This document shows positions 1 to 63,877 of a stretch of DNA of 63,877 bases, piece by piece (the stretch's first letter is position 1; the number at the start of each line of letters is the position of its first letter). The DNA lies in the NCBI GenBank assembly GCA_900553785.1, contig USES01000004.1, positions 1 through 63,877 of the forward strand. The letters run 5' to 3'. This stretch comes from an uncultured Clostridium sp. (GTDB lineage: Bacteria; Bacillota; Clostridia; TANB77; CAG-465). The notes under the pieces are model-generated. The model saw nothing but the letters and a program-made list of their open reading frames with translations. It made no database searches and had not been told where the DNA came from. The position numbers and the translations under genes were made by a program.

Positions 1-284
1 GCAAAAAAGCCTTCTAAATAGTTATTTTCAAGACCAAAATAAATTGGCCTGTGCTTTGCATATGAAAAATACGTGTGTAAATCATAGGCCTTTTTGTATT
101 TAAAATGTATATGTTTTATCTTTGTTTAAAATTATAAATTAAGTATGGAATAGCTATTGTATAAATTAGATATATGTAATATACTTTAAGAAGTGTAAGT
201 AATAGATTTAATTTACATTAAGCATAATATGGATAATATTTACTCATACTTTGTTTAAGAATAAAAATAGGAGGATATATGAAA

Positions 285-1244
285 ATGAAAAGTAAAAATG
301 CGATTTCGCTTATTGTTTTAGTTATAACAATATTAGTTTTAGCTATAATTGCAACTACAGTTATTGTTGTGTTAAAAAACACAAATATAATAGAAAATGC
401 ATCAGATAGTGTAACTGATTACAACGAAAGCCAACAAAAAGAAAGTTTGAATATGATGTTTTCAAATTCAAAAATAATTTGTAATGAAAATAAGAGTGAA
501 GAAGATAAAATAGTTTCATTATCAAGTTTGTTTGGAGAGGGGAAAGTTGTAAATAATTTTGACGGAAGTGTAAATATAACAGATAAATATAATCAAACTA
601 TTGCTGTTGCATTAAAGGACGGTGAAAAGGTTCCAGATATATCAGATACAGATATTACTTTTAATATAACAGGCGTAGGAACACAAGACACGGTTGAGGT
701 AAATTACCAAACGGAAGATAATGAAAATATGTTTGAGTTATTAGGCAGTAAAAAATATAATTTTGAAAGATTATGGTTTACAGATACTGCAACTACCGCC
801 TTGACACTACATTATTATAAAGGTACGGATAAGGGTATAGAAACTGGAAAAAATAACAATTATTCATTGTGTATTACTGGAGGAGGAAATCTTGACATAG
901 ACATAACAGATGAGGATAGCAATAGCGTAGATAAAGGAACTTTAGGAGATGTAAGATTAAAGTTTAATACTACAATAACTAAAAAGTTTAACGTTGTAAA
1001 TACTGGAAAATTAGCTGCTAAGTATAAATTCTCATTTAGTGTTTCAAATGTAAAGTCAGGAGATACTACTGCGGGCAAAGAAAATTTAGAGGATTACATA
1101 TTTGTGACAATAAAAGATGACAAAGGAAATGTTGAATGTACTGGAAATTTAAAAGATATAGCTGGGCAAAGTGAATTTCATTTGTCAGCTGGTGAAACTA
1201 ATACATATGTAGTTGAAATAACATTAAAAACTCAAAAACAATAA
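285..1244 (+). CDS. Pilin-like N-terminal anchor protein, paralog 1; C-terminal beta-rich domain loosely TasA/camelysin-like
   Basis: ORF track 279..1244. Start moved to ATG 285 because GGAGGA (270-275) lies 9 nt upstream of it. The N-terminus MKSKNA-ISLIVLVITILVLAIIA has basic residues, a small residue, then a ~20-aa hydrophobic helix as in prepilins, but no Glu at +5. A hairpin terminator follows. Confidence 0.8.
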   Translation: MKSKNAISLIVLVITILVLAIIATTVIVVLKNTNIIENASDSVTDYNESQQKESLNMMFSNSKIICNENKSEEDKIVSLSSLFGEGKVVNNFDGSVNITDKYNQTIAVALKDGEKVPDISDTDITFNITGVGTQDTVEVNYQTEDNENMFELLGSKKYNFERLWFTDTATTALTLHYYKGTDKGIETGKNNNYSLCITGGGNLDIDITDEDSNSVDKGTLGDVRLKFNTTITKKFNVVNTGKLAAKYKFSFSVSNVKSGDTTAGKENLEDYIFVTIKDDKGNVECTGNLKDIAGQSEFHLSAGETNTYVVEITLKTQKQ

Positions 1245-1265
1245 TTACATAAAAGTGTGTATAGT

Positions 1266-1301
1266 AAAAACTTCTTGCAAAGTTTTGCAAGAAGTTTTTT
1301 T
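1266..1301 (+). terminator. Rho-independent terminator
   Basis: AAAAACTTCTTGCAAA / TTTGCAAGAAGTTTTT inverted repeat followed by a T-run. Confidence 0.8.
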
Positions 1302-1357
1302 ATATATGTGATTAAATAGTTTATGTAAAATGAGTTCTAAATTTTAAGCTATAATGC

Positions 1358-1386
1358 TTGACTTGTATCGAAAATTGCAATATAAT
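1358..1386 (+). promoter_or_regulatory. Sigma-A type promoter of typA
   Basis: TTGACT (1358-1363), 17-nt spacer, TATAAT (1381-1386). Confidence 0.6.
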
Positions 1387-1421
1387 ATTAAGGTGCGAAA
1401 ATGAAAAAAGGGGAAATTTAG

Positions 1422-3233
1422 ATGAAAAATATTAGAAATGTCGCTATAATAGCCCATGTTGACCATGGTAAAACTACTTTGGTAGACTGCCTATTAAAAC
1501 AAAGTGGAATATTTAGAGCAAACGAACAAGTTTCAGAAAGAGTCATGGATTCTGGAGATATTGAAAAAGAAAGAGGAATAACAATACTTTCTAAAAATAC
1601 ATCTGTAATGTATGGGGATATTAAGATAAATATAGTAGATACTCCAGGACATGCAGATTTTGGTGGAGAAGTTGAGCGTGTACTTAAAATGGTAGACGGT
1701 GTACTTTTGGTTGTAGATGCTTTTGAGGGTGCAATGCCTCAAACAAGATTCGTATTATCTAAAGCTTTAGCTTTAAACTTAGTGCCAATAGTTGTAATAA
1801 ACAAAATAGATAGACCAGGCGCAAGACCTGCACAAGTGTTAGACGAAGTATTAGAGTTGTTTATGGATTTAAATGCAAATGATGACCAATTAAACTTCCC
1901 AGTAATATATGCTTCTGGTAAGGGCGGATTTGCAAGATATAACGCAGAAGATACAAATGAAGATATGAAACCATTATTTGAAACAATAGTAAAATATGTA
2001 CCAGAGCCAACAGGAGATGAAGCAGAGCCTCTTCAAGTGCTAATTTCAAATATTGATTCTGATGAATATACAGGAAGAATTGGTATAGGTCGTGTTGAAA
2101 ATGGTGTAATACACAATGGACAAAACGTTGCAGTGTGTAAAAAAGATGGTTCAGTTCAAAACATTAAAATTGGTAAACTATATACATATGTAGGTCTTAA
2201 ACGTGTTGAAACAGATACAGCAAAATGTGGAGATATTATTGCTATAACAGGACTTACTGGAATTAACATTGGTGAAACAATAGCTGATCCAGAACATCCA
2301 GTTGCAATACCTTTCGTAGACATAGACGAGCCTACTGTTTGTATGACATTTAGCGTAAATAATGGACCTATGGCAGGGCAGGAAGGCAAGCTTATAACTT
2401 CTCGTCATATAAGAGATAGATTATTTAAAGAAGTAGAAACAAACGTATCTTTAAGAGTAGAAGAGACGGATTCTGCAGATTCTTTTAAGGTATATGGACG
2501 TGGAGAACTTCACTTATCAATATTAATTGAGCAAATGAGACGTGAAGGATTTGAACTACTTGTATCTAAACCTCAAGCTGTTGTTAAAGTAATAAATGGT
2601 GTAAAATGTGAACCTATTGAAGCAGTTACAATAGATGTACCAGATGAATTTGTTGGAGCTGTTATGGAAAAAATGGGTAACAGAAAAGGTGAGATAACTA
2701 ATATGGCTCCATCACTAACTCAAGTAGGATATACTAGACTTGAATTTAAAGTTCCAGCTCGTGGCCTTATTGGATATAGAAATGAATTTATGACAGATAC
2801 AAAAGGAACTGGTGTTATAAACAGTATATTTGCCGGTTTTGAACCAGATAAAGGAACAGTTGTTACAAGAACACATGGAACAATTATAGCTTTTGAAAGA
2901 GGAAAATCTACTACTTATGGTTTGTTTAATGCTCAAGAAAGAGCAACATTATTTATTGGACCAGGAACAGAAGTATATGTTGGTATGATAGTTGGTGAGA
3001 ACTCAAGAAGCGAAGACATGATAGTTAATGTATGTAAAGAAAAACACTTAACTAATACAAGAGCTAGTGGAAGTGATGATGCATTAAAACTTGTACCACA
3101 CAAGATATTGTCACTAGAGCAAGCATTGGAATTTATTGCTGATGATGAACTTGTTGAAGTAACACCACTTAACATTCGTTTAAGAAAGAAAATACTTGAT
3201 CCTACAAAGAGATTAAGAGGAATAGCAGATTAA
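1422..3233 (+). CDS. typA: Translational GTPase TypA/BipA
   Basis: AHVDHGKTT G1 motif, DTPGH and NKID motifs, EF-G-like domain order, ~600 aa. Confidence 0.95.
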   Translation: MKNIRNVAIIAHVDHGKTTLVDCLLKQSGIFRANEQVSERVMDSGDIEKERGITILSKNTSVMYGDIKINIVDTPGHADFGGEVERVLKMVDGVLLVVDAFEGAMPQTRFVLSKALALNLVPIVVINKIDRPGARPAQVLDEVLELFMDLNANDDQLNFPVIYASGKGGFARYNAEDTNEDMKPLFETIVKYVPEPTGDEAEPLQVLISNIDSDEYTGRIGIGRVENGVIHNGQNVAVCKKDGSVQNIKIGKLYTYVGLKRVETDTAKCGDIIAITGLTGINIGETIADPEHPVAIPFVDIDEPTVCMTFSVNNGPMAGQEGKLITSRHIRDRLFKEVETNVSLRVEETDSADSFKVYGRGELHLSILIEQMRREGFELLVSKPQAVVKVINGVKCEPIEAVTIDVPDEFVGAVMEKMGNRKGEITNMAPSLTQVGYTRLEFKVPARGLIGYRNEFMTDTKGTGVINSIFAGFEPDKGTVVTRTHGTIIAFERGKSTTYGLFNAQERATLFIGPGTEVYVGMIVGENSRSEDMIVNVCKEKHLTNTRASGSDDALKLVPHKILSLEQALEFIADDELVEVTPLNIRLRKKILDPTKRLRGIAD

Positions 3234-3251
3234 AATATATTTTAAATTGTG

Positions 3252-3295
3252 CATTTTCACTTTGTTTAATTTTAACAAAGTGAAAATGTTTCTTT
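3252..3295 (+). terminator. Rho-independent terminator
   Basis: CATTTTCACTTTGTT / AACAAAGTGAAAATG stem followed by a T-rich tract. Confidence 0.8.
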
Positions 3296-3397
3296 ATGTA
3301 GGTAAAGTATGGTATAATACCTTTACAAAGCATCAAACATGATTTAAAATTAGGTTTGAAGTATGTTTAGTTTAATTATATTTTAGGGAGAAAAATA

Positions 3398-4591
3398 ATG
3401 ATAATAATATATATAATGATAATAATTCTTAATGTAATAACTTTAGGTAGTCTGTTATATTTTGGAATTACTTCGCTGTTTGTGATGATTAAGGATAGAC
3501 ATGTGTCAGAATTCGTACCAAAAACTAAATTTGCAGTTTTAATTGCTGCAAGAAATGAAGAAAAGGTGTTGCCACACTTACTTAGCAGTTTAAATAACCA
3601 GTCGTATCCGGATGAATTGTATGATGTATATGTAATACCAAATAATTGTACAGATAATACACAGAGCGTGGCAGCTCAAAATGGGGCTAAAATAGTAGAT
3701 GTTTCATCTACTGATGTAAAGTCAAAAGGTGAAGCACTTAAGTATACATTTGAATATTTTAAAAGTAATAACATAAAGTACGATGCGTACATAATATTTG
3801 ATGCAGATAATGTAGTACATCCGAATTTTTTAAAGAAAGCAAACGATTATTATTGTAGTGGAGTTAAAGTGGCTCAAGGTTACAGAGATAGCAAAAATCC
3901 ATGTGACACTTGGATATCTGGGGCATTTTCTATATATCACTGGATAAATGATACTTTTATCAATAACAGTAGAAATAATATTAAACAATCTTCTTTTATT
4001 AACGGGACTGGATTTATGGTTGCAAGCAGTGTTATAGAAAAAATAGGTTATAACGTGAGTACAATAACTGAAGATACTGAGTTTAGTATATTATGCGCTT
4101 TGAATGGATATAAAATAGGATTTATGAAAGAAGCTGTTACATATGATGAACAAGCAACGGATTTTAAAACCTCAATAAAGCAAAGAAAACGATGGTCTTA
4201 TGGAACATTACAATGTTTAAAAAAATACGGTGCAAAACTCGTTAAAAAACATAGTTTTCAGTCGATTGATATGGTAATGTTTTTAATGGGCTCAATACTT
4301 CAGCTTATTGCAATAGTAGCGCAAGTAGTAAGTAATATGCCATTTTCTATTTTATATAATGGAATAAAAAGCCTTATTATTGGTTTAGGTATATCATTTG
4401 TATCTAGTATATTTATAGCTTTAATTACAGTAATTATAAACAAGAAAAAAGTAAATATCTTTGGTGTATTATTATTTCCATTATTTATAATTACTTGGAT
4501 ACCAATAAATATAATAGTTTTGTTTAAGAAAGAATGCAAATGGGAACAAATAGCTCACGATAGGGTACTTACTATAGATGAAGTAGCATAA
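3398..4591 (+). CDS. Membrane-embedded family 2 glycosyltransferase, processive-synthase type
   Basis: N- and C-terminal TM helices. Motifs FDADN, ITEDTEF and QRKRW (Q-x-x-R-W) are typical of processive beta-glycan synthases. Confidence 0.8.
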   Translation: MIIIYIMIIILNVITLGSLLYFGITSLFVMIKDRHVSEFVPKTKFAVLIAARNEEKVLPHLLSSLNNQSYPDELYDVYVIPNNCTDNTQSVAAQNGAKIVDVSSTDVKSKGEALKYTFEYFKSNNIKYDAYIIFDADNVVHPNFLKKANDYYCSGVKVAQGYRDSKNPCDTWISGAFSIYHWINDTFINNSRNNIKQSSFINGTGFMVASSVIEKIGYNVSTITEDTEFSILCALNGYKIGFMKEAVTYDEQATDFKTSIKQRKRWSYGTLQCLKKYGAKLVKKHSFQSIDMVMFLMGSILQLIAIVAQVVSNMPFSILYNGIKSLIIGLGISFVSSIFIALITVIINKKKVNIFGVLLFPLFIITWIPINIIVLFKKECKWEQIAHDRVLTIDEVA

Positions 4592-4593
4592 AT

Positions 4594-4633
4594 AAAAACC
4601 CAGACTCAATATACTGAGTCTGGGGATTTTTTT
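4594..4633. terminator. Bidirectional terminator between convergent genes
   Basis: CCCAGACTCA / TGAGTCTGGG 10-bp stem flanked by an A-run and a T-run. Confidence 0.8.
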
Positions 4634-5099
4634 AAATCTCAATAAGTTTGAAATCAGGTTCGTTCTCAAAATATTCGACGCAACGATCTCTGATGGACTT
4701 ATCACAAGTAGTTACAGTTACCTTGAATTCCAATACGTTTAGGAATAGGAACAGGTTTAAAAAACCATCGACAAGAGATTTATCAAGAGTGCAAGGGAAT
4801 CCGTCAATAAATAGTCTGGTGTAGGGTTCCTCCATTTCAAGGATAGCTTCTAGTTCATAACAAAACATTAAGATAATTCTTTCTGAATAGCTAGGAAAAG
4901 CAATTTCTGATACATTTTTGCCGGTAAGCATGGTAAACATGCTTTCAGCACATTCCTTATTTACGTAGTCCTGAGAAAAATAGTCGTTAAACTTGAATAG
5001 ATAACTTCCTTTTTTTCTCATTAAGTTCCGGACCATTTTAGATTTACCAGAGCCATTGGCACCATAGATTAATTGAATGGATGCATGTTTTTTGCACAT
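4632..5099 (-). CDS. Miniature ABC/AAA_21-like P-loop ATPase (155 aa) with degenerate catalytic motifs
   Basis: Walker A GANGSGKS, signature-like PSYSER, Walker B RLFIDGF (Glu replaced by Gly), TTCD in place of the TTHS H-loop. GGAGGA SD. Codon usage richer in G/C than its neighbours. Confidence 0.7.
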   Translation of the reverse strand: MCKKHASIQLIYGANGSGKSKMVRNLMRKKGSYLFKFNDYFSQDYVNKECAESMFTMLTGKNVSEIAFPSYSERIILMFCYELEAILEMEEPYTRLFIDGFPCTLDKSLVDGFLNLFLFLNVLEFKVTVTTCDKSIRDRCVEYFENEPDFKLIEI

Positions 5100-5113
5100 A
5101 GTTTAGTCCTCCA

Positions 5114-5129
5114 AAATTTAATTAAATTT
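5114..5129 (-). promoter_or_regulatory. Perfect 16-bp palindrome AAATTTAATTAAATTT abutting the SD of the mini-ATPase gene
   Basis: Read directly. It lies 1 nt from GGAGGA and 24 nt downstream of the -10. Confidence 0.7.
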
Positions 5130-5153
5130 GAATTGTGGTAATACCACAAGTCT

Positions 5154-5182
5154 ATTATAACACTAATTGCAATTTATGTCAA
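5154..5182 (-). promoter_or_regulatory. Sigma-A promoter of the mini-ATPase gene
   Basis: On the minus strand: TTGACA, 17 nt, TATAAT preceded by TGt (extended -10). Confidence 0.65.
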
Positions 5183-5282
5183 GAAAGGTGATTTGATGTG
5201 CAATGAATTTCAAAAATATATAGATTGCTCAAAATATATATGATATAATCGCATTAGTGAAAACAAAAGAGGAGACTTTAGA

Positions 5283-6386
5283 ATGAAAAGAATTAAAGAC
5301 TTTGTCAAAAGTGAGGTAGTATTATCTGTTGCTATTGTTCTTACAATAATAACATGTTTTTTTGTTCCAATAGATAAAGAATATTTAAATTATTTTGATT
5401 ATAATACCTTAATATCTTTATTCTGTATGTTGGCTGTCGTAGCCGGTTTAAAAAACACTAATGTGTTTGATTTAATGTCTAGAAAGCTAATAGGGATGTT
5501 TAAAACTAGGCGAGATGTAATATATGCCCTTGTGTTTGGAACTTTCTTTTTTGATATGATAGTGGCTAATGATATGTCACTTATTACCTTTTTACCACTT
5601 ACGTATTTGGTGTTACACTCAACTCAAAATGATAAATATTTAGCGTTCACTTTCATAATGCAAACAATTGCGGCTAATATGGGTGGAATGATTACACCAT
5701 ATGGAAATCCTCAAAACTTGTATTTATATTCGTATTATAATATACCTACTACTGAATTTTTTGGAATACTAATAATTCAATCTATAACAGTTGCGATTAT
5801 GCTTTGTTTGTGCTGTGCATTTGTTTCTAATGAGCCACTAAAGCTTAAAAGTGATGAGAGAATTGTAATAGATAAGAAAAAAACAATAATATATTCAATA
5901 CTATTTATATTAGTAATATTGAGTATATTTAGAGTGGTTCCACACATATTAGCATTAGCTATAGTAATAATAACTGTTATGGTTGTTGATATTAAAAGAT
6001 TTAAACAAGTAGATTATGCACTTATTGCAACTTTTTTTGTATTTTTTGTATTTTCTGGAAACATAGCTAGGATTTCAGTAATTAAAGATTTTATATCAAG
6101 AATAGTTGTGAATAATACTCTTCTTGCGGGAATAATTTCGTGTCAGGTAATAAGCAATGTTCCAACAGCAATATTTTTATCTAAATTTACTATGAATTAT
6201 AGGGACTTGTTAATATCCGTAAATATTGGATCACTTGGCATACTTATATCATCTCTTGCAAGCTTAATTACCTTGAAAGAGTTTTTGAAACATCAACCAA
6301 AGAATTTTTGGAAGTATTTAGGAATGTATACTTTTTACAATACAATGTTTCTGTTGGCATTATTGCTGGTAACACATCTCACATAG
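5283..6386 (+). CDS. Anion permease of the ArsB/NhaD (YbiR/CitMHS-like) superfamily
   Basis: Polytopic membrane protein with the GNPQN motif. Confidence 0.7.
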   Translation: MKRIKDFVKSEVVLSVAIVLTIITCFFVPIDKEYLNYFDYNTLISLFCMLAVVAGLKNTNVFDLMSRKLIGMFKTRRDVIYALVFGTFFFDMIVANDMSLITFLPLTYLVLHSTQNDKYLAFTFIMQTIAANMGGMITPYGNPQNLYLYSYYNIPTTEFFGILIIQSITVAIMLCLCCAFVSNEPLKLKSDERIVIDKKKTIIYSILFILVILSIFRVVPHILALAIVIITVMVVDIKRFKQVDYALIATFFVFFVFSGNIARISVIKDFISRIVVNNTLLAGIISCQVISNVPTAIFLSKFTMNYRDLLISVNIGSLGILISSLASLITLKEFLKHQPKNFWKYLGMYTFYNTMFLLALLLVTHLT

Positions 6387-6450
6387 CGAAATAAGGTGTA
6401 TTTACAAATAGTCGAAAATATAGTAAAATATATGCTTGGAGGACATAAAG

Positions 6451-8034
6451 ATGATTTTAACAAGTAATGTAAGTTTAAGGTTTGGAAAAAGAACTTTATT
6501 TGAAGATGTTAATTTGAAATTTACTGATGGTAATTGTTATGGTTTAATTGGAGCAAATGGAGCTGGTAAGTCTACATTTCTGAAAATTTTATCAGGAGAA
6601 ATAGAGACAACTACTGGTGAAGTAATAATGCCAAATAATGAAAGACTTTCTGTGTTGAAACAGGACCATTCTTTGTATGATAATGAAAAAGTATTAACAG
6701 CTGTAATAATGGGAAATAAAAAGCTATATCAACTTATGATAGATAGAGAAGCTATATATCTAAAGGAAGACTTTACAGATGAAGATGGAATACGTGCAGG
6801 AAAGCTAGAAGAAGAATTTGCCAAACTTAATGGTTGGGAGGCAGAAACTGATGCAGCCAAACTTTTAAGTGGATTAGGAGTTGAAACAGAAAACCATGAA
6901 AAATTAGTTAAGGATTTGAAGGAAGAAGATAAAGTAAAAGTATTGCTTGCTCAGGCTTTATTTGGAAATCCTGAAGTATTGTTACTAGATGAACCTACAA
7001 ACGGATTAGATAGACGTGCTATCGAGTGGTTACAGGAATTCTTAATAAATTTTGAAAATACAGTTATCGTTGTATCACATGATAGATATTTTTTGAATAA
7101 AGTTTGTACACACATTGCAGATATAGATTTTGGAAAAATACAATTATTTGTTGGTAACTATGATTTCTGGTATGAGTCTAGTCAGCTTATTCAACGTCAA
7201 ATGAAAGAGTCTAACAAAAAGAAAGAAGAAAAAATAAAAGAGTTGCAAGACTTCATAGCAAGATTTAGCGCAAATGCTTCTAAGTCAAAACAGGCTACAT
7301 CTAGGAAGAAAATGCTTGAAAAAATTGAGCTAGATGAGATTAAACCTTCAAGCAGAAGATATCCATATATAGACTTCAAGCCAGATAGAGATATAGGAAA
7401 TGAAGTGCTTCAAGTAAAAAATATTAGCAAAACAATAGATGGCGTAAATGTATTAGATAATGTTTCGTTTATAATGACTAAAGAAGATAAAATTGCTTTT
7501 ATTGGAGATAATAGCGTTGGAATATCTGCATTGTTTAGTATATTAGCAGGTGAAATGGAGCCAGACTCTGGAGAATTTAAGTGGGGCCAAACAGTAACTG
7601 AGAGTTACTTCCCAAGAGATAATTCAAAGTACTTTGATACGGATTTAAACTTAACTGAATGGCTAAGACAGTATTCAAAGATTAACGATGATACTTATGT
7701 TAGAGGGTATCTTGGAAGAATGTTGTTTTCTGGCGAAGAAAGCTTGAAAAAAGCAAATGTAATTTCTGGTGGCGAAAAGGTAAGATGCATGCTAACTAGA
7801 ATGATGTTGTCTGGTGCAAATGCTTTGATTTTTGACGAGCCAACAAATCATTTGGATATGGAAAGTATAACAGCTCTAAACGAAGGAATGAATAATTTTA
7901 AGGGTGTAATATTATTTAGATCATATGACCATCAGTTAGTACAAACTGTTGCAAATAGAATAATTGATGTAACACCAGGACATTTCGTAGATAGAAAAAC
8001 AACATACGATGAATATATTTCTAGTTTAAATTAA
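6451..8034 (+). CDS. ABC-F family ATPase (two NBDs, no TMD)
   Basis: Two Walker A / LSGGE-type / Walker B sets joined by a charged linker. Start moved to ATG 6451 downstream of GGAGGA (6438-6443). Confidence 0.9.
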   Translation: MILTSNVSLRFGKRTLFEDVNLKFTDGNCYGLIGANGAGKSTFLKILSGEIETTTGEVIMPNNERLSVLKQDHSLYDNEKVLTAVIMGNKKLYQLMIDREAIYLKEDFTDEDGIRAGKLEEEFAKLNGWEAETDAAKLLSGLGVETENHEKLVKDLKEEDKVKVLLAQALFGNPEVLLLDEPTNGLDRRAIEWLQEFLINFENTVIVVSHDRYFLNKVCTHIADIDFGKIQLFVGNYDFWYESSQLIQRQMKESNKKKEEKIKELQDFIARFSANASKSKQATSRKKMLEKIELDEIKPSSRRYPYIDFKPDRDIGNEVLQVKNISKTIDGVNVLDNVSFIMTKEDKIAFIGDNSVGISALFSILAGEMEPDSGEFKWGQTVTESYFPRDNSKYFDTDLNLTEWLRQYSKINDDTYVRGYLGRMLFSGEESLKKANVISGGEKVRCMLTRMMLSGANALIFDEPTNHLDMESITALNEGMNNFKGVILFRSYDHQLVQTVANRIIDVTPGHFVDRKTTYDEYISSLN

Positions 8035-8037
8035 AGT

Positions 8038-8052
8038 AAAAGAGTCTTAAGG
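8038..8052 (+). repeat. Left copy of a 15-nt direct repeat flanking relE (AAAAGAGTCTTAAGG)
   Basis: Matches 8406-8420 at 14 of 15 positions. Confidence 0.75.
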
Positions 8053-8060
8053 CTCTTTTA
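8038..8060 (+). terminator. Terminator after the ABC-F gene
   Basis: AAGAG-N-CTTAAGG-CTCTT hairpin plus a T-run. Confidence 0.6.
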
Positions 8061-8124
8061 TTTTATATAGCAAAAGCCCTAAAACTTATACATTTAATGA
8101 GGTAAAAGAGGAGTTGGGGTTATA

Positions 8125-8394
8125 GTGAAATATAACGTTGTATTTTCAGAAAGAGCAAAAAAGCAATTAAAAAAACAAGATAAGCATGTAGTTGCATTAA
8201 TAATAGGCTGGTTTGAAAAGAATATTCACGGGTGCGAAAACCCAAGGCAACATGGAAAAGGCTTAGTGGAAAACAAATCTGGGGAGTGGAGATATCGTAT
8301 AGGAGATTATAGAGCGATATGCGAAATTAAAGATAAAGAACTTATAGTGTTGGCTTTGGAAATTTGCCACAGAAAAGAAATATATGATTGGTAG
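8125..8394 (+). CDS. relE: RelE/ParE-family type II toxin with no adjacent antitoxin
   Basis: 89 aa. WRYRIGDYRAICEIKDKELIVLALEICHRKEIY matches the RelE/StbE core. GTG start with AAGAGGAG SD. Confidence 0.85.
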   Translation: MKYNVVFSERAKKQLKKQDKHVVALIIGWFEKNIHGCENPRQHGKGLVENKSGEWRYRIGDYRAICEIKDKELIVLALEICHRKEIYDW

Positions 8395-8405
8395 CATGAA
8401 AGTCC

Positions 8406-8420
8406 AAAAAGAGCCTTAAG
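8406..8420 (+). repeat. Right copy of the 15-nt direct repeat (AAAAGAGCCTTAAGG)
   Basis: Lies inside the hairpin AGAGCCTTAAG / CTTAAAGCTCT downstream of relE. Confidence 0.75.
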
Positions 8421-8442
8421 GTTGTCTTAAAGCTCTGCAATT

Positions 8443-9057
8443 TTATTTATAATATTCATTTATTAAATCATCTATTTGTTCAACTGTTATAGCCTCATCA
8501 AGTTTATGTAAAATATTTGAGTTTTTATCTAAGAAATACGTTTTTGGTATTGTACTTGCTTCGGGATCAATAGCCTTGCGTATTACTCTTCCAAAGTCTA
8601 ATAATACTTCAGTATCAAAATCTACGGTTCCACCTTCTAACAAATCAAGCAGCCCATCAATTCCGTTATCTTTAAATTCATGTGCTATAAAAACTATATT
8701 TACATCTTTATCATCTTTATATTTTTTAATTATATCATTTAAGGCTTGCATTTCAGTTGCACAGTTTGGACACCAAGAAGCCCACATAAACAAAATTGTA
8801 TTCTTACCTTCAAACATAGTTTTATCATAATAGTTTATAACTCTAATAGTTGAATTAGATTTTGTAGTTATGATTTGTGAATTGTCATCTTCATTAAATG
8901 TTATATCTGAATTATTTTTGTCATCATTTGTTGTATTTCCTGGATTAGCGGTTCCCCCATTACGTTCTTTATAGTCTGAAACAACTAAATATGCGCCAAA
9001 GCCAATTATTGCACATAATAATACACAAAGTATAACTATAATTATTTTTTTATTCAT
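8443..9057 (-). CDS. Membrane-anchored thioredoxin-fold thiol-disulfide oxidoreductase (TlpA/ResA-like)
   Basis: N-terminal TM helix and a WCPNC active site. Confidence 0.8.
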   Translation of the reverse strand: MNKKIIIVILCVLLCAIIGFGAYLVVSDYKERNGGTANPGNTTNDDKNNSDITFNEDDNSQIITTKSNSTIRVINYYDKTMFEGKNTILFMWASWCPNCATEMQALNDIIKKYKDDKDVNIVFIAHEFKDNGIDGLLDLLEGGTVDFDTEVLLDFGRVIRKAIDPEASTIPKTYFLDKNSNILHKLDEAITVEQIDDLINEYYK

Positions 9058-9117
9058 AAAATCACCTTTTACACTGACAAATTATATTACAAAAATCTCT
9101 AAAAAACAACAAAATAA

Positions 9118-9146
9118 TTGAAAAAACATGAGTGTTAATATATAAT
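9118..9146 (+). promoter_or_regulatory. Sigma-A promoter of the 9172-13017 operon
   Basis: TTGAAA, 17 nt, TATAAT. Confidence 0.6.
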
Positions 9147-9171
9147 TAGTCTGTTAAATAGGAGTTAGTTT

Positions 9172-9675
9172 ATGAACAACATTGAGCATATAAAATACAC
9201 ATACAAGCATAGGAAAATAGTTTTGTTTTTAGCAAATAAGTATGTAAAAAATAAAAAAGAAGAGATAATAAATCAACTTAAAAAACATGATATGGATAAG
9301 ATGTTTTTATACCTTTTTTATAACAAGAAAGATGCATCAAACATTCATAGATCTTTTACTTCACATCATGAAAACGAGCTACCTAAGAATTATGTGGATT
9401 ATGTTGAAATGGTATTAGATTGGGAAAGTGCAAGGTATACTAAACCAGATAAACCATTAAATGCTTATGATACGTTATATAAGTACTATCCTGATATGGA
9501 AGAAAATGTGTTGCCAATACTTAAAGAGTTTGGACTAGATATGTCCAGACAAGATGCAGAAGAAGACGTTCTTGAGTATGCAAAAAGTTTGGATAACACA
9601 TCTACCAAAGATATTGAAAATGAAATGATTCAAAGTATTGAAGATATATTTGATTGTTTTAGTAAAGAGGAGTAA
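9172..9675 (+). CDS. Hypothetical protein with an HD-like motif (DUF5662-like)
   Basis: ORF with SD. KKHDMDK and SHHEN motifs. Family assignment from memory only. Confidence 0.6.
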   Translation: MNNIEHIKYTYKHRKIVLFLANKYVKNKKEEIINQLKKHDMDKMFLYLFYNKKDASNIHRSFTSHHENELPKNYVDYVEMVLDWESARYTKPDKPLNAYDTLYKYYPDMEENVLPILKEFGLDMSRQDAEEDVLEYAKSLDNTSTKDIENEMIQSIEDIFDCFSKEE

Positions 9676-9678
9676 AAA

Positions 9679-10071
9679 ATGGATATTAGGGAATATGACA
9701 TAAAAGCTTTAGCATATATAGGAGACGCAGTTTACGAATTGTATGTAAGAAAACACATAATGGAAAATAGTCACGAACAAGTAAATAAGCTTCACAAAAA
9801 AGCTATTAAATATGTAAGTGCTAAAGCTCAGGCACATGTTATAGCAGTGTTAGAGAATAAATTTACGAACGAGGAACAAGCTATATTTAAAAGAGGAAGA
9901 AATGCTGTATCTAATACTGTGCCAAAGAATACTGATGTTATAACATATAAAATTGCTACGGGATTTGAGGCAGTCATTGGGTATCTGTATTTAATTAACG
10001 ATACTGCAAGACTTGATTATATACTAGCAGAATCTATTCAGGCGATAGAAAATAAAAAGGAGGAAATTTAG
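9679..10071 (+). CDS. mrnC: Mini-ribonuclease 3
   Basis: LAYIGDAVYELYVR, KRGRNA and PKNTD motifs align with B. subtilis Mini-III (YazC). Confidence 0.9.
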   Translation: MDIREYDIKALAYIGDAVYELYVRKHIMENSHEQVNKLHKKAIKYVSAKAQAHVIAVLENKFTNEEQAIFKRGRNAVSNTVPKNTDVITYKIATGFEAVIGYLYLINDTARLDYILAESIQAIENKKEEI

Positions 10072-10811
10072 TGCTACAAGTATCAGATATATCCAAGAGT
10101 TTTGGAAATGTAGAGGCAGTAAAAAATGTATCTTTTGAAGCTAAGAATGGAAGAATTCTTGGAATCATTGGAAAAAATGGTGCGGGTAAGTCTACAATTT
10201 TTAGGGTAATTTTAGATATACTTGAACCGGATTCTGGAGAAGTTATATTAGATGGTAAAAAATATAATATTTTATCTAGTAATAAAGTCGGCTTTTTACC
10301 TGAAGAAGGTAGCCTTAATAGTGAACTTACAGTCTATGAGCAAATGTGTTTTTATGGAAGTCTTAGAGGTATGACTGAAGATGAAGTTTCAGAAGAATTA
10401 TTCAAATGGTTAGAAAAGTTTGAAATAGTAGAGTATTTTAATAGAAAAATAAAAGAACTTAGTAAGGGTAACAGACAACGCCTACAGTTTATAGTATCAG
10501 TGCTACACAATCCAGAAGTGGTAATATTAGATGAGCCTTTTTCTGGACTAGATCCACTTGGTGTAGAGATGTTTAAAAAAATACTTATTGAATTAAAACA
10601 AAAGGATAAGATAATTATTTTTTCATCCCATAGAATGGATCATGTTGAACAATTTTCTGATGATATAGTAATATTAAATAGTGGTAAAATAGTTTTAAAA
10701 GGTGATTTAAAAACTGTTAAAACACAATATATGGTTGAACATGGTGACAACAGTGTGACGTTAAACGATATGTTTATAAAACTTCTAGGAGGTGACGCAA
10801 ATGTTCAATAA
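10071..10811 (+). CDS. ABC transporter ATP-binding protein
   Basis: GKNGAGKST Walker A, LSKGNRQR signature, ILDEP Walker B. GTG start overlaps the mrnC stop. Confidence 0.9.
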   Translation: MLQVSDISKSFGNVEAVKNVSFEAKNGRILGIIGKNGAGKSTIFRVILDILEPDSGEVILDGKKYNILSSNKVGFLPEEGSLNSELTVYEQMCFYGSLRGMTEDEVSEELFKWLEKFEIVEYFNRKIKELSKGNRQRLQFIVSVLHNPEVVILDEPFSGLDPLGVEMFKKILIELKQKDKIIIFSSHRMDHVEQFSDDIVILNSGKIVLKGDLKTVKTQYMVEHGDNSVTLNDMFIKLLGGDANVQ

Positions 10812-13017
10812 AAATGTAACTAATGTAGCGAGATTTGACTTTTTAAATACTATGAAGAGCAAGGGTTTCATAATATTAAACATTGTGCTATGCATACTTG
10901 TCGTAGTTGCTATAAACCTTTCTAGTATAATTAGCTTATTTAAGTCTAGCGGAATAATTCATTCTAATGATTATGTTATAGAAGTATGGGATACTCAAGG
11001 AACATTTTTTAAGGATTTGGCTGAGAATAAAAATGATGACTTAATAAAAGAAGTTAAGAGTGCGGACAAAAAAGTAGAATATAATTACGAGAATATTGAT
11101 TCGAAAACAATAGGTATAAATGTAGAAAATGATGACACTGGAATAATTAAAAGTGCTGAAATTATAAGTAAAGACATTATTTCAGATGATGTGACAGAAT
11201 ATATTACAAATACTTTAACAAAAATAAGAAATAAAACAATAGAGAATAAATATCAAATATCAGAAGGTGATTCTAAGTTGTATAAAGAGAATGTTGAATT
11301 AAAAGAGACAATATTATCTAATGCCAAGAATCAAAATCAATTGACAGGAATTTTATCAACTATAATTGGATATATAATATTCATGTTGGTAATGACAATT
11401 ACAACTACTGTAGCATCTAGTATAGCTAATGAAAAAACTTCAAAAAGTGCAGAATATATTTTAAGTACAATTCCTTCAAAAGATTATTTAAATGGAAAAG
11501 TTTTAGCTGCTAATTTAAAAACAATATTAACGATAATTCTAATAATATTCTACGTTTTAATGGGATTAGTTTTAAACACAGCTATTATGCCGTCAGGCAT
11601 TACAGGAGCAGACTCAATATCTAGTGATTTTAGTGCATTAGGTGGTCAGAAAATAGAATTTAATGGATTTGTGTATTTGGCTATAATAATATTTATGATA
11701 TTTATTACAAATACCCTTATTTCGTATATACAAGCAGGTTTGGCATCTAGAATTAAAAGTATAAGTGAGTTAGACAGTGCAATAATGCTTCCTACAGTAA
11801 TACTTGTGGTTGCATATTTCATTTCAAATATGTTGCCAAATACAAGCAGTATTTTGACTAATATATTAGCTTGTATACCTATACTTTCTATGTACATATT
11901 ACCAACTGCGTATATGTTAAATAAAGTTAGTATAATAGTTATAACTATATCATTTGCGGTATTGTTAATTACATTAGTAATTGTATACAAAGTTGTTTCT
12001 AGCAAGTTCAAAAATAATCTTTTGGATTTAGGAAAGAAAAAACTAGAAAAAGAAGATGAAGAAGTTGCAATAAAAAGAGCAGAGGAAAAAAAGTTATTTA
12101 GCGTTAAATTAAAAAAGTTTGTTATGTGTGTGGCTTTTTCACTTATACTATCAATAACTTTAGGAAATACTTTTGGGGTTATTCCATATTTTACTAATAA
12201 TGAGAACTTAAAACTTGTTTTAAATTCATTAGTTTTTGTTATATATATTGGAGTACCAGCCTTAGTACTAAGTAAATTATTTTCTAACACATCAAAGGTA
12301 AAAAAAGATAAAAAGGTTCAAGAACAGCAAAGAAGAGAAAAAATAAAATGGTACCTGATTGGTCTTGTGGGTCTTGTGATAGCTCAGATTATTAACACGA
12401 TCTTTGTATATGTTTTTAATATTAACCAGAGTCAAGCAATGGAAGTTGCACTAACAGTACCATCTACTTTGACAGGAATAATATTGTTTGTTGTATATTT
12501 AGCTTTAATTCCAGCTATATTTGAGGAGCTATTGTTTAGAAAAGTTATACTAAGTGGTGCAAAGCAATTTGGAGATATATTTGCAATATTGTTTACATCT
12601 ATATTGTTTGGTTTATTCCACCAAAATTTACAACAAATACTTGGTACTGCGCTCATAGGTGCAGTGTTGGCTATAGTTACACTTAAGACGGGGGATATAA
12701 AAACTTCAATGTGTATACATTTTACAAACAATTTATTTGCAACCTTGGTACAAATTATATATACACAAATGGGTAATGGCAATATAACTACGACGTCTTT
12801 AGTATGTATTTCTCTTGTTTTAGTAATAGCGATATTTGTATTTATAGGTCTAGTTTTACTAATTAAGATATTGATTACTAAAAAAGGAACACTTAAAATT
12901 TCTACTGATGAAGAAAAATGTAAGGTAAAACTAACAAGTATTTTTGCAAATTACTATGTTTTAATATTGTTTATAACGATGTTACTTACTACAATACTAA
13001 ATTCGAAAGTAAGCTAA
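10801..13017 (+). CDS. Fusion of an ABC-2 type permease and a CPBP (CAAX/Abi) intramembrane protease
   Basis: The N-terminal half has one TM, a large loop and a TM bundle. After a KKKLEKEDEE linker the C-terminal half carries the CPBP motifs EELLFRK, FGLFH and HFTNN. Start moved to ATG 10801 behind AGGAGGTGA. Confidence 0.8.
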   Translation: MFNKNVTNVARFDFLNTMKSKGFIILNIVLCILVVVAINLSSIISLFKSSGIIHSNDYVIEVWDTQGTFFKDLAENKNDDLIKEVKSADKKVEYNYENIDSKTIGINVENDDTGIIKSAEIISKDIISDDVTEYITNTLTKIRNKTIENKYQISEGDSKLYKENVELKETILSNAKNQNQLTGILSTIIGYIIFMLVMTITTTVASSIANEKTSKSAEYILSTIPSKDYLNGKVLAANLKTILTIILIIFYVLMGLVLNTAIMPSGITGADSISSDFSALGGQKIEFNGFVYLAIIIFMIFITNTLISYIQAGLASRIKSISELDSAIMLPTVILVVAYFISNMLPNTSSILTNILACIPILSMYILPTAYMLNKVSIIVITISFAVLLITLVIVYKVVSSKFKNNLLDLGKKKLEKEDEEVAIKRAEEKKLFSVKLKKFVMCVAFSLILSITLGNTFGVIPYFTNNENLKLVLNSLVFVIYIGVPALVLSKLFSNTSKVKKDKKVQEQQRREKIKWYLIGLVGLVIAQIINTIFVYVFNINQSQAMEVALTVPSTLTGIILFVVYLALIPAIFEELLFRKVILSGAKQFGDIFAILFTSILFGLFHQNLQQILGTALIGAVLAIVTLKTGDIKTSMCIHFTNNLFATLVQIIYTQMGNGNITTTSLVCISLVLVIAIFVFIGLVLLIKILITKKGTLKISTDEEKCKVKLTSIFANYYVLILFITMLLTTILNSKVS

Positions 13018-13075
13018 ATTATAGCTTGTAACATAATTCTCCTTAGATAATATAATATCTTAAGGGGGATTTTTT

Positions 13076-13477
13076 ATGGAATGTGAAAAAGACGTTTTAA
13101 AACCATGTACATATATTGCAGAGAATAATAACATGTGTGTTACTAACAAAGAAAAATATATGCCAATTCAGTCATTGGGACCGGAAATTTATACTTTTAT
13201 ATATAAAGTGGTAGAGATAAACTTAAATAAACACATAAAACAAAACAATATGCCTAAATGTATTGCTAAAGATGAATTTAATTTGATTGTAAATGATTGT
13301 ATGTGTGATTTAACTAGACAAGAGAAAAGTTATAAAGAGATGCTAAAGTCTCGCTCAACTGGAATAGATGATGATTCAAGAGCTTTTTGCAATAATTGTA
13401 ATGGCCTTTTAAAGTCTGTTATAGAGATAGCACTTATTACATCATTGTTAAATGGCGGATGTATGTTTTGTTACTAA
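13076..13477 (+). CDS. Cys-rich hypothetical protein (10 Cys, ends GGCMFCY)
   Basis: ORF with AAGGGGGA SD. No recognised family. Confidence 0.6.
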   Translation: MECEKDVLKPCTYIAENNNMCVTNKEKYMPIQSLGPEIYTFIYKVVEINLNKHIKQNNMPKCIAKDEFNLIVNDCMCDLTRQEKSYKEMLKSRSTGIDDDSRAFCNNCNGLLKSVIEIALITSLLNGGCMFCY

Positions 13478-13538
13478 AAAATTGAAGTGTGAAACAGTTT
13501 TATTGGTTTGTTTCACGCTTTTTTAAGTATAAAGAAAG

Positions 13539-13567
13539 TTGAAAGTTTACGTATTTTGCTATATAAT
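13539..13567 (+). promoter_or_regulatory. Sigma-A promoter of ogg
   Basis: TTGAAA, 17 nt, TATAAT. Confidence 0.6.
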
Positions 13568-13586
13568 AACAGTGAGGTAAAAGGTT

Positions 13587-14435
13587 ATGAATAGTGATTT
13601 ATGTTTAAAAGTGGATACTTTTAATTTGAAATATACATTAGAATGTGGACAATGTTTTAGATGGGAAAAAGTAGAAGAAAACGAATATATTGGTGTAATA
13701 GAAGATAGAGTTTTAAGGGTAAGACAAGAGGAAAATGTGCTCTATGTATGGTCAAATAAAAAAGAAAATTTAGAAGATGTTGTAAAAAATTATTTTGACT
13801 TAAATAAAGATTATTTAAGTCTTGAAAAAGAAATTTCAAAGGTGGACCACAATATAGAGCAAGCACTAAAGTTTTCTAGTGGAATTAGGATACTAAAACA
13901 GCCATTATTTGAAACGTTTATATCTTATATCATTTCTGCTAATAATAATATTAAAAGGATAAGCAGATCTGTAAATGACATAAGCAAAACTTATGGTAAA
14001 GAGGTAGAATTTGAAGGCAAAAAATACTATCTTTTTCCTAGTTTAAATGAGTTTAGTAATTGCAATAATGAAACACTTTTAAAATGTGGATTGGGTTTTA
14101 GAGCAAGATATGTGGTACATAACATAGAACTTTTAAAAGAAAACCCTGAATTATTAGATGATATACAAAAACTTTCAACGCCTGAAGCTAAGAAGAATTT
14201 AATGAATTTCATGGGAGTAGGTCCAAAGGTGGCAGATTGTATAATGCTTTTTTCTATGGATCGAGGAGAAGTTTTTCCTGTAGATGTGTGGGTAAAGAGA
14301 ATAATGGAAAAACTATATTTTAAAAAGAATGTGTCTATTAAGGATATAAGTAAATTTGCAAACGATACATTTGGTGTAAATGCTGGAATAATTCAGCAAC
14401 ATTTATTCTATAATGTAAGAGAAGGAGTGCTTTAG
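13587..14435 (+). CDS. ogg: 8-oxoguanine DNA glycosylase (HhH-GPD, Ogg family)
   Basis: ECGQCFRW N-terminal motif. HhH-GPD element GVGPKVADCIMLF with a downstream FPVDVWV Asp. Confidence 0.8.
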   Translation: MNSDLCLKVDTFNLKYTLECGQCFRWEKVEENEYIGVIEDRVLRVRQEENVLYVWSNKKENLEDVVKNYFDLNKDYLSLEKEISKVDHNIEQALKFSSGIRILKQPLFETFISYIISANNNIKRISRSVNDISKTYGKEVEFEGKKYYLFPSLNEFSNCNNETLLKCGLGFRARYVVHNIELLKENPELLDDIQKLSTPEAKKNLMNFMGVGPKVADCIMLFSMDRGEVFPVDVWVKRIMEKLYFKKNVSIKDISKFANDTFGVNAGIIQQHLFYNVREGVL

Positions 14436-14437
14436 AT

Positions 14438-14995
14438 ATGGGAAAATTAACGTGGAAACCAGGTACAATGGAATATCCCCTGCCTGCTGTTTTAGTGTCT
14501 TGTGGTGATATGGATAATTCAAATGTATTAACAGTTGCGTGGACTGGAATTTTGTGTACAGACCCTGCAATGACATATGTATCTATTCGTAAAGAAAGAT
14601 ACTCATATAATATTATTAAAAATACTAAAGAGTTTGTTATAAACCTAACAACTGAGGATTTGGTAAAAGCTACAGACACAGCAGGAGTTAAATCTGGTAG
14701 AAATATAGATAAGTTTAAGATGCTTGATTTAACTAAGGAAAAAGCAACTACTTTATCGTGCCCTATGATAAAAGAAAGCCCAGTAAACATTGAATGTAAA
14801 GTGGAAGAAATAAAAGAACTGGGTAGTCACGATATGTTTGTTGCTAGAATTACTGCGGTAAATGTAGATGATAAATATCTTGATGAAACGGGTAAATTTG
14901 ATTTAGAAAAGTGCAATCTAATAGCATATTCACATGGAGCATATTATACTTTAGGTAAAAAACTTGGTAAATTTGGATTTAGTGTAAAAAAATAA
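14438..14995 (+). CDS. Flavin reductase-like (split-barrel FMN-binding) protein
   Basis: PAVLVSCG..NVLTVAWTG motif typical of the Flavin_Reduct family. Confidence 0.75.
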   Translation: MGKLTWKPGTMEYPLPAVLVSCGDMDNSNVLTVAWTGILCTDPAMTYVSIRKERYSYNIIKNTKEFVINLTTEDLVKATDTAGVKSGRNIDKFKMLDLTKEKATTLSCPMIKESPVNIECKVEEIKELGSHDMFVARITAVNVDDKYLDETGKFDLEKCNLIAYSHGAYYTLGKKLGKFGFSVKK

Positions 14996-15011
14996 TAGTT
15001 TTTAATAACGT

Positions 15012-15051
15012 AAAAAACAAACTGCAATCACTTTTTGCAGTTTGTTTTTTT
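15012..15051. terminator. Bidirectional terminator
   Basis: AAACAAACTGCA / TGCAGTTTGTTT stem with flanking A- and T-runs between convergent genes. Confidence 0.8.
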
Positions 15052-15052
15052 C

Positions 15053-16168
15053 TTACTTAATATTAAATATTCCTTGATCTGTAACTAATGTATGAATATT
15101 GTATAAAAACAATACTTCGTCAATATTATTTTCTTTTATATATTCCGTAATACTTGAAGAATAGTATCTTGGATCTATTACATGTGTATATTTAAAATTA
15201 TTTACTACAAATGGTACAAATGAGTTAGCATAGGAATCCTTAATAACTAATAAGTTTTTGCCAGATTTCATACTTTCATTTTCTACAATTACTAGCCCTT
15301 GATTTTCATCTAAAAACATAGCGTATTTATCTTTTTTGTTTAAGTAGTCTTTGTTGTATAAGCTATCTGTTACTTTACCACTTCTTACATAGGTTACTTT
15401 TAGTTTTGTGTTTACATTTGTATATGTTGTAATACTATCTGGAGTAACGTTATATAAAGCGGCTTTTGAGAAAGTGGTTCCTAAAAAGCTATCTGATACA
15501 ATCTCTTCTTTGAATTTATCCAGTGCAAGTGGTTCTTCATTTATTGAGTTTATGAATTTTCTGTAAGCCTCATAAGCAGCGCGTGTAGTCCAGTGGTGAT
15601 CAAGTTTGTAGTAAGCTTGAATATTGTTATTTTTTAACTCTTTTAATTCATTATATAAGTCGATTGTGTCACAATTTTCTAATTTTGAGTAAATAGACTT
15701 AATCCTATCTGTTTCAGAATACTCAGTTGCATATTTTGGTAATAAATCCTGATTTAATGTTATTGATGTAGGTACAATCATAACAGTTGTGTGGTAATCT
15801 GAGCCTTTTGAAATTACGTTTATCATACTAGAGATTCTGTTTAATCTATTATCTTCAATATATGTATTTTTTTCTATTAAATATCCATCAGATGCTATGT
15901 ATACACCGTTATTTTCTGTTTTACCTAGTGCTAACTCTGTATCTGTTTTAAGCTTTACGAAAGCATCTCTTAAAGGAAAGTGATCTTGTATATACTTTTC
16001 AAAACTTATCATAAAAGAACCATCAGCTAAAGTATTAAATGTAATGCCAGGAAATTCTTCTAAATATCTGTTCTCATTTTCAGAAAATGAATCTTTAGGC
16101 GATACAATGAAAAGAATTGAAAAAATTACGATTATTATACTAAAAGCTATTCCAAAATATTTTTTCAT
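15053..16168 (-). CDS. DHHW-motif protein (AlgJ/AlgX/DltD-like extracytoplasmic acyltransferase)
   Basis: N-terminal anchor and the KLDHHWT motif. Confidence 0.75.
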   Translation of the reverse strand: MKKYFGIAFSIIIVIFSILFIVSPKDSFSENENRYLEEFPGITFNTLADGSFMISFEKYIQDHFPLRDAFVKLKTDTELALGKTENNGVYIASDGYLIEKNTYIEDNRLNRISSMINVISKGSDYHTTVMIVPTSITLNQDLLPKYATEYSETDRIKSIYSKLENCDTIDLYNELKELKNNNIQAYYKLDHHWTTRAAYEAYRKFINSINEEPLALDKFKEEIVSDSFLGTTFSKAALYNVTPDSITTYTNVNTKLKVTYVRSGKVTDSLYNKDYLNKKDKYAMFLDENQGLVIVENESMKSGKNLLVIKDSYANSFVPFVVNNFKYTHVIDPRYYSSSITEYIKENNIDEVLFLYNIHTLVTDQGIFNIK

Positions 16169-16179
16169 ATAGGCACCTC

Positions 16180-17586
16180 CTAAAATCTAAAATACAAAAA
16201 TGGGTTGTATGAAGAGTTTACTAAGTAAGCAACACTTAATACAAATATTCCAATACATATTATAAGAGAAGCTGTGTCAAATATAACAGATAGAGCTTTC
16301 TTATTTTCGAATTTCTTATTTAACTTTTTATATATTGTTTTCATTAGCGGCGTACAGCCTATAATACATATTACAATTATTATAGCGTAGTTTTTTAGGT
16401 AATATAACGTTTCAGTAGAAACAAATGAATTGCCTATACCAAACATTTTACTAAACCAGTTACTTAAAGATTTAAAGTCATCAAATGCAAATATTGCCCA
16501 ACTTATTAGTACTAAAAAGTCAGTATAAATAATTCTTAGTATATTAGGTAATTTTTCTATATACTTTTTAAGCCAGAATTTTTCTATTAAAAGTAGTACA
16601 CCAAAGTATAATCCCCATATAATAAAATTCCAACTTGCTCCATGCCAAAGACCAGTTAGGCCCCAAACTACTAATATATTTCTAATGTGGCGTGCTTTGC
16701 TACATCTATTTCCACCAAGTGGAATGTATACGTAATCTCTAAAAAATGTTGAAAGTGACATGTGCCATCTACGCCAAAAATCTGTTACTGAGTTTGCTAT
16801 ATACGGATAATTAAAGTTTTCAAAGAAACTGAATCCTAGCATTTTTCCCATTCCTATTGCCATATCTGAATATGCTGAAAAATCAAAATAAATTTGGAAA
16901 CCAAATGCTATAGTTCCAAGCCATGCCATAGTAACAGTAATATCTTGACTTGCACAAATACTGTTGTATAAAGCTCCAATATTGTTTGCAATTAAAACTT
17001 TTTTGCCAATACCTATTATAAATCTGGTAAAACCTTTTGAAAACTTTTCTAAAGTAACAGTTCTGTTGTGAAGTTCTTCGCTAATTGTTTCATATCTAAC
17101 TATTGGTCCTGCAATAAGTTGAGGGAATAGTGATACATATGTTGTAAAATAAAGGAAGTTTCTTTCTGGTTTAACAGTTTTTTTATATACATCTACAGTG
17201 TAGCTTAAAATTTGGAATGTGTAAAAACTTATTCCTATAGGTAAACTTAAACTTAAGCTATTTATACTCAAACCAAATACAAGATTTATATTGTCTATTA
17301 AAAAGTTTGCATATTTAAAAAATCCAAGTACGGCTAAGTAAATAATAATTGTTATAACTAAAATCAATTTATTTTTCTTTGGATATTTTTCCATCCACAA
17401 AGCTGTTATGTATCCCACAAAACAGGTTGCTATCATAAGAAAAACATAAACTGGTTCTCCCCAAGCATAGAATATAAGGCTAGTAATAAGAAGGAGAATA
17501 TTCTTCGCCTTCTTTGGTACTATATAATATAATAAAAATGTAATTGGGAAGAATACAAATAGAAAGGGTAAACTACTAAATACCAT
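16180..17586 (-). CDS. MBOAT family membrane O-acyltransferase (AlgI/DltB/PatA-like)
   Basis: Polytopic. FWRRWHMSLS and conserved His (GLWHG) motifs. Confidence 0.9.
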   Translation of the reverse strand: MVFSSLPFLFVFFPITFLLYYIVPKKAKNILLLITSLIFYAWGEPVYVFLMIATCFVGYITALWMEKYPKKNKLILVITIIIYLAVLGFFKYANFLIDNINLVFGLSINSLSLSLPIGISFYTFQILSYTVDVYKKTVKPERNFLYFTTYVSLFPQLIAGPIVRYETISEELHNRTVTLEKFSKGFTRFIIGIGKKVLIANNIGALYNSICASQDITVTMAWLGTIAFGFQIYFDFSAYSDMAIGMGKMLGFSFFENFNYPYIANSVTDFWRRWHMSLSTFFRDYVYIPLGGNRCSKARHIRNILVVWGLTGLWHGASWNFIIWGLYFGVLLLIEKFWLKKYIEKLPNILRIIYTDFLVLISWAIFAFDDFKSLSNWFSKMFGIGNSFVSTETLYYLKNYAIIIVICIIGCTPLMKTIYKKLNKKFENKKALSVIFDTASLIICIGIFVLSVAYLVNSSYNPFLYFRF

Positions 17587-17603
17587 GTATCCTCCTTATA
17601 AAT

Positions 17604-18083
17604 TTATATATTTTCGTTAATTACAGTTTTTACGTTGTTTACATCTGATGTCATGATTAAAACTACATACTCACCATTTACGTAAACTATACCGTCTGTT
17701 GCAATTTTATATTGTTCTGCATCATAGTTGTTCATTGAGTCCATTGCTTGTTTTTTTATTGCCACAAGTTGAGACTCAAGAGTTTTTCTATCATCTGTAT
17801 TTTTAACTTTAAATATGGCAATTGTGTCAACAAAATAAGAAGTAGAATTTGCCATAAATATATAGTCATCTGCTTTAGTAGTATCAATTCCGTATCTCAT
17901 ATCTAAGTCAGAAGCGCTTCTTGCAATCATATCTGATGGAAGAGATACTTTTTCAGATATTTTCTTGTACAGCTCTTCACAAGTAACGTTTGCTTTTGGT
18001 GTTTTATTCATATTCATAGCAATAAGTACAGCCGCTAAAACAACTACTATGATTCCTAAAATTATTAAAATACTTTTTTTCAT
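17604..18083 (-). CDS. DUF4358-like exported protein
   Basis: Start moved to ATG 18083 behind GGAGG. N-terminal TM/signal. Resembles the ORF at 58904..59428. Confidence 0.65.
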   Translation of the reverse strand: MKKSILIILGIIVVVLAAVLIAMNMNKTPKANVTCEELYKKISEKVSLPSDMIARSASDLDMRYGIDTTKADDYIFMANSTSYFVDTIAIFKVKNTDDRKTLESQLVAIKKQAMDSMNNYDAEQYKIATDGIVYVNGEYVVLIMTSDVNNVKTVINENI

Positions 18084-18100
18084 GATAACCTCCAAGTTTT

Positions 18101-19276
18101 CTAAATATTATTTGAAGCAAAGCTTCTTAAAACTTTAACCCATTCAATATAAGCTGATTCTGTTAAGTGATATTTTCCATCACTTGCGTATTTTCCCATT
18201 AAGTATCCATCACTATCCATCAAGTATGATGCCACGTCTATTACTGTAACACCCCAACTTGAAGCTAATTCTCTTAATTTACTATTAAATAGTCTAATAT
18301 TTGAATTATTTAAATATGTTAATTGGTAAGATTTTGTCATTGGTGTTGTAGTAAGTATGTATATTTTCACATTTGGACTTTTTTCACGAATTGCATCTAT
18401 TAAAGTTTTGTAATTTGTAATAGAGTCTGTTACACCATAAAGTCCTAAGTCATTCATTCCAAACATCATAAATACTTTATCTACTTTTAAAGCGGCAGTT
18501 AGATCCCACAATTGTGTTTGGTAACCTTTGTATGTTGGATGTATAGAATTAGAACTTACAGCTTTTAATGCATTGCCTAATCCATAGCTTCCCATTCCAT
18601 ATACAATCATTCCACCTAAAAAGCCTTTTTCTTGTTTAGCAACATAGTTTTGAAATCCAAGAGTTACAGAGTCACCATAAAAAACAGAGTTGTTAAAAAA
18701 CTTATCAGCGGCAGCCTCTGTTACTCCAGATTTTAAAGTGTTTCCTGTGTAGTGTTTTGTATCTACAGGTGTATTTGAAACAGATACTCCAGTACTTTCT
18801 GCAATATGACGGCCTTCTCCTGTTGTTCCCTCACGAGGAGTTTTAGTTGTTAAATACTCGCTAGATGCGTAAGCAAAGTCACCATTGTCTAGTTTTATTT
18901 TATCCCATCCATTATCTCCTATACCAACTCTTGTAAATTTAGTATCAGGAGCGGCTTGGAATAAAATGTCGCCATCTAAGCTTGGTTTCTTGCGTATATT
19001 TAAATATATTGATGTGTATACAACATCATTGGCTGTTTCAAACTTCACGCCATATTCACTACTTATATTATCATCTTTTGGCTCTTCTGTATTGTTTTGG
19101 TTATTATCTTTATTATCGGTAGGCGTGTTTATTTCATTTGGTTCTTTGTATGGCTCAACGTTATTTGAGTTTTTTCCAATAATTAAAATAACGAGCACTA
19201 CAATTATTGCAACAATTACAGCTACAGCAATATAAAATAGTTTGTTATTATTTTTAGTTTCTTCATATTTTCGCAT
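18101..19276 (-). CDS. Membrane-anchored SH3b plus SGNH/GDSL hydrolase-acyltransferase domain protein
   Basis: TM helix, low-complexity linker, SH3b-like segment (NIRKKPS..GWDKIKL), GDS (FYGDSVTLG) and GMNDLG blocks. Confidence 0.75.
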   Translation of the reverse strand: MRKYEETKNNNKLFYIAVAVIVAIIVVLVILIIGKNSNNVEPYKEPNEINTPTDNKDNNQNNTEEPKDDNISSEYGVKFETANDVVYTSIYLNIRKKPSLDGDILFQAAPDTKFTRVGIGDNGWDKIKLDNGDFAYASSEYLTTKTPREGTTGEGRHIAESTGVSVSNTPVDTKHYTGNTLKSGVTEAAADKFFNNSVFYGDSVTLGFQNYVAKQEKGFLGGMIVYGMGSYGLGNALKAVSSNSIHPTYKGYQTQLWDLTAALKVDKVFMMFGMNDLGLYGVTDSITNYKTLIDAIREKSPNVKIYILTTTPMTKSYQLTYLNNSNIRLFNSKLRELASSWGVTVIDVASYLMDSDGYLMGKYASDGKYHLTESAYIEWVKVLRSFASNNI

Positions 19277-19348
19277 AGAAATTTCCCCCCTAAAATTTGG
19301 TTAAATTATATAACAATAGTGTGCATAATGCAAGGAGATTAAACAAAC

Positions 19349-19403
19349 TTAAATAATATCTTAAATGACACTTGAAAAGTGAAAAAACTTAGTGTAGAAT
19401 TTT
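19349..19403 (+). repeat. 55-nt promoter module, copy A (upstream of lemA)
   Basis: 51 of 55 nt identical to 23246-23300. Contains TTGAAA (19372-19377), 17 nt, TAGAAT (19395-19400). Confidence 0.85.
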
Positions 19404-19492
19404 GAAAAATAGGTAAGAAAAGTGTCGAAATATTTGGAAAATAATCCAAATGTAAAACAGGCCAAACAAAATTGTTGAAATGGAGGTAAAAA

Positions 19493-20044
19493 ATGAATTG
19501 TGTAATTGTTATAGCGGCAATATTGGTGGTATGCCTAGTGTATCTTGTAGTTGTGTATAATAAACTAATAAAACTTAACAACTCAGTAAGTGAAAGTTTT
19601 GCAACTATGGATGTTTATTTGAAAAAAAGGTGGGATTTAATACCCAATTTAGTTGAGATTGTAAAAGGTTATGTAAAGCATGAAAAGGAAACATTTGAGG
19701 AAATTACAAAATTAAGAAGCGAAAATTATGAGTCTTTATCTACTGATGATAAAATCAAAACAAATGAACAACTAAACAGGAACGTTATTAGGATTATGGC
19801 TTTAGCAGAAGCTTATCCAGAATTAAAATCAAATGAGAGTTTTTTGCAGTTAAGTGGTAATCTTACTTTGGTAGAGGATGAAATTGCTCAATCAAGAAAA
19901 TACTATAATGCTGTTGTAAGAGATTATAACAACAAAGTTGAAATGATACCAAGTAATATTGTAGCTAAAGTATTAGGTTATAAATCAAAATTAATGTTTG
20001 CCGCAAATGTTGAAGAAAGAGAAAATATAAAGGTGAAATTGTAA
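19493..20044 (+). CDS. lemA: LemA family protein
   Basis: N-terminal TM and the YNKLIKL...YPELKSNE...YYN pattern of LemA. Confidence 0.85.
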   Translation: MNCVIVIAAILVVCLVYLVVVYNKLIKLNNSVSESFATMDVYLKKRWDLIPNLVEIVKGYVKHEKETFEEITKLRSENYESLSTDDKIKTNEQLNRNVIRIMALAEAYPELKSNESFLQLSGNLTLVEDEIAQSRKYYNAVVRDYNNKVEMIPSNIVAKVLGYKSKLMFAANVEERENIKVKL

Positions 20045-22161
20045 TGGCAGGAAGAAGTAAAGGACAAGGGTGTTTAAATTTTCTTTTAAGATTTTCTTTT
20101 TTCGGATATGTTGCTGCTATGATTTTGGGGGCGTTAATTACTGGGGTAACTGCTCTATTTAGTGATGATACAAAGAATTTAAAGCTTGCAGATGGTTTTA
20201 CTATATCGTCATATAATGTAATACTAGATGTTAAAGTAGATAATAAAATTGATGTTACAGAAAATATAACAGTTAATTGGGAATCTAGTAATCATCATGG
20301 AATTTATAAATTTATTCCAGAATGGTTACAATATACTGATAAAAATGGTAATACGATTAGAAGAAAGTCAGTTATTTCCAATTTAAGGTCAACAAGCGAT
20401 CCTTATTCGACAGATTGGGTTAAGAAAAAAGCTAGAATAAAAATTGGTAGTGCTTCTGAATATGTAAATTTAGGAGAAAGGACATATATCATAGAATACA
20501 CTTATGATATGGGTAAGGACCCGTTTAGAAATTTTGATGAATTTATTTTTCATGCGTTTGGCGATTATTGGGGTACCCAAATTAATAACGCTACTGTACA
20601 GATAAATATGCCTAAAAGTATAAGTGGTTATAATGTTAACTTCTTTACTGATAAGAAAAGAAAAGAAAATGTTTCCGACTATGTTGATTATGAAATTGTA
20701 GGTAATACGTTGTATGCTAAGTTTAACCAAGATAAATATGCGCAAACTCAAAGAAAAAATGGTTACAATGATAAAAAACTTGAAAAATCTTTAACAGTTG
20801 ATATAGAACTTCCAGAAGGATATTTTGTAGGTGGAAGTTGGAATTATGGTTGGGGCTCATTTACAATTGCATTAGTAATTTTGGGAATTACAGCTTATAC
20901 AATATTTAAGTGGAAAAAGTATGGAAAAGATTATTTAAAACCTGCCCAAACAGTAGAGTTTTATCCACCAGAAAATATGAGTGCTGCAGAGGTTGGATAT
21001 ATTTATGGAAAACAAACAAGCAAAAAATTAACCATTTCTTTGATAGTACAACTTGCCAGCAAGGGATATATAAAGATAGATGAAGTGAAAGATAAGAAAA
21101 AAGAGATACAAATAACCAACTTAGCACCAACAAAGCCAAGAGAAGTAGAATCCTTTGATACAACACCTGGAAAAAGAAAAATAGAGATTAAAAAACTTAA
21201 GGATATAGATGATCATTTAGCCAAGAACGAAGTTACAATGATGAAGTATTTGTTTAAAGAAGAGAATACAAAGTTATTAGAAACTAATTTTGTAAAATTT
21301 GATGCTGTAAAAGATAACTTAGTCTCAGGAGGATATATAGAAATATTAAACGACAATGAATCAACTAGATTATCCGATGTAGACACTAGAAAACAAGAAT
21401 ATGTTGAAAAATTAAAACAATATGAAAAAGATTTATTAGAATATAACAAAGAAATCGTTAAAATGCCTCCATTAACAGAACTTGAATCAATTGTGTATAA
21501 CAGATTATTTAAATACGAATCTACCTTTATATTGAGTGAACACAAGACATTTTATAGGGCTTTTAGTGATGTTGAAGAAAGATTGAAATCAAAACTAAAT
21601 GATGTTATTCATGATAAAATTGCCACAAAAAAGATGAAATCATCGATATTTGTTACTATCCTAGTTGCCATTTTAAGTGTTATATCTTATGTGTTTGTAA
21701 AAGACTTGGATCCAAGTTGGAAAATATTATATACTGCATCTTTCTTATGTATTATAGTAAATATGTTCTTTACTATATTTATGAAAAGGAAAACAGAATA
21801 TGGAGAAAAAATTACTGCTCAAATACAAGGATTTAGAAACTTTTTAATAACTGCAGAAAAACCAAGATTAGAAGCATTAGTAGCTGAGAATCCAAATTAT
21901 TTTTATAATATTTTGCCTTATACGTATGCTCTTAATGTTTCAAAAAAATGGATAAAGAAATTTGAGAATATTCCAACACCAGATATGGATATGGGTAATT
22001 TCGATTATAGTAGCGATTGGGCATATCACAATTTATACAATAATGTTTACTATCCAGAACCGGTTTATTCTTCAAGTGGCTCGAGCTGTTCATCTTGTGG
22101 CGGCGGTTGCTCGTCTTGTGGAGGAGGCTGTTCATCTTGTGGCGGCGGTGGATCATGGTAA
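20044..22161 (+). CDS. DUF2207-family membrane protein with a C-terminal (CSSCGGG)x3-GSW tail
   Basis: Start overlaps the lemA stop. Large N-terminal ectodomain and central/C-terminal TM helices. The LemA partner is typical of DUF2207. Confidence 0.8.
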   Translation: MAGRSKGQGCLNFLLRFSFFGYVAAMILGALITGVTALFSDDTKNLKLADGFTISSYNVILDVKVDNKIDVTENITVNWESSNHHGIYKFIPEWLQYTDKNGNTIRRKSVISNLRSTSDPYSTDWVKKKARIKIGSASEYVNLGERTYIIEYTYDMGKDPFRNFDEFIFHAFGDYWGTQINNATVQINMPKSISGYNVNFFTDKKRKENVSDYVDYEIVGNTLYAKFNQDKYAQTQRKNGYNDKKLEKSLTVDIELPEGYFVGGSWNYGWGSFTIALVILGITAYTIFKWKKYGKDYLKPAQTVEFYPPENMSAAEVGYIYGKQTSKKLTISLIVQLASKGYIKIDEVKDKKKEIQITNLAPTKPREVESFDTTPGKRKIEIKKLKDIDDHLAKNEVTMMKYLFKEENTKLLETNFVKFDAVKDNLVSGGYIEILNDNESTRLSDVDTRKQEYVEKLKQYEKDLLEYNKEIVKMPPLTELESIVYNRLFKYESTFILSEHKTFYRAFSDVEERLKSKLNDVIHDKIATKKMKSSIFVTILVAILSVISYVFVKDLDPSWKILYTASFLCIIVNMFFTIFMKRKTEYGEKITAQIQGFRNFLITAEKPRLEALVAENPNYFYNILPYTYALNVSKKWIKKFENIPTPDMDMGNFDYSSDWAYHNLYNNVYYPEPVYSSSGSSCSSCGGGCSSCGGGCSSCGGGGSW
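22087..22149 (+). repeat. Three tandem 21-nt units each encoding CSSCGGG
   Basis: Units 1 and 3 are identical in nucleotide sequence. Unit 2 differs at 6 positions, all synonymous. Confidence 0.9.
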
Positions 22162-23147
22162 AAAGATTTGTATTACAGTGGCACCTGAGTGAAAATTGTA
22201 ATTTAAAATGTTTACACTGCTATCAAGAAAATCATAAGCCAGTTCAGTTAAGTTATGAGAATCTAGTGGTTATATATAATCAATTTAAAGAATTACTAAC
22301 TAAATTAAACATGAAGGGACATATAAATATTACTGGCGGAGAACCATTATGCAATCCATATTTATTTAATATTCTAGATTTAATAAAAAAAGATGAGAAA
22401 ATGATTAGTTTCTCAATATTAACAAATGGAACATTGATAAATGAAGATATTGCAAGAAAGATAAAGTCGTATAATCCATACTACGTTCAAGTAAGTCTTG
22501 AAGGTGGTAAAAAAATGAATGATTATATTAGAGGTGCAGGCACTTATGAAAAAATAGGTAGAGGAATAGATAATTTAAAAAAGTATGATATATTTACTTC
22601 TATTTCTTTTACTGCTACTTCTATCAATTATAAGGAATTCCCGAAGGTAGTAAAATATGCTGTTAAACATAAAGTAGATAATGTTTGGTCAGATCGTTAT
22701 ATACCATTAGGAGGTAATGAAGATAAAAGTTTAGCTTTAAATTTAGAACAGACTCAAGAATACTTAAATATAATGAGTAAGGAAAGAGAAAAATTAAGAA
22801 ATAAAAAATACAATAAAACATCTATTTCAATGTATAGAGCATTACAATTTCAAAAGACAAATGATTTTGCATATGGTTGTACTGCTGGTGATACCCTTTT
22901 AACTGTGATGGAAAACGGGGATTTAGTTCCTTGCAGAAGAATGCCAATTGTGGTAGGAAATTTATTAACTGAAAATATGTATGATTTATATGTTAATAAT
23001 TCTGTGCTTAAAGAACTTAGAAAACAAAAAATACCAGATGATTGTGCTGAGTGTGAACATTCAGAAATGTGTCATGGTGGTTTAAAGTGTCTTACCTATG
23101 CGTTATATAAGGATTTGAACCATAAGGATGTAGGATGTAAATTGTAG
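22155..23147 (+). CDS. Radical SAM enzyme with a C-terminal SPASM-type Cys cluster
   Basis: CNLKCLHC (CxxxCxxC) near the N-terminus. C-terminal CTAG...PCRR...CAECEHSEMCHGGLKC. ATG 22155 overlaps the DUF2207 stop (ATGGTAA). The upstream extension in the track is the Gly/Cys repeat read in another frame. Confidence 0.85.
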   Translation: MVKRFVLQWHLSENCNLKCLHCYQENHKPVQLSYENLVVIYNQFKELLTKLNMKGHINITGGEPLCNPYLFNILDLIKKDEKMISFSILTNGTLINEDIARKIKSYNPYYVQVSLEGGKKMNDYIRGAGTYEKIGRGIDNLKKYDIFTSISFTATSINYKEFPKVVKYAVKHKVDNVWSDRYIPLGGNEDKSLALNLEQTQEYLNIMSKEREKLRNKKYNKTSISMYRALQFQKTNDFAYGCTAGDTLLTVMENGDLVPCRRMPIVVGNLLTENMYDLYVNNSVLKELRKQKIPDDCAECEHSEMCHGGLKCLTYALYKDLNHKDVGCKL

Positions 23148-23245
23148 AAAAGATTAAAAAAGATAAGATAAATGTAGATACAAATGTGTTTATATTTATC
23201 TTTTTTTATATTAAATTTTTAAGTTAGCTAACATAAAAAGCGAAT

Positions 23246-23300
23246 TTAAATAATATCTTAAAATATACTTGAAAAGTAAAAAAACTTAGTGTAGAATTTT
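23246..23300 (+). repeat. 55-nt promoter module, copy B (upstream of pilin-like paralog 2)
   Basis: 51/55 identity to copy A. TTGAAA 23269-23274 and TAGAAT 23292-23297. Confidence 0.85.
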
Positions 23301-23405
23301 AGAAAATAAAGGAGAGATATGTCGGGTTGTTATAATTATAAGGAATAATATAACAAATATTTACGCATACTTTATTTAAAACAAATGATTAGGAGGAAAA
23401 TTAAA

Positions 23406-24602
23406 ATGAAAAACAAAAGCGCAATATCACTTATTGTACTTGTAATAACAATAATTGTAATGGCAATACTAGCCGCAACAGTAATCATAACATTGTCTAA
23501 TACAAATATAATAAATGAAGCGCAAAAAGCAAAAGATGCGACAAATCAAGCATCAGAAAAAGAGGTGTTATCTGTAGCGCTAGCAGAGTGGAAGGTAGTA
23601 GAAACAAAAGGAACAAAAACATTTAAAGAATTTATGCAGGAAAAATTTGGACAAGAGAAAGTAGCAGAGACAAATGAAACTGAAGTTACAGTAACTATGG
23701 AAAGTGGAAACAAGTATAATGTAACAAAAGATGGAAAGACGACAAAAATGGAAAAGGCAAGTAAAGGGATATTTGTAGAATATGCAGTATCATATACAGA
23801 TATGTTGAATAGTAATAATAAATATACAACGACAAATGGTTGGAGATTATTAGATTATACAGATAACGGAGATGGAACATATTCAAATGTAAAGCTAATT
23901 AGTACAGGAGTACCAGCAATGTTGAGTTATGAAACTCAAGACACAACAAACAATAGTTGGTTTGTAACAGATGACTCAAAGCTAACAGAGTTCAAGAATG
24001 TACTGGGTAGTGGATATACATTATACACAGGTACAGGTACATATACTGCATTACAAGCAGCCGCAGGACTGTATTATAACTTTGGAGATGTAAAGTTTGG
24101 TTATGGAGCAAGAAGCAGAGGGAAAAATTTAGGAAATTTCACAGAAATAACGAATAACGGAACAATGTATAACAGCGAGAATACAGAAGAAATAACGGGC
24201 GATAAACTATTTATACCAACGGGTGTAAGTGCAAGTGTAAGACTACTAACATTGCCAGAAATGAATAAATTGCTGGGAAGAACTGATATGGATAGTACAT
24301 CTTCAGTGGAGGATACAACAGGTATATTTGAGTTAGAAAATATAAAAGATTTACCTGAAATGAGTTCGTTCACTTATGGTGGAATTGAATATAGTATGAA
24401 TCTTGGTCAAACAACGTTATTATCTTCTCCGTATCCTTTGGATGATATGACGTTCTTCTTGGTTGGTTTGGATGAGTATGGAGGAATAAGTTATTGTTCT
24501 AATACGAGCAATAATGGTGGTGTTCGTCCGTTAATCACTCTTTTATCTGACGTCCAATTTACAGATACAAATGGAGATGGCGTGTTAGAATTAGTTTTGT
24601 AA
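23406..24602 (+). CDS. Pilin-like N-terminal anchor protein, paralog 2
   Basis: Start at ATG 23406 behind AGGAGG. MKNKSA-ISLIVLVITIIVMAILAA N-terminus. C-terminus ends ..NGGVRPLITL. Confidence 0.8.
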   Translation: MKNKSAISLIVLVITIIVMAILAATVIITLSNTNIINEAQKAKDATNQASEKEVLSVALAEWKVVETKGTKTFKEFMQEKFGQEKVAETNETEVTVTMESGNKYNVTKDGKTTKMEKASKGIFVEYAVSYTDMLNSNNKYTTTNGWRLLDYTDNGDGTYSNVKLISTGVPAMLSYETQDTTNNSWFVTDDSKLTEFKNVLGSGYTLYTGTGTYTALQAAAGLYYNFGDVKFGYGARSRGKNLGNFTEITNNGTMYNSENTEEITGDKLFIPTGVSASVRLLTLPEMNKLLGRTDMDSTSSVEDTTGIFELENIKDLPEMSSFTYGGIEYSMNLGQTTLLSSPYPLDDMTFFLVGLDEYGGISYCSNTSNNGGVRPLITLLSDVQFTDTNGDGVLELVL

Positions 24603-24667
24603 GATTAATGAAACGTGTCAAGTTTATTTAAATAATATAAAAGTTACTTTATTTAATTAGAAGCATG

Positions 24668-24676
24668 TGATATAAT
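24668..24676 (+). promoter_or_regulatory. Extended -10 element TGATATAAT
   Basis: TGn-TATAAT read directly, 22 nt upstream of the palindrome. Confidence 0.5.
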
Positions 24677-24698
24677 TGTATCAGTTCAATGGTGAAGC

Positions 24699-24716
24699 AT
24701 TTAATAATTATTAAAT
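24699..24716 (+). promoter_or_regulatory. Perfect 18-bp palindrome ATTTAATAATTATTAAAT abutting the SD
   Basis: Read directly. GAAGGAGG follows 1 nt later. Confidence 0.7.
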
Positions 24717-24733
24717 GAAGGAGGAAGCGGTAT

Positions 24734-25159
24734 ATGAAGTACAACGTGGCAATGGTTAGCGTGTTTGACGTTTTAGACGTAGGGGTCATTGAATGTAAAA
24801 GAATAGTATCGATACCATGGATTTTAAGACTCAAAAGCGTTGATGAGATTGCACGCAGATTGTTTACTCAGCAACAAAAAGTGTTGGCGGTAAAGTTTTT
24901 AAAGATTGAAACTGAGGTTGAGACTAGTTTTTCTGAATTTGTTTTGTTAAGAAGAGAAATCGTAGTAGAAGAAGAATCCAGCTGGTACATAAACCCTAAA
25001 TATGATATGCTCAAAATCGGAAATATTCATTCACTTGCCGAACCTTCAATACTCCTTCGAGGTGATTTGAAACGAGCGAAGTATCGACTCGATTATTATG
25101 TTGATTTACGGTCTATGGGCTACAGCGAAGAAGAAGCAATAAGTACTATCTACAGTTAG
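24734..25159 (+). CDS. Hypothetical protein (141 aa), no recognisable family
   Basis: Strong SD. Codon usage richer in G/C and CpG than flanking genes. Confidence 0.65.
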   Translation: MKYNVAMVSVFDVLDVGVIECKRIVSIPWILRLKSVDEIARRLFTQQQKVLAVKFLKIETEVETSFSEFVLLRREIVVEEESSWYINPKYDMLKIGNIHSLAEPSILLRGDLKRAKYRLDYYVDLRSMGYSEEEAISTIYS

Positions 25160-25170
25160 GGGGCAATATA

Positions 25171-25572
25171 ATGCAAACTTGGTCTGTAACTGCTACAGTA
25201 AAACAGCTAAGAGACTTTGTAAAATTTGAAGCAGAAAGATTGGAATCTAGTCCTTTGAACATGAGAAGGGCTAGACAGCTAGATGATGCAGTGCATTTTC
25301 TTAGGACTTTGAATCTTCCTCAATATAGAGGAACTGAAAAGGTTGCACAGCTTAAGAAAAAGCTTGCAGATAATCGGCAAAAACTAAAAGAAATATACAA
25401 AAGTGGAGATGCGTTTTTTCCTGGGTATCAATTGAGTATATTTGATACTTATGTTGATATTGATGATAGGGTAAAAGAAGAGCTAAAATTCCAACGGGAG
25501 ATGCTTGATCAAGAGATAAAGTGGTTGCATAAGTGCTTGGGTATTTGCCATAATAAGGAATATTTTAGATGA
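25171..25572 (+). CDS. Hypothetical, predicted helical/coiled-coil protein (133 aa)
   Basis: GGGGG SD 11 nt after the upstream stop. Same atypical composition. Confidence 0.65.
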   Translation: MQTWSVTATVKQLRDFVKFEAERLESSPLNMRRARQLDDAVHFLRTLNLPQYRGTEKVAQLKKKLADNRQKLKEIYKSGDAFFPGYQLSIFDTYVDIDDRVKEELKFQREMLDQEIKWLHKCLGICHNKEYFR

Positions 25573-25577
25573 ATTTT

Positions 25578-25616
25578 GAAAATGGGGGAATAAATTCCCT
25601 CATTTTCTTGTTTTTT
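25578..25616 (+). terminator. Terminator of the two-ORF cassette
   Basis: ATGGGGG / CCCTCAT stem followed by a T-rich tract. Confidence 0.6.
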
Positions 25617-25673
25617 GTTGATTGGTATAATATAATAAACGTGTAATATTTTAACAAAAGGGGTATAGTTAAA

Positions 25674-26555
25674 ATGAGAAAATTTAGACTAATATATAAT
25701 TCTGGTGCTGGTCAAAACAAATTTAAACCATTTGTTGATGATGTAATTGGCGTACTTTGTGATAATGATTGCGAAGTTACCGTATTTCGTGCAAGTAAGG
25801 GACATAATGTAGATGAATTTATTATAAACACACCTAAAGATACAGATGGTATTATTGTTGCTGGAGGGGACGGCACTTTAAATAGAGTTGTAAATATAAT
25901 GATGAAGAATAATATTAAAGTACCACTTGGAATAATACCTGCTGGGACGTCAAATGACTTTGCTACACACTTAAAGATTTCTACAGATTTTGTAGAGTGC
26001 GCAAAAAAAATATTAGATGGTGAACCACAATATGTGGACATTGGTAGAGTCAACGATAAATACTTTGTAAATGTGCTGTCTGCTGGATTATTTGCAAGTA
26101 CATCGTATAAAACAGATAAAAGGTTAAAAGAGAAATTTGGACAGCTGTCATATTTTATGACTGCTGCAACTCAAACATTTCAATATGAACCACTTAGACT
26201 TAAGATTGAAACAGAAGATGCGGTATATGATGAAAAAGCAGCAGTTTTTGTAATTTTTAATGGTAGTAGTGTTGGTAGAATAGATAAATTTTCTGATAAT
26301 TCTAGTGTTCAAGATGGAAAACTTGATTTGGTATTGTTGAGAGATTGTAAGCTAAATGAAATTGTAAAAATTGTAGGTGAGATTTTAGATAGAACATATC
26401 TTGAGAATCCAAATGTTATATACATGAGAGAGAACAGATATAAAATTAGCTTGATAGATGGAAAGTGCGATAATCCTGATACGGATGGAGACATTGGACC
26501 TGGATTCCCGCTTGACGTTGAATGTATAGAAAATGGAATTAAAATATTTATGTAG
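25674..26555 (+). CDS. Diacylglycerol/lipid kinase family protein (YegS/DagK-like)
   Basis: GGDGTLN motif and ~290 aa architecture. Confidence 0.85.
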   Translation: MRKFRLIYNSGAGQNKFKPFVDDVIGVLCDNDCEVTVFRASKGHNVDEFIINTPKDTDGIIVAGGDGTLNRVVNIMMKNNIKVPLGIIPAGTSNDFATHLKISTDFVECAKKILDGEPQYVDIGRVNDKYFVNVLSAGLFASTSYKTDKRLKEKFGQLSYFMTAATQTFQYEPLRLKIETEDAVYDEKAAVFVIFNGSSVGRIDKFSDNSSVQDGKLDLVLLRDCKLNEIVKIVGEILDRTYLENPNVIYMRENRYKISLIDGKCDNPDTDGDIGPGFPLDVECIENGIKIFM

Positions 26556-26566
26556 AGGGGATTAAA

Positions 26567-28984
26567 ATGTACGATAAAAATATAGATAAAAAATGGCAAG
26601 ATAAATGGTATGCAAGTGATATATATGAGGCAAAAGAAGATAAATCAAAAGAAAAATTTTATGGTTTGGTTGAGTTCCCATACCCATCTGGAGCAGGATT
26701 ACATCTAGGACACGTTAAAGCATACATAGGTATGGATGTAATTTCAAGAATGAAGAGATTACAAGGGTATAATGTATTATTTCCTATAGGGTTTGATGCA
26801 TTTGGACTTCCTACAGAAAATTACGCCATAAAAACAGGAATCCATCCAAGAGTGGTTACAGATAATAACATAGCAAAATTTACTGATCAGTTAAAATCTG
26901 CTGCATTTTCATTTGATTTGACAAGGGTAATAGACACAACACAACCTTCATATTACAAGTGGACACAGTGGATATTTATACAGTTATTTAAGCATGGGTT
27001 GGCATATAAGGATAAAACTGAGGTAAATTATTGCCCACAATGTAAAGTAGTTTTGTCTAATGAAGAATCACAAGGTGGAAAATGCGATAGATGTGACGGT
27101 GAAGTAATTCAAAAAGAAAAAGAAGTTTGGATGCTTAAAATAACTGATTATGCAGAGAAGTTACTTGATGGACTAAAAGAAGTGGATTTCCCAGAGAGAG
27201 TAAAGCTTCAACAAGAAAATTGGATAGGTAAGTCTACTGGTGCCGAACTTGAGTTTAAACTTGACGGAATTGAAGAAAAACTCAAAGTTTATACAACAAG
27301 ACCAGATACAATATATGGCGTTACTTTTATGGTAATTGCTCCAGAACATCCTTTAATAGAAAAGTTAAAAGATAAAATAGAAAACTATAATGAAGTAGTA
27401 GAGTATGGAGTATCTGCTAAGAAAAAAACTGAGTTTGAAAGAGTACAACTTGCTAAAGATAAAACTGGAGTTATGTTAAAAGGTGTAAGTGCCATAAATC
27501 CATTAACAGGTAAAAAGGTCCCTATTTGGGTAGCAGACTATGTAATGATGGGTTATGGTACAGGAGCTATTATGGCAGTTCCAGCACATGATACACGTGA
27601 TTTTGATTTTGCTAAAAAATTCAATATAGACATAATTCAAGTAATTAAAGGAAAAGAGGATATAGATATAAATAGTGAACCATACACAGATATATACAAT
27701 GGAACAATGATAAATTCAGATATCTTAAATGGTTTAACTGTAAAAGAAGCAATTGCAAAAATGATAGAGCATGTAGAGAAACTAGGAGTGGGACATGCGA
27801 AGACAAATTACTTTATGAAAGATTGGGCTTTCGCTCGTCAGAGATATTGGGGAGAACCACTTCCTATTGTTAAGTGTGAACATTGCGGTATGGTTCCGCT
27901 AGATGAAAAAGATTTGCCTCTTGTATTGCCAGAAGTAAAAGACTTCAAGCCAGGAAAAGAAGGAGAGTCACCTCTTGCAGAAGCAACAGATTGGATAAAA
28001 ACTACATGTCCACATTGCGGAAGACCAGCATTACGTGAAACAGATACTATGCCACAATGGGCCGGCTCTAGTTGGTACTTCTTAAGATATGTAGATCCTA
28101 GAAATGATACATGTCTTGCTGGGATGGATGAACTTAAATATTGGTTACCTGTTGACTGGTATAATGGTGGAATGGAACACGTAACACGTCACTTAATTTA
28201 CTCTAGATTTTGGCACAGATTCCTTTATGATATTGGAGTAGTACCTACAAAAGAACCATATGCAAAAAGAACTACACAGGGGTTAATACTAGGGCCAGAT
28301 GGCGAAAAGATGTCTAAATCTAAGGGAAACGTTGTTGATCCTAAAGATATAATAAATGAATATGGTGCAGATACGCTAAGAACATATATGTTATTTATTG
28401 GTGAGTATGATGAGTCTGCTCCATGGAACGAAAATGGGGTTAAGGGAGTTAAGAAATTCCTAGATAGAGTAATGCGTCTAAAAAATATCGTTGTAGATGA
28501 GTACGCATCAAAAGATAAAGAATTAGATGCTGAGTTACACAAACTTATAAAGAAGGTAACAGAAGATATATTATCAATGAAATTTAATACTGCAGTAGCT
28601 GCATTTATGACTTATATAAATGTTGTGTATAAGAAAAATGTAATTTCTAAAGAGGATTTGAAGATGTTTTTGACAATATTGTCTCCTTTTGCACCACATG
28701 TAAGTCAGGAACTATGGAGTCAATGTATAGGAAACGATTTTATAGAAAGAGAGTCTGTTTGGCCAAAAGCAGATGAAACAAAATTACAGGAAACAACTGC
28801 TGAGATTGCTGTGCAAGTTAATGGAACAGTTAGATTTAAGTTGTTACATGAAGTTGGAATGCCAAAAGAGGAAATAGAAAAAATAGTACTAAGTGATGAA
28901 AGATTGTCCCAGTACATTTCAGGTAAAGAAATTAAAAGAATTATTGTAATACCTGGTAGAATAGCAAATGTAGTTGTTGGATAA
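26567..28984 (+). CDS. leuS: Leucine--tRNA ligase
   Basis: HLGH (HIGH) and KMSKS motifs. 805 aa bacterial LeuRS layout. Confidence 0.97.
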   Translation: MYDKNIDKKWQDKWYASDIYEAKEDKSKEKFYGLVEFPYPSGAGLHLGHVKAYIGMDVISRMKRLQGYNVLFPIGFDAFGLPTENYAIKTGIHPRVVTDNNIAKFTDQLKSAAFSFDLTRVIDTTQPSYYKWTQWIFIQLFKHGLAYKDKTEVNYCPQCKVVLSNEESQGGKCDRCDGEVIQKEKEVWMLKITDYAEKLLDGLKEVDFPERVKLQQENWIGKSTGAELEFKLDGIEEKLKVYTTRPDTIYGVTFMVIAPEHPLIEKLKDKIENYNEVVEYGVSAKKKTEFERVQLAKDKTGVMLKGVSAINPLTGKKVPIWVADYVMMGYGTGAIMAVPAHDTRDFDFAKKFNIDIIQVIKGKEDIDINSEPYTDIYNGTMINSDILNGLTVKEAIAKMIEHVEKLGVGHAKTNYFMKDWAFARQRYWGEPLPIVKCEHCGMVPLDEKDLPLVLPEVKDFKPGKEGESPLAEATDWIKTTCPHCGRPALRETDTMPQWAGSSWYFLRYVDPRNDTCLAGMDELKYWLPVDWYNGGMEHVTRHLIYSRFWHRFLYDIGVVPTKEPYAKRTTQGLILGPDGEKMSKSKGNVVDPKDIINEYGADTLRTYMLFIGEYDESAPWNENGVKGVKKFLDRVMRLKNIVVDEYASKDKELDAELHKLIKKVTEDILSMKFNTAVAAFMTYINVVYKKNVISKEDLKMFLTILSPFAPHVSQELWSQCIGNDFIERESVWPKADETKLQETTAEIAVQVNGTVRFKLLHEVGMPKEEIEKIVLSDERLSQYISGKEIKRIIVIPGRIANVVVG

Positions 28985-29012
28985 GTGTAATACAAAGGAA
29001 AAGGAGAAGTAT

Positions 29013-30458
29013 ATGAATATATATATAATAAGTTTGATTGTTGTATATGTTAGTTCAGGGGCTTTGCTTGGAATGTTCATGTATGCTGAGTTAACAAAGC
29101 GAAAATACAAAAAATCTAAACAAGAAGCTGCGGCAGCATACACGGACGCTCTTACTGGACTTGGAAATAGATATAGATTTAACAGGGTTATGGCTGAAAT
29201 GATAAAACACCCAGACCAAAAGTTTTCATTATGTTTTTTGGATTTGGATGATTTTAAGCAGATAAATGATAATATGGGACATGATGCTGGAGACGAGCTA
29301 CTTATAGAATTGGGCAAAAGATTAAAGGAAAGTATTTCTGGACATGGTGAAGTATTTAGACTTGGTGGAGATGAATATGCTTTAATTATTGTTGGTACTG
29401 ATACAAAGCTTGAAGTAGAAACTATTGTTAAAAGAGTTCAAAGAAGTGTTGTAAAACCAGTATTCATTAGAAATACAACAGTAAATTTGGAGTATAGTTT
29501 AGGAATAGCATGTTTTCCAGAAGATAGCCAAAATGCCAATGAGCTTATAAACTTTGCGGATGCAGCCATGTATTTTGTTAAAGAGAGTGGCAAGAGTAAT
29601 TATTATTTTCATAATGAGGCATTAAAAGCTCAAACAGAAAATAATAGAAGAATGGAAAATGAACTAAAAGCCGCATATAAAAATAATGAATTTGGTATAG
29701 ATTATCAACCAAGAATAGATTTAGTAAACCCAAACAGAGTGTGGCTTGAAGCATTTTTGTTCTGGAAACATCCGCTAATAGGTAAACTTAGTGCAGCTTA
29801 CTTTCTAAAATATGCCGAATCTACAGGACTAGTTATATCATTAGACCAATATATTATAGAAAACAGTTTAGAAAAGATTGCTAGATTAAGTAAAGAAGGG
29901 TTTGATGATGTGTATATAGCAACCAACATATCTTTAAGGCATTTTCAAAGAAAAGATTTCATAGAAAAAATTTGTCTGATATTAGAGCGTGGTGGAAAGA
30001 GCAGCGAACATTTGATGCTTCAGATAACTGGTGAATTAGACATGAATAAAATAGAGACTTATAAAGTAATGTTTGATAAAATAAAGCAATATGGCGTTAA
30101 ATTATCTATAAACAACTTCTCAGTAAACTATGAACAACTAGACTTGTTGAATAGGTTAAATATAGATGAGATAAAAATTAGTTCAGAATACTTAGTGTCT
30201 AATAGTATATTTGACAAAAATGTTTTGAAAGATATAGTTGTTTTAAGTAAAGACTTAGGATATAAAATTTTAATAAATAAAGTAACCGATGAAGAAACAT
30301 TTAAGGAAGTAATAAAATATCCAGTTAATTGTGTACAAGGAAATTATATATATCCTATTATTAGCGATGAAAATGTGAAAGAATTTTTAGTCAATTTTAA
30401 AAACAAGAAACCTAAGGTGGGTAGTGTAAAAAAAGTATCAAAAAAAACGACAAATTAG
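29013..30458 (+). CDS. Membrane-anchored GGDEF domain protein with a degenerate EAL domain
   Basis: Start moved to ATG 29013 behind AAGGAGAAG. GGDEY in RLGGDEYALI. The EAL-region motifs are all altered (EAF, QITG, NNFSVN, KIS). Confidence 0.85.
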   Translation: MNIYIISLIVVYVSSGALLGMFMYAELTKRKYKKSKQEAAAAYTDALTGLGNRYRFNRVMAEMIKHPDQKFSLCFLDLDDFKQINDNMGHDAGDELLIELGKRLKESISGHGEVFRLGGDEYALIIVGTDTKLEVETIVKRVQRSVVKPVFIRNTTVNLEYSLGIACFPEDSQNANELINFADAAMYFVKESGKSNYYFHNEALKAQTENNRRMENELKAAYKNNEFGIDYQPRIDLVNPNRVWLEAFLFWKHPLIGKLSAAYFLKYAESTGLVISLDQYIIENSLEKIARLSKEGFDDVYIATNISLRHFQRKDFIEKICLILERGGKSSEHLMLQITGELDMNKIETYKVMFDKIKQYGVKLSINNFSVNYEQLDLLNRLNIDEIKISSEYLVSNSIFDKNVLKDIVVLSKDLGYKILINKVTDEETFKEVIKYPVNCVQGNYIYPIISDENVKEFLVNFKNKKPKVGSVKKVSKKTTN

Positions 30459-30468
30459 AAAAAATGTG

Positions 30469-30497
30469 TTGACAAAACACATTTTTTTTATTATAAT
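30469..30497 (+). promoter_or_regulatory. Sigma-A promoter of the tRNA cluster
   Basis: TTGACA, 17 nt, TATAAT. The -35 sits in the loop of the upstream terminator hairpin AATGTGTT/AACACATT. Confidence 0.7.
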
Positions 30498-30517
30498 AGT
30501 TTTTGTCAGTAAGAAGT

Positions 30518-30593
30518 GGGCGCATAGCTCAGTTGGGAGAGCATCTGCCTTACAAGCAGGGGGTCATAGGTTCGAGCCCTATTGTGCCCACCA
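30518..30593 (+). tRNA. tRNA-Val (anticodon TAC)
   Basis: Cloverleaf folded by eye: 7-bp acceptor stem, GTTCGAG T-loop, anticodon loop CTTACAA, encoded CCA. Confidence 0.93.
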
Positions 30594-30604
30594 CTTTTTT
30601 ATTT

Positions 30605-30681
30605 GGCCCGGTAGTTCAGTTGGTTAGAACGCCGCCCTGTCACGGCGGAGGTCATGGGTTCGAGTCCCACCCGGGTCGCCA
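30605..30681 (+). tRNA. tRNA-Asp (anticodon GTC)
   Basis: Acceptor GGCCCGG/CCGGGTC, anticodon loop CTGTCAC, encoded CCA. Confidence 0.93.
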
Positions 30682-30692
30682 TTTTTTTATTT

Positions 30693-30768
<76 letters not shown>

Positions 30769-30806
30769 CGTAATAAAATATTTAAATAATGCATATATTT
30801 TATTAT

Positions 30807-30882
30807 GCGGGAATAGCTCAGTTGATAGAGCGTCGCGTTGCCAACGCGAAGGTCACGGGTTTGAGCCCCGCTTCCCGCTCCA
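30807..30882 (+). tRNA. tRNA-Gly (anticodon GCC)
   Basis: Acceptor GCGGGAA/TTCCCGC, anticodon loop TTGCCAA, encoded CCA. Confidence 0.93.
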
Positions 30883-30894
30883 TTTTTTATAAGC

Positions 30895-30930
30895 TAGAAA
30901 CGTTGAATTTCCAACGTTTCTAATTTTTTT
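30895..30930 (+). terminator. Terminator of the tRNA cluster
   Basis: TAGAAACGTTG / CAACGTTTCTA stem followed by a T-run. Confidence 0.8.
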
Positions 30931-31044
30931 AAATGCAATTTTACTGCAACCCGTTTTCGTTTAAATAAGATTTTCTCTCCAATAAAAAATAACTTAAAAG
31001 TATTTGCCTTCAAGTTATTTCTTATATGTAAAAAAGGTGTGATT

Positions 31045-31263
31045 TTAAAAAATTTCTTCCTCACTTTTTTCTATTTTTAATATATCATTTGGAGTACATT
31101 CAAGTACCTCACAAAGTTTTTCTAATGTATCAAATCTCATTCCTTTTGTATTGTTATTCATAACATCACTCATTGCCTGATAACTGCATCCCATTTCCTT
31201 TATTAGCCAATACTTAGTTTTTTTCTTTTCCTTTAGAATTTCTTTAACATTTATATATAGCAT
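31045..31263 (-). CDS. Small XRE-family helix-turn-helix regulator
   Basis: Cro/C1-type HTH (TKYWLIKEMGCSYQAMSDVMNN). Start moved to ATG 31263 behind AGGTG. Confidence 0.8.
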   Translation of the reverse strand: MLYINVKEILKEKKKTKYWLIKEMGCSYQAMSDVMNNNTKGMRFDTLEKLCEVLECTPNDILKIEKSEEEIF

Positions 31264-31445
31264 TAAAAACACCTCAATAGTATTTTATACAAAACTAAAA
31301 TGTAATTTAACTATTTTAAAGAATAGCTAAGTTATACAATATATAGTGTAGCGCATATTTATCCATTGTTTTGTCGAAATATGTCATGGTTATAAATTAA
31401 GTAATAAAAGTGTTATTTTGCATCAAAATATTTTTAGGTGATAGT

Positions 31446-32816
31446 ATGCAAATTGAACATAAAGAAATTATGGAAAATGGCAATCCTGTTATATATATAA
31501 ATATATATACTGAAGATAGCTATGAATTTAGCAAAGAGAATTTTAATGAAAAAACGGTAAAACGTAGTCTTAAAAATAAAATTGTACAATACATAAAGGA
31601 AAACGTAAAGCTTATACAAGGCGCTGTTATTGTAATTGCCATAAATGGTATACTAATAGGAGCTTTGTCATTGGATAAGGCGGGAATAACTGGTACTGGA
31701 GATGCCGGAAGCGAAATAGTAAAAGAGTTAGTTTCTACCCCAAGTTCTGCAGATAATACAGATAAAGAAATACAACCTGATGAAAGTGCTGAAACAGTCA
31801 AAGAAGGAACTGCCAAAATAGAGGATACTACTAAGAACACTAATAATACTGCAAATAATGTAAATACTGTTTCCACGAAAAATACATCCAATAATACCAA
31901 AAATGATACAAAGAAAGAAACGGTTAAGCAATCTACAAAAGAGGATAACAAAACTAATGAAAATACTAGTAATAGTACTGTTTCTGCAAAAGAAGAGGAG
32001 AAAATTGACAAATCAAACAATGAAAGTAAGTATTATATAAAACTAAATAGTGGTGGAAATGTTCAAAACATGGAACTTGAAGAATATGTTGTTGGTGTTG
32101 TTGCTGCTGAAATGCCCGCATCTTTTAATATAGAAGCATTAAAGGCGCAAGCAATAGCAGCAAGAACATACGCAGTGAAGAAAACCAGCCAAGGGAAGGT
32201 ATTAGTTAATTCAACAGCAGATCAGGTATATAAGACTACTAGCCAGATGAAATCTACTTGGGGAAGCGAATATAATTACTATTATAATAAAATAAAAAAT
32301 GCAATTAACGCAACAAAAGGAATGGTATTAAAATATGGTGGTGAATATATAGATGCACAGTATTCTGCTATGACTAATGGAAAAACTGAACTGCCAGAGT
32401 ATGTATGGAGCTTTTCAAGGCCGTATTTACAGTGTGTCAGTAGTAGGTGGGATGAGAAAGTAAAAAATTTTAAGGTTACCAAATCTTTTTCATATGATGA
32501 AGTTAGTAAGAAACTAGATCAAACTATAACAAGCAGCACAGAGATTGAGGTTGTATCAAGAACTGTAAGCGGAAGAGTTGAAAAGATTAAAATAGGAGAC
32601 ACAGTATATACGGGAGTAGCTGTAAGGAGTAAATTAGGGCTGCGATCCACAGATTTTGAGATAGAACTTGCAGATGATGTAAAAATAACTACAAAAGGAT
32701 ATGGACATGGAGTCGGAATGAGTCAGTATGGTGCAAATGTTGCTGCAAATGAAGGATATAGTTATTCGGATATTTTAACTCATTATTATGTGGGAGCCAG
32801 TATTACTAAAATATAA
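31446..32816 (+). CDS. SpoIID/LytB-domain protein with an N/T/K-rich linker
   Basis: EEYVVGVVAAEMPASF..ALKAQAIAARTYA and GHGVGMSQYGA motifs. Start moved to ATG 31446 behind AGGTGA. Confidence 0.85.
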   Translation: MQIEHKEIMENGNPVIYINIYTEDSYEFSKENFNEKTVKRSLKNKIVQYIKENVKLIQGAVIVIAINGILIGALSLDKAGITGTGDAGSEIVKELVSTPSSADNTDKEIQPDESAETVKEGTAKIEDTTKNTNNTANNVNTVSTKNTSNNTKNDTKKETVKQSTKEDNKTNENTSNSTVSAKEEEKIDKSNNESKYYIKLNSGGNVQNMELEEYVVGVVAAEMPASFNIEALKAQAIAARTYAVKKTSQGKVLVNSTADQVYKTTSQMKSTWGSEYNYYYNKIKNAINATKGMVLKYGGEYIDAQYSAMTNGKTELPEYVWSFSRPYLQCVSSRWDEKVKNFKVTKSFSYDEVSKKLDQTITSSTEIEVVSRTVSGRVEKIKIGDTVYTGVAVRSKLGLRSTDFEIELADDVKITTKGYGHGVGMSQYGANVAANEGYSYSDILTHYYVGASITKI

Positions 32817-32848
32817 CATGAAAAAGACTAACTTTAGTTTTTGTGAAG

Positions 32849-33511
32849 TTAGTCTTTAGACAATTTAAAGTATATTTTATTGTATATTTTTTCTACGTAT
32901 TTGTAAAGATTGAATCTTTTGCAAATAAAATAAGCTAAAGTAATAACCAATATGGAAGCAAATATATCAAATATTACGTGTTGTTTTATAAACAAAGTGG
33001 ATATTACAACAAGCAATGACCATATAAAAATTAATATTTTGTACAGTGGTTTCAAAGTTTTCAGATTTATAGTATAGAGTATAAATAAAAAACATAGAGC
33101 ACAATGCATACTAGGTAAACAACAAGTAGGAGGAGCATCCATCTTAAATATTAAATTAGTTATAATCAAAGTAAAATTTGATTTGCTTACTTCAGGCCTA
33201 TTTATAGTAGTAGGAAATAATATAAATATACAAAATGCTATGAGTATCGTAACAACGATAGTAGCAATATAATTATAAAAGTTCTTACTTGAATGTGAGT
33301 ATATCACAATTGGAACGAAAAATAGCATTAAAAACCAAGAAATATATGGGTAAATAAAACCTGGCAAAAATGGAATTTCGTTATCTATGTTAGACGTTAG
33401 CAAAGTAGGATTGTTACTACACAGTCTTCCTAGGCCGTACAGTAACGATTCAAATGCTATAATTATTGCTATTAGAAATATTGCAACTATCTGTTTTTTA
33501 GAGATTTCCAT
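32849..33511 (-). CDS. PAP2_C-type (sphingomyelin-synthase-like) membrane phosphotransferase
   Basis: Polytopic. PSMH and HVIFD motifs. Confidence 0.65.
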   Translation of the reverse strand: MEISKKQIVAIFLIAIIIAFESLLYGLGRLCSNNPTLLTSNIDNEIPFLPGFIYPYISWFLMLFFVPIVIYSHSSKNFYNYIATIVVTILIAFCIFILFPTTINRPEVSKSNFTLIITNLIFKMDAPPTCCLPSMHCALCFLFILYTINLKTLKPLYKILIFIWSLLVVISTLFIKQHVIFDIFASILVITLAYFICKRFNLYKYVEKIYNKIYFKLSKD

Positions 33512-34349
33512 TTATGTAACCAATCCTTTCTCCATACTTAACATATGTTTCGTATCCAGCATTAGTATTATTCCAAATTTCATTATCAATTATAATATCA
33601 TTGTTAATTATTAAACAAATAGTTGATCCGCCAAATTCAAAATAGCCTTTTTCATCACCTTTTGTAAATGTATGTTTATCATGGAGATTTTTGATTTTTC
33701 CTACCATCATTGCACCTACTTCAACTTGAATAACGTCTCCAAAGTGTTCGGTGTGTAACACAGTATATTCTCTACAGTTAGTTTTATAAATATTATATTT
33801 TTTTAGTGCAATAGGTTGAACTGTATGTAATACTCCCTTTATATATGTATTAGCATCTTTTGAACCATTATCTATATAGCAATATCTGTGATAATCATCA
33901 ACAGATAATCTAAATATTAAAAGTGTTCCATTGCTATATTTATTTGCTAATTTATCGTTTTTTAAGAGTTCAGGTATACTGTATGTAGTTCCTTTTATAC
34001 TAAATAACAAATTTGAATCTATTTTATAAGCAGTAAGTTTAGCATCGCAAGGAGATATAAAATAGTTAGGAATCATAGATACTTCTCTTTTTTCTTTTAA
34101 AATTTTTCTTGTAAAAAATTCGTTGTAAGATTTATATTTTATATTTTCATATTCATTCATGTTTATGTTATTCTTTAAGATAAATCTATCAATTAAAGGG
34201 ATAGATAACCTTGAGTTCATAAAGGCTCCTACTATTTTAGATATAACAGGAAGAGTTAGTATTTTTAAAATACATCTTCCTAAAATCGTATCATATAAAA
34301 AATGTAGAGAGCCTTTTGGGTTGATATCTATTTTGATTTTTTTTCTCAT
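33498..34349 (-). CDS. psd: Phosphatidylserine decarboxylase proenzyme
   Basis: FEFGGST self-cleavage motif. ~280 aa. Confidence 0.85.
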   Translation of the reverse strand: MRKKIKIDINPKGSLHFLYDTILGRCILKILTLPVISKIVGAFMNSRLSIPLIDRFILKNNINMNEYENIKYKSYNEFFTRKILKEKREVSMIPNYFISPCDAKLTAYKIDSNLLFSIKGTTYSIPELLKNDKLANKYSNGTLLIFRLSVDDYHRYCYIDNGSKDANTYIKGVLHTVQPIALKKYNIYKTNCREYTVLHTEHFGDVIQVEVGAMMVGKIKNLHDKHTFTKGDEKGYFEFGGSTICLIINNDIIIDNEIWNNTNAGYETYVKYGERIGYINGNL

Positions 34350-34960
34350 ATTAGTAGTAAGATCGCAAGTTCAATTATTCCAATAACTAAAACTGCAAGC
34401 ATTCCTTTTATTTTAAGCTTTTTAATTTTAAACTTAGATATAAATGCTATTGCTACAATAAGCAAAGTAGCACCATATACTAAGTAGAATTTATCTTTTA
34501 AGAATAACACAAATATATATATTAAAGGTATTATTAAGGCTGCACTTGTGACAGGTAAGCCTAAATATTCTTTTCTCACTTCAGTGGTTTGTTCTTGACG
34601 TTCTTCTTCAGTAACGTTAAAGTATGCAAGTCTAATTAAAGCTGCCAAAACGTATAAAACCAGTATAATTTCAAAATACCATTTATTAAGTCCTACAGCG
34701 TGTCCAATCATGGCTGGTAAGACACCAAAGCAAACTAAATCTGATAAAGAATCTAATTGTATTCCAAATGCTTTTTCTTGTTTAGTTCTATCTTTTTTAG
34801 TTCTAGCTACCAAACCATCGAACATGTCAAAAAATCCAGCTAATAATAAACAAAAGATAGCTACTGTTACTCTACCTCTACTTGCATTTATAATGCCTAG
34901 TATACCTGATGTAAGACCAAGATAAGTAAGTATTACAGTGTAGTTGTAAAATCCAATCAT
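34346..34960 (-). CDS. pssA: CDP-alcohol phosphatidyltransferase (phosphatidylserine synthase type)
   Basis: DMFDGLVAR...G...DSLSD motif (D-x2-DG-x2-AR...D-x3-D). Confidence 0.8.
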   Translation of the reverse strand: MIGFYNYTVILTYLGLTSGILGIINASRGRVTVAIFCLLLAGFFDMFDGLVARTKKDRTKQEKAFGIQLDSLSDLVCFGVLPAMIGHAVGLNKWYFEIILVLYVLAALIRLAYFNVTEEERQEQTTEVRKEYLGLPVTSAALIIPLIYIFVLFLKDKFYLVYGATLLIVAIAFISKFKIKKLKIKGMLAVLVIGIIELAILLLI

Positions 34961-36006
34961 ATTATTTCCTCCTTTTTAGAATTTTTATTAAAGATTGTAA
35001 CTCTTAAGTGGTTTATAAGAACAACCATTCCAGAGAGAATTAAGCAAAAATAGTAGCTAAACACTCTAGTTAAAAGAACGGCTGCTGTTAACATGTTTTC
35101 ACCATAAACAGGGAGATATATTTTAAGCATCATTACTTCTGTTACCCCCATTCCCCCTGGAAATGGAAGAGAATCTATTGCAATAGCAATTACAACTTGT
35201 ATTGCTAGAAAATCTAGGTATGAGAAACCTTGAAGCCCAAACGCTAAATATACTACATATCCTATAGAAAACATGCAAAGTCTTTGTATAAGGGTTAGTC
35301 CAAGTACTTTAAATGTAAGAGCAGGATGTTTTTTTAAATAGGAGACACCCTTTTTGTAATCTTCCATGTAATCGTCTATTCTTTTTATTGTTTTTTCAGG
35401 CTCTTTTTTTAGGTGAAGTTTTCCAAGTATGTTGATAATCCAAATTACAAATCTTTTAACTTTTCTTTTTGATTTCATCACAAGAAAACATCCAATTATA
35501 ATAAGTAGGTTAACCAAACATCCGAATGCTAAAAATACGTTAAACAAAGTTCCATTACAAAAAGCAAGGTTAGGTTTGGCAATCATACATATAAGCCCTA
35601 ATACAAGTAATACTATTTTAAAAGTATATGTGTTTAGTATAAGTGCTATAGTTGATTTAGTAACCGGTATGTTGTCCTTTGCCATGTAGAATGATTGGAA
35701 CGGTTGGCCACCAGTAGATGACGGAGTTATAGCAGAAAAGTAGTATTCTATGCACGAATAAGCAAAACATTTGAAAAGTGATGTTTTTTGTTTTAAAGAT
35801 TTAAACGTTATAAGTAAATACAAACCTTCAAACAATAAATATAACACTATTAGTAAAGCGCATATTAGCAAATACTTAACGTTAACTGATTTGGCTACAG
35901 CAATAACACTATCAAACTCATTATCTTTAAATAAAATATATATAGTAGCAATTAGCATAATAATGAAAAATAAAATGCTAAATATAAGTTTTTTGTTAAT
36001 TTTCAT
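34957..36006 (-). CDS. UPF0104 / MprF-TM-like flippase-domain membrane protein
   Basis: Polytopic, PFPGGMG motif. Start moved to ATG 36006 behind GGGGGA. Confidence 0.7.
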   Translation of the reverse strand: MKINKKLIFSILFFIIMLIATIYILFKDNEFDSVIAVAKSVNVKYLLICALLIVLYLLFEGLYLLITFKSLKQKTSLFKCFAYSCIEYYFSAITPSSTGGQPFQSFYMAKDNIPVTKSTIALILNTYTFKIVLLVLGLICMIAKPNLAFCNGTLFNVFLAFGCLVNLLIIIGCFLVMKSKRKVKRFVIWIINILGKLHLKKEPEKTIKRIDDYMEDYKKGVSYLKKHPALTFKVLGLTLIQRLCMFSIGYVVYLAFGLQGFSYLDFLAIQVVIAIAIDSLPFPGGMGVTEVMMLKIYLPVYGENMLTAAVLLTRVFSYYFCLILSGMVVLINHLRVTIFNKNSKKEEII

Positions 36007-36252
36007 TTTTTCCCCCAAAGATGGAAATATTATAATGATAATTTTACACTTAAATACGAATAGTGTCAAGATAAATAGAAAATTGTAAAAAAATGTAAAA
36101 ATCAAAAAATACTGTTTTTATTATATTATTTAAAATGAAAAATAATATAACTGTAATTTAAAATTAAACAAGTAGCTATTGGTATAGAGTTGCGAAATTT
36201 AAATAAGTATGGTATCATATAAAAATTATAAAGTGAGAGAGTGGGGATGAAA

Positions 36253-36852
36253 ATGAACAAACAATTACAATCAAAGTTGAATAGTTGGAATGATAAAATA
36301 ATGGATAAAAGAATACCTCGCTGGAATGAGCTACCGGAATTCGAAGTATATATGGATCAGGTAATTGTGCTTATGGAGAAATATGTTGGTGTGTATCTTG
36401 AGTGTGCTGAGGATACTTTCTTAACTCCGTCGATGATAAATAACTATGTTAAATTAAAGATTATGCCAGCACCAGAGAAAAAGAGATATTCTAGAATACA
36501 CCTATCTTATTTAATTATAATTTGTATGTTAAAGTCAGTAATGCCTATTCAGGACATACATGACATTATAGAATATAAATTGGCAGAAGGAGATATGGAG
36601 TCTACTCTAAACTGGTTTGCTAAAACATGTGAGGAACAATTTTCAGTTTTTTTGAATAATACTAATGAATTGTTAAAAGATAATGAAGAAAAGATTGAAG
36701 ATGACAATGTAAATATATCTAATGTGGCATTTAGAATGGGAATAGAGGCTTCAATTGCCAGAAATATATCATCAACGTTGATATGTAAGATAAAAAAAGA
36801 AAATGCTAGTTTACAAACAGAGAAAACTAGCAAAGTTAAAGACAGTAAGTAA
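36253..36852 (+). CDS. DUF1836-family protein
   Basis: LTPSMINNYVK and SRIHLSYLIIICMLK motifs. Start choice (36253 vs 36241/36247) is uncertain. Confidence 0.7.
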   Translation: MNKQLQSKLNSWNDKIMDKRIPRWNELPEFEVYMDQVIVLMEKYVGVYLECAEDTFLTPSMINNYVKLKIMPAPEKKRYSRIHLSYLIIICMLKSVMPIQDIHDIIEYKLAEGDMESTLNWFAKTCEEQFSVFLNNTNELLKDNEEKIEDDNVNISNVAFRMGIEASIARNISSTLICKIKKENASLQTEKTSKVKDSK

Positions 36853-37089
36853 TTATTCTTTTGGAATTAGGTAAAAAAATATTACACCCACAACAATTAA
36901 GATACTTGCTACTATAATTCCAACAGATAAACTGTCGAAGGTTTTATTCATATCTGTGAATGAATCATTATATGGATTTACCATTAGTGTGTCACTAGGT
37001 GTACTATTGGTTAAGGTTGTAGCATATATATTAGTAAACAAAAATACTACTGTTGAAAAAATAACTACCGCGTATAAAAACTTTTTCAA
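36853..37089 (-). CDS. Small secreted/membrane hypothetical protein
   Basis: TTG start 37089 behind GGAGGTG. N-terminal signal-like helix and C-terminal TM. Confidence 0.5.
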   Translation of the reverse strand: MKKFLYAVVIFSTVVFLFTNIYATTLTNSTPSDTLMVNPYNDSFTDMNKTFDSLSVGIIVASILIVVGVIFFYLIPKE

Positions 37090-37198
37090 AATATTCACCT
37101 CCAATGCATGATTATATTTTGTGTTAATAAAATATAACAAATACTAACAATTGTGAAAAAGAATAAATTTGTTTAATTTGAATATAGTTATAATTAGA

Positions 37199-37417
37199 AT
37201 GATGGAAAAAAATATTTTAGATTCTTCCGCAAATGATTTAATGGCTTTAGCAGTTACCTTTTGTGCATATATGGGTAATTTGTATGAAACTGATGATTTA
37301 GCAATACTTTCTGGATTTTTTAACGTGATAGGAGATGGACTTTCTTTGTATTCTGCGGTTTTAGCTAAAAAAAGCAGCAATGATTCTGAAAAAAGTGAAA
37401 TTACAAAAAAGGAATAA
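37199..37417 (+). CDS. Small hypothetical protein, possibly leaderless
   Basis: No SD. TATAAT at 37189-37194 ends 4 nt before ATG 37199. Confidence 0.4.
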   Translation: MMEKNILDSSANDLMALAVTFCAYMGNLYETDDLAILSGFFNVIGDGLSLYSAVLAKKSSNDSEKSEITKKE

Positions 37418-37474
37418 AACTAATATTGACAAAATATAATTTAAATGGTATCATATATTTGCTTTGTAGGATAT

Positions 37475-37548
<74 letters not shown>

Positions 37549-37551
37549 ATT

Positions 37552-37596
37552 AAAAAGGAACTTTGAGTGAATTTAGTCACTCTAAGTTCCTTTTTG
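37552..37596. terminator. Bidirectional terminator
   Basis: AAAAAGGAACTT-GAGTGA / TCACTC-AAGTTCCTTTTT long stem. Confidence 0.8.
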
Positions 37597-37806
37597 TTAG
37601 TTATACTTTTCAGAATGTTGAACATTAGAATATTCATATGAAGAACAAGCGGTATCTTTTAATGGATCTTGAGTCATTTTATGAGAACAAGGGCATACTT
37701 GAATTTCTTCTAATCTGCACGTACTATTTTCTATACAATTATGTGTACAATCTGATACGTTACACTTAATTTTTTGCTCTCCTAAATTTTTGTTCATATT
37801 TTTCAC
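37597..37806 (-). CDS. DUF1540-type Cys-rich small protein
   Basis: CNVSDCTHNC...C...VCPC pattern. Confidence 0.7.
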   Translation of the reverse strand: MKNMNKNLGEQKIKCNVSDCTHNCIENSTCRLEEIQVCPCSHKMTQDPLKDTACSSYEYSNVQHSEKYN

Positions 37807-37938
37807 CTCAACATTAGTTTGTATAAATAATATTAAAATTATACAATAAATTTTAATTTTTTTATGTAATGTATATTTTTATAAAAACTTGTGGTATAAT
37901 AATCTAAAATATATGTCGAAAATTGTCGGAGGGTGTAA

Positions 37939-38817
37939 ATGGAAAATATTACAGAGAAGAAAAAAATTAATGTTTTTGGAATGGATATCTGGAAAATATT
38001 TGCATATTTTATTACATTTTGCATAGCAGGTTTTTTACTTGAGACCATGTACGCCTTTGTGACAAAAGGAACTGTTGAAAGTAGAAGGGGATTTGTTTAT
38101 GGACCATTTTGTCCTATATACGGACTTGGTGGAGTAGTAATGGCAGTTTTTTTACAATATTTTAAAAAGAATAATTTTACGATTTTTTTAGGTGGAGCAT
38201 TGATAGGCTCTATCGTAGAATATTTAATTAGTTTTATAGGAGAATATGTATTTAATGTTAAATGGTGGGATTATTCTTATATGACATTTCACATAAACGG
38301 GAGAATTTGCTTAGTGTATTCGATCATCTGGGGATTGCTGTCAATACCATTTATGAAATTTATTTGTGAATATATAGATAATTTTATAGAAATAATTGAA
38401 AAAAGATGGGGAACTGTTAGATTTAAAAAAGTAACTGCTATGATAATGTTTTTTCTTTTAGTTGATGGAATTGCTACTGTATTTGCATTAAGAATTTTTT
38501 CAGATAGATTAGTATATACATATGACCTAGATGTAGCAAATAAAGACGAAGTGGTGGCAGAATACGAAAGAATAGTTTCAAATGATAAAATTAAGTACGT
38601 GACAGAAAAGCTGTTCTCTAATGAGAAAATGTTAAGGACATACCCTAATTTGACTATAGGCAAACAGGATGGAACAACAGTGTATGTCAGTTCATTAGTA
38701 ACAACGGTAACTCCGTATTATTACAAACTAAAACCATCAGATGAGACTATTATGTATAAATTATCTAAAATTAGAGAAAAAATAATGAGTGGAGAGCTTT
38801 TTGACAGGGGGAAGTAA
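37939..38817 (+). CDS. Membrane protein of the putative ABC-transporter type IV family (PF06541-like)
   Basis: YGPFCPIYGLGG motif, multiple TM helices. Confidence 0.65.
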   Translation: MENITEKKKINVFGMDIWKIFAYFITFCIAGFLLETMYAFVTKGTVESRRGFVYGPFCPIYGLGGVVMAVFLQYFKKNNFTIFLGGALIGSIVEYLISFIGEYVFNVKWWDYSYMTFHINGRICLVYSIIWGLLSIPFMKFICEYIDNFIEIIEKRWGTVRFKKVTAMIMFFLLVDGIATVFALRIFSDRLVYTYDLDVANKDEVVAEYERIVSNDKIKYVTEKLFSNEKMLRTYPNLTIGKQDGTTVYVSSLVTTVTPYYYKLKPSDETIMYKLSKIREKIMSGELFDRGK

Positions 38818-38828
38818 CATTTGAAGCA

Positions 38829-38857
38829 TTGACAAATAACATAAAATATAGTAAAAT
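38829..38857 (+). promoter_or_regulatory. Sigma-A promoter
   Basis: TTGACA, 17 nt, TAAAAT. Confidence 0.6.
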
Positions 38858-38896
38858 CTACCGATTAGCTTAAATTAAAGAAAGGAAGATGAGAAA

Positions 38897-40522
38897 GTGG
38901 GTAAATTGACGTATATATTTGGACATAGAAGACCTGATACTGATTCAGTAACATCTGCAATAGCGTTATCATTTTTAAAAAATGAGTTAGGTTTTAATAC
39001 TAAGCCGGTAATATTAGATGCGATAAATAATGAAACTGAGTTTGCTCTTAATTATTTTGGAATAGAAACACCAGAATTTTTAAACGATGTTAAATTACAG
39101 GTAAAAGATTTAGATTATTATAGTGATTGTTATATGTATGAAAATTCAACTATAAAAGAAGCGTATGATTACATGAAAAGCAATAACATTACTGGTGTGC
39201 CATTGGTAGATAGAGAAAGAAAATTAAAGGGGTTAGTAACTGTTAAAATGTTGGGAAATGATTTAGTAAATGGAGATTTTACACATTTACTAACTTCATA
39301 TGATAATATAGTAAAGACATTAAATGGAAAAGAAATTTTGAAGTTTGATAATGAAATAGATGGCAATATTATAGCTGCTGCATTTAAGAGTACTACGATA
39401 CTTAGTGAAATATCTGTAGATAGAAGTAATATACTTATTGTAGGTGATAGACATAGTGTTATTGAATATGCCGTAAATAACGGAGTACAACTTATAGTTT
39501 TGGTCGGAAATCACCAAATCAAAGATGAACATCTTGAAATTGCTAAGAAAAATAAAGTAAATATAATTCAAACTCCTTTTGATACATTTCATACAGCCAA
39601 AATGATAGGGCTAAGCGAATATGTAAAAAAATTGCTATCTGATGAAAGAATAGAAAAACTTGAACCTGATGAGTATTTTGATAATTTCTTAGCATTAAGT
39701 GGAAAACAAGGGTATAACAATTATCCAATTGTATCTAAAGATGGGAAGTGTTTGGGACTTATTAGGGTTACAGATATTAAAAACAAACATAGAAAAAAAG
39801 TAATATTGGTTGATCATAATGAATCTACTCAAAGTGCAGTTGGTTTGGATGAGGCTGAAATACAAGAAATTGTCGATCACCACAAAATAGGAGACCTTAC
39901 AACAAATAAGCCAATAAACTTTAGAAATATGACAGTAGGAAGTACAAACACCATCGTATACATGATGTATATTGAGACTAACATTAGGATACCTAAGAAA
40001 ATTGCTGGTATAATGATGGCCGGAATAATTTCAGATACATTGTGTTTAACAAGTCCAACTACTACAGATAAAGATAGAGAAGTTTTAGGCGATTTATCTA
40101 AAATTGCTGGAGTAGATATAGAGCAGTTTTCAAAAGAAATGTTTAAAGCTGGAACTAAGTTAGAAGGAAAGAGCAAAGAAGAAATTTTGAACGAGGATAT
40201 GAAGATATTCCCTATCAATGATAGAAAAGTGGCAATTTCTCAAATTCTTACTTTAAATTCAGATGAAATTTTGAAGGATAAAGAAGAATATGCTGAAATC
40301 ATGGAAAAGATTTCAAATGCAAAAGATTATAGTATATTTGCTTTTTGTGTAACTGATATAAATTCTAAGGGGTCATATTTGTTATATAGTAAAGAATCTG
40401 AAGCAGTTTTAAAAGAAGCTTTGAACTTGGAAAGCATAGAACAAGGTATATACATGCCAGGAATTATTTCTAGAAAAAAACAGTTTGTCCCAATGATAAT
40501 GAAGTATTTACAACAAAGTTAA
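38897..40522 (+). CDS. Family II (DHH) inorganic pyrophosphatase with a CBS/DRTGG insert
   Basis: GHRRPDTDS, VDHNE and DHHA2 segments. ~540 aa. GTG start behind GGAAG. Confidence 0.85.
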   Translation: MGKLTYIFGHRRPDTDSVTSAIALSFLKNELGFNTKPVILDAINNETEFALNYFGIETPEFLNDVKLQVKDLDYYSDCYMYENSTIKEAYDYMKSNNITGVPLVDRERKLKGLVTVKMLGNDLVNGDFTHLLTSYDNIVKTLNGKEILKFDNEIDGNIIAAAFKSTTILSEISVDRSNILIVGDRHSVIEYAVNNGVQLIVLVGNHQIKDEHLEIAKKNKVNIIQTPFDTFHTAKMIGLSEYVKKLLSDERIEKLEPDEYFDNFLALSGKQGYNNYPIVSKDGKCLGLIRVTDIKNKHRKKVILVDHNESTQSAVGLDEAEIQEIVDHHKIGDLTTNKPINFRNMTVGSTNTIVYMMYIETNIRIPKKIAGIMMAGIISDTLCLTSPTTTDKDREVLGDLSKIAGVDIEQFSKEMFKAGTKLEGKSKEEILNEDMKIFPINDRKVAISQILTLNSDEILKDKEEYAEIMEKISNAKDYSIFAFCVTDINSKGSYLLYSKESEAVLKEALNLESIEQGIYMPGIISRKKQFVPMIMKYLQQS

Positions 40523-40551
40523 AAAGGAGCCAAATTACAAGGCCCCTTTTT
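40522..40551 (+). terminator. Terminator
   Basis: AAGGAGCC / GGCCCCTT stem plus a T-run. Confidence 0.6.
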
Positions 40552-40634
40552 AATTTGCAAAAATTATAATGTTATGGTATAATATAATCATAGTATTTAA
40601 TACTAATAAAAATTTAAAAATTTTTTATGAAAGG

Positions 40635-40650
40635 CACAACAATTGTTGTG
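40635..40650 (+). promoter_or_regulatory. Perfect 16-bp palindrome CACAACAATTGTTGTG abutting the SD
   Basis: Read directly. TAAGGGA follows immediately. Confidence 0.7.
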
Positions 40651-40664
40651 TAAGGGACATTAAA

Positions 40665-41033
40665 ATGACATGCACGTTAGTTAAAAGAGTAGCTTTTTGT
40701 TTGGCAGTAGTAATGTTTGCATTGCTGGTTTACACTATTTTCGTTGGTGTTCGGTTGTCTTATTGTTCATTTTGCATAATAGATGCAAGGAGCTTTATGA
40801 GTCAAGAATCTGCTGATGAAGTGTACCTCGATATGAATGAGTTCAGACAAGAGATTGCCGATGAATGCGAATATGCATACATACTTTGCCATGCTAGTTC
40901 TTTGATGAGGTCAGCGATTGTGCTTGCAGAAGTAGCAGTTATTTTTGTTAGCTTTATGCTGTGGACTCTTATCAATGACATTGAAAGAGAAGTCGCAAGA
41001 AACCGTGCAAGAGCCAGAAGAAGTAGGGGGTAA
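40665..41033 (+). CDS. Hypothetical two-TM protein with an acidic middle and an Arg-rich C-terminus
   Basis: Start moved to ATG 40665 behind AAGGGA. G/C-richer codon usage. Confidence 0.6.
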   Translation: MTCTLVKRVAFCLAVVMFALLVYTIFVGVRLSYCSFCIIDARSFMSQESADEVYLDMNEFRQEIADECEYAYILCHASSLMRSAIVLAEVAVIFVSFMLWTLINDIEREVARNRARARRSRG

Positions 41034-41109
41034 TACTCCTACTTCTTTGCGTGTAATTGCTTACTTTCTGTAATTCTGGTGACTATATATTTACATAAAG
41101 ATGCATTTG

Positions 41110-41118
41110 TGGTATAAT
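41110..41118 (+). promoter_or_regulatory. Extended -10 element TGGTATAAT
   Basis: Read directly, 24 nt upstream of the palindrome. Confidence 0.5.
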
Positions 41119-41142
41119 ACCCAAGTAGAGTACTTTTACTAA

Positions 41143-41156
41143 AATAAAATTTTATT
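41143..41156 (+). promoter_or_regulatory. Perfect 14-bp palindrome AATAAAATTTTATT abutting the SD
   Basis: Read directly. GGAGGA follows immediately. Confidence 0.65.
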
Positions 41157-41170
41157 GGAGGAAAAACATT

Positions 41171-42424
41171 ATGTGTAAGGAAATCTTTGAAACGTATGAA
41201 TCCGAAGTAAGATCTTATTGCCGGTCTTGGCCTGCTGTTTTTACGAGGGCTAAAGGTAGTAAGATATATGACACAAACGGAAAGGAATACCTTGACTTTT
41301 TTAGCGGAGCAGGTGCGCTAAACTATGGACACAACAATGAGTATATTAAAGGCAAACTCATTGATTATTTGCAAAATGATGGCATAGTTCATGGATTGGA
41401 CATGTATACGTCAGCTAAAGCTGAATTTATTGAGACTTTTGAACAAAGCGTTCTTAAACCTCGAGGGCTGGATTATAAAATTCAGTTTACAGGTCCTACA
41501 GGAACTAACGCTGTTGAAGCTGCTTTAAAGCTTGCTAGAAAGTATACCGGAAGACAAAATGTATTTGCGCTTATGGGCGCATTTCATGGCATGACGCTTG
41601 GCTCTTTGGCACTTACCAGTGCAAGTGGTAGTAGAAAGGGAGCGGGTATTTCGCTTAACAACGTGTATCACGTTCCGGCGCCATATATGTTTCCTGATAT
41701 GGACGTCTTAAAGTTTATTGAGACCATTCTCGAGGATGAACATTCAGGAGTGGAAATTCCGGCAGCTTTTGTACTTGAAACTGTGCAGGCAGAGGGAGGC
41801 GTACATGTATTAAGCAATGAATTTTTACATGGAGTAAGGAGAATTTGCGATAAGTATGGAATCTTGCTTGTTGTTGATGATATACAGGTGGGATGCGGAA
41901 GAACTGGAACGTTCTTTTCGTTTGAAAAAACAGGCGTAGTACCTGACATAGTAACGCTTTCCAAATCTATAAGTGGCTATGGGCTCCCTATGGCAATTGT
42001 ACTCTTCAAGCCTAAGCTTGACATCTGGACACCTGGCGAACATAATGGAACGTTCCGTGGAAATCAGCCTGCATTTGTTACCGCTAAGGCTGGAATTGAA
42101 CTCATGATAAATGACAGGATACCTGAGCGTGTCAACTACATTGGAAAGGTTCTAAAGGAACGTTTAAAAACGGAAATTGAGCTTTCAGACCTTGAGAGAC
42201 GTTGCGAAGTACGTGGAAAAGGCTTAATTCTTGGAATTGATGTTCACGATGAAGAAATTGCCAAGAAAGTAGCATCTAAGTGCTTTGATGATGGACTTAT
42301 CATCGAACGAACAGGTAGACACAGTACTACGATTAAAATATTGCCTCCGCTTACCATTGAAGAAGACGAACTTTATTATGGTACGGGGATTATCATGGAC
42401 AACCTTAGAGAAGTGCTTGGATAA
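41171..42424 (+). CDS. Class III aminotransferase, diaminobutyrate--2-oxoglutarate transaminase (EctB/Dat)-like
   Basis: ESEVRSYCRSWPAVFTRAKGS N-terminus typical of EctB/Dat. DDIQVGCGRTG and the TLSKS Lys motif. Confidence 0.8.
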   Translation: MCKEIFETYESEVRSYCRSWPAVFTRAKGSKIYDTNGKEYLDFFSGAGALNYGHNNEYIKGKLIDYLQNDGIVHGLDMYTSAKAEFIETFEQSVLKPRGLDYKIQFTGPTGTNAVEAALKLARKYTGRQNVFALMGAFHGMTLGSLALTSASGSRKGAGISLNNVYHVPAPYMFPDMDVLKFIETILEDEHSGVEIPAAFVLETVQAEGGVHVLSNEFLHGVRRICDKYGILLVVDDIQVGCGRTGTFFSFEKTGVVPDIVTLSKSISGYGLPMAIVLFKPKLDIWTPGEHNGTFRGNQPAFVTAKAGIELMINDRIPERVNYIGKVLKERLKTEIELSDLERRCEVRGKGLILGIDVHDEEIAKKVASKCFDDGLIIERTGRHSTTIKILPPLTIEEDELYYGTGIIMDNLREVLG

Positions 42425-42429
42425 CTGCA

Positions 42430-42470
42430 AAAAAATCAACCAAAATCAACTATTTTGGTTGATTTTTTTT
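42430..42470 (+). terminator. Terminator
   Basis: ATCAACCAAAAT / ATTTTGGTTGAT 12-bp stem and a T8 run. Confidence 0.85.
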
Positions 42471-42540
42471 ATATATAATGATATAATAATAAAGCGTTTG
42501 TGTGAAATACACAAACAAAAATAAAGGGAGGTGAATTCAA

Positions 42541-42954
42541 GTGCCAACATTTGCACAATTAGTTAGAAAAGGAAGACAAGATAAAACTACAAAATCTAAG
42601 TCTCCAGCTTTACAAAGAGGATATAACTCTCGTAAAAAAACTGCGACTGATGTATCATCACCACAAAAACGTGGAGTATGTACAGTAGTTAAAACTCAAA
42701 CACCTAAAAAGCCTAACTCTGCCCTAAGGAAAGTAGCCAGAGTAAAACTTACAAATGGAATGGAAGTTTCTGCTTATATTCCAGGTATAGGTCACAATCT
42801 ACAAGAGCATAGCGTTGTTCTAATCAGAGGTGGAAGAGTAAAAGATCTTCCAGGTGTAAGATACCATATAGTTAGAGGTGTTCTTGATACAGCTGGCGTT
42901 GCCGGACGTGTTCAAGCAAAATCTAAGTATGGTGCTAAAAAAGGTAAGAAATAA
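42541..42954 (+). CDS. rpsL: 30S ribosomal protein S12
   Basis: [11 protein letters not shown]...[10 protein letters not shown] sequence. GTG start behind GGGAGGTG. Confidence 0.97.
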
Positions 42955-43033
42955 TCTTTTTTAGTTTTGGTGCTTGATTTATATAGTAAATTTAAAGCAC
43001 TGACAAAATGTTAAAATTTTGAGTACCGAATAA

Positions 43034-43522
<489 letters not shown>

Positions 43523-43555
43523 TAACCAAAGAGATTTTAAGGAGGAAAGTAAAAA

Positions 43556-45640
43556 ATGGCAGGTAGAGAATATCCTCTTGAGAGGACAAGAAATATCGGT
43601 ATCATGGCTCACATCGATGCTGGTAAAACTACTACAACAGAAAGAATACTTTTCTATACAGGTAAAACTCACAAAATAGGTGAGGTTCACGATGGTGGAG
43701 CTACAATGGACTGGATGGCTCAAGAGCAAGAAAGAGGTATAACAATTACTTCTGCTGCAACAACTTGTTTCTGGAGAAACAATAGAATAAACATTATTGA
43801 TACTCCAGGTCACGTTGACTTTACAATAGAGGTTGAGCGTTCTTTAAGAGTACTTGACGGTTCAGTTACAGTACTTTGTGCAAAAGGTGGCGTACAACCA
43901 CAATCTGAGACTGTATGGAGACAGGCTAATAAATATAAAGTACCAAGAATGGTATACGTTAATAAAATGGATATCATGGGTGCAGATTTCTTTAATTGTG
44001 TTGAACAATTAAGAACTCGTCTTGGTGCAAATGCAGTACCTATTCAATTGCCTATTGGAAAAGAAGATACTTTTAAAGGTATCGTTGACCTAGTTGAAAT
44101 GAAAGCATATGTATATTATGATGAACTAGGAAAAGATATCAGAGAAGAAGAAATTCCAGAAGACATGAAAGAAATGGCTGAAAAATATAGAACAGAACTT
44201 CTAGATCACATTGCAGAATTTGATGAAGAAGTTATGATGAAGTATCTTGATGGCGAAGAACTTACAATTGATGAAATCAAAAAATGTATAAGACAATCTA
44301 CAATTGAAAACAAGATGGTAGCAGTAACTTGCGGCACATCTTATAAAAACAAGGGTGTTCAAAAACTACTTGATGCAATAGTAGATTACATGCCATCACC
44401 TTTAGATGTTGAACAAATTAAAGGTGTTACACCAGATGGTAAAGAAGAAGAAAGAATTTCTTCAGATTCTGAACCATTTGCAGCATTAGCATTTAAGATA
44501 GCTACTGACCCTTATGTTGGAAAACTTACATTCTTTAGAGTGTACTCTGGTACACTAGATAGTGGCTCATATGTATACAATGCAAATAAAGATAAGAAAG
44601 AACGTATTGGTCGTATACTTCAAATGCATGCTAATGAAAGAAAAGATATTGACAAAGTTTATTCTGGAGATATCGCAGCAGCAGTTGGCTTAAAAGAAGT
44701 TTATACTGGAGATACATTGTGTGATGAACAACACCCAATTATTCTTGAGTCAATAGAATTCCCAGAGCCAGTTATAGAAATTGCTATCGAGCCTAAGTCT
44801 AAAGCAGACCAAGAAAAAATGGGTATAGCATTAGCAAAACTTGCTGAAGAAGATCCATCATTTAAGACTTATACTAACCAAGAAACTGGTCAAACAATAA
44901 TTGCAGGTATGGGAGAACTTCACCTAGATATTATAGTAGATAGAATGAAGAGAGAATTCCATGTTGAAGCAAATGTTGGTGCTCCACAAGTTTCTTACAA
45001 GGAAACAATTAGAAAACCTGTTAAGGTTGAAGGAAAATTCATCCGTCAATCAGGTGGACGTGGACAATATGGTCATGTATGGCTAGAAGTTACACCAAAC
45101 GAACCAGGTAAAGGTTATGAATTTGAGTCTAAAATCGTTGGTGGTGTTGTTCCTAAAGAATACGTTAAACCAACTGATGAAGGTGTAAGAGAAGCTATGA
45201 AATCTGGTATACTTGCAGGGTACCCTGTAGTAGATGTTAAGGTTGCATTAGTAGATGGTTCTTACCACGATGTTGACTCATCTGAAGCAGCGTTTAAAGT
45301 TGCTGGTTCTATGGCATTTAAAGAAGCTTGCCGTCAAGGTGGAGCAGTACTATTAGAGCCAATAATGAAAGTTGAAGTAACAGTTCCTGAGGAATACATG
45401 GGAGATGTTATAGGAGACATAAACTCAAGACGTGGAAAAATGGAAGGTATGGAATCACAACATGGTTCACAACTTATCCGTGCATTTATCCCATTGTCTG
45501 AGATGTTTGGATATGCAACTGACCTAAGAAGTAAAACTCAGGGTAGAGGTACATATTCTATGGAACCAAGTCATTATGAAGAAGTTCCAAAGTCAGTTCT
45601 AGAAGCAATAGTTGGTTCTAGAGCCAAAAAACAAGACTAA
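43556..45640 (+). CDS. fusA: Elongation factor G
   Basis: [17 protein letters not shown], 694 aa. Confidence 0.97.
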
Positions 45641-45677
45641 TTAAATTACATAATTTTGTCAAAAACGATTAAAAAGC

Positions 45678-45706
45678 TTGCATTATTTTAAGTAATATAG
45701 TAAAAT
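45678..45706 (+). promoter_or_regulatory. Internal sigma-A promoter ahead of tuf
   Basis: TTGCAT, 17 nt, TAAAAT. Confidence 0.55.
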
Positions 45707-45764
45707 ATCCTAAAATAATGCAGTAGCATTAATCGTAAAAGAATATAATAAGGAGGATTTAAAA

Positions 45765-46967
45765 ATGGCAAAAGCAAAGTTCGAAAGAACAAAACCACAC
45801 TGTAATGTTGGTACTATTGGTCACGTTGACCATGGTAAAACATCTTTAACAGCTGCTATAACTAAAGTTGCAGCTTTAATGGGTGGAGCAGAGTTTAAAG
45901 CATACGATCAAATCGATGCAGCTCCAGAAGAAAGAGCAAGAGGTATCACTATTTCTACAGCTCACGTTGAATATGAAACACCTAACAGACACTATGCACA
46001 CGTTGACTGCCCAGGTCACGCAGACTATGTTAAAAACATGATCACTGGTGCAGCACAAATGGATGGTGCTATCCTAGTTGTTTCTGCAGCAGATGGCCCA
46101 ATGCCACAAACAAGAGAGCACATACTACTTGCAAGACAAGTTGGTGTTCCTTATATCGTAGTATTTATGAATAAAGTAGACCAAGTTGATGATCCAGAAC
46201 TTCTTGAATTAGTTGAAATGGATATCCGTGATCTATTAAATAAATACGAATTCCCTGGAGACGAAGTACCTATAATAAAAGGTTCTGCTTTAAAAGCACT
46301 TGAATGTACTTCTACAGATCCTAATGCTCCAGAATATGCTCCAATTCGTGAGTTATTAGATGCAATAGACAAATACATCCCAACTCCTGAAAGAGCTACA
46401 GACAAACCTTTCTTAATGCCAATTGAAGACGTATTCACAATCACTGGTCGTGGTACAGTTGTAACTGGTAGAGTAGAAAGAGGAGAATTAAAAGTTGGTG
46501 ACGAAGTTGAAATCGTTGGTCTAACTGATGAAAAGAAGAAAACAGTAGTAACTGGTATAGAAATGTTCAGAAAATCTCTTGATTCAGCAGAAGCTGGAGA
46601 TAACGCTGGTGTTCTTCTAAGAGGAATTCAAAGAAACGAAGTTGAACGTGGTCAAGTTCTTGCTAAACCAGGAACAATTCACCCACACACTGAATTTGAA
46701 GCTGAAGTTTACATACTAACTAAAGAAGAAGGTGGAAGACATACTCCATTCTTCAATGGTTACAGACCTCAATTCTATTTCAGAACAACTGACGTTACTG
46801 GTGTAATTGATTTACCAGCAGATAAAGAAATGGTAATGCCAGGAGATAACGTAACAATGAAGATTAAGTTAATAACTCCTATCGCTATCGAAAAAGGATT
46901 AAAATTCGCTATTCGTGAAGGTGGTAGAACAGTTGGTGCAGGTTCTGTATCTAACATTATAGCTTAA
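45765..46967 (+). CDS. tuf: Elongation factor Tu
   Basis: [20 protein letters not shown]. 400 aa. Confidence 0.98.
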
Positions 46968-46987
46968 GCTTATTATAAGTTATTTAA

Positions 46988-47018
46988 CACTAGAGCATAA
47001 AGCTCTAGTGCTTTTTTT
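46988..47018 (+). terminator. Terminator of the str operon
   Basis: CACTAGAGC / GCTCTAGTG stem and a T7 run. Confidence 0.85.
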
Positions 47019-47045
47019 GTGGCTGTTACCGCCTAAGCGTCAAAA

Positions 47046-47074
47046 TTGACATAATATCTAGCGTGTGTTATAAT
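47046..47074 (+). promoter_or_regulatory. Consensus sigma-A promoter of the LRR1-LRR2 operon
   Basis: TTGACA, 17 nt, TGtTATAAT. Confidence 0.7.
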
Positions 47075-47099
47075 AAATAACGGGTTATAACGAAGATCC

Positions 47100-47115
47100 A
47101 TATTTAATTAAATAT
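47100..47115 (+). promoter_or_regulatory. Perfect 16-bp palindrome ATATTTAATTAAATAT abutting the SD
   Basis: Read directly. AGGAGGA follows immediately. Confidence 0.75.
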
Positions 47116-47129
47116 AGGAGGAATAAGTT

Positions 47130-47981
47130 GTGAAAATTGCAAGTGGAGAAAAAGTAAGAAATATTTTTTTCGATAAGGCTGGTGTTGCTATACCTGGTCG
47201 AGAATTACCTGACGATTTAATGGTGCTTGGAGATTTAAATTTAGGAGGCACGAATGTAGAGAGACTACCAAATGGCTTAGCAGTAAAAGGGAACTTGATC
47301 TTAAATAATACAAAAATAAGGAAGTTACCCAGTGATATCATAGTTGACGGTTCTATCAATTTAGAAGGTTCACTAATAGAGTTACTACCAGATAATTTAG
47401 AAGTTGAAGGTAATTTATGGCTTGGTAACACGAAAATTAAATTATTGCCAAGAAAATTAATTGTGCATGGTTCAATTAGTTTAAATGACTCTTCTATAGA
47501 GTGGTTGCCTGCTGATTTAGTTGTAGAAAGAAATCTTTGGCTTACAAATACAAAAATAAGATTGCTACCAGATAATTTTACTGTAGGAGAGAATCTTTGG
47601 ATAGACCATACAAAAATTAAGTGGTTACCAGATAATTTAACAGTAAATGGAAGTCTATGGTTAGGTTATACACCCATAAGGTCATTACCAAGTAATCTTA
47701 CTGTAGGTAATAGTTTGTGGCTTATTAACGCAAAGATTAAAACGTTACCCGAAGATATTATGGTAGGAGGATCAATTGACTTAAGTAATTCGCAATTAGA
47801 ATATCTACCAGATAATTTAGATGTTGGTGCTAGTCTTTGGCTAAGTAATACAAAGATAAGAACATTGCCTAAAAATCTTACTGTAGGTGGAGATCTTTGG
47901 TTAGGCGGAACATCAATAGATGTATTGCCAGAAGATTTAATGGTAAGAGGAGAAATTTATTTTAGCTCATGGAGGAATTAA
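47130..47981 (+). CDS. LRR-like solenoid protein 1 (12 full 20-residue repeats, no signal peptide)
   Basis: Repeat consensus LPxNLxVxGxLWLxxTxIxx. GTG start behind AGGAGGA. Confidence 0.8.
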   Translation: MKIASGEKVRNIFFDKAGVAIPGRELPDDLMVLGDLNLGGTNVERLPNGLAVKGNLILNNTKIRKLPSDIIVDGSINLEGSLIELLPDNLEVEGNLWLGNTKIKLLPRKLIVHGSISLNDSSIEWLPADLVVERNLWLTNTKIRLLPDNFTVGENLWIDHTKIKWLPDNLTVNGSLWLGYTPIRSLPSNLTVGNSLWLINAKIKTLPEDIMVGGSIDLSNSQLEYLPDNLDVGASLWLSNTKIRTLPKNLTVGGDLWLGGTSIDVLPEDLMVRGEIYFSSWRN

Positions 47982-47983
47982 GT

Positions 47984-48688
47984 ATGAAAATGACAGGTGA
48001 TGATATTAGAAAAGCATTTTTCGATGAAATTGGCTTTATAAAAGCCGGAGAGAGAATACCTGATCATTTGGTTGTAAGTGGTGACCTTGATTTAACTGAT
48101 ATGTGTATACGGTTATTGCCAAATAATCTTACTGTAGAGGGTAGTCTTTGGCTCGGAAATACTCCAATAGAGTTTTTGCCATCAGATTTAAAAGTAGGAG
48201 GTTCTATTGATTTAAGTGACTCTGATATAAAGCGCCTACCAGATAACTTTGTTGTCGAGGGCGATCTTTGGCTGAATAATACAAAGATAAAGGAATTGCC
48301 AGCTAATTTTACCGTAAAAGGTAATCTTTGGCTTACAAATACATTGGTGAAAGAACTGCCAAATAATTTGAAAGTTTGGAAAAGACTTTGGATTATTGGT
48401 ACACCAATAATTAAGTTACCGAATAATTTGACGGTAAATGGCAATCTTGATTTGAGTAATAAACCAATAGAAGTTTTACCAGATAATTTAACCGTACACG
48501 GTAATTTGGATTTAAGGGGCTCAAAAATAGAAAAAATTCCAGTTAATCTTTGTGTAGATGGAAACATTTACTTAAGCAAAAGATTAACAAAAAAGGCAAT
48601 TGAGAATATGTTCAAAAATTCTCTGGTGAACGGTGAAATTCATTTAAGTTCTGTGGATAAGGTAAAATCTGATATCTTAAACAATTGA
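47984..48688 (+). CDS. LRR-like solenoid protein 2 (about 8 repeats)
   Basis: Start moved to ATG 47984 behind GGAGGA, 2 nt after the LRR1 stop. The N-terminus DIRKAFFDEIGF parallels LRR1 VRNIFFDKAGV. Confidence 0.8.
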   Translation: MKMTGDDIRKAFFDEIGFIKAGERIPDHLVVSGDLDLTDMCIRLLPNNLTVEGSLWLGNTPIEFLPSDLKVGGSIDLSDSDIKRLPDNFVVEGDLWLNNTKIKELPANFTVKGNLWLTNTLVKELPNNLKVWKRLWIIGTPIIKLPNNLTVNGNLDLSNKPIEVLPDNLTVHGNLDLRGSKIEKIPVNLCVDGNIYLSKRLTKKAIENMFKNSLVNGEIHLSSVDKVKSDILNN

Positions 48689-48700
48689 ATTTATTAGCAG

Positions 48701-48750
48701 AAAGCATAAGAATATGTTTTAATTAACATTTTCTTATGCTTTTTGTTTTG
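48701..48750 (+). terminator. Terminator after LRR2
   Basis: AAAGCATAAGAA / TTCTTATGCTTT stem plus a T-run. Confidence 0.75.
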
Positions 48751-48758
48751 CATGTAAA

Positions 48759-48787
48759 TTGAATTAAATTTTGTGATGTGATATAAT
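48759..48787 (+). promoter_or_regulatory. Sigma-A promoter of LRR3
   Basis: TTGAAT, 17 nt, TGaTATAAT. Confidence 0.6.
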
Positions 48788-48809
48788 GGCTTAAATTTAA
48801 TAGAAATCC

Positions 48810-48825
48810 ATATTTAATTAAATAT
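48810..48825 (+). promoter_or_regulatory. Second copy of the palindrome ATATTTAATTAAATAT
   Basis: Identical 16-mer with the same TCC 5' flank, 2 nt before AGGGGGA. Confidence 0.75.
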
Positions 48826-48841
48826 TTAGGGGGAATTTAGC

Positions 48842-49090
48842 ATGAGATTATCACTTAAGAGGTTACAAGAATTGATGGCTGCAGATGATGGAAATCTTGA
48901 TTTGAAATGTACACCGCTTGATTCTTTACCGGATAATCTTACTGTAGAAGGTAATCTTGATTTAAGGTACACAGACGTCGAAACATTACCTAGTAGCCTC
49001 ATAGTGAAAGGTTGGTTAGATTTGAGACACACGAAAATTAAAGTGTTGCCGGATAATGTTGTAGTCCTTGGAAAAGTTTATTTTAATTAA
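48842..49090 (+). CDS. LRR-like solenoid protein 3 (short, 3 repeats)
   Basis: Same 20-residue repeat (LPDNLTVEGNLDLRYTDVET...). Confidence 0.7.
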   Translation: MRLSLKRLQELMAADDGNLDLKCTPLDSLPDNLTVEGNLDLRYTDVETLPSSLIVKGWLDLRHTKIKVLPDNVVVLGKVYFN

Positions 49091-49123
49091 AATAAAAAAG
49101 TATTAAGTGATTGTAGTTGAAGT

Positions 49124-49165
49124 AAAAAAATCATAAGGGATAATAAAAGTCCCTTATGATTTTTT
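49124..49165 (+). terminator. Terminator after LRR3
   Basis: ATCATAAGGGA / TCCCTTATGAT 11-bp stem and a T-run. Confidence 0.85.
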
Positions 49166-49200
49166 ACATTAGTATTTTCACAGTGCAAAGTACATTTAAA

Positions 49201-49229
49201 TTGACATAACATTGATGCTGCGATATAAT
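49201..49229 (+). promoter_or_regulatory. Consensus sigma-A promoter
   Basis: TTGACA, 17 nt, TATAAT. Confidence 0.65.
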
Positions 49230-49254
49230 TGAAAAGTCAAAAATAAAGTTCATT

Positions 49255-49264
49255 TTTAATTAAA
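49255..49264 (+). promoter_or_regulatory. TTTAATTAAA palindrome core in the leader of the 49284 ORF
   Basis: Same core and same distance from the -10 as in the LRR leaders. The flanks are imperfect. Confidence 0.55.
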
Positions 49265-49283
49265 TAATGAAGGAATCATAGCC

Positions 49284-49814
49284 ATGTTAAGAAAAATGTT
49301 GTATGTAGTAAAGAGAGGGAAAAATATGCATTTTAAAACTATCAGGTATGATAAGAATAATAACAGCAAGTTGTTCTATATTTCTATTGACCTAAATAAA
49401 CCTAGCATTGATTCTAGTGAAGCATTAGAATTTGAAAAGAAGGTAAGATTTGCATCTTTGAATGTCTCTTATAACATCCCTATAAGTCAATATGTTCGTT
49501 TAATGCGTTCAGCTTTAGAAGATATAGACTATTCAAGGCTTTCAATAGGGATTCATACGGAATTATATGCTAGTTCTAGTTTTTCGTTTGTAATTGAGTA
49601 TAATAACAATGGTGAATGGAATCTTAAAATAGAAGAAAAAATATATAATTGTGTTCTAACTTTTACGTACCAAACGCCGGGAATAATTACAACAAAGTGT
49701 GAAAAGCAAAACAAAGACTTATCCAATGATGTAATGGTTGATGCGTTTCCAAAGTATGGAAGTTTTTTTAAGAGGACAATGAAGATGTATACAAACTTTA
49801 TTGAACAGGTGTAA
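49284..49814 (+). CDS. Hypothetical protein, no recognisable family
   Basis: ORF track. Alternative start ATG 49326 behind GAGGG. Confidence 0.55.
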   Translation: MLRKMLYVVKRGKNMHFKTIRYDKNNNSKLFYISIDLNKPSIDSSEALEFEKKVRFASLNVSYNIPISQYVRLMRSALEDIDYSRLSIGIHTELYASSSFSFVIEYNNNGEWNLKIEEKIYNCVLTFTYQTPGIITTKCEKQNKDLSNDVMVDAFPKYGSFFKRTMKMYTNFIEQV

Positions 49815-49883
49815 ATAAGGGTATAGTTTTATAATTCGACTTATTTAGACAATATGTTACACAAGCAAATACAGGGCTTAGAG

Positions 49884-49912
49884 TTGACATAAACGTAAGA
49901 TTGTGCTATACT
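49884..49912 (+). promoter_or_regulatory. Sigma-A promoter
   Basis: TTGACA, 17 nt, TATACT. Confidence 0.6.
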
Positions 49913-49965
49913 ATTTTAGCACGTAAATTTATAATAACTTTAATAATTTAAAGGAGAGATTGGAA

Positions 49966-50469
49966 ATGAGACAAGTGTTTTCAAATGTTCAAAAAGATTC
50001 AAGAATAATCGTTATGTTTTCTGATAACAATTACAATGATGGTTCAAACAGTGATGTTAAGTTAGACCAAATGAATGAAGTTGTGGAAAATTTTGACCCC
50101 AAATTTATTACGTTACAAAATGCCATATACTATTTACATTATTCTCTTAACAAGAGCTTTGAAGATAAAACGCTATATGTTCGCATAGAAAGAGAAAAAT
50201 GCACATATTACGTAAAATATGAAAAAGGAGTATTAGCTAGCTTAAATGTTACAGAAGAGAAAGACGGTATTTACTTTACAATGAAATATGAGTCTAAAAG
50301 ATTAGGATGTGTAAAACCTCAAGCTGTTACTGAAGACATACGTTTTAACATGTATGGATGTAATGGTCAGATTGTTGATAACATGACATTTTTTAGAGAA
50401 TTTCAGGATAACTCTTTAAACATGTGTAAAAAGTTAAGAGCCATTGAAAAATCATATAATATTGTATAA
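49966..50469 (+). CDS. Hypothetical protein, no recognisable family
   Basis: Start moved to ATG 49966 behind AAGGAGAG. Confidence 0.6.
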   Translation: MRQVFSNVQKDSRIIVMFSDNNYNDGSNSDVKLDQMNEVVENFDPKFITLQNAIYYLHYSLNKSFEDKTLYVRIEREKCTYYVKYEKGVLASLNVTEEKDGIYFTMKYESKRLGCVKPQAVTEDIRFNMYGCNGQIVDNMTFFREFQDNSLNMCKKLRAIEKSYNIV

Positions 50470-50476
50470 ATATATA

Positions 50477-50507
50477 GGCCAAGGGATTTCCCTTGGTCTA
50501 TTTTTTT
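50477..50507 (+). terminator. Terminator hairpin between convergent genes
   Basis: GGCCAAGGGA / TCCCTTGGTC stem and a T7 run. Confidence 0.7.
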
Positions 50508-51097
50508 CGTATAGCAAATATGAAAAATGGAATAAGAATCGGAAGCAATATACTTAGTATAGTAAGTACTACGGCGAAGTTTGGCGTTTTACTTTGGTAA
50601 AGTCTATATATTAGTCCAAAAAAAGCTAATATAAAAAGAATAGAAGACAAACCACACATAAATGGCAGCATATTGGATATAATAAGAGCAGGGAGTAGAA
50701 ATTCAGGGTTAATTATCTCTATACCATATAATTTTGTTTTACCAACTGCTTTACCTATTGAGTATAAACAACCATATGGAACAAATGATAGCCATGCCAA
50801 GTTACAGCCGTCTTTTTTAAGAATTTTATATAGTCCTATGGATTTAAATATATACATTATTATTAAGAAAACCAAAGCTATTATTAAAGTAATTCCTATG
50901 GTAGTGATAGCTTCTTGAATGTTTTCCCAGTTGATATTTTTTAGTGTTTCAGTATCTGGAATATTTAATATGTCTGCAATTTTAGTAAGAATTTTTGTTA
51001 CTATATTATTTAAGCTTAAGGAGACTTTACTTGATGTGTTATTTTTAGTTATACCTTGAACAATATCTTCAATATATGGCGATATTACATTTTGCAT
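50498..51097 (-). CDS. Membrane protein, DUF5684-like
   Basis: Four TM helices. The GLYKILKKDGCNLAWLSFVPYG segment resembles DUF5684 (from memory). Confidence 0.6.
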   Translation of the reverse strand: MQNVISPYIEDIVQGITKNNTSSKVSLSLNNIVTKILTKIADILNIPDTETLKNINWENIQEAITTIGITLIIALVFLIIMYIFKSIGLYKILKKDGCNLAWLSFVPYGCLYSIGKAVGKTKLYGIEIINPEFLLPALIISNMLPFMCGLSSILFILAFFGLIYRLYQSKTPNFAVVLTILSILLPILIPFFIFAIRKK

Positions 51098-51221
51098 TAA
51101 TTTAACCTTCTTTCTTTTATATAAAAGTATTGTGTGTAAAATATATAAACTTATTCAATTGTATTTGCAAAAGTAAATCCACTGTAGTATTATATATGTG
51201 TTCTCTAAAACGGAGGGAAGT

Positions 51222-51779
51222 ATGCCAAAAACAAATGTAGAGAGAGAAAAAAGAAGTAAAGAAATTATTAAATACTTGAAAACGAATCCGCTTGTAACAG
51301 ACAAAAAATTAAGCGAAGAATTTGGAGTAAGTATAAATACAATTAGGTTAGATAGGGCAAGGCTAGGTATAAAAGAGTTTAAAGAACGTCTCATAGATAA
51401 AGCAAGTAAAGCCTGCATAACGGCAATAACTAAATCAGATATAATGGGAGAGGTTATTGAGTTCGAATCTGGTCAAAGAGCGGTATCTATGTTAAAAACA
51501 AAGCCATATATGGTCTTTGAAAATAGTGGTGTTGTTCAGGGACAATATATATATGCTTTAGCTGAAACACTTGCAATATCCTTAATACCGATGAAAGCAG
51601 CCTTAGTAGGTGTAGCAAACATAAAATATTTTAGTAAAATAATGGTAGAACAAGTGGTATATGCATATGCTGAGGTAAAGAAAAAAATAGATAAAGGTTT
51701 TGTGGTTTGGGTTAGAATATTGGATGAGCAAGATGAATTAAAGTTTAAAGGAAAGTTCATATTGAAAGGAATAGAGTAA
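51222..51779 (+). CDS. fapR: Fatty acid/phospholipid synthesis regulator FapR
   Basis: N-terminal HTH (TDKKLSEEFGVSINTIRLDRARLGI) plus a hot-dog fold C-terminus. Start moved to ATG 51222 behind GGAGGGA. Confidence 0.9.
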   Translation: MPKTNVEREKRSKEIIKYLKTNPLVTDKKLSEEFGVSINTIRLDRARLGIKEFKERLIDKASKACITAITKSDIMGEVIEFESGQRAVSMLKTKPYMVFENSGVVQGQYIYALAETLAISLIPMKAALVGVANIKYFSKIMVEQVVYAYAEVKKKIDKGFVVWVRILDEQDELKFKGKFILKGIE

Positions 51780-52789
51780 TGGAAGTGTTAATAGATGTAA
51801 ATGGCAGTGATAACGGAATAGACGAAGCAATCTGTGCTGTTGTTACAATGCAAAGTAAAGTTAAATCAAAGCTTACGTTGGTAGGTGATGAGGAAAGAAT
51901 AATAAGTTATATAAAAGAAGAATATTTAGATAAGTCTAAAGATATAATTAAAAATATAAATATATTAGATGCAAAAGATGTCATAACTAATTTTGATGAT
52001 CCAGCATTTGCTATAAAGAATAAAAAGGAATCTAGTATAGTTAAGGCTTATGACTATATGAAAGATAAGGAAGATACCGTATTTGTTTCAGCTGGTAGTA
52101 CAGGAGCAGTTATGGCAGGAGGACTTTTAAAGTTAAGAAGAATAAATGGTGTTAGACGTCCTGCACTTGTGAGTGTGTTACCAACTGTAACTGGTGATGG
52201 TGTAGTAATGTTAGATTGTGGTGCTAATGTTACAGCTGGGGAAGAATCCATGTTGCAATTTGCAAAAATGGGTATAATATATGCAAAAGAAATGCTAAAA
52301 AAAGATAAAATTAAAGTTGGATTATTAAATATTGGAACAGAAAATAAAAAGGGATCACCAGATTTAAAAGAAGCCTATGAAACGCTAGAACAAGAACTTC
52401 CAGAATTTGTTGGTAATGTAGAAGCAAGAGAAATATTATCTGGAGACTTTGATGTTGTTGTTGCAAATGGACTAATGGGAAATGTAGCTCTAAAAGCAAT
52501 AGAAGGAACTGCTAAAATTTTGAAGAATGCATTGGCATGTGAATTTAAAAAGAGTGTTATAAACAAAATTAAAGCTGCAAGTTCCATTGGAATAATAAAA
52601 AAAGCACTTCTTAAATATGATTATACAAAGTATGGTGGTGCTGTACTTTTAGGTGTAAAAAAACCAGTAATTAAAATTCACGGAAATGCAAAACAAAACA
52701 ATTATGAACTTGCTATATTGCAGGCAGAAACTATATTAAAAAAGAAAATTATTGAAAAAGTAAAATGTGCTATTGAAAATAATGGTTAA
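51779..52789 (+). CDS. plsX: Phosphate acyltransferase PlsX
   Basis: GSTGAVMAGG and GNVALK motifs. Start overlaps the fapR stop. Confidence 0.9.
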   Translation: MEVLIDVNGSDNGIDEAICAVVTMQSKVKSKLTLVGDEERIISYIKEEYLDKSKDIIKNINILDAKDVITNFDDPAFAIKNKKESSIVKAYDYMKDKEDTVFVSAGSTGAVMAGGLLKLRRINGVRRPALVSVLPTVTGDGVVMLDCGANVTAGEESMLQFAKMGIIYAKEMLKKDKIKVGLLNIGTENKKGSPDLKEAYETLEQELPEFVGNVEAREILSGDFDVVVANGLMGNVALKAIEGTAKILKNALACEFKKSVINKIKAASSIGIIKKALLKYDYTKYGGAVLLGVKKPVIKIHGNAKQNNYELAILQAETILKKKIIEKVKCAIENNG

Positions 52790-52822
52790 TTATTGTTACT
52801 TAAAAAAGTTTTAAATAAGGTG

Positions 52823-52848
52823 AAAGGCTGGCTATACCGGCCTTTTTT
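52823..52848 (+). terminator. Terminator after plsX
   Basis: AAAGGCTGG / CCGGCCTTT stem plus a T-run. Confidence 0.65.
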
Positions 52849-52952
52849 ATATATTTCAAAAAGAAAAGTGAATAATATAACTAAAAACTATTGACAAAGC
52901 ATATAAAATAATAGATAATACAAATAGTTACAAACACTTGGAGGTGAATAAG

Positions 52953-53189
52953 GTGGAAGAAGTTTTTGAAAAAGTAAAAGAAGTAATAGTTGATCAATTG
53001 GGAATTGAAGATGATGAAAAAATCACAATGGAAACCACATTTATAGATGATTTGGGAGCAGATTCACTTGACGTTGTTGAGTTGATAATTGCTTTAGAAG
53101 AGGAATTTGGTATTGAAATACCAGAAACAGAGGCTGAGAAGGTAGTTACAGTAGGAGATGTTGTAGATTATATCAATTCTGTTCAATAA
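52953..53189 (+). CDS. acpP: Acyl carrier protein
   Basis: DLGADSLD phosphopantetheine site. GTG 52953 behind GGAGGTG. Confidence 0.93.
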
Positions 53190-53200
53190 TTAAAGATTGT

Positions 53201-53227
53201 AAAATAACGGCTTTGCCGTTATTTTTT
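53201..53227 (+). terminator. Terminator/attenuator after acpP
   Basis: ATAACGGC / GCCGTTAT stem and a T-run. Confidence 0.75.
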
Positions 53228-53287
53228 AATATATGTACCATTGATTATTTACATAAAAAATGTTAAAATATATGTGTTGGTGATATT

Positions 53288-53977
53288 ATGATAGATATAA
53301 AAAGTATAGAAGAGAAAATTGGTTACAATTTCAACAATAAAAAGTATTTAATATCTGCATTAACTCATAAATCATATGCTCATGATAAAAAAATGAAGGA
53401 TTTGGATTCATATAATGAGAGATTAGAGTTTTTAGGAGATGCAGTTTTAGAACATGCTATATCTATATATTTATTTAATTTAACTCCAAAGCTTACAGAA
53501 GGAGAAATGAGTAGGAAGAGATCTGAAATTGTTTGTGAGGATTCTTTATGTAGAGCTGTAAAAAAAGTAGGATTAGATAAGTATATATGTTTGGGAAATT
53601 GTGAGCTTGCAATAGGTGGCAAAAAGAATGCTGCAATACTTGCAGATATGACAGAAGCTATATTTGCGGCAGTATATTTGGATAGTGATTTTGAACATGC
53701 AAATAGCGTCATTATGAAAGTGCTAAAAGAAAATATATGTGAAGTAATGGCAAGTAATTCATTAGCTCACGATTATAAAACTAGATTACAAGAAATATTA
53801 CAAAAAAATGGAACAGTTAAAATTGAGTACATTATAGATAAGGAAGATGGAGATCCAAGAAATAAGGTATTTTATTCTTCTGTGTATCTTGATGGTAAAA
53901 AGTTGGGTGAAGGTAATGGAAGAACAAAAAAAGCTGCAGAACAAGAAGCAGCAAAACAAGCCATTGAAAGAATGTGA
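53288..53977 (+). CDS. rnc: Ribonuclease III
   Basis: ERLEFLGDAVLE signature and a C-terminal dsRBD (KKAAEQEAAKQA). Confidence 0.95.
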   Translation: MIDIKSIEEKIGYNFNNKKYLISALTHKSYAHDKKMKDLDSYNERLEFLGDAVLEHAISIYLFNLTPKLTEGEMSRKRSEIVCEDSLCRAVKKVGLDKYICLGNCELAIGGKKNAAILADMTEAIFAAVYLDSDFEHANSVIMKVLKENICEVMASNSLAHDYKTRLQEILQKNGTVKIEYIIDKEDGDPRNKVFYSSVYLDGKKLGEGNGRTKKAAEQEAAKQAIERM

Positions 53978-54002
53978 TATTAAAATAGATTTGACTCACA
54001 AA

Positions 54003-55001
54003 ATGGGGTTGGATATTCCAAAAGAAAATAAATATATTATACCAATATTTATCCCTCATAGAGGTTGTAAAAATGATTGTGTGTTTTGCAACCAAAAAAA
54101 AATTAGCGGTGAAATGCGCACTGTTACACCTGATGATGTTGAACAAGAAATAATAATGTGGTTAAGAAACTTTAGGGATAAAACACGTCCTGTGCAAGTT
54201 GCTTTCTTCGGGGGAAGCTTTACTGGATTGAGATTTAGCGAACAGGAAGAATTCTTAAAAGTTGCATATAAATTTATACAGAATAAAAAGATAGATAGTA
54301 TAAAACTTTCTACACGACCAGATTATATAAATGATGAGATTTTGACCTTACTTAAAAAATATAATGTTACGTGTATTGAATTAGGGGTGCAATCAATGGC
54401 AGATGATGTGCTTGATTCATCTAAAAGAGGACATACAGCAAATAGTGTAGTAGTAGCGTCAAAGCTAATTAAAAAATATGGCTTTTCATTGGGACATCAA
54501 GTAATGATAGGGCTTCCAAATAGTACAGAGGATAAAGAGGTATACACAATTAAAGAATGTTTAAAATTAAAGCCAGACGTAATTAGAATATATCCGGTGT
54601 ACGTATTAAAAGATAGTAAGCTTTATGATATGACAATTAGTGGTGAGTATATACCATTAACTTTAGATGAAGCTGTGGAAAGAACGAAAAAAGTGTATAA
54701 TGAGTGTGTTAAAAATAGCGTAAATGTTATACGTATAGGACTTCAAACTACAGAAGAAATAAATGAAGTTAATACAAATATATTAGGACCAGTTTGTGAT
54801 AATTACAAAGAAAAAGTTTTGGCTAGTATTGCAAGGGATGAAATTGTTAAAAAACTTTCTAAAATTAAAAAATATAATAAAGTGAACTTAGTCGTTCCAG
54901 ATAAAACCAAAAATTTTGTTATAGGGAATAGAAGAGAAAACATTTTATACTTAGAACAAAAAACAGATACAAAACTTTTGGTAAAAAGTAGTAAAATATA
55001 A
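54003..55001 (+). CDS. Radical SAM protein (ELP3/MiaB-like family commonly found after rnc)
   Basis: IFIPHRGCKNDCVFCNQ CxxxCxxC. Start uncertain (ATG 54003 preferred; in-frame ATG 53916 would overlap rnc). Confidence 0.8.
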   Translation: MGLDIPKENKYIIPIFIPHRGCKNDCVFCNQKKISGEMRTVTPDDVEQEIIMWLRNFRDKTRPVQVAFFGGSFTGLRFSEQEEFLKVAYKFIQNKKIDSIKLSTRPDYINDEILTLLKKYNVTCIELGVQSMADDVLDSSKRGHTANSVVVASKLIKKYGFSLGHQVMIGLPNSTEDKEVYTIKECLKLKPDVIRIYPVYVLKDSKLYDMTISGEYIPLTLDEAVERTKKVYNECVKNSVNVIRIGLQTTEEINEVNTNILGPVCDNYKEKVLASIARDEIVKKLSKIKKYNKVNLVVPDKTKNFVIGNRRENILYLEQKTDTKLLVKSSKI

Positions 55002-55049
55002 TATAAGGACTAATACAAGACCATACTAAATAGAGAGTGTGGTCTTTTT

Positions 55050-55913
55050 ATGGAAAAAGTATATAAAAATGTAATTAAAAATTTAGTATATATGGTAATA
55101 GGGACACTAATATCTGCATTAGCGTTAAATATATTTTTGTCACCTGCTAAAATTTCTACAGGTGGGGCAAGTGGAATAGGAGTTGTTTTATTTAACTTGT
55201 ATAAAATACCAGTTAGCGTGACAGTGCTTGCTTTAAACATTCCTCTTTTCATTATCGCTTTAAAAAGTATAGGATTCAAATTTAGTATCAATGCTATTGT
55301 TGGAACAGTGTTGTTGTCTTTAATGATACAGCTAACAACTCCTTTATCTAACATAGGGTGGTTAAATTTTTCGGATGATTTATTTTTATCTAGCATGTTT
55401 GGTGGAATTTTAATGGGTCTTGGTTTGGCGCTTGTATTTAAAGGCGAGGGAAGTACTGGTGGAAGTGATTTGCTGGCACAAATAATATACAAGAAACGTT
55501 CAACGGCCAGTATAGGACAATTATTGTTGTTAATTGATGTTGGAGTAGTAATTCTTACTATGGTTGCTTTTAAAAGTGTGTTGTATGGTCTTTATTCTGT
55601 CATAGCATTATATATTGCCAATAAAGTTATAGATGTAGTTTTTGAAGGTATAAATAGTTCTAAGTCAATAAATATAATAACTAAGAAAGATAAAGAAATA
55701 GCTGATGAGATTATTAAGAGATTAGATAGAGGTGTAACTACTAATGTTTGTACTGGAAGATATACAAATAGTCAGTATGTACATATAGTAACAATAGTCG
55801 AAAATTCTCAAGTACAAACTGTAAAGAGTATTGTTAAGTCGATTGATTCAAAAGCTTTTATGTATATAATGCCTTCTCAAGAAATATTCGGAACTGGTTT
55901 TAAAAAATATTAG
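55050..55913 (+). CDS. YitT-family membrane protein with a DUF2179 C-terminal domain
   Basis: TGGASGIG / STGGSD motifs and a soluble C-terminal domain. Confidence 0.85.
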   Translation: MEKVYKNVIKNLVYMVIGTLISALALNIFLSPAKISTGGASGIGVVLFNLYKIPVSVTVLALNIPLFIIALKSIGFKFSINAIVGTVLLSLMIQLTTPLSNIGWLNFSDDLFLSSMFGGILMGLGLALVFKGEGSTGGSDLLAQIIYKKRSTASIGQLLLLIDVGVVILTMVAFKSVLYGLYSVIALYIANKVIDVVFEGINSSKSINIITKKDKEIADEIIKRLDRGVTTNVCTGRYTNSQYVHIVTIVENSQVQTVKSIVKSIDSKAFMYIMPSQEIFGTGFKKY

Positions 55914-55943
55914 TTAATAATTGTATAATTGTCCTAAATATTA

Positions 55944-55972
55944 TTGACTTTAAAAAAATTATATAATAAAAT
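55944..55972 (+). promoter_or_regulatory. Sigma-A promoter of pilin-like paralog 3
   Basis: TTGACT, 17 nt, TAAAAT. Confidence 0.55.
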
Positions 55973-55991
55973 CCATGATGGAGGTATAATT

Positions 55992-56834
55992 ATGAAAAAG
56001 AGAGGCGTATCATTAATTGTTTTAGTAGTTACAATAATAGTACTAGCAATATTAGCAGGTGTTGTTGTAGCAAATTTAAATGATGATAAAATAATAGATA
56101 GAGCGGAAAATACAAGAGATAACAGTAATTTAAAAACTGCTGAAGATGCATTAAGTGTTGCATATACTGATTGGTCAATAAAACACCCGTTAGATGAATT
56201 AACTAGCATTAGTCAATTAGATTTTGATACGAGTATTGTACCAGAAAAATATGAAGCGGTAATTGTTGATGGAGAACCAATAATAGATATTAAGACTATT
56301 ACTGTAACTGCTGGTGATACAACTAAAGACAATTTGACATATATAAAAAGTATTTTAGAAGAAGGTTATAAATTAGGATACGAAGTACCTGAAGCTTTAA
56401 GCTCTAATTGGGTTTATACAACTGATGGGACAATTACTGCTTACAAAGGTGAAGATAAAGTAGTTATAATACCTACAGTGATAAATGGCGTTAATATTAA
56501 AAAAATAGGAGAAGATTTTGCTAAAAATAGTTTGACAACCTCAGGGACGTCGTTTATGAATTTAATTGTTTTAAATAATATAAAAGAGATACAGGCTAAA
56601 GCATTTATGAATAATAATGGAAAAATATATGTATCAAATACCGTCAAAAAAATAGCTGCTGATGCTTTATATAGTGGCAATCTAGTTTCTGGAAATACTG
56701 TGTATCTTGGATTTGTTGACTCATCAAAGTTAGGGATAACATTAAATAATAACAAAAACTTTGAAGGAAATGATTTGGATACATTTACTTGGAATGTTAA
56801 GTTGCTTGATGTTATAGATAGTTTTTATAATTAA
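55992..56834 (+). CDS. Pilin-like N-terminal anchor protein, paralog 3, with BspA-type LRR-like C-terminus
   Basis: Start ATG 55992 behind GGAGGT. MKKRG-VSLIVLVVTIIVLAILAG. The C-terminal VIIPTVINGVNIKKIGEDFA...IKEIQAKAF resembles LRR_5 repeats. Confidence 0.8.
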   Translation: MKKRGVSLIVLVVTIIVLAILAGVVVANLNDDKIIDRAENTRDNSNLKTAEDALSVAYTDWSIKHPLDELTSISQLDFDTSIVPEKYEAVIVDGEPIIDIKTITVTAGDTTKDNLTYIKSILEEGYKLGYEVPEALSSNWVYTTDGTITAYKGEDKVVIIPTVINGVNIKKIGEDFAKNSLTTSGTSFMNLIVLNNIKEIQAKAFMNNNGKIYVSNTVKKIAADALYSGNLVSGNTVYLGFVDSSKLGITLNNNKNFEGNDLDTFTWNVKLLDVIDSFYN

Positions 56835-56836
56835 AT

Positions 56837-56871
56837 AAAAGACATATCTTCAATAGAAGGTATGTCTTTTT
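56837..56871 (+). terminator. Terminator
   Basis: AAAGACATA-CTTC / GAAGG-TATGTCTTT stem and a T-run. Confidence 0.75.
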
Positions 56872-56934
56872 AGGCTTCTGTTTTCCTTGAGTATTACATA
56901 AAAATGTGGTAAAATATATTCTGGAGTTGATTAA

Positions 56935-58167
56935 ATGAAAAAAATAGAGTTATTAGCACCAGCAGGAAGCTTGGAAAAAGCCAAAATTGCATTTTTATAT
57001 GGAGCTGATGCAGTATATGCTGGAACATCAAAACTTTCTTTAAGAAGTAGAGCAGAGATGAATACAGACACATTGTCTGAAACTATAGAGTACGCACATA
57101 GCATAGGAAAAAAAGTTTATGTTGCTATGAATATTTATGCTTATGATGAGGACTACGATGAGGTGGAAAAAGAAATTGCACACTTAAGAGATATACATGC
57201 AGATGCAATAATTGCAAGTGATGGAGGCATAATTGAGTGTATAAAGCGTATTGCACCTGACATGGAAATACACTTGAGCACTCAGGCAAATGCAACTAGT
57301 ATGCATGCTTGTAATTTCTGGTATAAAAACGGTGCGAAAAGAATGATACTTGCACGTGAATTATCTAAAGATAAAATAGAGTATATTATGAAACATAAAC
57401 CAGAGGGTATGAAAATAGAAATGTTTATACATGGTGCTATTTGTTTTGCGTATTCTGGAAGATGTTATTTAAGCCAATACTTAACAGATAGAGGAGCAAA
57501 TTGTGGCGATTGTAGTCAGCCATGTCGTTTTCAATATAAAGTATCCGCTGAGGAAGTAAACACTCCTGGAAGCATAGTTAATGTGGATTTTGATGAAAAG
57601 GGAACATATATATTTTCCTCTAAAGACTTGTGTTTAATTAAACAAATACCTACTATTATAGACATGGGAGTGGATAGTTTAAAAATTGAGGGAAGACTTA
57701 AGACAGATTACTATTTAGCTACAGTGACAAGAGTTTATAGACAAGCAATAGATGATTATGTAGCTTCGCCAGACACTTGGAATTATACAAAGTATTTAAA
57801 AGAACTAGAAAAAGTAAAGACTAGGGGAGTATCTGAATTTTATTTTACAAATCCTAAAAACCAAGATATACATGACTTTGATGGCTTTAGTGAAAATTTA
57901 TCTTATGAATACGGTGCAAAAGTATTAGAAAAACTAGACGGTAATAAGTATAAAGTAGAGATAAAAAATAAATTAAAACTTGGAGATTACCTAGAAGTGC
58001 TATCACCTAAAAGTATAGAACCACTACCATTTAACATTGAAAAATTATATGACGTAAGAACAGGCGAGCCAATGGAGGCAATAAACCCTGGAATAAAAGG
58101 ACAAGCAGTTATAATAGAGGTACCATATAAAATGGACAAAAACTGGATAATGAGGAGAAAGAAATAG
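56935..58167 (+). CDS. Peptidase U32 family protein
   Basis: ELLAPAG..A..YGADAVY N-terminus and Cys-rich centre typical of U32. Confidence 0.85.
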   Translation: MKKIELLAPAGSLEKAKIAFLYGADAVYAGTSKLSLRSRAEMNTDTLSETIEYAHSIGKKVYVAMNIYAYDEDYDEVEKEIAHLRDIHADAIIASDGGIIECIKRIAPDMEIHLSTQANATSMHACNFWYKNGAKRMILARELSKDKIEYIMKHKPEGMKIEMFIHGAICFAYSGRCYLSQYLTDRGANCGDCSQPCRFQYKVSAEEVNTPGSIVNVDFDEKGTYIFSSKDLCLIKQIPTIIDMGVDSLKIEGRLKTDYYLATVTRVYRQAIDDYVASPDTWNYTKYLKELEKVKTRGVSEFYFTNPKNQDIHDFDGFSENLSYEYGAKVLEKLDGNKYKVEIKNKLKLGDYLEVLSPKSIEPLPFNIEKLYDVRTGEPMEAINPGIKGQAVIIEVPYKMDKNWIMRRKK

Positions 58168-58874
58168 TGGAAGTATTTGAAAATATAGATGTTGAGCCTA
58201 TGTTTAATAGAACAAAATTGCTGTTTGGTGAACCAAACTTACAAAAAATAAGACATGCCAATATATGTATATGTGGTGTTGGTGGAGTAGGCTCATACGT
58301 CTTAGAGGCAATTTGCAGAATGGGAGTAGAAAGTATTACTGTAATAGATAAAGATAAGGTAGATGCTTCTAATATAAATAGGCAACTAGTAGCATCATGG
58401 TGTACCGTTGGTATGGAAAAAGCAGAAGTGGCTAAAGTTCATATTGAGACAATAAGCCCTAAAACAAAAGTTAATGCAATAGTAGACTATATAGATGTAG
58501 CTAATGTAGAAAAATATATAACAGGTGATTTTGATTACGTTATAGATGCAATAGACAGCATTGCTTCAAAAATCGCTATAATTAAAAGATGTAAAGAATT
58601 AAATATTCCAGTTATTTCTTCAATGGGAATGGCAAATAAATTAGACCCTTTAAAAATAAAGGTAGCAGATATATCTAAAACAACTGTATGTCCACTTGCA
58701 AGAATTATAAGGAAAAAACTAAAAGAATTAAATATAAAGGACGTAAAAGTTGTGTATTCTGAAGAAGAACCAATAAAAAATGAAAGTAATATATTGGGAA
58801 GCGTACCTTTTGTACCATCTGTTGGTGGACTTGTAATAGCGTCTGAAGTAGTAAAGGATATAATAAATAGGTAA
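58167..58874 (+). CDS. tcdA: tRNA threonylcarbamoyladenosine dehydratase (ThiF family)
   Basis: CGVGGVGS nucleotide loop, D..SN.NRQ motif. GTG start overlaps the upstream stop. Confidence 0.85.
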   Translation: MEVFENIDVEPMFNRTKLLFGEPNLQKIRHANICICGVGGVGSYVLEAICRMGVESITVIDKDKVDASNINRQLVASWCTVGMEKAEVAKVHIETISPKTKVNAIVDYIDVANVEKYITGDFDYVIDAIDSIASKIAIIKRCKELNIPVISSMGMANKLDPLKIKVADISKTTVCPLARIIRKKLKELNIKDVKVVYSEEEPIKNESNILGSVPFVPSVGGLVIASEVVKDIINR

Positions 58875-58877
58875 TAT

Positions 58878-58903
58878 AAAAACCAGCATTATGCTGGTTT
58901 TTA
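58878..58903. terminator. Bidirectional terminator
   Basis: AACCAGCAT / ATGCTGGTT stem flanked by A- and T-runs. Confidence 0.8.
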
Positions 58904-59428
58904 TTATTTATCTGAATATACGAAAAATGAATCTATTTTAGATTTTGCATATTCATTATTATTTGATACGATGTAAATCAAATAATTATCATAAGATATT
59001 TTTGAGTAATTTTGAACAAGTTGAGCTTGATTTTTATCAGTTCCTTCCCATCTTTTTTCTAAGTAATCCATATATTCTAATACACTTGCTTCTATTAGTG
59101 ATTTGCTACCTTTTTTTAGTCTTAATACTAAAAATGTTGTAGCATCATTTGTAGAAGTCATTACAGAATAACCTTCTAAGTATTGAGGTTCAATTCCCAT
59201 AACATACTTTAAAGTTTCTTCGTCTACATCTTTTAAATCATTAAATAATAGCTCTTCAGATTTATCGTCTTTTTTTAATGAAAGTAAATATTTTTTTACT
59301 TCATCTACTGTTTTATCATGAAAATATGGTACAGTTTCTTTACTAGGTTCCAATGCTAGTATTAAAAGGGAAGATATGACTATAACTATTATAGATAATA
59401 CAATTGCAGATATTGTTTCTGATTTCAT
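58904..59428 (-). CDS. DUF4358-like exported protein (second copy)
   Basis: N-terminal TM. Overall similarity to 17604..18083. Confidence 0.6.
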   Translation of the reverse strand: MKSETISAIVLSIIVIVISSLLILALEPSKETVPYFHDKTVDEVKKYLLSLKKDDKSEELLFNDLKDVDEETLKYVMGIEPQYLEGYSVMTSTNDATTFLVLRLKKGSKSLIEASVLEYMDYLEKRWEGTDKNQAQLVQNYSKISYDNYLIYIVSNNNEYAKSKIDSFFVYSDK

Positions 59429-59525
59429 TTTTTATCGCTCCTTAAGAATATACTAAGATAATACAACAATTGTCGTATAAAGTCAATTATTGTTATAATA
59501 TTTGTTAAAAAAATAATAGTCACAC

Positions 59526-59555
59526 TTGACAATACATATTATGCTGTGTTACAAT
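59526..59555 (+). promoter_or_regulatory. Sigma-A promoter of tRNA-Arg
   Basis: TTGACA, 18 nt, TACAAT. Confidence 0.6.
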
Positions 59556-59567
59556 AATAATTGTGAT

Positions 59568-59644
59568 GTTGCTGTAGCTCAGTAGGATAGAGCAACAGCC
59601 TTCTAAGCTGTGGGTCGGACGTTCGAATCGTCTCAGCAACACCA
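59568..59644 (+). tRNA. tRNA-Arg (anticodon TCT)
   Basis: Acceptor GTTGCTG/CAGCAAC, anticodon loop CTTCTAA, encoded CCA. Confidence 0.9.
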
Positions 59645-59649
59645 ATAAG

Positions 59650-59685
59650 AAAACCTAGGATTGATTTCCTAGGTTTAATTTTTAC
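59650..59685. terminator. Bidirectional terminator
   Basis: AACCTAGGA / TCCTAGGTT stem. Confidence 0.75.
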
Positions 59686-60611
59686 TTATCTTTTAATATT
59701 TCTTTAGCAGCTCCTAATGCTCCAAAAGCAGCACTTGTATCGAATGGAATAAATACTTTGTTTGCAGTTCCGTTTGACACTTTTTCAAGAGATTCTAATG
59801 CTTTTAATGTAACCAATTCTTTGCTTGGTTTAGATTTCATTATAGCTCCATAAACTGCTTCTATTTCTTGTGCTTTAGCTTCAGCCATCTTTTTTAATGC
59901 TTCTGCAGTACCCTCTGCTTCAAGTATTTTAGCTTCTCTAATACCTTGAGCTCTTCTAATACTTGTTTCACGTTCTGCTTCTGCAGATAATATAGCAGCT
60001 TCTTTTTTACCTTCAGCATGTGTTATATCTGCTTGCCTTGCACCCTCAGCTTCAAGAATAACAGCTCTTTTATTCCTTTCTGCATTCATTTGCTTTTCCA
60101 TTGCATCACGAATATCTTTTGGTGGGTTGATGTCTTTAATTTCAACTCTATCTATTTTACATCCCCATTTATCTGTTGCTTCATCAAGTATTTGTCTTAG
60201 TTGAGTGTTTATTACATCTCTTGAACTAAAAGTACTATCTAAGTCCATTTTACCAACTATATCACGTATTGTAGTTATTGCTAGATATTTTATACCTTCA
60301 CGTAAGTTCTCTATTTCGTATACTGCTTTAACAGGATCACTAATTTGGTAGAACACAACTGTGTCAATTGTTATTGTAACATTATCTTTAGTTATAACAT
60401 TTTGAGGCTCTACATCCATTGTTTGTTGTTTTAAACTTACAACAGATCTAACATTGTCTACGAAAGGTAATATTACATTAAGACCAGCATCAGCTACTTT
60501 ATAAAATTTACCAAATCTTTCGATTATGTATACGTGGGCTTGCCTAACTACTTTGATAGAAAACATAGCTATTATTATAACAACAGCCATTATAATTAAA
60601 ACTACTGTCAT
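59682..60611 (-). CDS. SPFH/band 7 (stomatin-like) protein
   Basis: N-terminal TM, SPFH core, Ala/Glu-rich coiled-coil tail. Confidence 0.9.
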   Translation of the reverse strand: MTVVLIIMAVVIIIAMFSIKVVRQAHVYIIERFGKFYKVADAGLNVILPFVDNVRSVVSLKQQTMDVEPQNVITKDNVTITIDTVVFYQISDPVKAVYEIENLREGIKYLAITTIRDIVGKMDLDSTFSSRDVINTQLRQILDEATDKWGCKIDRVEIKDINPPKDIRDAMEKQMNAERNKRAVILEAEGARQADITHAEGKKEAAILSAEAERETSIRRAQGIREAKILEAEGTAEALKKMAEAKAQEIEAVYGAIMKSKPSKELVTLKALESLEKVSNGTANKVFIPFDTSAAFGALGAAKEILKDK

Positions 60612-60614
60612 GTT

Positions 60615-61061
60615 TTATTCCTCCTCTATTTTACTAACTAACAGTTTTACTCCATCTATGCCATTTACTTTTACAAGACTATCTTTTGGAATAACAATAT
60701 TGCTTTCTGTTATCGCTGTCCATATTTCTCCAGATACTTTTACTTGACCCGGAACAAGATCGCTATTTATATCTTTAATGACTACAGCTGTTTTACCTAT
60801 TAGTGCGTTTGAATTTGTTGAAGTGTCATTAGATTTAAATATCTTTTTTATTAAAGGCCTTATAAATATTATCATAAGAGTTGTAGTAACCGCAAATGAT
60901 ATAATTTGAACTGTGGTGCTGAAATTAAATAGTGCGAGTAAAAAAGATATAAAAGCAGCAATTCCAGGTAAAAATAATAAAAAGCTTACTGTAAATATTT
61001 CTGCAACAAAACAAATTCCGCTTATTATTAGCCATATTGCTTCATTAGACATAAAAGACAT
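60615..61061 (-). CDS. NfeD-family membrane protein
   Basis: TM bundle plus a C-terminal OB-fold (GQVKVSGEIW). Classic partner of SPFH. Start moved to ATG 61061 behind GGAGGTG. Confidence 0.85.
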   Translation of the reverse strand: MSFMSNEAIWLIISGICFVAEIFTVSFLLFLPGIAAFISFLLALFNFSTTVQIISFAVTTTLMIIFIRPLIKKIFKSNDTSTNSNALIGKTAVVIKDINSDLVPGQVKVSGEIWTAITESNIVIPKDSLVKVNGIDGVKLLVSKIEEE

Positions 61062-61206
61062 AAAGATCACCTCCAATGATAAATTACAGTATTAAAGCTA
61101 CATAAATTATATAATAATTCGACATAAAAAGAAATACTTTTATAAAAAAAGATTGTATTATTTAGGCATTATATGTATAATCTAGATAGAAAGTATAAGG
61201 GGTTTT

Positions 61207-62781
61207 ATGTTAGAAAAAATTAAAAAGTATATGGTATATTTAGTTTTGCTAATAACTATATTTGTTTTATTTATCAACAGTTCATATCAATCATTAAATC
61301 GTTTTTCTAAAACAAGATATGTGGTAAATAATGAAGTAAAAGAAATTAGAAATAACATTGTATATGATAATAGTTATATATATATTTCTTATGAAGATAT
61401 GGAGCACCAAATTCCAGATAACATATTTAAAGAAAGTGCTTTGAAAAAAATAATAATAACTGCAAATAATAAAGTTAAGGTATATTCATTAGATTCTAAA
61501 GAATCATATACAAATTATACATTAGATAACGAAAATAACATTGTTAAATACTTATCATACGATGGTAAAGATTATATTCTATTGGATGAACTTTGCAGTA
61601 TTTATGGTTTTGATAAAATTGTAGACAAAGAACTCAATATGATAAATGTTATAAATAGTGAAGTACAAATTGCTAAACTTAACTGTTACAGAGAGTATGG
61701 CTATTTAACAGATAACAACAAATCTAAAAGGATAACTTTAGATAGAAAGATAGTTTTAAATGTTGTAAAGGATGATAACTATTACAGTGAAACTGCTGAT
61801 ATGGTTTGTGCTGTAGTAGAAGTGGATAATATTAAAAGAGCAGTGTATATACCAAAGAAGAGTATAGATATGGACTTTGAGTACAAAACAGAAGAAATTG
61901 AAAAAAAAGAATTTAAGTTTTTTGTTCAAAATGAAGATAATCTAAATACAAATACAGAGTATACTACTATTTTTACAGGCTTTAAATTGATTTCAAATGA
62001 TGGCAGTGTTAGTAATGTGTTAGATGCTAATAGTCTTGGAGCAAATACTTATGTCATGATTACTAATGGATATAGAGCATCTAATTATGATAGCGGTATA
62101 ACGTCATATGCATTACAAAATATGGCTTCGAGAGAAAGAATTATAACAGAAGTTACAAATACGATAAAGGATACCAAAGTAGAAGGAATTGTAGTTAATT
62201 TTAGAGATTTCAAAGTAAGTAGTAAGGAATATTTTACACAGTTTATAAAAGAGCTTAGCGAGTATTTACATGGGTATAATAAAAAGCTAATAGTGTACAT
62301 ACCTATTGATGCATTGTACATAGATGAGTTAAGTGTTTTAAAATTTGCAGATAATTGTATTTTTATTGAGTATGGCTTAAAATCTGAAAATTCTATTACT
62401 AGTGGTGCGGATAGTCCGTTATATTTATTTAAAGAAAAAATAGACTATTTAAATGAAAATAACGTAAACATTAGTAAGGTTATAATGGAGACACCTCTGT
62501 ATTCACTTTTATGGATTGAAAAAGAACAAAAAGTTATAGATGTACAGTATTTGTATAAAGCAGCTCTAGATAGCTTTATATCCAAAAACTCTCTTGTACC
62601 TGTTTTAGATGAGAAATCTGGGCAAATGTACGTTGCTTATGAAAAAGGAAGTTTGATGTATAAGGTGTGGCTTGAAGATGATTATTCGCTTAATCAGAAA
62701 ATAAAAATAGCTAAAGATAACATGATTGGTGGAATATCTTTATATAAAAAAGGATATGAAAAAAATGATTTGTTTTTATAG
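61207..62781 (+). CDS. Membrane-anchored GH18-like protein lacking the catalytic DxxDxDxE residues
   Basis: The C-terminal half resembles YaaH/SleL-type GH18 (GGISLYKKGYE end). The catalytic block reads GIVVNFRDF instead of G-x-D-x-D-F-E. Confidence 0.65.
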   Translation: MLEKIKKYMVYLVLLITIFVLFINSSYQSLNRFSKTRYVVNNEVKEIRNNIVYDNSYIYISYEDMEHQIPDNIFKESALKKIIITANNKVKVYSLDSKESYTNYTLDNENNIVKYLSYDGKDYILLDELCSIYGFDKIVDKELNMINVINSEVQIAKLNCYREYGYLTDNNKSKRITLDRKIVLNVVKDDNYYSETADMVCAVVEVDNIKRAVYIPKKSIDMDFEYKTEEIEKKEFKFFVQNEDNLNTNTEYTTIFTGFKLISNDGSVSNVLDANSLGANTYVMITNGYRASNYDSGITSYALQNMASRERIITEVTNTIKDTKVEGIVVNFRDFKVSSKEYFTQFIKELSEYLHGYNKKLIVYIPIDALYIDELSVLKFADNCIFIEYGLKSENSITSGADSPLYLFKEKIDYLNENNVNISKVIMETPLYSLLWIEKEQKVIDVQYLYKAALDSFISKNSLVPVLDEKSGQMYVAYEKGSLMYKVWLEDDYSLNQKIKIAKDNMIGGISLYKKGYEKNDLFL

Positions 62782-62793
62782 GAGAAGATGATT

Positions 62794-63282
62794 ATGGAAA
62801 ATAGAAAAAAATCTGGTATAACACTCATAGCTGTTACAATAGTTATAGTTGTTATGGGAATACTTATTGGATTAACAGTAGTGAGTACTAAAGGAATTGT
62901 TAAGGAATCTAATGCAAGAAATTTTGCTAGTGAGCTTAAGCAATTAGAGTATTTAGCAAAGCAAAATAAAATATTGAATAATAATGAAGACTTTAATTTT
63001 GTAAAGCGTGTTATTTTAATAAGTGATTTAAGTGATGAACAAAAAGAGCAGATGGCTTCTGAGATACAAGATGGTGACACAGAAGTAACGTTATATGAAT
63101 TAGGATTTAATACATTAGATGTCATGGATACATTATATGGCAAAAAAGAAAATGGTGATAATGATGTGTATGTAATATCATATAAAACCGGAAAAATATA
63201 TTATTTAAAAGGATTTAAATGGGATGATGTTACGTATTATACGTTGACAGGAAAACTTAAAGAGCTAGTTTCTGGAATTTAG
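62794..63282 (+). CDS. Pilin-like N-terminal anchor protein, paralog 4
   Basis: Start ATG 62794 behind AGGAGA. MENRKKSG-ITLIAVTIVIVVMGILIG. 13 nt after the GH18-like stop. Confidence 0.75.
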   Translation: MENRKKSGITLIAVTIVIVVMGILIGLTVVSTKGIVKESNARNFASELKQLEYLAKQNKILNNNEDFNFVKRVILISDLSDEQKEQMASEIQDGDTEVTLYELGFNTLDVMDTLYGKKENGDNDVYVISYKTGKIYYLKGFKWDDVTYYTLTGKLKELVSGI

Positions 63283-63396
63283 TGTGAGATATACTTGACA
63301 TATGTGGTATAATATTTATGTACCTTGTTCTAGGATTTAACTTCCTCAGATTATATCTTGGAATTAGGCGAATTTAATATAAGGAGGAAAAACGTT

Positions 63397-63660
63397 ATGA
63401 CAACAGAAAGAAAGCAAGAAATTCTAACTACTTACGCAAGAACTGAAGGCGACACTGGTTCTGTAGAAGTTCAAGTAGCTCTTTTAACAGAGAGAATAAG
63501 AGAACTTACAGAGCATTTGAAAGTTCATAAAAAAGATGAACACTCAAGACGTGGTCTTTTAATTATGGTTGGTAAGAGAAAAAGATTATTAGCTTATCTT
63601 GAAAAAGTAGATATTGAAAGATATCGTGCTTTAATATCTAAGTTAGGAATAAGAAAATAA
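63397..63660 (+). CDS. rpsO: 30S ribosomal protein S15
   Basis: [34 protein letters not shown]. Start moved to ATG 63397 behind AAGGAGGA. Confidence 0.95.
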
Positions 63661-63669
63661 CATTAAGAT

Positions 63670-63702
63670 ACCTTTGGATTTATTATCCAAAGGTGTTTTT
63701 TT
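63670..63702 (+). terminator. Terminator after rpsO
   Basis: ACCTTTGGAT / ATCCAAAGGT stem and a T7 run. Confidence 0.85.
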
Positions 63703-63877
63703 AGTAAAAAGAAATTAGAAAATTGAAAGTGTATTATCATAGATTGACAATAAAATTTTATAAAATAACTAAAATTCCTTGAAAATTATAACAGTTTATT
63801 ATAAAATTTTTGGAAAATAAAGGAGAAAAACAAATGAAATTATTGGAAAATAATGTAAATGGGGGGGGGGCAAAAAA

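Follow-up and report, generated by a model that had tools for sequence, protein, structure and literature searches.

The 63,877-nt stretch of DNA analyzed here (the window, 30% GC) contains several genes whose leaders share one layout, in which a promoter is followed by a dyad and then by the Shine-Dalgarno sequence (SD). On the minus strand, the mini-ATPase gene (4632-5099), encoding a truncated ABC nucleotide-binding domain, carries the dyad AAATTTAATTAAATTT at 5114..5129, between its -10 hexamer (5154-5159) and its SD (GGAGG, 5108-5112). The other main elements lie on the plus strand. The leader of the 24734 gene, for whose protein a structural match was sought and none found, contains the dyad CATTTAATAATTATTAAATG between a -10 hexamer at 24671-24676 and an SD at 24718-24724. 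A sequence-only reading of the window had begun this element at 24699; its string and coordinates are correct, but the perfect palindrome extends over 20 nt, from 24698 to 24717. The leader of the 40665 gene has two elements: an imperfect AT dyad (40606-40628), located 22 nt after the -10 hexamer (40578-40583), and the dyad CACAAC-AATT-GTTGTG (40635-40650), which abuts the SD (40652-40657). A diaminobutyrate aminotransferase gene of the EctB type, which scores 580 bits with NCBIfam TIGR02407 (cut-off 552), carries AATAAAATTTTATT at 41143..41156, with its -10 hexamer at 41113-41118 and its SD at 41157-41161.

Further elements are found among and beyond the LRR genes. LRR1 has the dyad ATATTTAATTAAATAT at 47100..47115, downstream of a promoter matching the consensus at 12/12 positions (-10 at 47069-47074) and directly followed by the SD (47116-47121). 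The LRR3 leader (-10 at 48782-48787, SD at 48828-48833) duplicates that of LRR1, with the same 16-mer at 48810..48825 and the 5' flank GAARATCC common to both. LRR1, LRR2 and LRR3 are paralogs, which bears out an earlier caution that the LRR1 and LRR3 copies may simply reflect duplication. The 49284 gene has the 10-nt perfect dyad TTTAATTAAA as its leader core (49255..49264; -10 at 49224-49229, SD at 49269-49274), which was compared at the strain level only. An inverted repeat that the sequence-only reading overlooked, CTTTAA-TAAT-TTAAAG, is present in the leader of the 49966 gene (plus strand, 49938..49953), where it runs directly into the SD and is separated from the -10 hexamer (49907-49912) by 25 nt. 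Two minus-strand palindromes are probably due to chance: the 12-nt TATAAATTTATA (17597..17608), which abuts the AGGAGG of an operon-internal MBOAT gene, and the TATA-centred CTTTTATATAAAAG (51114..51127), located upstream of the gene 50498-51097 and conserved neither in L097 nor in L099. Chance alone is expected to place 12-nt palindromes in about 1.6-1.9 leaders per window.

All 13 strings and -10 hexamers previously proposed for these leaders were located at their positions. The distance from the -10 hexamer to the dyad, given earlier as 22-25 nt, is 21-25 nt in six leaders and, as had been stated, 51 nt for 40665. The SD was said to start within 0-2 nt of the palindrome; this holds for gaps of 1, 0, 1, 0, 0 and 2 nt but not for the 49284 gene, where the gap is 4 nt. 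The SD thus lies 0-4 nt outside each main dyad, within the predicted transcribed leader. An independent promoter scan between 40.4 and 51.4 kb ranked these same promoters at the top, and the promoters of dyad genes match the consensus at 10-12 of 12 positions, with an extended -10 in most. Core genes listed as lacking such a dyad in their leaders do lack it. An intrinsic terminator or attenuator, which would need a U tract behind a G+C-rich stem, was also considered and rejected: the terminator scan placed its sites downstream of tuf and of 49966 and made no call at a dyad.

Palindromes were then counted in the whole window and in 67 leaders, each taken as the 50 nt preceding a curated start. 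Over the window, palindromes of at least 10 nt are as frequent as expected (115 observed, 114 expected), and those of at least 16 nt number 7 against 2.7. The excess is positional, just upstream of start codons. The 67 leaders contain 7 perfect palindromes of at least 14 nt where about 0.5 are expected, and 5 of at least 16 nt where 0.14 are expected, a count reached in 0/2000 shuffles. A stricter null, in which shuffling was restricted to AT-only runs, still gave 5 against 0.66 expected (P=2e-4), so that the leader excess survives the earlier reservation that AT-only palindromes arise easily in such DNA. The centre is AATT in 8/11 SD-adjacent palindromes and in 13/104 elsewhere (P=4e-5). Inverted repeats are enriched in leaders with a 4-nt spacer (6 against 0.7 expected), with no excess over chance for spacers of 3 nt or of 5-8 nt, and permitting G.U pairs in the scan abolished the leader signal. 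The core TTTAATTAAA occurs six times in the window, against 1.8 expected, and 4/6 copies adjoin an SD.

Ortholog leaders were compared in species at 46-79% protein identity. Dyad arms are 90-95% conserved, the centre 89% and the -10 hexamer 94%, while the flanking leader sequence is conserved at only 62% and 58%. Each gene therefore keeps its own dyad as well as its -10 hexamer, and the flanks drift. The mini-ATPase 16-mer is unchanged in orthologs whose proteins are 79, 74 and 63% identical, is altered only in its centre at 59%, has pair 6-11 flipped at 46%, and shows one uncompensated T->G in L094. In the syntenic 24734 orthologs of L105 and L106 (~48% protein identity), 19/20 nt of the dyad are kept; the lone A->G leaves a U.G-compatible pair, and the remaining leader has diverged. 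The 40665 arms CACAAC/GTTGTG are invariant in 3 species while the centre drifts (AATT->TATT->TGTT), and the AT dyad of this leader is a perfect 18-mer, ATAAAAAAATTTTTTTAT, in L097. The dyad of the EctB-type gene is unchanged in L097, L094 and L100; in L099 its centre carries a T->C and an outer position an A->C, and 3 nt are inserted ahead of the SD. The 49966 repeat is identical in L097, and its 3' arm carries a U.G-compatible A->G in L099. The LRR homolog that occupies the same position in L099 has CATATTAAATTTAATATG, a form of the LRR1 dyad in which mirror positions 6/11 are flipped and a C-G pair is added. Overall, substitutions include at least five that affect only the centre, terminal pairs gained or lost, two mirror-position flips that are independent of each other (one in the LRR leader of L099, one in the mini-ATPase leader of L118) and two U.G-compatible A->G changes. 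GC-containing hairpins proximal to the transcription start co-vary in the same leaders. The promoter-dyad-SD layout is genuine, departs from randomness and is maintained by purifying selection, and the dyads therefore mark functional cis-elements in leaders. Since its conservation across sister species equals that of the promoter, the AT dyad of about eight genes is a real control element.

Dyads are enriched in the window (4 against 0.3 expected) and in sister species (7 against 0.5). Other low-GC Bacilli MAGs gave 0 against 0.5 expected, and about 975 other Firmicute leaders were at chance level. The signal is limited to one genus of low-GC human-gut Bacilli, and such a lineage-specific effect calls for a lineage-specific trans factor. 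The genes concerned had been described as unrelated accessory genes. This description does not fit: synteny of the mini-ATPase, aminotransferase, 40665 and 24734 genes extends to sister or more distant species, and LRR1-3 are paralogs. Most dyad genes are thus not accessory. Repeats of the REP, MITE or IS-end type, which come in many near-identical copies and mostly lie 3' of genes or have target duplications, were also rejected, as the dyads differ from gene to gene, sit 5' of genes and hold orthologous positions across species.

The sequence-only reading had proposed that the seven leaders could be operators for one dimeric repressor of a co-regulated accessory regulon. The geometry and the AATT centre are indeed common to these leaders, and TTTAATTAAA is found in four of them, with the overall copy excess given above. 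As expected of operators, the dyads are symmetric with a fixed half-site spacing, being perfect palindromes enriched only at a 4-nt centre. Yet when arms were aligned on the AATT centre, no common half-site emerged beyond A/T richness, only 4/8 having TTTAATTAAA, and each ortholog group retains a different dyad. Within one genome of the L090/L099 species, TTTAATTAAA in the mini-ATPase leader coexists with TTAAATTTAA in the LRR leader. Most of the genes belong to the lineage core, LRR1 and LRR3 are duplicates, and a TTT/AAA inner arm in three independent AT-only AATT-centred leaders is only mildly unlikely. Because dyad sequences differ between genes, a single-repressor regulon is unsupported, and we consider it very improbable. 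At most, the TTTAATTAAA subset (mini-ATPase, LRR1/3 and 49284) could plausibly share a factor. No regulator or HTH gene lies beside a dyad gene in the 64-kb window, where the only nearby HTH genes encode a Cro/C1-type protein (31045-31263) and a FapR-like protein (51222). The dyad-gene products examined (mini-ATPase and 24734) are not DNA binders.

The chief alternative to a DNA site is an RNA stem-loop assisted by a protein. Here the dyad would fold in the mRNA, immediately 5' of the SD, into a weak A-U stem capped by an AAUU tetraloop and would tune translation initiation or mRNA decay, the stem being stabilized or read by a lineage-specific RNA-binding partner or stacked on the SD:anti-SD helix. 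The location of the dyad, always in the predicted transcribed leader and next to the SD, is consistent with this, as are the helix-like substitutions described above, with both flips falling at the loop-closing pair. Arm heterogeneity across genes is expected of a structure-defined element; stable folds are obtained for the 24734, 40665, 49966 and L099-LRR versions (-1.7 to -5.4 kcal/mol), and flanking bases can lengthen the stem into the SD in the LRR1, mini-ATPase and EctB leaders. Against it, the best-conserved AT-only hairpins are unstable in isolation (dG +0.5 to +1.9 kcal/mol), whole-leader z-scores (-1.9 to +1.5) are not significant, and RNAalifold returned an energy of 0 with no pairs and no consensus structure. 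Covariation in the mini-ATPase family amounts to a single event, its pair count being matched by 76/500 shuffles. A hairpin does not require a self-complementary AAUU loop, and neither other loop sizes nor G.U pairing gives enrichment. Rfam 15 at gathering thresholds matched six tRNAs only in the window and none of the dyads, and the probability that the SD is unpaired shifted both ways between native and shuffled-dyad leaders, with no consistent effect. These results speak against the autonomous AAUU-loop stem-loops offered earlier as an equal alternative, and absence from other AT-rich Firmicutes rules out a generic ribosome effect. An RNA element of the assisted kind is possible, if on the unlikely side.

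Alternatively, selection could act on an A/U-only tract upstream of the SD, as an enhancer or extended ribosome-binding site (RBS), in which case the symmetry would be incidental or a product of mutation (template switching that corrects quasi-palindromes). In five leaders the 3' arm reads TTAAAT immediately ahead of the SD, and a jumbo-phage contig has AAAAATTAAATTAAATTT+GGAGG before about 10/28 genes, at junctions without a constant promoter distance, the exact mini-ATPase 16-mer occurring twice among these leaders. In an AT-rich clostridial plasmid, too, short palindromes are mildly over-represented upstream of the SD (3 against 0.67). Such an enhancer nevertheless appears improbable, as symmetry is significant within AT-only-run shuffles, mirror flips keep symmetry and not sequence, an AT-only tract beside the SD is missing from most window leaders, and in viral contigs neither the dyad+SD frequency nor the true-RBS rate exceeds that of composition-matched controls. 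Functionless AT-only palindromes produced by base composition agree with the near-expected window-wide counts, with the unconserved 51114 palindrome and with the 12-nt cases. This reading is already contradicted for six or seven main elements by the positional enrichment (P<1/2000, surviving the strictest null), the AATT-centre bias and cross-species conservation on par with the -10 hexamer; as a general account it is barely credible.

We tentatively prefer, at a probability of about 40%, the interpretation that the dyads are operator-like sites bound by one or more lineage-specific symmetric or dimeric factors. Each site spans 10-20 bp, A/T-only and AATT-centred, at about +16 to +35 of a sigma-A promoter of consensus strength and flush with the SD. 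The factor or factors would recognize the dyads as symmetric sites and keep expression low in spite of very strong promoters: RNA polymerase could be stopped soon after it escapes or, because the site touches the SD, 30S subunits could be impeded in binding to the nascent leader. We infer protein binding, a repressive effect and duplex DNA, as opposed to RNA, as the target. Operator-like sites are favored by perfect symmetry that runs through the centre, where a hairpin loop has no need of it, by the AATT bias, the enrichment at 4-nt spacers only, the -10-like conservation and the lineage specificity, by the co-variation of GC-containing start-proximal hairpins in the same leaders, by the instability of the dyad RNA hairpins with negative RNAalifold and Rfam results, and by promoters of 10-12/12 consensus. 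Promoters of this strength are typical of those checked by repressors. The same interpretation is weakened by the lack of a regulator gene beside dyad genes and of DNA binders among their products, by mirror flips and U.G-keeping changes, which fit base-pairing better than a fixed protein-DNA code, and by a position that is as strictly fixed relative to the SD as it is to the promoter. As arms differ between genes, several factors or very loose specificity would be needed. A bolder version, which we hold to be rather unlikely, is that this genus of human-gut Bacilli uses an undescribed lineage-specific control system of A/T-only, SD-flush AATT dyads in front of strongly promoted and for the most part lineage-specific genes, with a symmetric factor that reads shape or pairing in preference to one set sequence. 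This factor might be a translational regulator that binds RNA hairpins, or a DNA binder that reads the minor groove. If true, this would explain gene-specific arms alongside preserved symmetry and centre.

Several known systems resemble these elements in part. The ompA hp2 hairpin, aprE/ermC-type stabilizers and fourU/ROSE thermometers are 5' UTR hairpins near the RBS, which are stable or contain the SD and whose loops are not self-complementary. As in ompA, the mini-ATPase leader has a 5'-terminal hairpin, and as in fourU, a conserved CUUU(U) in the EctB leader could pair with GGAG. Unlike all of these hairpins, the AT-only stems here have dG >= 0 and the SD lies outside the dyad; with accessibility shifting in both directions, a fourU/ROSE thermometer was rejected. 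The ARG box, operator of ArgR/AhrC, is an 18-bp A/T-rich palindrome (TNTGAATWWWWATTCANW). The 24734 dyad (TTTAATAATTATTAAA) resembles it, but departs from it at two positions, precisely the symmetric G and C by which ARG boxes are defined, and the genes downstream are unrelated to arginine metabolism. The CodY box of low-GC Gram-positives is also an A/T-rich palindrome (AATTTTCWGAAAATT); its targets include amino-acid metabolism genes, and some functional sites downstream of the start block elongation. A CodY site is 15 bp long and has odd symmetry, centred on CWG, whereas the dyads here have even symmetry around AATT; the mini-ATPase site matches the box by eye at about 11/15 positions, which serves as a lead only. 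In the CIRCE/HrcA system of Firmicute heat-shock operons, a perfect inverted repeat conserved across species lies between the transcription start and the SD, behind strong promoters, and is reported to act both as a DNA operator and as an mRNA-leader element. In CIRCE (TTAGCACTC-N9-GAGTGCTAA), the arms are GC-containing, the spacer is 9 nt long and all targets have the same sequence. This repeat is absent from the dyads, which led us to reject a CIRCE/HrcA operator; the dyads share with it only the start-to-SD position, and combine A/T-only, gene-specific arms with a 4-nt AATT spacer in front of non-chaperone genes.

Re-reading of the sequence bore out every palindrome and -10 hexamer position given by the sequence-only reading. 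The dyads, perfect A/T-rich palindromes that are mostly AATT-centred, lie in the leader between the promoter -10 and the SD of the genes for a mini-ATPase (gene 4632-5099, minus strand; dyad 5114-5129), 24734, 40665 (40635-40650), an EctB-type aminotransferase (41143-41156), LRR1 (47100-47115), LRR3 (48810-48825) and 49284 (49255-49264). The element placed at 24699 was correctly located and proved longer, a 20-nt perfect palindrome at 24698-24717, and the gap of 0-2 nt between dyad and SD holds for every leader except that of 49284 (4 nt). The distance from -10 to dyad is 21-25 nt, the 40665 dyad, 51 nt after its -10, being the exception. An inverted-repeat scan added one element to the initial list, CTTTAA-TAAT-TTAAAG at 49938-49953, contiguous with the 49966 SD. 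Palindromes that it picked up at 17597 (12 nt only) and 51114 (not conserved) were taken as chance occurrences. The top promoters found by a consensus scan of the 40.4-51.4 kb region were those of LRR1 (12/12 with TG), 49284 (12/12), the aminotransferase (11/12 with TG), 49966, 40665 and LRR3. A 20-nt A/T palindrome, TTTATTTTAATTAAAATAAA at 49077-49096 (plus strand), lies across the LRR3 stop codon and is probably incidental, because the gene is followed by an ordinary terminator at about 49128-49166.

The palindrome signal is one of position, not of window-wide abundance. Across the window, palindromes of at least 10 nt showed no overall excess (115 versus ~114 expected), and those of at least 16 nt a slight one (7 versus 2.7). 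Within 50 nt upstream of curated start codons, the proposed enrichment stood up to shuffled controls: palindromes of at least 14 nt occurred in 7 of 67 leaders (0.5 expected) and those of at least 16 nt in 5 (0.14 expected), and none of 2000 dinucleotide shuffles matched either count. AATT, which is not the most frequent A/T tetramer, is the centre of 8 of the 11 SD-adjacent palindromes versus 13 of the 104 elsewhere (P=4e-5). When inverted repeats with any spacer were counted in the window's leaders, the excess was found solely at a 4-nt spacer (arms of at least 6 nt: 6 versus 0.7), with spacers of 3 or 5-8 nt at chance level; permitting G.U pairs abolished it.

Comparison with related genomes showed that every ortholog group retains its own dyad while the remaining leader drifts. 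In orthologs of 79, 74 and 63% protein identity, the mini-ATPase dyad AAATTTAATTAAATTT is unchanged. The 59% ortholog differs in the centre alone (AACT); in the 46% ortholog positions 6 and 11 are jointly flipped, the centre is altered too and there is a mismatch at one outer position. One further locus (L094) carries a single T->G without compensation. The aminotransferase dyad AATAAAATTTTATT is the same in four lineages and differs at the centre and one outer base in the sister-species locus L099. At 48% protein identity, 19 of the 20 nt of the 24734 dyad are retained, the sole change being a U.G-compatible A->G. The 40665 dyad keeps its arms while its centre passes from AATT to TATT to TGTT, and the 49966 element is unchanged in a second sister-species locus, L097, with a U.G-compatible A->G in L099. 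The LRR homolog of L099 has the LRR1 dyad with the 6-11 pair flipped and an extra C-G pair. Pooled pairwise identity is 95% in the left arm, 89% in the centre and 90% in the right arm, compared with 94% in the -10 hexamer, 62% in the spacer, 84% in the SD region and 58% between SD and ATG. Since dyad identity is level with that of the -10 hexamer, purifying selection on the dyads is as strong as on the promoter. The observation holds, and the elements are functional.

Other leader features were also noted. The mini-ATPase leader holds a second inverted repeat, TTGTGGTAtTACCACAA (5133-5149, minus strand), at the predicted transcript 5' end; its two arms have changed in concert among orthologs (GGC..GCC, GTGG..CCAC, GTGA..TCAC), as expected of a 5'-terminal RNA stem-loop. 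Just downstream of the rpsL promoter (42496-42516, plus strand) lies the hairpin GTTTGTGT-gaaa-TACACAAAC, whose stem co-varies in L099 (TGTGC-gaa-GCACA). The 40665 leader may contain a short upstream ORF of six codons (40629-40664, plus strand; TTG TTG TGT AAG GGA CAT TAA) that starts 8 nt after GAAAGG, encloses the CACAAC dyad and terminates one nucleotide short of the ATG of 40665. L097 (LLWKEF*) and L099 (LLCKGH*) share the reading frame, its length and the place of its stop; in L099 one change is synonymous and the stop codon is another.

The window (63,877 nt, 30.5% G+C) comes from an uncultured bacterium present in many human-gut metagenome assemblies, with strain variants about 1.2% apart; the nearest named matches to its genes come from 'uncultured Bacilli', Mycoplasma and Tenericutes MAGs. 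It carries typA, leuS, rpsL-rpsG-fusA-tuf, plsX-acpP-rnc, an MBOAT/DHHW operon, SpoIID and pilin-like proteins, and many of its proteins have no Pfam match. The dyad genes had been described as accessory and unrelated, which is mostly not the case. Mini-ATPase orthologs (155 aa, 46-79% identity) lie beside the same glycosyltransferase and typA genes, and a profile search of metagenomes with this protein gave one locus. Sister-species loci retrieved via the exact RpsL protein carry both the aminotransferase and the 40665 membrane protein in synteny, and the 24734 gene, together with its partner of 133 aa, precedes the same DAGK-leuS genes in species at ~48% protein identity. LRR1, LRR2, LRR3 and the L099 gene are paralogs. 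The aminotransferase clears the NCBIfam equivalog cut-off for diaminobutyrate-2-oxoglutarate transaminase; searched against genome contigs, it found homologs of at most 63% identity, all outside the lineage.

Gene content differs between species solely in the block after tuf (47130-50469; L097 14581-16090; L099 14596-15864). This block, variable between sister species, holds three LRR-type paralogs and two orphan genes in the window and other combinations elsewhere; each of its genes comes with a separate consensus promoter and terminator, and LRR2 is broken into 51+170 aa in several strains. Strain differences were also seen in other places. In strains L003-L005 the left end of the window (1-1314, including the pilin-like gene 279-1244) is swapped for other sequence, and the CitMHS transporter gene (5283-6386) is two ORFs. 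Several strains (L100, L110, L111) have an IS200/IS605-type Y1 transposase gene upstream of the aminotransferase, at the position of the 40665 gene, left of 41047, with the aminotransferase leader and dyad intact. Contigs of independent assemblies (L092, L094, L096, L107, L118, L119) repeatedly break off ahead of the mini-ATPase gene, 140-190 nt away from it, so the divergent intergenic region may contain a repeated or hypervariable segment.

The SD-abutting dyad with a 4-nt spacer occurs 4 times in the window (0.3 expected) and 7 times in sister species (0.5 expected), mostly in orthologs. It is at chance in 66 leaders of other low-GC Bacilli MAGs and in ~975 leaders of other Firmicute loci, which refutes a generic trait of AT-rich Firmicutes; a 24.5% G+C clostridial plasmid control showed a slight excess of short palindromes only. 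A universal viral or RBS feature was likewise rejected, as the dyad plus SD and two composition-matched controls were alike in match counts and true-RBS fractions in viral contigs. The lineage specificity argues for a lineage-specific trans-acting partner, whether the dyads are read as DNA or as RNA. A literature search on the motif or on SD-abutting AT palindromes found nothing relevant. In a distant 27% G+C Bacilli MAG (L009), TATAAT is followed after 21 nt by an AATT-centred palindrome of 18 nt, TTATTATAATTATAATAA (13316-13333), which continues into the SD of an unrelated gene for a 125-aa membrane protein. On viral contig IMGVR_UViG_3300019378_000951 (216 kb, 25-28% G+C; L123, L146, L159, L160), a recurrent unit, AAAAATTAAATTAAATTT+(A)GGAGG, precedes ~10 of the 28 genes lying in the 30 kb examined, the exact mini-ATPase 16-mer appearing twice; this unit would be a phage promoter or else an extended RBS.

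The elements are not a single-repressor accessory regulon. One dimeric repressor had been suggested for all seven leaders; their arms share no half-site, two dyad variants occur within one genome (the L090/L099 species), and no regulator gene adjoins the dyad genes. The sole small DNA-binding candidate in the window, a stand-alone 72-aa Cro/C1-type HTH protein (HTH_26; 31045-31263, minus strand) with its own leader inverted repeat, showed no link to the dyads. Autoregulation by the dyad-gene products was rejected: the predicted mini-ATPase structure (pLDDT 89.9) is a truncated ABC nucleotide-binding domain, the 24734 protein had no match in a structure search, and NCBIfam and PADLOC searches gave nothing informative on this point. 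The symmetry could also be incidental to an A/U-rich signal upstream of the SD. As such a block could inflate the counts, shuffling was confined to AT-only runs; the excess survived (5 versus 0.66, P=2e-4). We regard this explanation as improbable and rank it third.

Base-pairing in RNA deserves more weight, since the pair adjoining the centre has flipped twice independently, A->G has arisen twice opposite U, and changes cluster at the centre and helix ends; the formal covariation count in the mini-ATPase family is weak (one event, equalled by 76 of 500 shuffles). An autonomous hairpin is, however, hard to reconcile with AT-only stems of dG +0.5 to +1.9 kcal/mol, whole-leader folds no better than shuffled ones, RNAalifold results without structure in both well-sampled families, and the absence of any match to a known Rfam family. 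Enrichment is moreover tied to a self-complementary AATT centre, for which a loop has no need, whereas GC-containing hairpins near the transcription start of the same leaders do co-vary between species. SD accessibility shifts both ways, and an SD-sequestering thermometer or insulator was discarded for this inconsistency. A stem-loop assisted by a protein is a less probable candidate, ranked second. Our tentative preference, at a probability of about 0.4, is that the dyads are operator-like, putatively recognised by one or more lineage-specific symmetric factors, and restrain very strong promoters; this restraint would be exerted at the junction of start point and SD.

To our knowledge, next to nothing is known of gene regulation in reduced, uncultured low-GC gut Bacilli. 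The dyads are a class of cis-element identifiable by sequence alone and conserved like a -10 hexamer, and the orphan genes that carry them have the region's strongest promoters; the dyads therefore offer a handle on the regulators of this lineage. They could be useful for predicting which orphan genes are expressed conditionally in the gut and for developing expression tools in these bacteria, and they provide a worked example of how positional statistics and ortholog comparison tell real A/T-only elements from compositional noise. Likeness to known regulator boxes, namely those of Fur/PerR, Rex, NrdR, ScoC, MntR/SloR and ComK, was considered and set aside, as the dyads appear to differ from them either in spacing (odd versus even) or in the defining G/C positions.

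What the first reader, a model, noticed from the sequence alone, without database searches (positions are those of the whole stretch)
20044..23147. Radical SAM/SPASM enzyme translationally coupled to a DUF2207 protein that ends in (CSSCGGG)x3
lemA, the DUF2207 gene and a ~330-aa rSAM/SPASM gene are chained by overlapping stop/start codons (20044, and ATGGTAA at 22155-22161). LemA-DUF2207 pairs are common, but a coupled SPASM enzyme is not something I recognise as part of that module. SPASM enzymes typically install thioether or C-C crosslinks, or oxidise Cys/Ser, in Cys-rich peptide substrates such as SCIFF/ranthipeptides, sactipeptides and anSME targets. No small precursor ORF is visible on either side. 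The only Cys-rich candidate substrate nearby is the six-Cys tail encoded immediately 5' of the enzyme start. The hypothesis is that the rSAM modifies the C-terminal tail of a full-length membrane protein. Caveat: Gly/Ser/Cys tails ending in GSW occur on many DUF2207/TPM proteins with no rSAM neighbour.
Basis: inference. Interest (0 to 1): 0.65.

Follow-up and report, generated by a model that had tools for sequence, protein, structure and literature searches.

The report
Radical SAM enzyme for Cys-rich protein tails
A radical SAM/SPASM enzyme is encoded overlapping the end of a DUF2207 membrane protein whose tail is (CSSCGGG)x3, and its relatives in very different microbes also sit next to proteins with cysteine-rich tails, so the tail is very probably what the enzyme modifies; the link is not in the papers or family libraries I could search.

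Summary
lemA (19493-20044), a 705-aa DUF2207 gene (20044-22161) ending ...(CSSCGGG)x3-GSW, and a 330-aa radical SAM/SPASM gene (22155-23147) are chained by overlapping stop/start codons. A promoter-like site and a terminator hairpin bracket them.

- Close relatives of the enzyme (63-91% identity): 49 of 51 loci with enough upstream flank have a gene with the same kind of tail overlapping the enzyme's start. LemA is often absent.
- Distant relatives (34-47% identity, loci of 29-73% GC): 18 of 21 loci with full flanks also adjoin a protein with a Cys/Gly/Ser C-terminal tail. The carrier is DUF2207, TIGR04222, a TPM-domain protein or an unassigned protein. Only the tail is constant.
- One protein fuses a membrane protein, a Cys-rich segment and the enzyme.
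- The last 18 residues are identical in 46 of 52 loci despite 43 different DNA versions.
- A Cys-free DUF2207 paralogue family has no such enzyme nearby.

The enzyme reaches no curated NCBIfam cut-off. Nearest are SbtM (thio(seleno)oxazole maturase) and the ACGX-system enzyme. The chemistry is unknown. MNIO enzymes were proposed in 2025 to modify Cys-rich TIGR04222 tails; this looks like a radical SAM counterpart. I rate it a new variant of a known kind.

The parts
19372..19400 (+). Promoter-like site TTGAAA-17 nt-TAGAAT upstream of lemA. It lies inside a repeat of about 80 nt whose second copy follows the operon.
   Evidence: 10 of 12 matches; no equally good + strand site inside the three genes; second copy at 23268-23300.
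19493..20044 (+). lemA, 183 aa, with an N-terminal transmembrane helix. Its stop shares one base with the next start codon.
   Evidence: PF04011, 168 bits. Detected in only 15 of 30 related loci.
20044..22161 (+). DUF2207 membrane protein, 705 aa. Four predicted transmembrane segments (about 13-40, 270-288, 533-554, 560-580). The C-terminal 125 residues are predicted to be cytoplasmic.
   Evidence: PF09972, 67.6 bits; PF20990, 116.2 bits; hydropathy and positive-inside count.
22087..22158 (+). Coding region of the tail (CSSCGGG)x3-GSW (residues 682-705). This is the proposed target of the enzyme.
   Evidence: The last 18 aa are identical in 46 of 52 related loci, from 43 distinct DNA versions.
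22155..22161 (+). ATGGTAA, where the enzyme's start codon overlaps the Ser-Trp-stop of the DUF2207 gene.
   Evidence: The same 6-nt overlap is the rule in related loci. The Ser codon is TCA, TCT or TCG and never TCC, so the overlapping codon is always ATG, TTG or GTG.
22155..23147 (+). Radical SAM/SPASM enzyme, 330 aa, with no N-terminal leader-recognition (RRE) domain.
   Evidence: AlphaFold2 pLDDT 93.3; fold matches SuiB, CteB, SkfB, anSME.
22197..22220 (+). CNLKCLHC, the CX3CX2C motif for the SAM-binding [4Fe-4S] cluster (residues 15-22).
   Evidence: invariant in alignment A1.
22878..23138 (+). SPASM region with seven Cys (C242, C260, C297, C300, C306, C312, C328) for two auxiliary clusters.
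   Evidence: all seven are invariant in A1.
23165..23208 (+). AT-rich 17-bp hairpin followed by a U run, probably the terminator of the three-gene unit.
   Evidence: -18.6 kcal/mol, z -5.8, 0 of 200 shuffles as good. Missed, whose scan requires at least 3 G-C pairs.

Best explanation
lemA, the DUF2207 gene and the radical SAM/SPASM gene form one transcription unit. The enzyme is a leaderless protein maturase with three [4Fe-4S] clusters and no RRE domain. I propose that it modifies the cysteines of the (CSSCGGG)x3 tail of the DUF2207 protein encoded just upstream.

The tail is predicted to hang in the cytoplasm after the fourth transmembrane helix, where an oxygen-sensitive cytoplasmic enzyme can reach it. 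The overlapping stop/start codons couple the translation of the two genes.

The enzyme belongs to a large unnamed family whose members in many anaerobic habitats pair with Cys/Gly/Ser-rich C-terminal tails, whatever protein carries them.

Shown here: gene structure, domain content, conserved adjacency, co-variation of enzyme clade with tail motif, strong purifying selection on the tail, and the existence of a fusion protein.

Inferred: that the tail is the substrate (about 0.7). Also inferred is the chemistry. My first guess is hydrogen abstraction at Cys C-beta followed by thiooxazole formation, as with SbtM, giving a metal-binding tail (about 0.3). Otherwise I would expect thioether cross-links or formylglycine.
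For: 1. Gene structure: overlapping codons, one promoter-like site upstream, and a terminator hairpin downstream.

2. Linkage in close relatives. All 30 species-level genomes have an upstream ORF ending (C[SG][SG]CGGG)n-GSW that overlaps the enzyme's start codon. With the metagenome loci added, the count is 49 of 51. Nothing else in the flanks is conserved, and LemA is found in only 15 of 30.

3. Linkage in distant relatives (34-47% identity, loci of 29-73% GC): 18 of 21 with full flanks.
- The carriers are TIGR04222 proteins (84-125 bits against a cut-off of 43), DUF2207 proteins, TPM-domain proteins or unassigned proteins.
- The carrier gene lies upstream, downstream or on the other strand.

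4. Specificity: all 86 Cys-containing G/S/C-rich tails among 1175 ORFs lie within 1142 nt of the enzyme gene.

5. Enzyme subclades track the tail motif...GSW, (CSS)nCGGGGAD and (CGG)n.

6. Selection: the 18-aa tail is identical in 46 of 52 loci, with synonymous variation at every codon except Trp. The body of the DUF2207 protein is only 39-74% identical.

7. Fusion: P0215 is a single 851-aa ORF made of a membrane protein, the segment GGGICFGCTGCSACGGCGSCGGCSSCG and the radical SAM/SPASM enzyme. No transmembrane segment separates the Cys-rich segment from the enzyme, so both lie in one compartment.

8. Control: the Cys-free DUF2207 paralogue family has 0 Cys in the last 30 aa in 120 of 120 members. 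It sits in LemA, YgjP-like peptidase, DUF2207 operons with no radical SAM gene within 7 kb.

9. Nearest named relatives modify Cys-rich peptides. These are the ACGX-system enzyme (157.8 bits) and SbtM (135.6 bits).
- SbtM makes thio(seleno)oxazole at Gly-Cys/Sec within a conserved GGUG motif (PMC9204691).
- That motif resembles the GGCG units of the distant tails.

10. Fold: best matches are peptide- or protein-modifying SPASM/twitch enzymes. anSME, which acts on whole proteins without a leader, gives the best mutual coverage (TMq 0.80, TMt 0.73).

11. Precedent: MNIO enzymes are proposed to modify the Cys-rich tails of TIGR04222 proteins (PMC12452194).
Against: - No biochemical evidence exists; everything rests on genomic association.
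- Intact enzyme genes occur without an adjacent tail gene in L044 (75% identity), L031 (59%) and L084. L088 sits in a bacteriocin-like cluster. So adjacency is not obligatory, and some relatives probably have other substrates.
- CxxC repeats could bind Zn or Fe-S clusters unmodified.
- The cited paper predicts that TIGR04222 tails face the periplasm, which would be awkward for a cytoplasmic radical SAM enzyme. My cytoplasmic placement of the window's tail rests only on hydropathy and the positive-inside rule, plus the fusion protein.
- I could not measure the reverse statistic, that is, how many Cys-tailed proteins lack any such enzyme (one search failed).
Confidence: 0.7

Rival explanations
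1. The Cys-rich tail is a partner rather than a substrate. As a CxxC-type metal or Fe-S binding arm of the membrane protein, it would dock, anchor, supply clusters to or pass electrons to the radical SAM enzyme. The enzyme would then act on something else at the membrane, such as a lipid, a cell-envelope precursor or another protein.
For: The window's tail has three CxxC pairs. Adjacency, co-variation and fusion fit any tight physical partnership. DUF2207 loss in S. mutans gives stress phenotypes without a known mechanism (PMC10457818).
Against: Many distant tails are (CGG)n or (CSS)n without regular CxxC spacing. The enzyme already has a full SPASM set of seven Cys for its own auxiliary clusters. 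Its nearest named relatives and best fold matches all modify peptides or proteins. No second conserved neighbour exists that could be the true substrate.
Confidence: 0.15
2. The enzyme matures an unrecognised small peptide or a substrate encoded elsewhere, as in a classical RiPP system. Its position after the DUF2207 gene would then reflect only a shared operon or pathway.
For: Some relatives lack an adjacent tail gene (L031, L044, L084). One relative sits in a bacteriocin-like cluster (L088). One locus has only a 96-aa stop-to-stop frame with a Cys/Gly tail (L099).
Against: No + strand ORF of 20 aa or more lies in the gap after the enzyme, and the only small Cys ORF near lemA is not conserved. 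The flanks outside the pair are not conserved. A six-frame search for Cys-rich tails in all loci finds only the neighbouring proteins.
Confidence: 0.1
3. The adjacency has no functional meaning. It would be an inherited accident within one gut lineage, and the tail ordinary low-complexity sequence.
For: Gly/Ser-rich tails are a general trait of DUF2207 proteins.
Against: The adjacency recurs at 34-47% enzyme identity in loci of 29-73% GC, with different carrier families and gene orders. The tail is under strong purifying selection. Cys-free paralogues lack the enzyme.
Confidence: 0.02

Closest known systems
MNIO (DUF692) enzymes paired with TIGR04222 membrane proteins (Microb Genom 2025, PMC12452194)
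   Same: The proposed target is the same kind of object: an unstructured Ser/Gly-rich, Cys-studded C-terminal tail of a full-length membrane protein. The gene for the modifying enzyme lies before or after the carrier gene. TIGR04222 proteins are among the carriers found here and match DUF2207_C, one of them above Pfam's cut-off.
   Different: The enzyme class is unrelated: an oxygen-dependent non-haem iron enzyme there, a radical SAM/SPASM enzyme here. That paper contains neither 'SPASM' nor 'DUF2207', and its two uses of 'radical SAM' do not concern TIGR04222 in the passages I saw. It reports that a third of genomes with TIGR04222 genes lack MNIO, and it places the tails in the periplasm.
SbtM, thio(seleno)oxazole radical SAM maturase (TIGR04082)
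   Same: It is the best or second-best NCBIfam match for this family (131-165 bits). It acts on Cys/Sec next to Gly in a conserved GGUG motif (PMC9204691), which resembles the GGCG and SCGG units of these tails. It is thought to have three Fe-S clusters.
   Different: The score is far below the cut-off of 350. Only positions 199-497 of the 516-position profile are matched, so the N-terminal part is missing here. SbtM's substrate is a small selenopeptide, reported as limited to Geobacter and 'Desulfbacteria' (as the source writes it), not a membrane-protein tail.
ACGX-system radical SAM/SPASM protein (TIGR04340) with ACGX-repeat peptides
   Same: It is the top NCBIfam match for the window's enzyme (157.8 bits, full length, 4-325 of 330). 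From my own knowledge of the TIGRFAMs description, its partner is a peptide with short repeats centred on Cys-Gly, like SCGG here.
   Different: The score is below the cut-off of 400. No small repeat peptide is encoded here; the repeats are the end of a 705-aa protein. I found no paper on the ACGX system.
Anaerobic sulfatase-maturating enzyme (anSME)
   Same: It is a leaderless radical SAM/SPASM enzyme of similar size that modifies a Cys or Ser in a whole protein. It is the best PDB match by sequence and gives the best mutual structural coverage (TMq 0.80, TMt 0.73).
   Different: The score against TIGR03942 is 65 bits, with a cut-off of 349. There is no sulfatase motif (C/S-x-P-x-R) in the tail.
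SCIFF/ranthipeptide and sactipeptide maturases (CteB, PapB, SkfB, SuiB)
   Same: They are SPASM or twitch radical SAM enzymes acting on Cys-rich peptides encoded next to them, and they are top fold matches.
   Different: They carry an N-terminal RRE domain and use leader peptides. This enzyme starts directly at the radical SAM core. PapB scores 111 bits against a cut-off of 340.

Membership tests
Radical SAM superfamily with SPASM domain | CX3CX2C motif for the SAM-binding cluster | tested here: met
   C15, C19 and C22; PF04055, 81.3 bits against a cut-off of 29.5; invariant in A1.
Radical SAM superfamily with SPASM domain | Seven-Cys SPASM pattern for two auxiliary clusters | tested here: met
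   C242-x12-G-x4-C260, C297-x2-C300-x5-C306-x5-C312 and C328; PF13186, 30.5 bits against 21.5. The last spacing is x5 rather than the usual x3.
Radical SAM superfamily with SPASM domain | Partial TIM barrel plus SPASM fold | tested here: met
   AlphaFold2 pLDDT 93.3; Foldseek matches to SuiB, CteB and anSME with TMq 0.77-0.81.
ACGX-system radical SAM (TIGR04340) | Score at or above the curated cut-off of 400 bits | tested here: not met
   157.8 bits; distant relatives score 135-156 bits.
ACGX-system radical SAM (TIGR04340) | Adjacent small ACGX-repeat peptide gene | tested here: not met
   No small ORF. The repeats lie at the end of a 705-aa protein.
SbtM (TIGR04082) | Score at or above 350 bits over the full-length architecture | tested here: not met
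   135.6 bits, matching only profile positions 199-497 of 516.
SbtM (TIGR04082) | Thio(seleno)oxazole formation on the substrate | not testable with these tools
   Needs mass spectrometry (-4 Da per Cys) and UV absorbance near 304 nm (PMC9204691).
anSME (TIGR03942) | Score at or above 349 bits, and a sulfatase substrate motif | tested here: not met
   65.1 bits. The tail has no C/S-x-P-x-R motif.
Ranthipeptide/sactipeptide maturases (PapB, CteB type) | N-terminal RRE domain and leader-dependent recognition | tested here: not met
   The radical SAM motif starts at residue 15. Matches to CteB, SkfB and SuiB begin at about residue 99, 114 and 134 of those chains. PapB scores 111 bits against a cut-off of 340.
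LemA-DUF2207 module | LemA gene followed by a gene with DUF2207 N- and C-terminal domains | tested here: met
   PF04011, PF09972 and PF20990, all above their cut-offs. The same module without the enzyme is seen in L114-L117.
MNIO-TIGR04222 system | MNIO (DUF692) gene next to the tail-bearing protein | tested here: not met
   The neighbour is a radical SAM/SPASM gene. The other flanking genes are a GDSL lipase-like gene and an unassigned gene.
MNIO-TIGR04222 system | Cys-rich Ser/Gly C-terminal tail on a TIGR04222/DUF2207_C-type membrane protein | tested here: met
   This is a likeness of target, not of enzyme.

The most novel reading that the evidence does not exclude
This unnamed radical SAM/SPASM family is the anaerobes' counterpart of the MNIO enzymes. 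It would be a widespread system that converts the cysteines in the C-terminal tails of full-length DUF2207, TIGR04222 and TPM-domain membrane proteins into a covalently altered form. That form could be thiooxazoles or cross-links, with metal-binding or redox activity. If so, it gives the first biochemical handle on these very common families of unknown function, and a class of RiPP-like modification that acts on whole membrane proteins instead of released peptides.
Probability: 0.35. Interest if true: 0.85.

Novelty: new variant of a known kind. Interest (0 to 1): 0.72.

Why it matters
DUF2207, TIGR04222 and TPM-domain proteins with Gly-rich tails, and LemA-DUF2207 operons, are among the commonest bacterial membrane proteins of unknown function.

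A dedicated enzyme that targets the tail says the tail is a functional element, and it gives a direct experiment: co-expression followed by mass spectrometry.

It would also extend radical SAM/SPASM "peptide" maturases to whole membrane proteins as a regular substrate class. It links two unrelated enzyme families (MNIO and radical SAM) to the same kind of target. That parallels the known case in which both an MNIO enzyme and the radical SAM enzyme SbtM make thiooxazoles.

The module is kept in gut bacteria with genomes of about 1.2-1.5 Mb (contig lengths), which suggests it is not dispensable there.

No curated family model and no paper in the searchable library describes the pairing.

Tried and rejected
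- Tail-only search (44 aa) of the big protein database returned only 12 short contig-end fragments from 499 candidates. The reverse statistic (Cys-tailed proteins without the enzyme) therefore could not be obtained.
- Literature searches for 'ACGX', 'DUF2207' with 'radical SAM', 'LemA' with 'SPASM', 'TPM domain' with 'radical SAM', and the family accessions found nothing relevant.
- Sequencing-run evidence for co-transcription was not available for this window.
- The N-terminal part of the fusion protein P0215 could not be assigned to DUF2207 by BLASTP or Pfam. I describe it only as a membrane protein.
- The 26-aa ORF with 4 Cys overlapping the lemA start was considered as a precursor and rejected, because it is not conserved.
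- The consensus terminator scan found nothing because it requires G-C pairs. Folding showed an AT-rich hairpin instead.
- Membership in the ACGX, SbtM, GeoRSP, PapB, anSME and haem/NirJ families was considered and rejected on score.
Distant ones came from the metagenome scan.


Full report
**What is in the window**

- lemA runs 19493-20044. Its TAA stop shares base 20044 with the ATG of a 705-aa gene (20044-22161).
- The last codons of that gene, TCA TGG TAA, contain the ATG (22155) of a 330-aa gene that ends at 23147.
- Pfam assigns LemA, DUF2207 plus DUF2207_C, and Radical_SAM plus SPASM, all above the curated cut-offs.
- The DUF2207 protein ends SSSGSS-CSSCGGG-CSSCGGG-CSSCGGG-GSW. Apart from two other Cys, its six tail Cys are the only ones in 705 residues.
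- The enzyme has CX3CX2C at residues 15-22 and a complete seven-Cys SPASM pattern. These Cys are invariant in an alignment of 30 family members (A1).

A promoter-like site, TTGAAA-17-TAGAAT, lies at 19372-19400. A 17-bp AT-rich hairpin with a U run follows the enzyme's stop directly (23165-23208; z -5.8). The three genes therefore look like one transcription unit.

No + strand ORF of 20 aa or more lies in the gap after the enzyme. The only small Cys-containing ORF, at the lemA start, is not conserved.

**Topology**

Hydropathy gives four transmembrane segments, at about 13-40, 270-288, 533-554 and 560-580. The distribution of Lys and Arg fits N-in, out, in, out, C-in. The last 125 residues, including the tail, would then be cytoplasmic, where a radical SAM enzyme works. 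This is an inference from simple rules.

**Close relatives**

A scan of one genome per species found 30 loci with 67-90% identical enzymes. Most are uncultured gut Bacilli (for example Candidatus Faecisoma and Coprosoma). One is the cultured Pseudobutyrivibrio sp. YE44.
- In 30 of 30, an ORF ending (C[SG][SG]CGGG)n-GSW overlaps the enzyme's start codon, nearly always by the same 6 nt.
- With the metagenome loci added, 49 of 51 loci with enough upstream sequence show this.
- Nothing else in the flanks is shared, and LemA is detectable in only 15 of 30. The conserved unit is therefore the tail-bearing gene plus the enzyme gene.

The last 18 residues, GCSSCGGGCSSCGGGGSW, are identical in 46 of 52 loci. 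They are encoded by 43 different DNA sequences, with synonymous variation at every codon except Trp. The body of the DUF2207 protein is only 39-74% identical. That is strong selection on the peptide itself.

The Ser codon before the final Trp is TCA, TCT or TCG and never TCC. The overlapping enzyme start is therefore always ATG, TTG or GTG.

**Distant relatives**

An exhaustive profile-free search shows a large family: 406 cluster representatives at E of 1e-30 or better. Identity drops sharply outside the window's own clade, from 59% to 47% and below.

A metagenome scan with alignment A1 returned 80 loci. More than fifty of them have enzymes only 34-44% identical, from contigs of 29-73% GC.
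- Of 21 distant loci with full flanks (two of them from look-ups), 18 have a gene within 1.5 kb whose product ends in a Cys/Gly/Ser-rich tail.
- The carriers differ.
  - TIGR04222 membrane proteins of about 300-360 aa end in (CGG/CGGG)n.
  - DUF2207 proteins of about 545-575 aa end in (CSS)nCGGGGAD. These usually lie immediately downstream of the enzyme.
  - The rest are TPM-domain proteins, proteins with no family, and one 96-aa stop-to-stop frame.
- In a neighbour-joining tree the enzyme subclades follow the tail motif and the gene order.

Across all fetched sequence there are 1175 ORFs of 100 aa or more, and 88 have G/S/C-rich tails.
- The 86 that hold at least 2 Cys all lie within 1142 nt of the enzyme gene.
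- The only two without Cys lie further away.

One database protein, P0215, is a single uninterrupted 851-aa ORF on a 15.9-kb contig. It reads: membrane protein, then the Cys-rich segment GGGICFGCTGCSACGGCGSCGGCSSCG, then the radical SAM/SPASM enzyme. It ties the two parts together and puts the Cys-rich segment in the enzyme's compartment.

**Control**

Locus L039 also carries two DUF2207 paralogues with tails such as GGGGFSSGGGGGGSFGGGGSMGGR.
- The 120 best homologues of one of them (61-96% identity) have no Cys at all in their last 30 residues.
- In the four places looked up, they sit in LemA, YgjP-like peptidase, DUF2207 operons with no radical SAM gene within 7 kb.

In these lineages, then, cysteines in the tail go with the enzyme, and Cys-free tails go without it.

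**Exceptions**

Intact enzyme genes without an adjacent tail gene occur in L044 (75% identity), L031 (59%) and L084. L088 lies in a bacteriocin-like cluster with a second radical SAM gene and a peptidase-containing ABC transporter. Adjacency is therefore the rule but not absolute, and the outer parts of the family probably have other substrates.

**What kind of enzyme it is**

Neither the window's enzyme nor nine distant relatives reach any curated NCBIfam cut-off (release of June 2026). In all but one of the ten the top match is the ACGX-system enzyme (135-158 bits, cut-off 400) or SbtM (131-165 bits, cut-off 350); L082's enzyme scores slightly higher on haem-pathway models.

By sequence, the closest solved structure is anSME. 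The AlphaFold2 model is confident (pLDDT 93.3). It matches SuiB, CteB, SkfB and anSME, and anSME gives the best mutual coverage.

The enzyme has no N-terminal RRE domain. Like anSME, it presumably reads its target motif directly.

SbtM abstracts hydrogen from Cys/Sec C-beta. It forms a thio(seleno)oxazole with the preceding Gly carbonyl inside a conserved GGUG motif, with a loss of 4 Da (PMC9204691). The GGCG, SCGG and GGGC contexts of these tails are similar.

**Relation to what is published**

A 2025 survey of MNIO enzymes found that about 40% of the signal-peptide-less, Cys-containing proteins encoded before MNIO genes are TIGR04222 proteins (PMC12452194).
- It proposed that their Ser/Gly-rich, Cys-studded C-terminal tails are MNIO substrates.
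- It noted that a third of genomes with TIGR04222 genes lack MNIO.
- It contains neither 'SPASM' nor 'DUF2207', and its two uses of 'radical SAM' do not concern TIGR04222 in the passages I saw.

MNIO enzymes make Cys-derived thiooxazoles in bufferins, and SbtM makes them by radical chemistry. Relatives of both enzyme types now turn out to sit next to the same kind of tail.

I found no paper that links a radical SAM enzyme to DUF2207, TIGR04222 or TPM tails. The only functional study of a DUF2207 protein reports acid and oxidative stress sensitivity and biofilm defects in S. mutans (PMC10457818).

**Verdict**

- Most likely (about 0.7): the enzyme modifies the cysteines of the tail of the neighbouring membrane protein.
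- The chemistry is open. Thiooxazole formation giving a metal-binding tail is my first guess (about 0.3), followed by thioether cross-links or formylglycine.
- Main rival (about 0.15): the tail is a metal or cluster-binding partner rather than a substrate.

Because radical SAM/SPASM maturation of adjacent Cys-rich sequences is a known kind, and MNIO-TIGR04222 is a published analogue, I rate this a new variant of a known kind. The interest is high, because it makes the function of very common unknown membrane proteins directly testable.

Noticed in passing
window 19348-19428 and 23245-23325: A near-identical stretch of about 80 nt, holding the TTGAAA-17-TAGAAT promoter-like site, occurs twice. 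One copy is upstream of lemA. The other is just after the operon's terminator, upstream of the next gene (a 405-aa protein with an N-terminal hydrophobic segment and no Pfam match). The exact 33-mer core is found only at these two places in the window (0 expected by chance).
   Followed up: partly
L114 5784-8677; L115 1005-3898; L116 and L117 5766-8677; L039 7628-10980: A second DUF2207 family in gut Bacilli has Cys-free Gly/Ser/Phe tails ending GGR or GSR. In L114-L117 it sits in LemA, YgjP-like (SprT-like) metallopeptidase, DUF2207 operons. The tail-bearing protein may thus pair with different enzymes in different modules.
   Followed up: partly
L113 3001-5556 (protein P0215): A single 851-aa ORF fuses a multi-pass membrane protein, a Cys-rich segment and a radical SAM/SPASM enzyme of this family. 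The contig has 35% GC and also carries a gene with ATP-synt_ab domains next to it.
   Followed up: partly
L032 2415-5053: In this contig, which may be archaeal (it encodes a Ribosomal_S27 Pfam protein), the DUF2207 gene next to the enzyme appears to be split by a Y1_Tnp (IS200-like) transposase gene at 2766-3152. A 58-aa N-terminal piece lies before it. A 576-aa remainder with the tail CGGGGGGCGGGGGCGGGGAG lies after it.
   Followed up: no
L068 2918-4978: Two tandem paralogous genes resembling the TIGR04222-type partners (not scanned against the family libraries), both with Cys-rich tails, lie upstream of a single enzyme gene. One enzyme may therefore serve several tails.
   Followed up: no
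L088 1770-10060: A 40%-identical relative of the enzyme lies in a different setting, between another Cys-rich protein with radical SAM-like features and an ABC transporter with an N-terminal Cys-peptidase motif. This looks like a classical bacteriocin/RiPP cluster.
   Followed up: no
window 19480-19560: A 26-aa ORF (MEVKNELCNCYSGNIGGMPSVSCSCV, 4 Cys) overlaps the start of lemA in another frame. It has no counterpart in 10 related loci, so it is probably chance.
   Followed up: yes
window 18101-19276 (- strand): The divergent upstream gene encodes a 391-aa protein with SH3_3 and GDSL lipase/acylhydrolase domains and an N-terminal membrane anchor. It is not conserved next to the module in other genomes.
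   Followed up: partly

What the first reader, a model, noticed from the sequence alone, without database searches (positions are those of the whole stretch)
47046..49090. Three paralogous cytoplasmic 20-residue LRR-like repeat proteins inserted directly after tuf
LRR1 has 12 full repeats, LRR2 about 8 and LRR3 three, all of consensus L-P-x-N-L-x-V-x-G-x-L-W/D-L-x-x-T-x-I-x-x. This gives a strict 60-nt DNA period. None has a signal peptide, TM helix, sorting motif or enzymatic domain. LRR1 and LRR2 also share an N-terminal cap (IFFDKAGV / AFFDEIGF). The block sits between the str-operon terminator and fapR, with its own consensus promoters. The 20-residue unit is at the short extreme of known bacterial LRRs (the YopM/IpaH class is 20-22 residues). 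A Thr occupies the usual Asn/Cys ladder position, so this may be a distinct solenoid subtype. Possible roles are protein-recognition modules such as sensors, decoys or effectors. Repeat number may vary through recombination among the near-identical 60-nt units.
Basis: partly seen in the sequence, partly recalled or inferred. Interest (0 to 1): 0.65.

Follow-up and report, generated by a model that had tools for sequence, protein, structure and literature searches.

The report
Phage-type 20-residue LRR proteins after tuf
Three small cytoplasmic leucine-rich-repeat proteins in an uncultured gut Clostridia genome are real and well folded, belong to a large unnamed repeat family carried mainly in phage early-gene regions, and sit in a fast-changing chromosomal slot; their function is unknown.

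Summary
Three + strand ORFs (47130-47981, 47984-48688, 48842-49090) consist of strict 20-residue repeats, LPxNLxVxGxL(W/D)LxxTxIxx. They lack a signal peptide, TM segment or catalytic domain. AlphaFold gives confident LRR solenoids (pLDDT 94 and 93).

- The 60-nt units are only 54% identical on average, not near-identical.
- Repeat number did not vary across the strain contigs of this species that were examined.
- Three more orphan genes lie between LRR3 and fapR.

The repeat type is not structurally new. Vibrio FlrP (PDB 8Z5U) has it (E 1e-24 to 1e-28). No Pfam, NCBIfam, PHROG or PADLOC model reaches its cutoff on the window proteins.

The family has about 4,600 50%-identity clusters and is strongly phage-associated. 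It usually sits beside CI-like repressors, integrases and RecT/exonuclease genes.

In this Clostridia clade the tuf-to-membrane-gene interval is a variable-cargo slot. Only two of the species examined carry these LRR genes there.
- A sister species has one ortholog at 44% identity, with a clean one-repeat difference.
- Scaffold residues are 75% conserved between the orthologs and surface residues 20%.
- LRR2 carries a nonsense mutation in the other sampled strain lineage.

Best reading: fast-evolving, phage-derived cytoplasmic protein-binding modules. Their target is unknown.

The parts
46988..47010 (+). Intrinsic terminator of tuf / the str operon, forming the left boundary of the variable slot
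   Evidence: 9-bp stem with 5 GC pairs, followed by a T run.
47046..47074 (+). Promoter-like site for the LRR1-LRR2 operon: TTGACA, 17 nt, TATAAT, with a TG extension (12/12 match)
   Evidence: It is conserved as a module with the other island promoters.
47100..47115 (.). Perfect 16-nt AT palindrome ATATTTAATTAAATAT between the promoter and the RBS; a candidate operator or 5'UTR element
   Evidence: An identical copy lies at 48810. The sister species has ATATTAAATTTAATAT at the same place.
47130..47981 (+). LRR1: 283 aa. N-cap helix, 12 full 20-residue repeats and a C-cap ending GEIYF. Acidic (pI 5.1), with 10 Trp
   Evidence: AlphaFold pLDDT 94, pTM 0.89. Foldseek matches LRR proteins. Sequence match to FlrP at E 1.5e-24.
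47984..48688 (+). LRR2: 234 aa (an alternative ATG at 47969 gives 239 aa). The start lies 3 nt after the LRR1 stop. About 9 repeats plus a 35-aa tail. It is the ortholog of the single LRR gene in the sister species
   Evidence: It has GAG>TAG at codon 57 of the 239-aa frame (window 48137) in the other strain lineage.
48701..48750 (+). Hairpin plus T run after LRR2, a likely terminator. The loop is too long for the scan tool
   Evidence: Read directly from the sequence: aaagcataagaa...ttcttatgcttttt.
48759..48787 (+). Promoter-like site for LRR3: TTGAAT, 17 nt, TATAAT, with a TG extension (10/12 match)
48810..48825 (.). Second exact copy of the 16-nt palindrome, immediately 5' of the LRR3 RBS
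48842..49090 (+). LRR3: 82-aa mini-LRR. N-cap helix (residues 5-14), about 3 coils and a C-cap ending GKVYF. Its N-cap belongs to a different, prophage-type subfamily from that of LRR1 and LRR2
   Evidence: AlphaFold pLDDT 93.1, pTM 0.81. N-cap alignment to P0003, P0006, P0008 and P0018.
49130..49165 (+). Hairpin plus T run after LRR3, a likely terminator
   Evidence: Read directly from the sequence: atcataaggga...tcccttatgattttttt.
49201..49814 (+). Orphan ORF4 (162 or 176 aa) with its own 12/12 promoter (49201-49229) and a palindrome variant (49252-49267). Part of the same variable island
   Evidence: No family hit. Its 90%-identity cluster has 15 members, none with a source name.
49884..50469 (+). 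Orphan ORF5 (167 aa) with an 11/12 promoter (49884-49912). Homologs occur only in this clade, always in the tuf-to-membrane-gene slot
50498..51097 (-). Conserved 199-aa multi-pass membrane protein, forming the right boundary of the variable slot. It is present across the clade at 47-100% identity whatever the cargo

Best explanation
LRR1, LRR2 and LRR3 are genuine cytoplasmic leucine-rich-repeat solenoid proteins made of little more than a cap, a run of 20-residue coils and a cap. They belong to a very large, unnamed LRR subfamily with the repeat LPxxLxVxGxLxLxxTxIxx. That subfamily is carried mainly by phages and prophages in their early (repressor / recombination / replication) gene regions.

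In this uncultured gut Clostridia species they sit in a chromosomal variable-cargo slot between tuf and a conserved membrane-protein gene. They are expressed from strong sigma-A-type promoters that share a palindrome-containing leader.

The mechanism I think most likely is stoichiometric protein binding. The hydrophobic scaffold positions hold a rigid solenoid. The exposed positions, including a Trp/Asp ladder at repeat position 12, form a recognition surface for a protein partner. That surface is being re-specified quickly, which fits a role in phage-host or mobile-element conflict: binding or blocking an invader protein, or a host factor that an invader uses.

Shown here: gene reality, fold, family, phage association, slot variability, fast surface divergence, dispensability of LRR2, and no repeat-number variation within the species. 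Inferred: protein binding, the conflict role, and the identity of any target.
For: Fold and family
- AlphaFold gives pLDDT 94 (LRR1) and 93 (LRR3), with two short strands per 20-residue coil.
- Foldseek against PDB hits Leptospira LRRs, SHOC2, FlrP, YopM, IpaH and SspH2 at E 1e-4 to 3e-7.
- The best viral match is a Caudovirales LRR protein: E 1e-16, TM 0.84/0.81, rmsd 1.0 over 244 columns, 46% identity.
- Sequence match to FlrP (8Z5U) at E 1.5e-24 and 5e-28.

Family size
- 4,595 cluster representatives at E<=1e-3 and 1,950 at E<=1e-10.

Phage association
- The same repeat query, with similar peptide patterns, confirmed 282 loci in IMG/VR (2.9 M contigs) against 45 in 32 M genome contigs.
- Neighbours of the genome hits include HTH_3 x6, phage integrase x4, Peptidase_S24 x4, RecT, Sak, SSB and a phage replisome organiser.
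- Neighbours of the viral hits include CI-like repressors, exonucleases, DnaD-like loaders, a primase and Ant. No structural proteins appear among the top families.
- Edwardsiella phage Edno5 carries one between its CI repressor and exo/RecT.

Fast evolution on a conserved scaffold
- Against the sister species, EF-G and EF-Tu are 100% identical, FapR 90%, PlsX 83% and the membrane protein 75%, but the LRR is 44% identical with a clean 20-aa indel.
- Scaffold positions are identical at 54/72 and exposed positions at 18/88.
- Between strains, LRR1-3 show 7 nonsynonymous changes (one a nonsense) and 1 synonymous. The flanking housekeeping genes show 2 and 32. Fisher p = 1e-5.

Slot variability
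-.

Cytoplasmic location
-.
Against: - No binding partner, expression data or phenotype exists.
- A nonsynonymous:synonymous ratio of 1 or more, together with a nonsense allele of LRR2 in the other sampled lineage, is equally what relaxed constraint would give.
- The window copies lie in no recognisable prophage and lack the C-terminal or PcfJ-like domains that most relatives carry. A role inferred from phage relatives may therefore not transfer.
- No PADLOC defence model matches any island gene.
- The only characterised relative, FlrP, is a structural spacer in a flagellar motor, not a conflict protein.
Confidence: 0.5

Rival explanations
1. The genes are decaying leftovers of a mobile element: LRR modules that lost their effector domain, are drifting towards pseudogenes, and have no current function.
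For: - LRR2 has a GAG>TAG nonsense codon in all five loci aligned from the other strain lineage.
- LRR1-3 show 7 nonsynonymous changes against 1 synonymous between strains.
- The window proteins lack the C-terminal domain or PcfJ-like domain seen in most relatives.
- Five of seven species-level relatives lack LRR genes in the slot.
Against: - LRR1 and LRR3 are intact and unchanged in length in every arrangement shown.
- The sister-species ortholog keeps an open frame, both caps and 75% identity at scaffold positions despite about 20% nucleotide divergence of its neighbours. Neutral decay would have broken it.
- All units keep strong promoters, an RBS and terminators.
- LRR3 has both caps and folds confidently, so it is a complete mini-LRR and not a fragment.
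- Standalone LRR-only proteins of 195-260 aa are common in viral contigs.
Confidence: 0.22
2. They are housekeeping adaptors tied to their neighbours, either to translation (tuf / str operon) or to lipid synthesis (fapR-plsX). An example would be scaffolds that bind EF-Tu or FapR.
For: Position immediately downstream of tuf and upstream of fapR. The single LRR gene of the sister species is in the same position.
Against: - A terminator follows tuf, and each unit has its own promoter.
- Most species in the clade keep the arrangement tuf, slot, membrane gene, fapR with no LRR gene at all.
- EF-Tu is 100% identical between the two LRR-bearing species, while exposed LRR residues are only 20% identical. 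That does not fit a conserved partner.
- No shared operator with fapR was found.
Confidence: 0.05
3. They are secreted or surface-exposed LRR adhesins or effectors, like internalins, BspA or YopM/IpaH, acting on the animal host or on other cells.
For: LRR fold with a 20-residue unit, as in YopM/IpaH. The gut habitat. One relative carries a NEL E3-ligase domain.
Against: - No signal peptide or TM segment by hydropathy.
- No Pfam or NCBIfam domain reaches its cutoff, so there is no recognisable anchoring or enzymatic domain such as NEL.
- Similarity to SspH1 is marginal, E 0.056-0.65.
- Relatives sit in phage early regions, not in secretion-system loci.
- From general knowledge: Clostridia lack type III secretion.
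Confidence: 0.04
4. The array is a contingency locus whose repeat number changes frequently by recombination or slippage between 60-nt units.
For: Strict 60-nt period. A one-unit difference between species orthologs. Between 3 and 28 units in relatives, many with near-perfect repeats that break assemblies.
Against: - Units in this genome are 35-73% identical (mean 54%), and the longest shared word is 21 nt.
- TRF finds only a 2-copy stretch.
- There is no length change in LRR1, LRR2 or LRR3 in any arrangement shown, and the strain lineages are about 98.8% identical over the region.
Confidence: 0.04

Closest known systems
Vibrio FlrP (BCB49735.1; PDB 8Z5U/8Z5W/8Z60), an LRR protein of the polar flagellar motor (bioRxiv 10.64898/2025.12.04.692373)
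   Same: - It has the same 20-residue repeat type, LPxGLxVxGxLxLxxTxIxx.
- The sequence match spans about 160 residues, at E 1.5e-24 (LRR1) and 5.4e-28 (LRR2).
- Foldseek gives E 3e-6.
- It is likewise a small LRR-only protein with short caps.
   Different: - FlrP has a Sec signal peptide, is periplasmic, has a positively charged surface and binds the flagellar rod and FliF loops as a spacer.
- The window proteins have no signal peptide and are acidic, pI 5.1-6.0.
- They are not adjacent to flagellar genes, judging from the ORF list and the Pfam-annotated genes of the matching contigs.
- They are related by repeat family, not as orthologs.
Uncharacterised phage and prophage early-region LRR proteins (e.g. 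UniProt A0A6J7X691 and A0A6J7X9U5 'Leucine-rich repeat [uncultured Caudovirales phage]'; Edwardsiella phage Edno5 Edno5_0047; Podoviridae sp. ctz6O13 'SspH2-like')
   Same: - These are the closest relatives by sequence (40-50% identity) and by structure (TM 0.84, rmsd 1.0).
- They share the same caps. The LRR3 N-cap matches the 'MTYTIEQLEQMMRENGGNLDL' subfamily.
- Many viral copies are LRR-only proteins of 195-260 aa.
   Different: - The phage copies lie next to repressors, integrases, RecT/exonuclease and replication genes.
- They often carry a conserved, unannotated C-terminal domain of about 140 aa, or an N-terminal PcfJ-like domain.
- Their repeats are often near-identical.
- The window copies are chromosomal, lie outside any recognisable prophage, have no extra domain and have diverged repeats.
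- None of these phage proteins has a known function.
YopM / IpaH / SspH / SlrP 'bacterial class' LRRs of type III effectors
   Same: A unit length of 20-22 residues and a beta-solenoid without helices on the convex side. Foldseek hits at E 1e-4 to 2e-4.
   Different: - The effector consensus has two prolines and an Asn ladder (LxxLPxLPxxLxxLxVxxNxL; from established classification, not tested here).
- This family has one Pro, a Gly at position 9 and Thr/Ser at the ladder position.
- Sequence similarity is marginal, E 0.056-0.65.
- There is no NEL domain and no secretion signal.
BspA/TpLRR (Pfam LRR_5) surface proteins
   Same: These are bacterial LRR proteins common in gut anaerobes. One occupies the same tuf-to-membrane-gene slot in a related species (L063).
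   Different: The LRR_5 model does not match the window proteins. The L063 protein shows a different repeat motif (…IPNSVxSIGxxAF…) and has a hydrophobic N-terminal anchor. The two are unrelated at sequence level.

Membership tests
Leucine-rich repeat superfamily (fold level) | Tandem 20-30-residue units with a hydrophobic LxxLxLxx(N/C/T)xL-type core | tested here: met
   22 units of exactly 20 residues. Occupancy is L/I at positions 1, 11 and 13; V at 7; I/V at 18; P at 2; G at 9; T/S at 16. Lag-20 z-scores are 7-18.
Leucine-rich repeat superfamily (fold level) | Curved beta-strand/turn solenoid structure | tested here: met
   AlphaFold pLDDT 94 and 93. Foldseek finds 67 PDB matches at E<=1e-3, and the 50 best listed are LRR proteins. 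This rests on prediction; there is no experimental structure of these proteins.
Leucine-rich repeat superfamily (fold level) | Match to curated LRR profile HMMs at the gathering threshold | tested here: not met
   The only LRR hit for a window protein is LRR_14 at 14.7 bits against a cutoff of 40, for LRR3. LRR1 and LRR2 have none. Consensus-like relatives do pass LRR_1 (42.5 against 20.6) and LRR_4 (39.8 against 27).
FlrP family (Vibrio flagellar-motor LRR) | Significant sequence similarity across the repeat core | tested here: met
   E 1.5e-24 and 5.4e-28 over about 160 residues. Repeat proteins inflate such scores, so this shows a shared repeat family and not orthology.
FlrP family (Vibrio flagellar-motor LRR) | Sec signal peptide and periplasmic location | tested here: not met
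   No N-terminal hydrophobic segment; maximum KD19 is 0.88. FlrP has signal peptide M1-A19.
FlrP family (Vibrio flagellar-motor LRR) | Basic surface complementary to the P ring, and flagellar association | tested here: not met
   pI is 5.1, 6.0 and 5.2. The Pfam-annotated neighbours on the matching contigs are str operon, fapR-plsX-acpP-rnc and orphans, with no flagellar families.
YopM/IpaH-class T3SS effector LRRs | NEL E3-ligase domain or a T3SS-effector context | tested here: not met
   No NEL or other domain. XopAE scores 12.3 bits against a cutoff of 600. Only 1 of 78 relatives has NEL.
YopM/IpaH-class T3SS effector LRRs | Sequence similarity to the class | tested here: inconclusive
   SspH1 at E 0.056-0.65. 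Fold-level matches at E about 1e-4.
Phage early-region LRR family with this 20-residue repeat (unnamed; defined here) | LPxxLxVxGxLxLxxTxIxx repeats with the family's N-cap and C-cap | tested here: met
   40-50% identity to family members. Caps align. TM 0.84 and rmsd 1.0 to a Caudovirales member.
Phage early-region LRR family with this 20-residue repeat (unnamed; defined here) | Location in a phage or prophage early (repressor / recombination / replication) region | tested here: not met
   In the window the genes lie between tuf and fapR. No integrase, repressor or recombinase lies in the island.
Phage early-region LRR family with this 20-residue repeat (unnamed; defined here) | Accessory domain: a C-terminal domain of about 140 aa (YRVITGAC…) or an N-terminal PcfJ-like domain | tested here: not met
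   Absent from LRR1-3. The feature is not universal: many viral members are LRR-only.
Known anti-phage defence systems (PADLOC) | Match to any defence-system protein model | tested here: not met
   No hits for any of the six island proteins at E<=0.01.

The most novel reading that the evidence does not exclude
This 20-residue-repeat LRR family is a major, so far unrecognised class of phage-host conflict proteins. Phages would deploy the LRR early in infection, alone or fused to a PcfJ-like domain or to the unannotated C-terminal domain, to capture host defence or other host proteins. The chromosomal copies here would be domesticated versions that the bacterium uses the other way round: constitutively expressed decoys or sensors that bind incoming phage proteins. 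On that reading, the tuf-proximal slot is a new kind of small defence or anti-mobile-element hotspot in this Clostridia clade.
Probability: 0.2. Interest if true: 0.7.

Novelty: new member of a known kind. Interest (0 to 1): 0.4.

Why it matters
The three genes themselves are ordinary in kind: LRR binding modules of unknown partner. They do point to something under-described. The family has thousands of 50%-identity clusters, is concentrated in the early regions of temperate phages across many bacterial phyla and at least one archaeal genome bin, and reached no Pfam, NCBIfam, PHROG or PADLOC cutoff for the window proteins. Its one characterised member (FlrP) does something unrelated.

If the phage copies prove to be host-takeover or anti-defence binders, the family would add an LRR-based recognition layer to bacterial-phage conflict, parallel to the role of LRRs in eukaryotic immunity.

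Locally, the data document a small variable-cargo slot next to one of the most conserved operons of the genome. They also give a clear example of scaffold conservation with near-complete turnover of the surface.

Tried and rejected
- **Genome scan anchored on FapR,** to collect sister species. The patterns matched 30 stretches and none was a relative. The clade was reached instead through homologs of the membrane protein and ORF5, plus contig look-ups.
- **Literature.**
  - 'PcfJ' was swamped by C. elegans pCFJ plasmids.
  - Motif strings such as LxxLxLxxTxL returned nothing.
  - 'leucine-rich repeat + bacteriophage + anti-defense' returned nothing relevant.
- **The look-up of sequencing runs.** There is therefore no expression or long-read test.
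- **ORF4 and ORF5 as paralogs.** Rejected: BLASTP E 0.33.
- **The 5'UTR palindrome as a FapR operator shared with the fapR promoter.** Rejected. The window fapR upstream region has no such site, and AT palindromes are common at 30% GC.
- **The C-terminal domain of prophage relatives.** No PDB hit (best E 0.35, prefoldin, which is noise), no PHROG hit and no Pfam hit.
- **Recent horizontal acquisition judged by composition.** Not supported: island GC is 32.3% against 30.5% for the window.
- **Minus-strand ORFs inside the repeats** (47108-47431, 48064-48567, 48826-49032). Treated as shadow ORFs of the repeats. They have no independent support.


Full report
**1. What is in the sequence**

Downstream of tuf (45765-46967) and its terminator (46988-47010) lie three + strand ORFs.
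- LRR1 is 47130-47981: 283 aa, GTG start, AGGAGG 8 nt upstream.
- LRR2 is 47984-48688: 234 aa. An upstream in-frame ATG at 47969 would give 239 aa.
- LRR3 is 48842-49090: 82 aa.

In a 20-residue register, LRR1 has 12 full repeats plus a capping 13th. LRR2 has 8 clean and 1-2 degenerate repeats. LRR3 has 2 full repeats between cap half-repeats.

Column occupancy over 22 repeats is L1 P2 x (N/D)4 L5 x V7 x G9 x L11 (W/D)12 L13 x x (T/S)16 x I18 x x. Lag-20 self-identity is 0.32-0.37 against 0.08 in shuffles, z = 7-18. Lag-60 DNA identity is 0.456 against about 0.28. The motif occurs nowhere else in the window.

The proteins are acidic (pI 5.1-6.0), have no hydrophobic segment (maximum KD19 0.88) and contain 10, 5 and 1 Trp. 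No Pfam, NCBIfam, PHROG or PADLOC model reaches its threshold.

- The 60-nt units are not near-identical. Mean identity is 54%, the maximum is 73% and the longest shared word is 21 nt. TRF sees only 2 copies.
- The block does not abut fapR. Two orphan ORFs (49284-49814 and 49960-50469) and a divergent 199-aa membrane-protein gene (50498-51097, minus strand) intervene.

**2. Fold**

AlphaFold2 with a 40-sequence alignment gives LRR1 pLDDT 94 and pTM 0.89, with two short strands per coil and an N-terminal helix. LRR3 gives pLDDT 93.1 and pTM 0.81, with an N-cap helix at residues 5-14. LRR3 also ends in the same C-cap motif as LRR1, G(K/E)(V/I)YF. It is therefore a complete mini-LRR and not a fragment.

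Foldseek against PDB gives 67 matches at E<=1e-3, and the 50 best listed are LRR proteins. They include Leptospira LIC11098 (3e-7), SHOC2, FlrP 8z5u (3e-6), SlrP, YopM, SspH2 and IpaH1.4.

**3. Closest solved relative**

Sequence search of the PDB finds one strong match: the 199-aa 'Leucine-rich repeat protein' of entries 8Z5U, 8Z5W and 8Z60. The E-values are 1.5e-24 for LRR1 and 5.4e-28 for LRR2.

The depositing paper (bioRxiv 10.64898/2025.12.04.692373) names it FlrP. It is a previously uncharacterised Sec-exported LRR protein. Five copies bind the rod of the Vibrio polar flagellar motor as positively charged spacers.

It has the same repeat type, so the 'Thr-ladder' 20-residue solenoid is not structurally new. 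The window proteins have no signal peptide and are acidic. They share the repeat family, not the function.

**4. The wider family**

phmmer of LRR1 against 1.84 billion cluster representatives finds 4,595 proteins at E<=1e-3, 1,950 at E<=1e-10 and 264 at E<=1e-30. Most are longer multidomain proteins. The best non-self hits are only 39-50% identical.

Of 78 relatives scanned with Pfam, 23 carry a PcfJ-like domain (PF14284). Single cases carry NEL, Thg1, DnaJ, F-box-like or DUF6745.

Another large subgroup has a short N-cap, 3-28 often near-perfect repeats, and a conserved C-terminal domain of about 140 aa (…DG..AHG…YRVITGAC..GT…). That domain has no Pfam, PHROG or PDB match. Consensus-like members of this subgroup pass the Pfam LRR_1 and LRR_4 cutoffs.

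**5. Phage association**

- *Genome hits.* A repeat-pattern scan of 32 M genome contigs found 45 loci scattered across distant lineages: Clostridia, Gastranaerophilales, Gracilibacteria, a Diapherotrites archaeon, Helicobacter pylori, Flavobacterium, Bacteroidales, Colwellia, Trabulsiella and Micavibrio.
- *Viral hits.* The same query on IMG/VR (2.9 M contigs) confirmed 282 loci. One 256-kb contig carries at least five copies.
- *Neighbours of the genome hits.* These include HTH_3 (6), phage integrase (4), Peptidase_S24 (4), RecT (2), Sak, SSB, DUF3799 and a phage replisome organiser.
- *Neighbours of the viral hits.* These include CI-like and other repressors, exonucleases, DnaD-like loaders, a primase and Ant. 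No virion proteins appear among the leading families.
- *Phage Edno5.* In Edwardsiella phage Edno5 the gene lies between the CI repressor and exo/RecT.
- *Plasmids.* 133 records, mostly large Citrobacter and Klebsiella plasmids, also carry copies among hypothetical genes.
- *Structure.* The best viral structural match is a Caudovirales LRR protein: E 1e-16, TM 0.84/0.81, rmsd 1.0, 46% identity.
- *Standalone copies.* LRR-only proteins of 195-260 aa are frequent in viral contigs.
- *Cap subfamilies.* The LRR3 N-cap (MRLSLKRLQELMAADDGNLDL) matches the 'MTYTIEQLEQMMRENGGNLDL' prophage subfamily. LRR1 and LRR2 share a different cap subfamily. The three genes are therefore not simple recent duplicates of one another.

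**6. Local context and evolution**

The organism is an uncultured Clostridia bacterium, seen in human-gut and pig-gut metagenome assemblies.

*Within the species.* each read 23 contigs, giving 6 and 7 distinct arrangements. The island is collinear in those of this species. LRR1 is 283 aa and LRR3 is 82 aa in all of them. The LRR2 locus always has the same length. In all five loci aligned from the other strain lineage (about 98.8% identical over the region) it carries GAG>TAG at window position 48137.

Between the two lineages LRR1-3 show 7 nonsynonymous changes (including that nonsense) and 1 synonymous. The flanking rpsL, rpsG, fusA, tuf, membrane, fapR, plsX and acpP genes show 2 and 32. Fisher p = 1e-5.

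*Sister species (L016).* This species is much more diverged in its flanks, and its tuf is followed by only one LRR gene.

| Protein | Identity to the window |
|---|---|
| EF-G, EF-Tu | 100% |
| FapR | 90% |
| PlsX | 83% |
| Membrane protein | 75% |
| LRR (206 aa, LRR2 ortholog) | 44%, with exactly one 20-residue unit fewer |

Scaffold positions are identical at 54/72 and exposed positions at 18/88.

*More distant clade members.* These keep the arrangement tuf, slot, membrane gene, fapR, but hold other cargo.
- A Peptidase_S15 hydrolase, a BspA-type LRR_5 protein and a 174-aa orphan (L063).
- One 180-aa orphan (L064).
- Three small ORFs (L065).
- An ORF5 homolog plus a 294-aa orphan (L066, L150, L153).

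None of these carries the 20-residue LRR. The interval is therefore a variable-cargo slot, and the LRR genes are one lineage-restricted cargo. ORF5 homologs exist only in this clade.

**7. Regulation**

Each unit has its own sigma-70-type promoter.

| Unit | Promoter | Match |
|---|---|---|
| LRR1 | 47046-47074 | 12/12 |
| LRR3 | 48759-48787 | 10/12 |
| ORF4 | 49201-49229 | 12/12 |
| ORF5 | 49884-49912 | 11/12 |

Hairpin plus T-run terminators follow LRR2 and LRR3.

The five upstream regions, including that of the sister species, align as one module: the -35 and extended -10 elements, then about 25 nt, then an AT palindrome, then the RBS.
- The palindrome is the exact 16-mer ATATTTAATTAAATAT before LRR1 and LRR3.
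- In the sister species it is ATATTAAATTTAATAT, changed symmetrically in both halves.

This suggests a common operator or leader element. The evidence is weak in a 30% GC genome: with up to 2 mismatches there were 4 sites against 0.93 expected.

**8. Interpretation**

Shown:
- The genes are real and encode confident LRR solenoids.
- They belong to a huge phage-centred family.
- The location is a hypervariable slot.
- The surface turns over fast on a conserved scaffold.
- LRR2 is dispensable.
- Repeat number does not vary within the species.

Inferred:
- They act by binding proteins through the exposed face, including the Trp/Asp ladder at position 12.
- Their partner changes quickly, as expected for phage-host or mobile-element conflict.

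The main rival is relaxed constraint on relics. It is weakened by four points.
- The frame and scaffold are preserved across species.
- The promoters are strong.
- LRR3 has complete caps.
- LRR-only relatives are common in phages.

The rival is not excluded (22%). Housekeeping, secreted-effector and contingency-locus readings are each disfavoured by specific tests, listed under the rival explanations.

**9. Novelty**

The fold and the repeat type are known, from FlrP. The proteins are new members of an LRR subfamily that reached no curated-model cutoff here and has no known function outside FlrP.

The family-level pattern is the more interesting lead: phage early-region location, PcfJ-like fusions and an unannotated C-terminal domain. 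I found no paper describing it. A DGR survey notes PcfJ-like domains N-terminal to diversified regions in CPR bacteria (PMC5758913). That fits a picture of PcfJ-like domains paired with variable binding modules.

Noticed in passing
window 42541-46967 vs L016: The rpsL-rpsG-fusA-tuf block is 98.3-99.6% nucleotide-identical to a sister species. That species' flanking genes are only 74-83% identical (aminotransferase, membrane protein, fapR, plsX). This reflects either extreme conservation of the str operon or a recent recombinational exchange. The 3' edge of the block coincides with the variable slot.
   Followed up: partly
window 47030-47135, 48743-48847, 49185-49290, 49868-49970; L016 8270-8376: All four island transcription units, and the LRR gene of the sister species, share one promoter/leader cassette: TTGACA, 17 nt, TGnTATAAT, then about 25 nt, then an AT-rich palindrome, then the RBS. 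The palindrome is changed symmetrically in both half-sites between species. It could be a common operator or 5'UTR element; no regulator was identified.
   Followed up: partly
window 46968-50497 and loci L016, L063-L066, L150, L153: The interval between tuf and a conserved 199-aa membrane-protein gene is a variable-cargo slot across this Clostridia clade. It holds different orphan genes in each species, and in one species a BspA-type LRR_5 protein and a Peptidase_S15 hydrolase.
   Followed up: yes
window 49093-49296: The intergenic region upstream of ORF4 is unusually divergent between strains: 15 substitutions or indels in about 200 nt, against about 0.5% elsewhere. The ORF4 start also differs, giving 176 or 162 aa.
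   Followed up: no
relatives P0003, P0004, P0016, L018, L020, L027, L034, L036 (C-terminal ~140 aa): A conserved C-terminal domain (…DG..AHG…DL.YKIS.RD…YRVITGAC..GT..F…YTI.E…T.G.YG..F..FF) is fused to this LRR type in many prophage proteins. It has no Pfam, PHROG or PDB match.
   Followed up: partly
relatives; PMC5758913: A PcfJ-like domain (PF14284) is fused N-terminally to this LRR type in 23 of 78 relatives. The same domain is reported N-terminal to DGR-diversified regions in CPR bacteria. This hints that it is an effector or anchor domain paired with variable binding modules.
   Followed up: no
L130, L134, L148, L096, L118 (IMGVR_UViG_3300027816_000052): One 256-kb viral contig carries at least five separate genes of this LRR type.
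   Followed up: no
window 40569-41033: An IS200/IS605-type Y1 transposase ORF (PF01797 in the matching contig L012) lies upstream of the aminotransferase and the str operon.
   Followed up: no
window 47108-47431(-), 48064-48567(-), 48826-49032(-): Long minus-strand ORFs (107, 167 and 68 aa) run antisense through the repeat arrays. They look like shadow ORFs produced by the periodic codon pattern.
   Followed up: no
L020 (Helicobacter pylori SHZY19, NZ_JAHXLB010000019.1): An H. pylori isolate contig encodes a 374-aa member with near-perfect LPDNLTVGGSLDLRGTQITS repeats plus the C-terminal domain, among small co-directional genes. The wider distribution in H. pylori was not checked.
   Followed up: no
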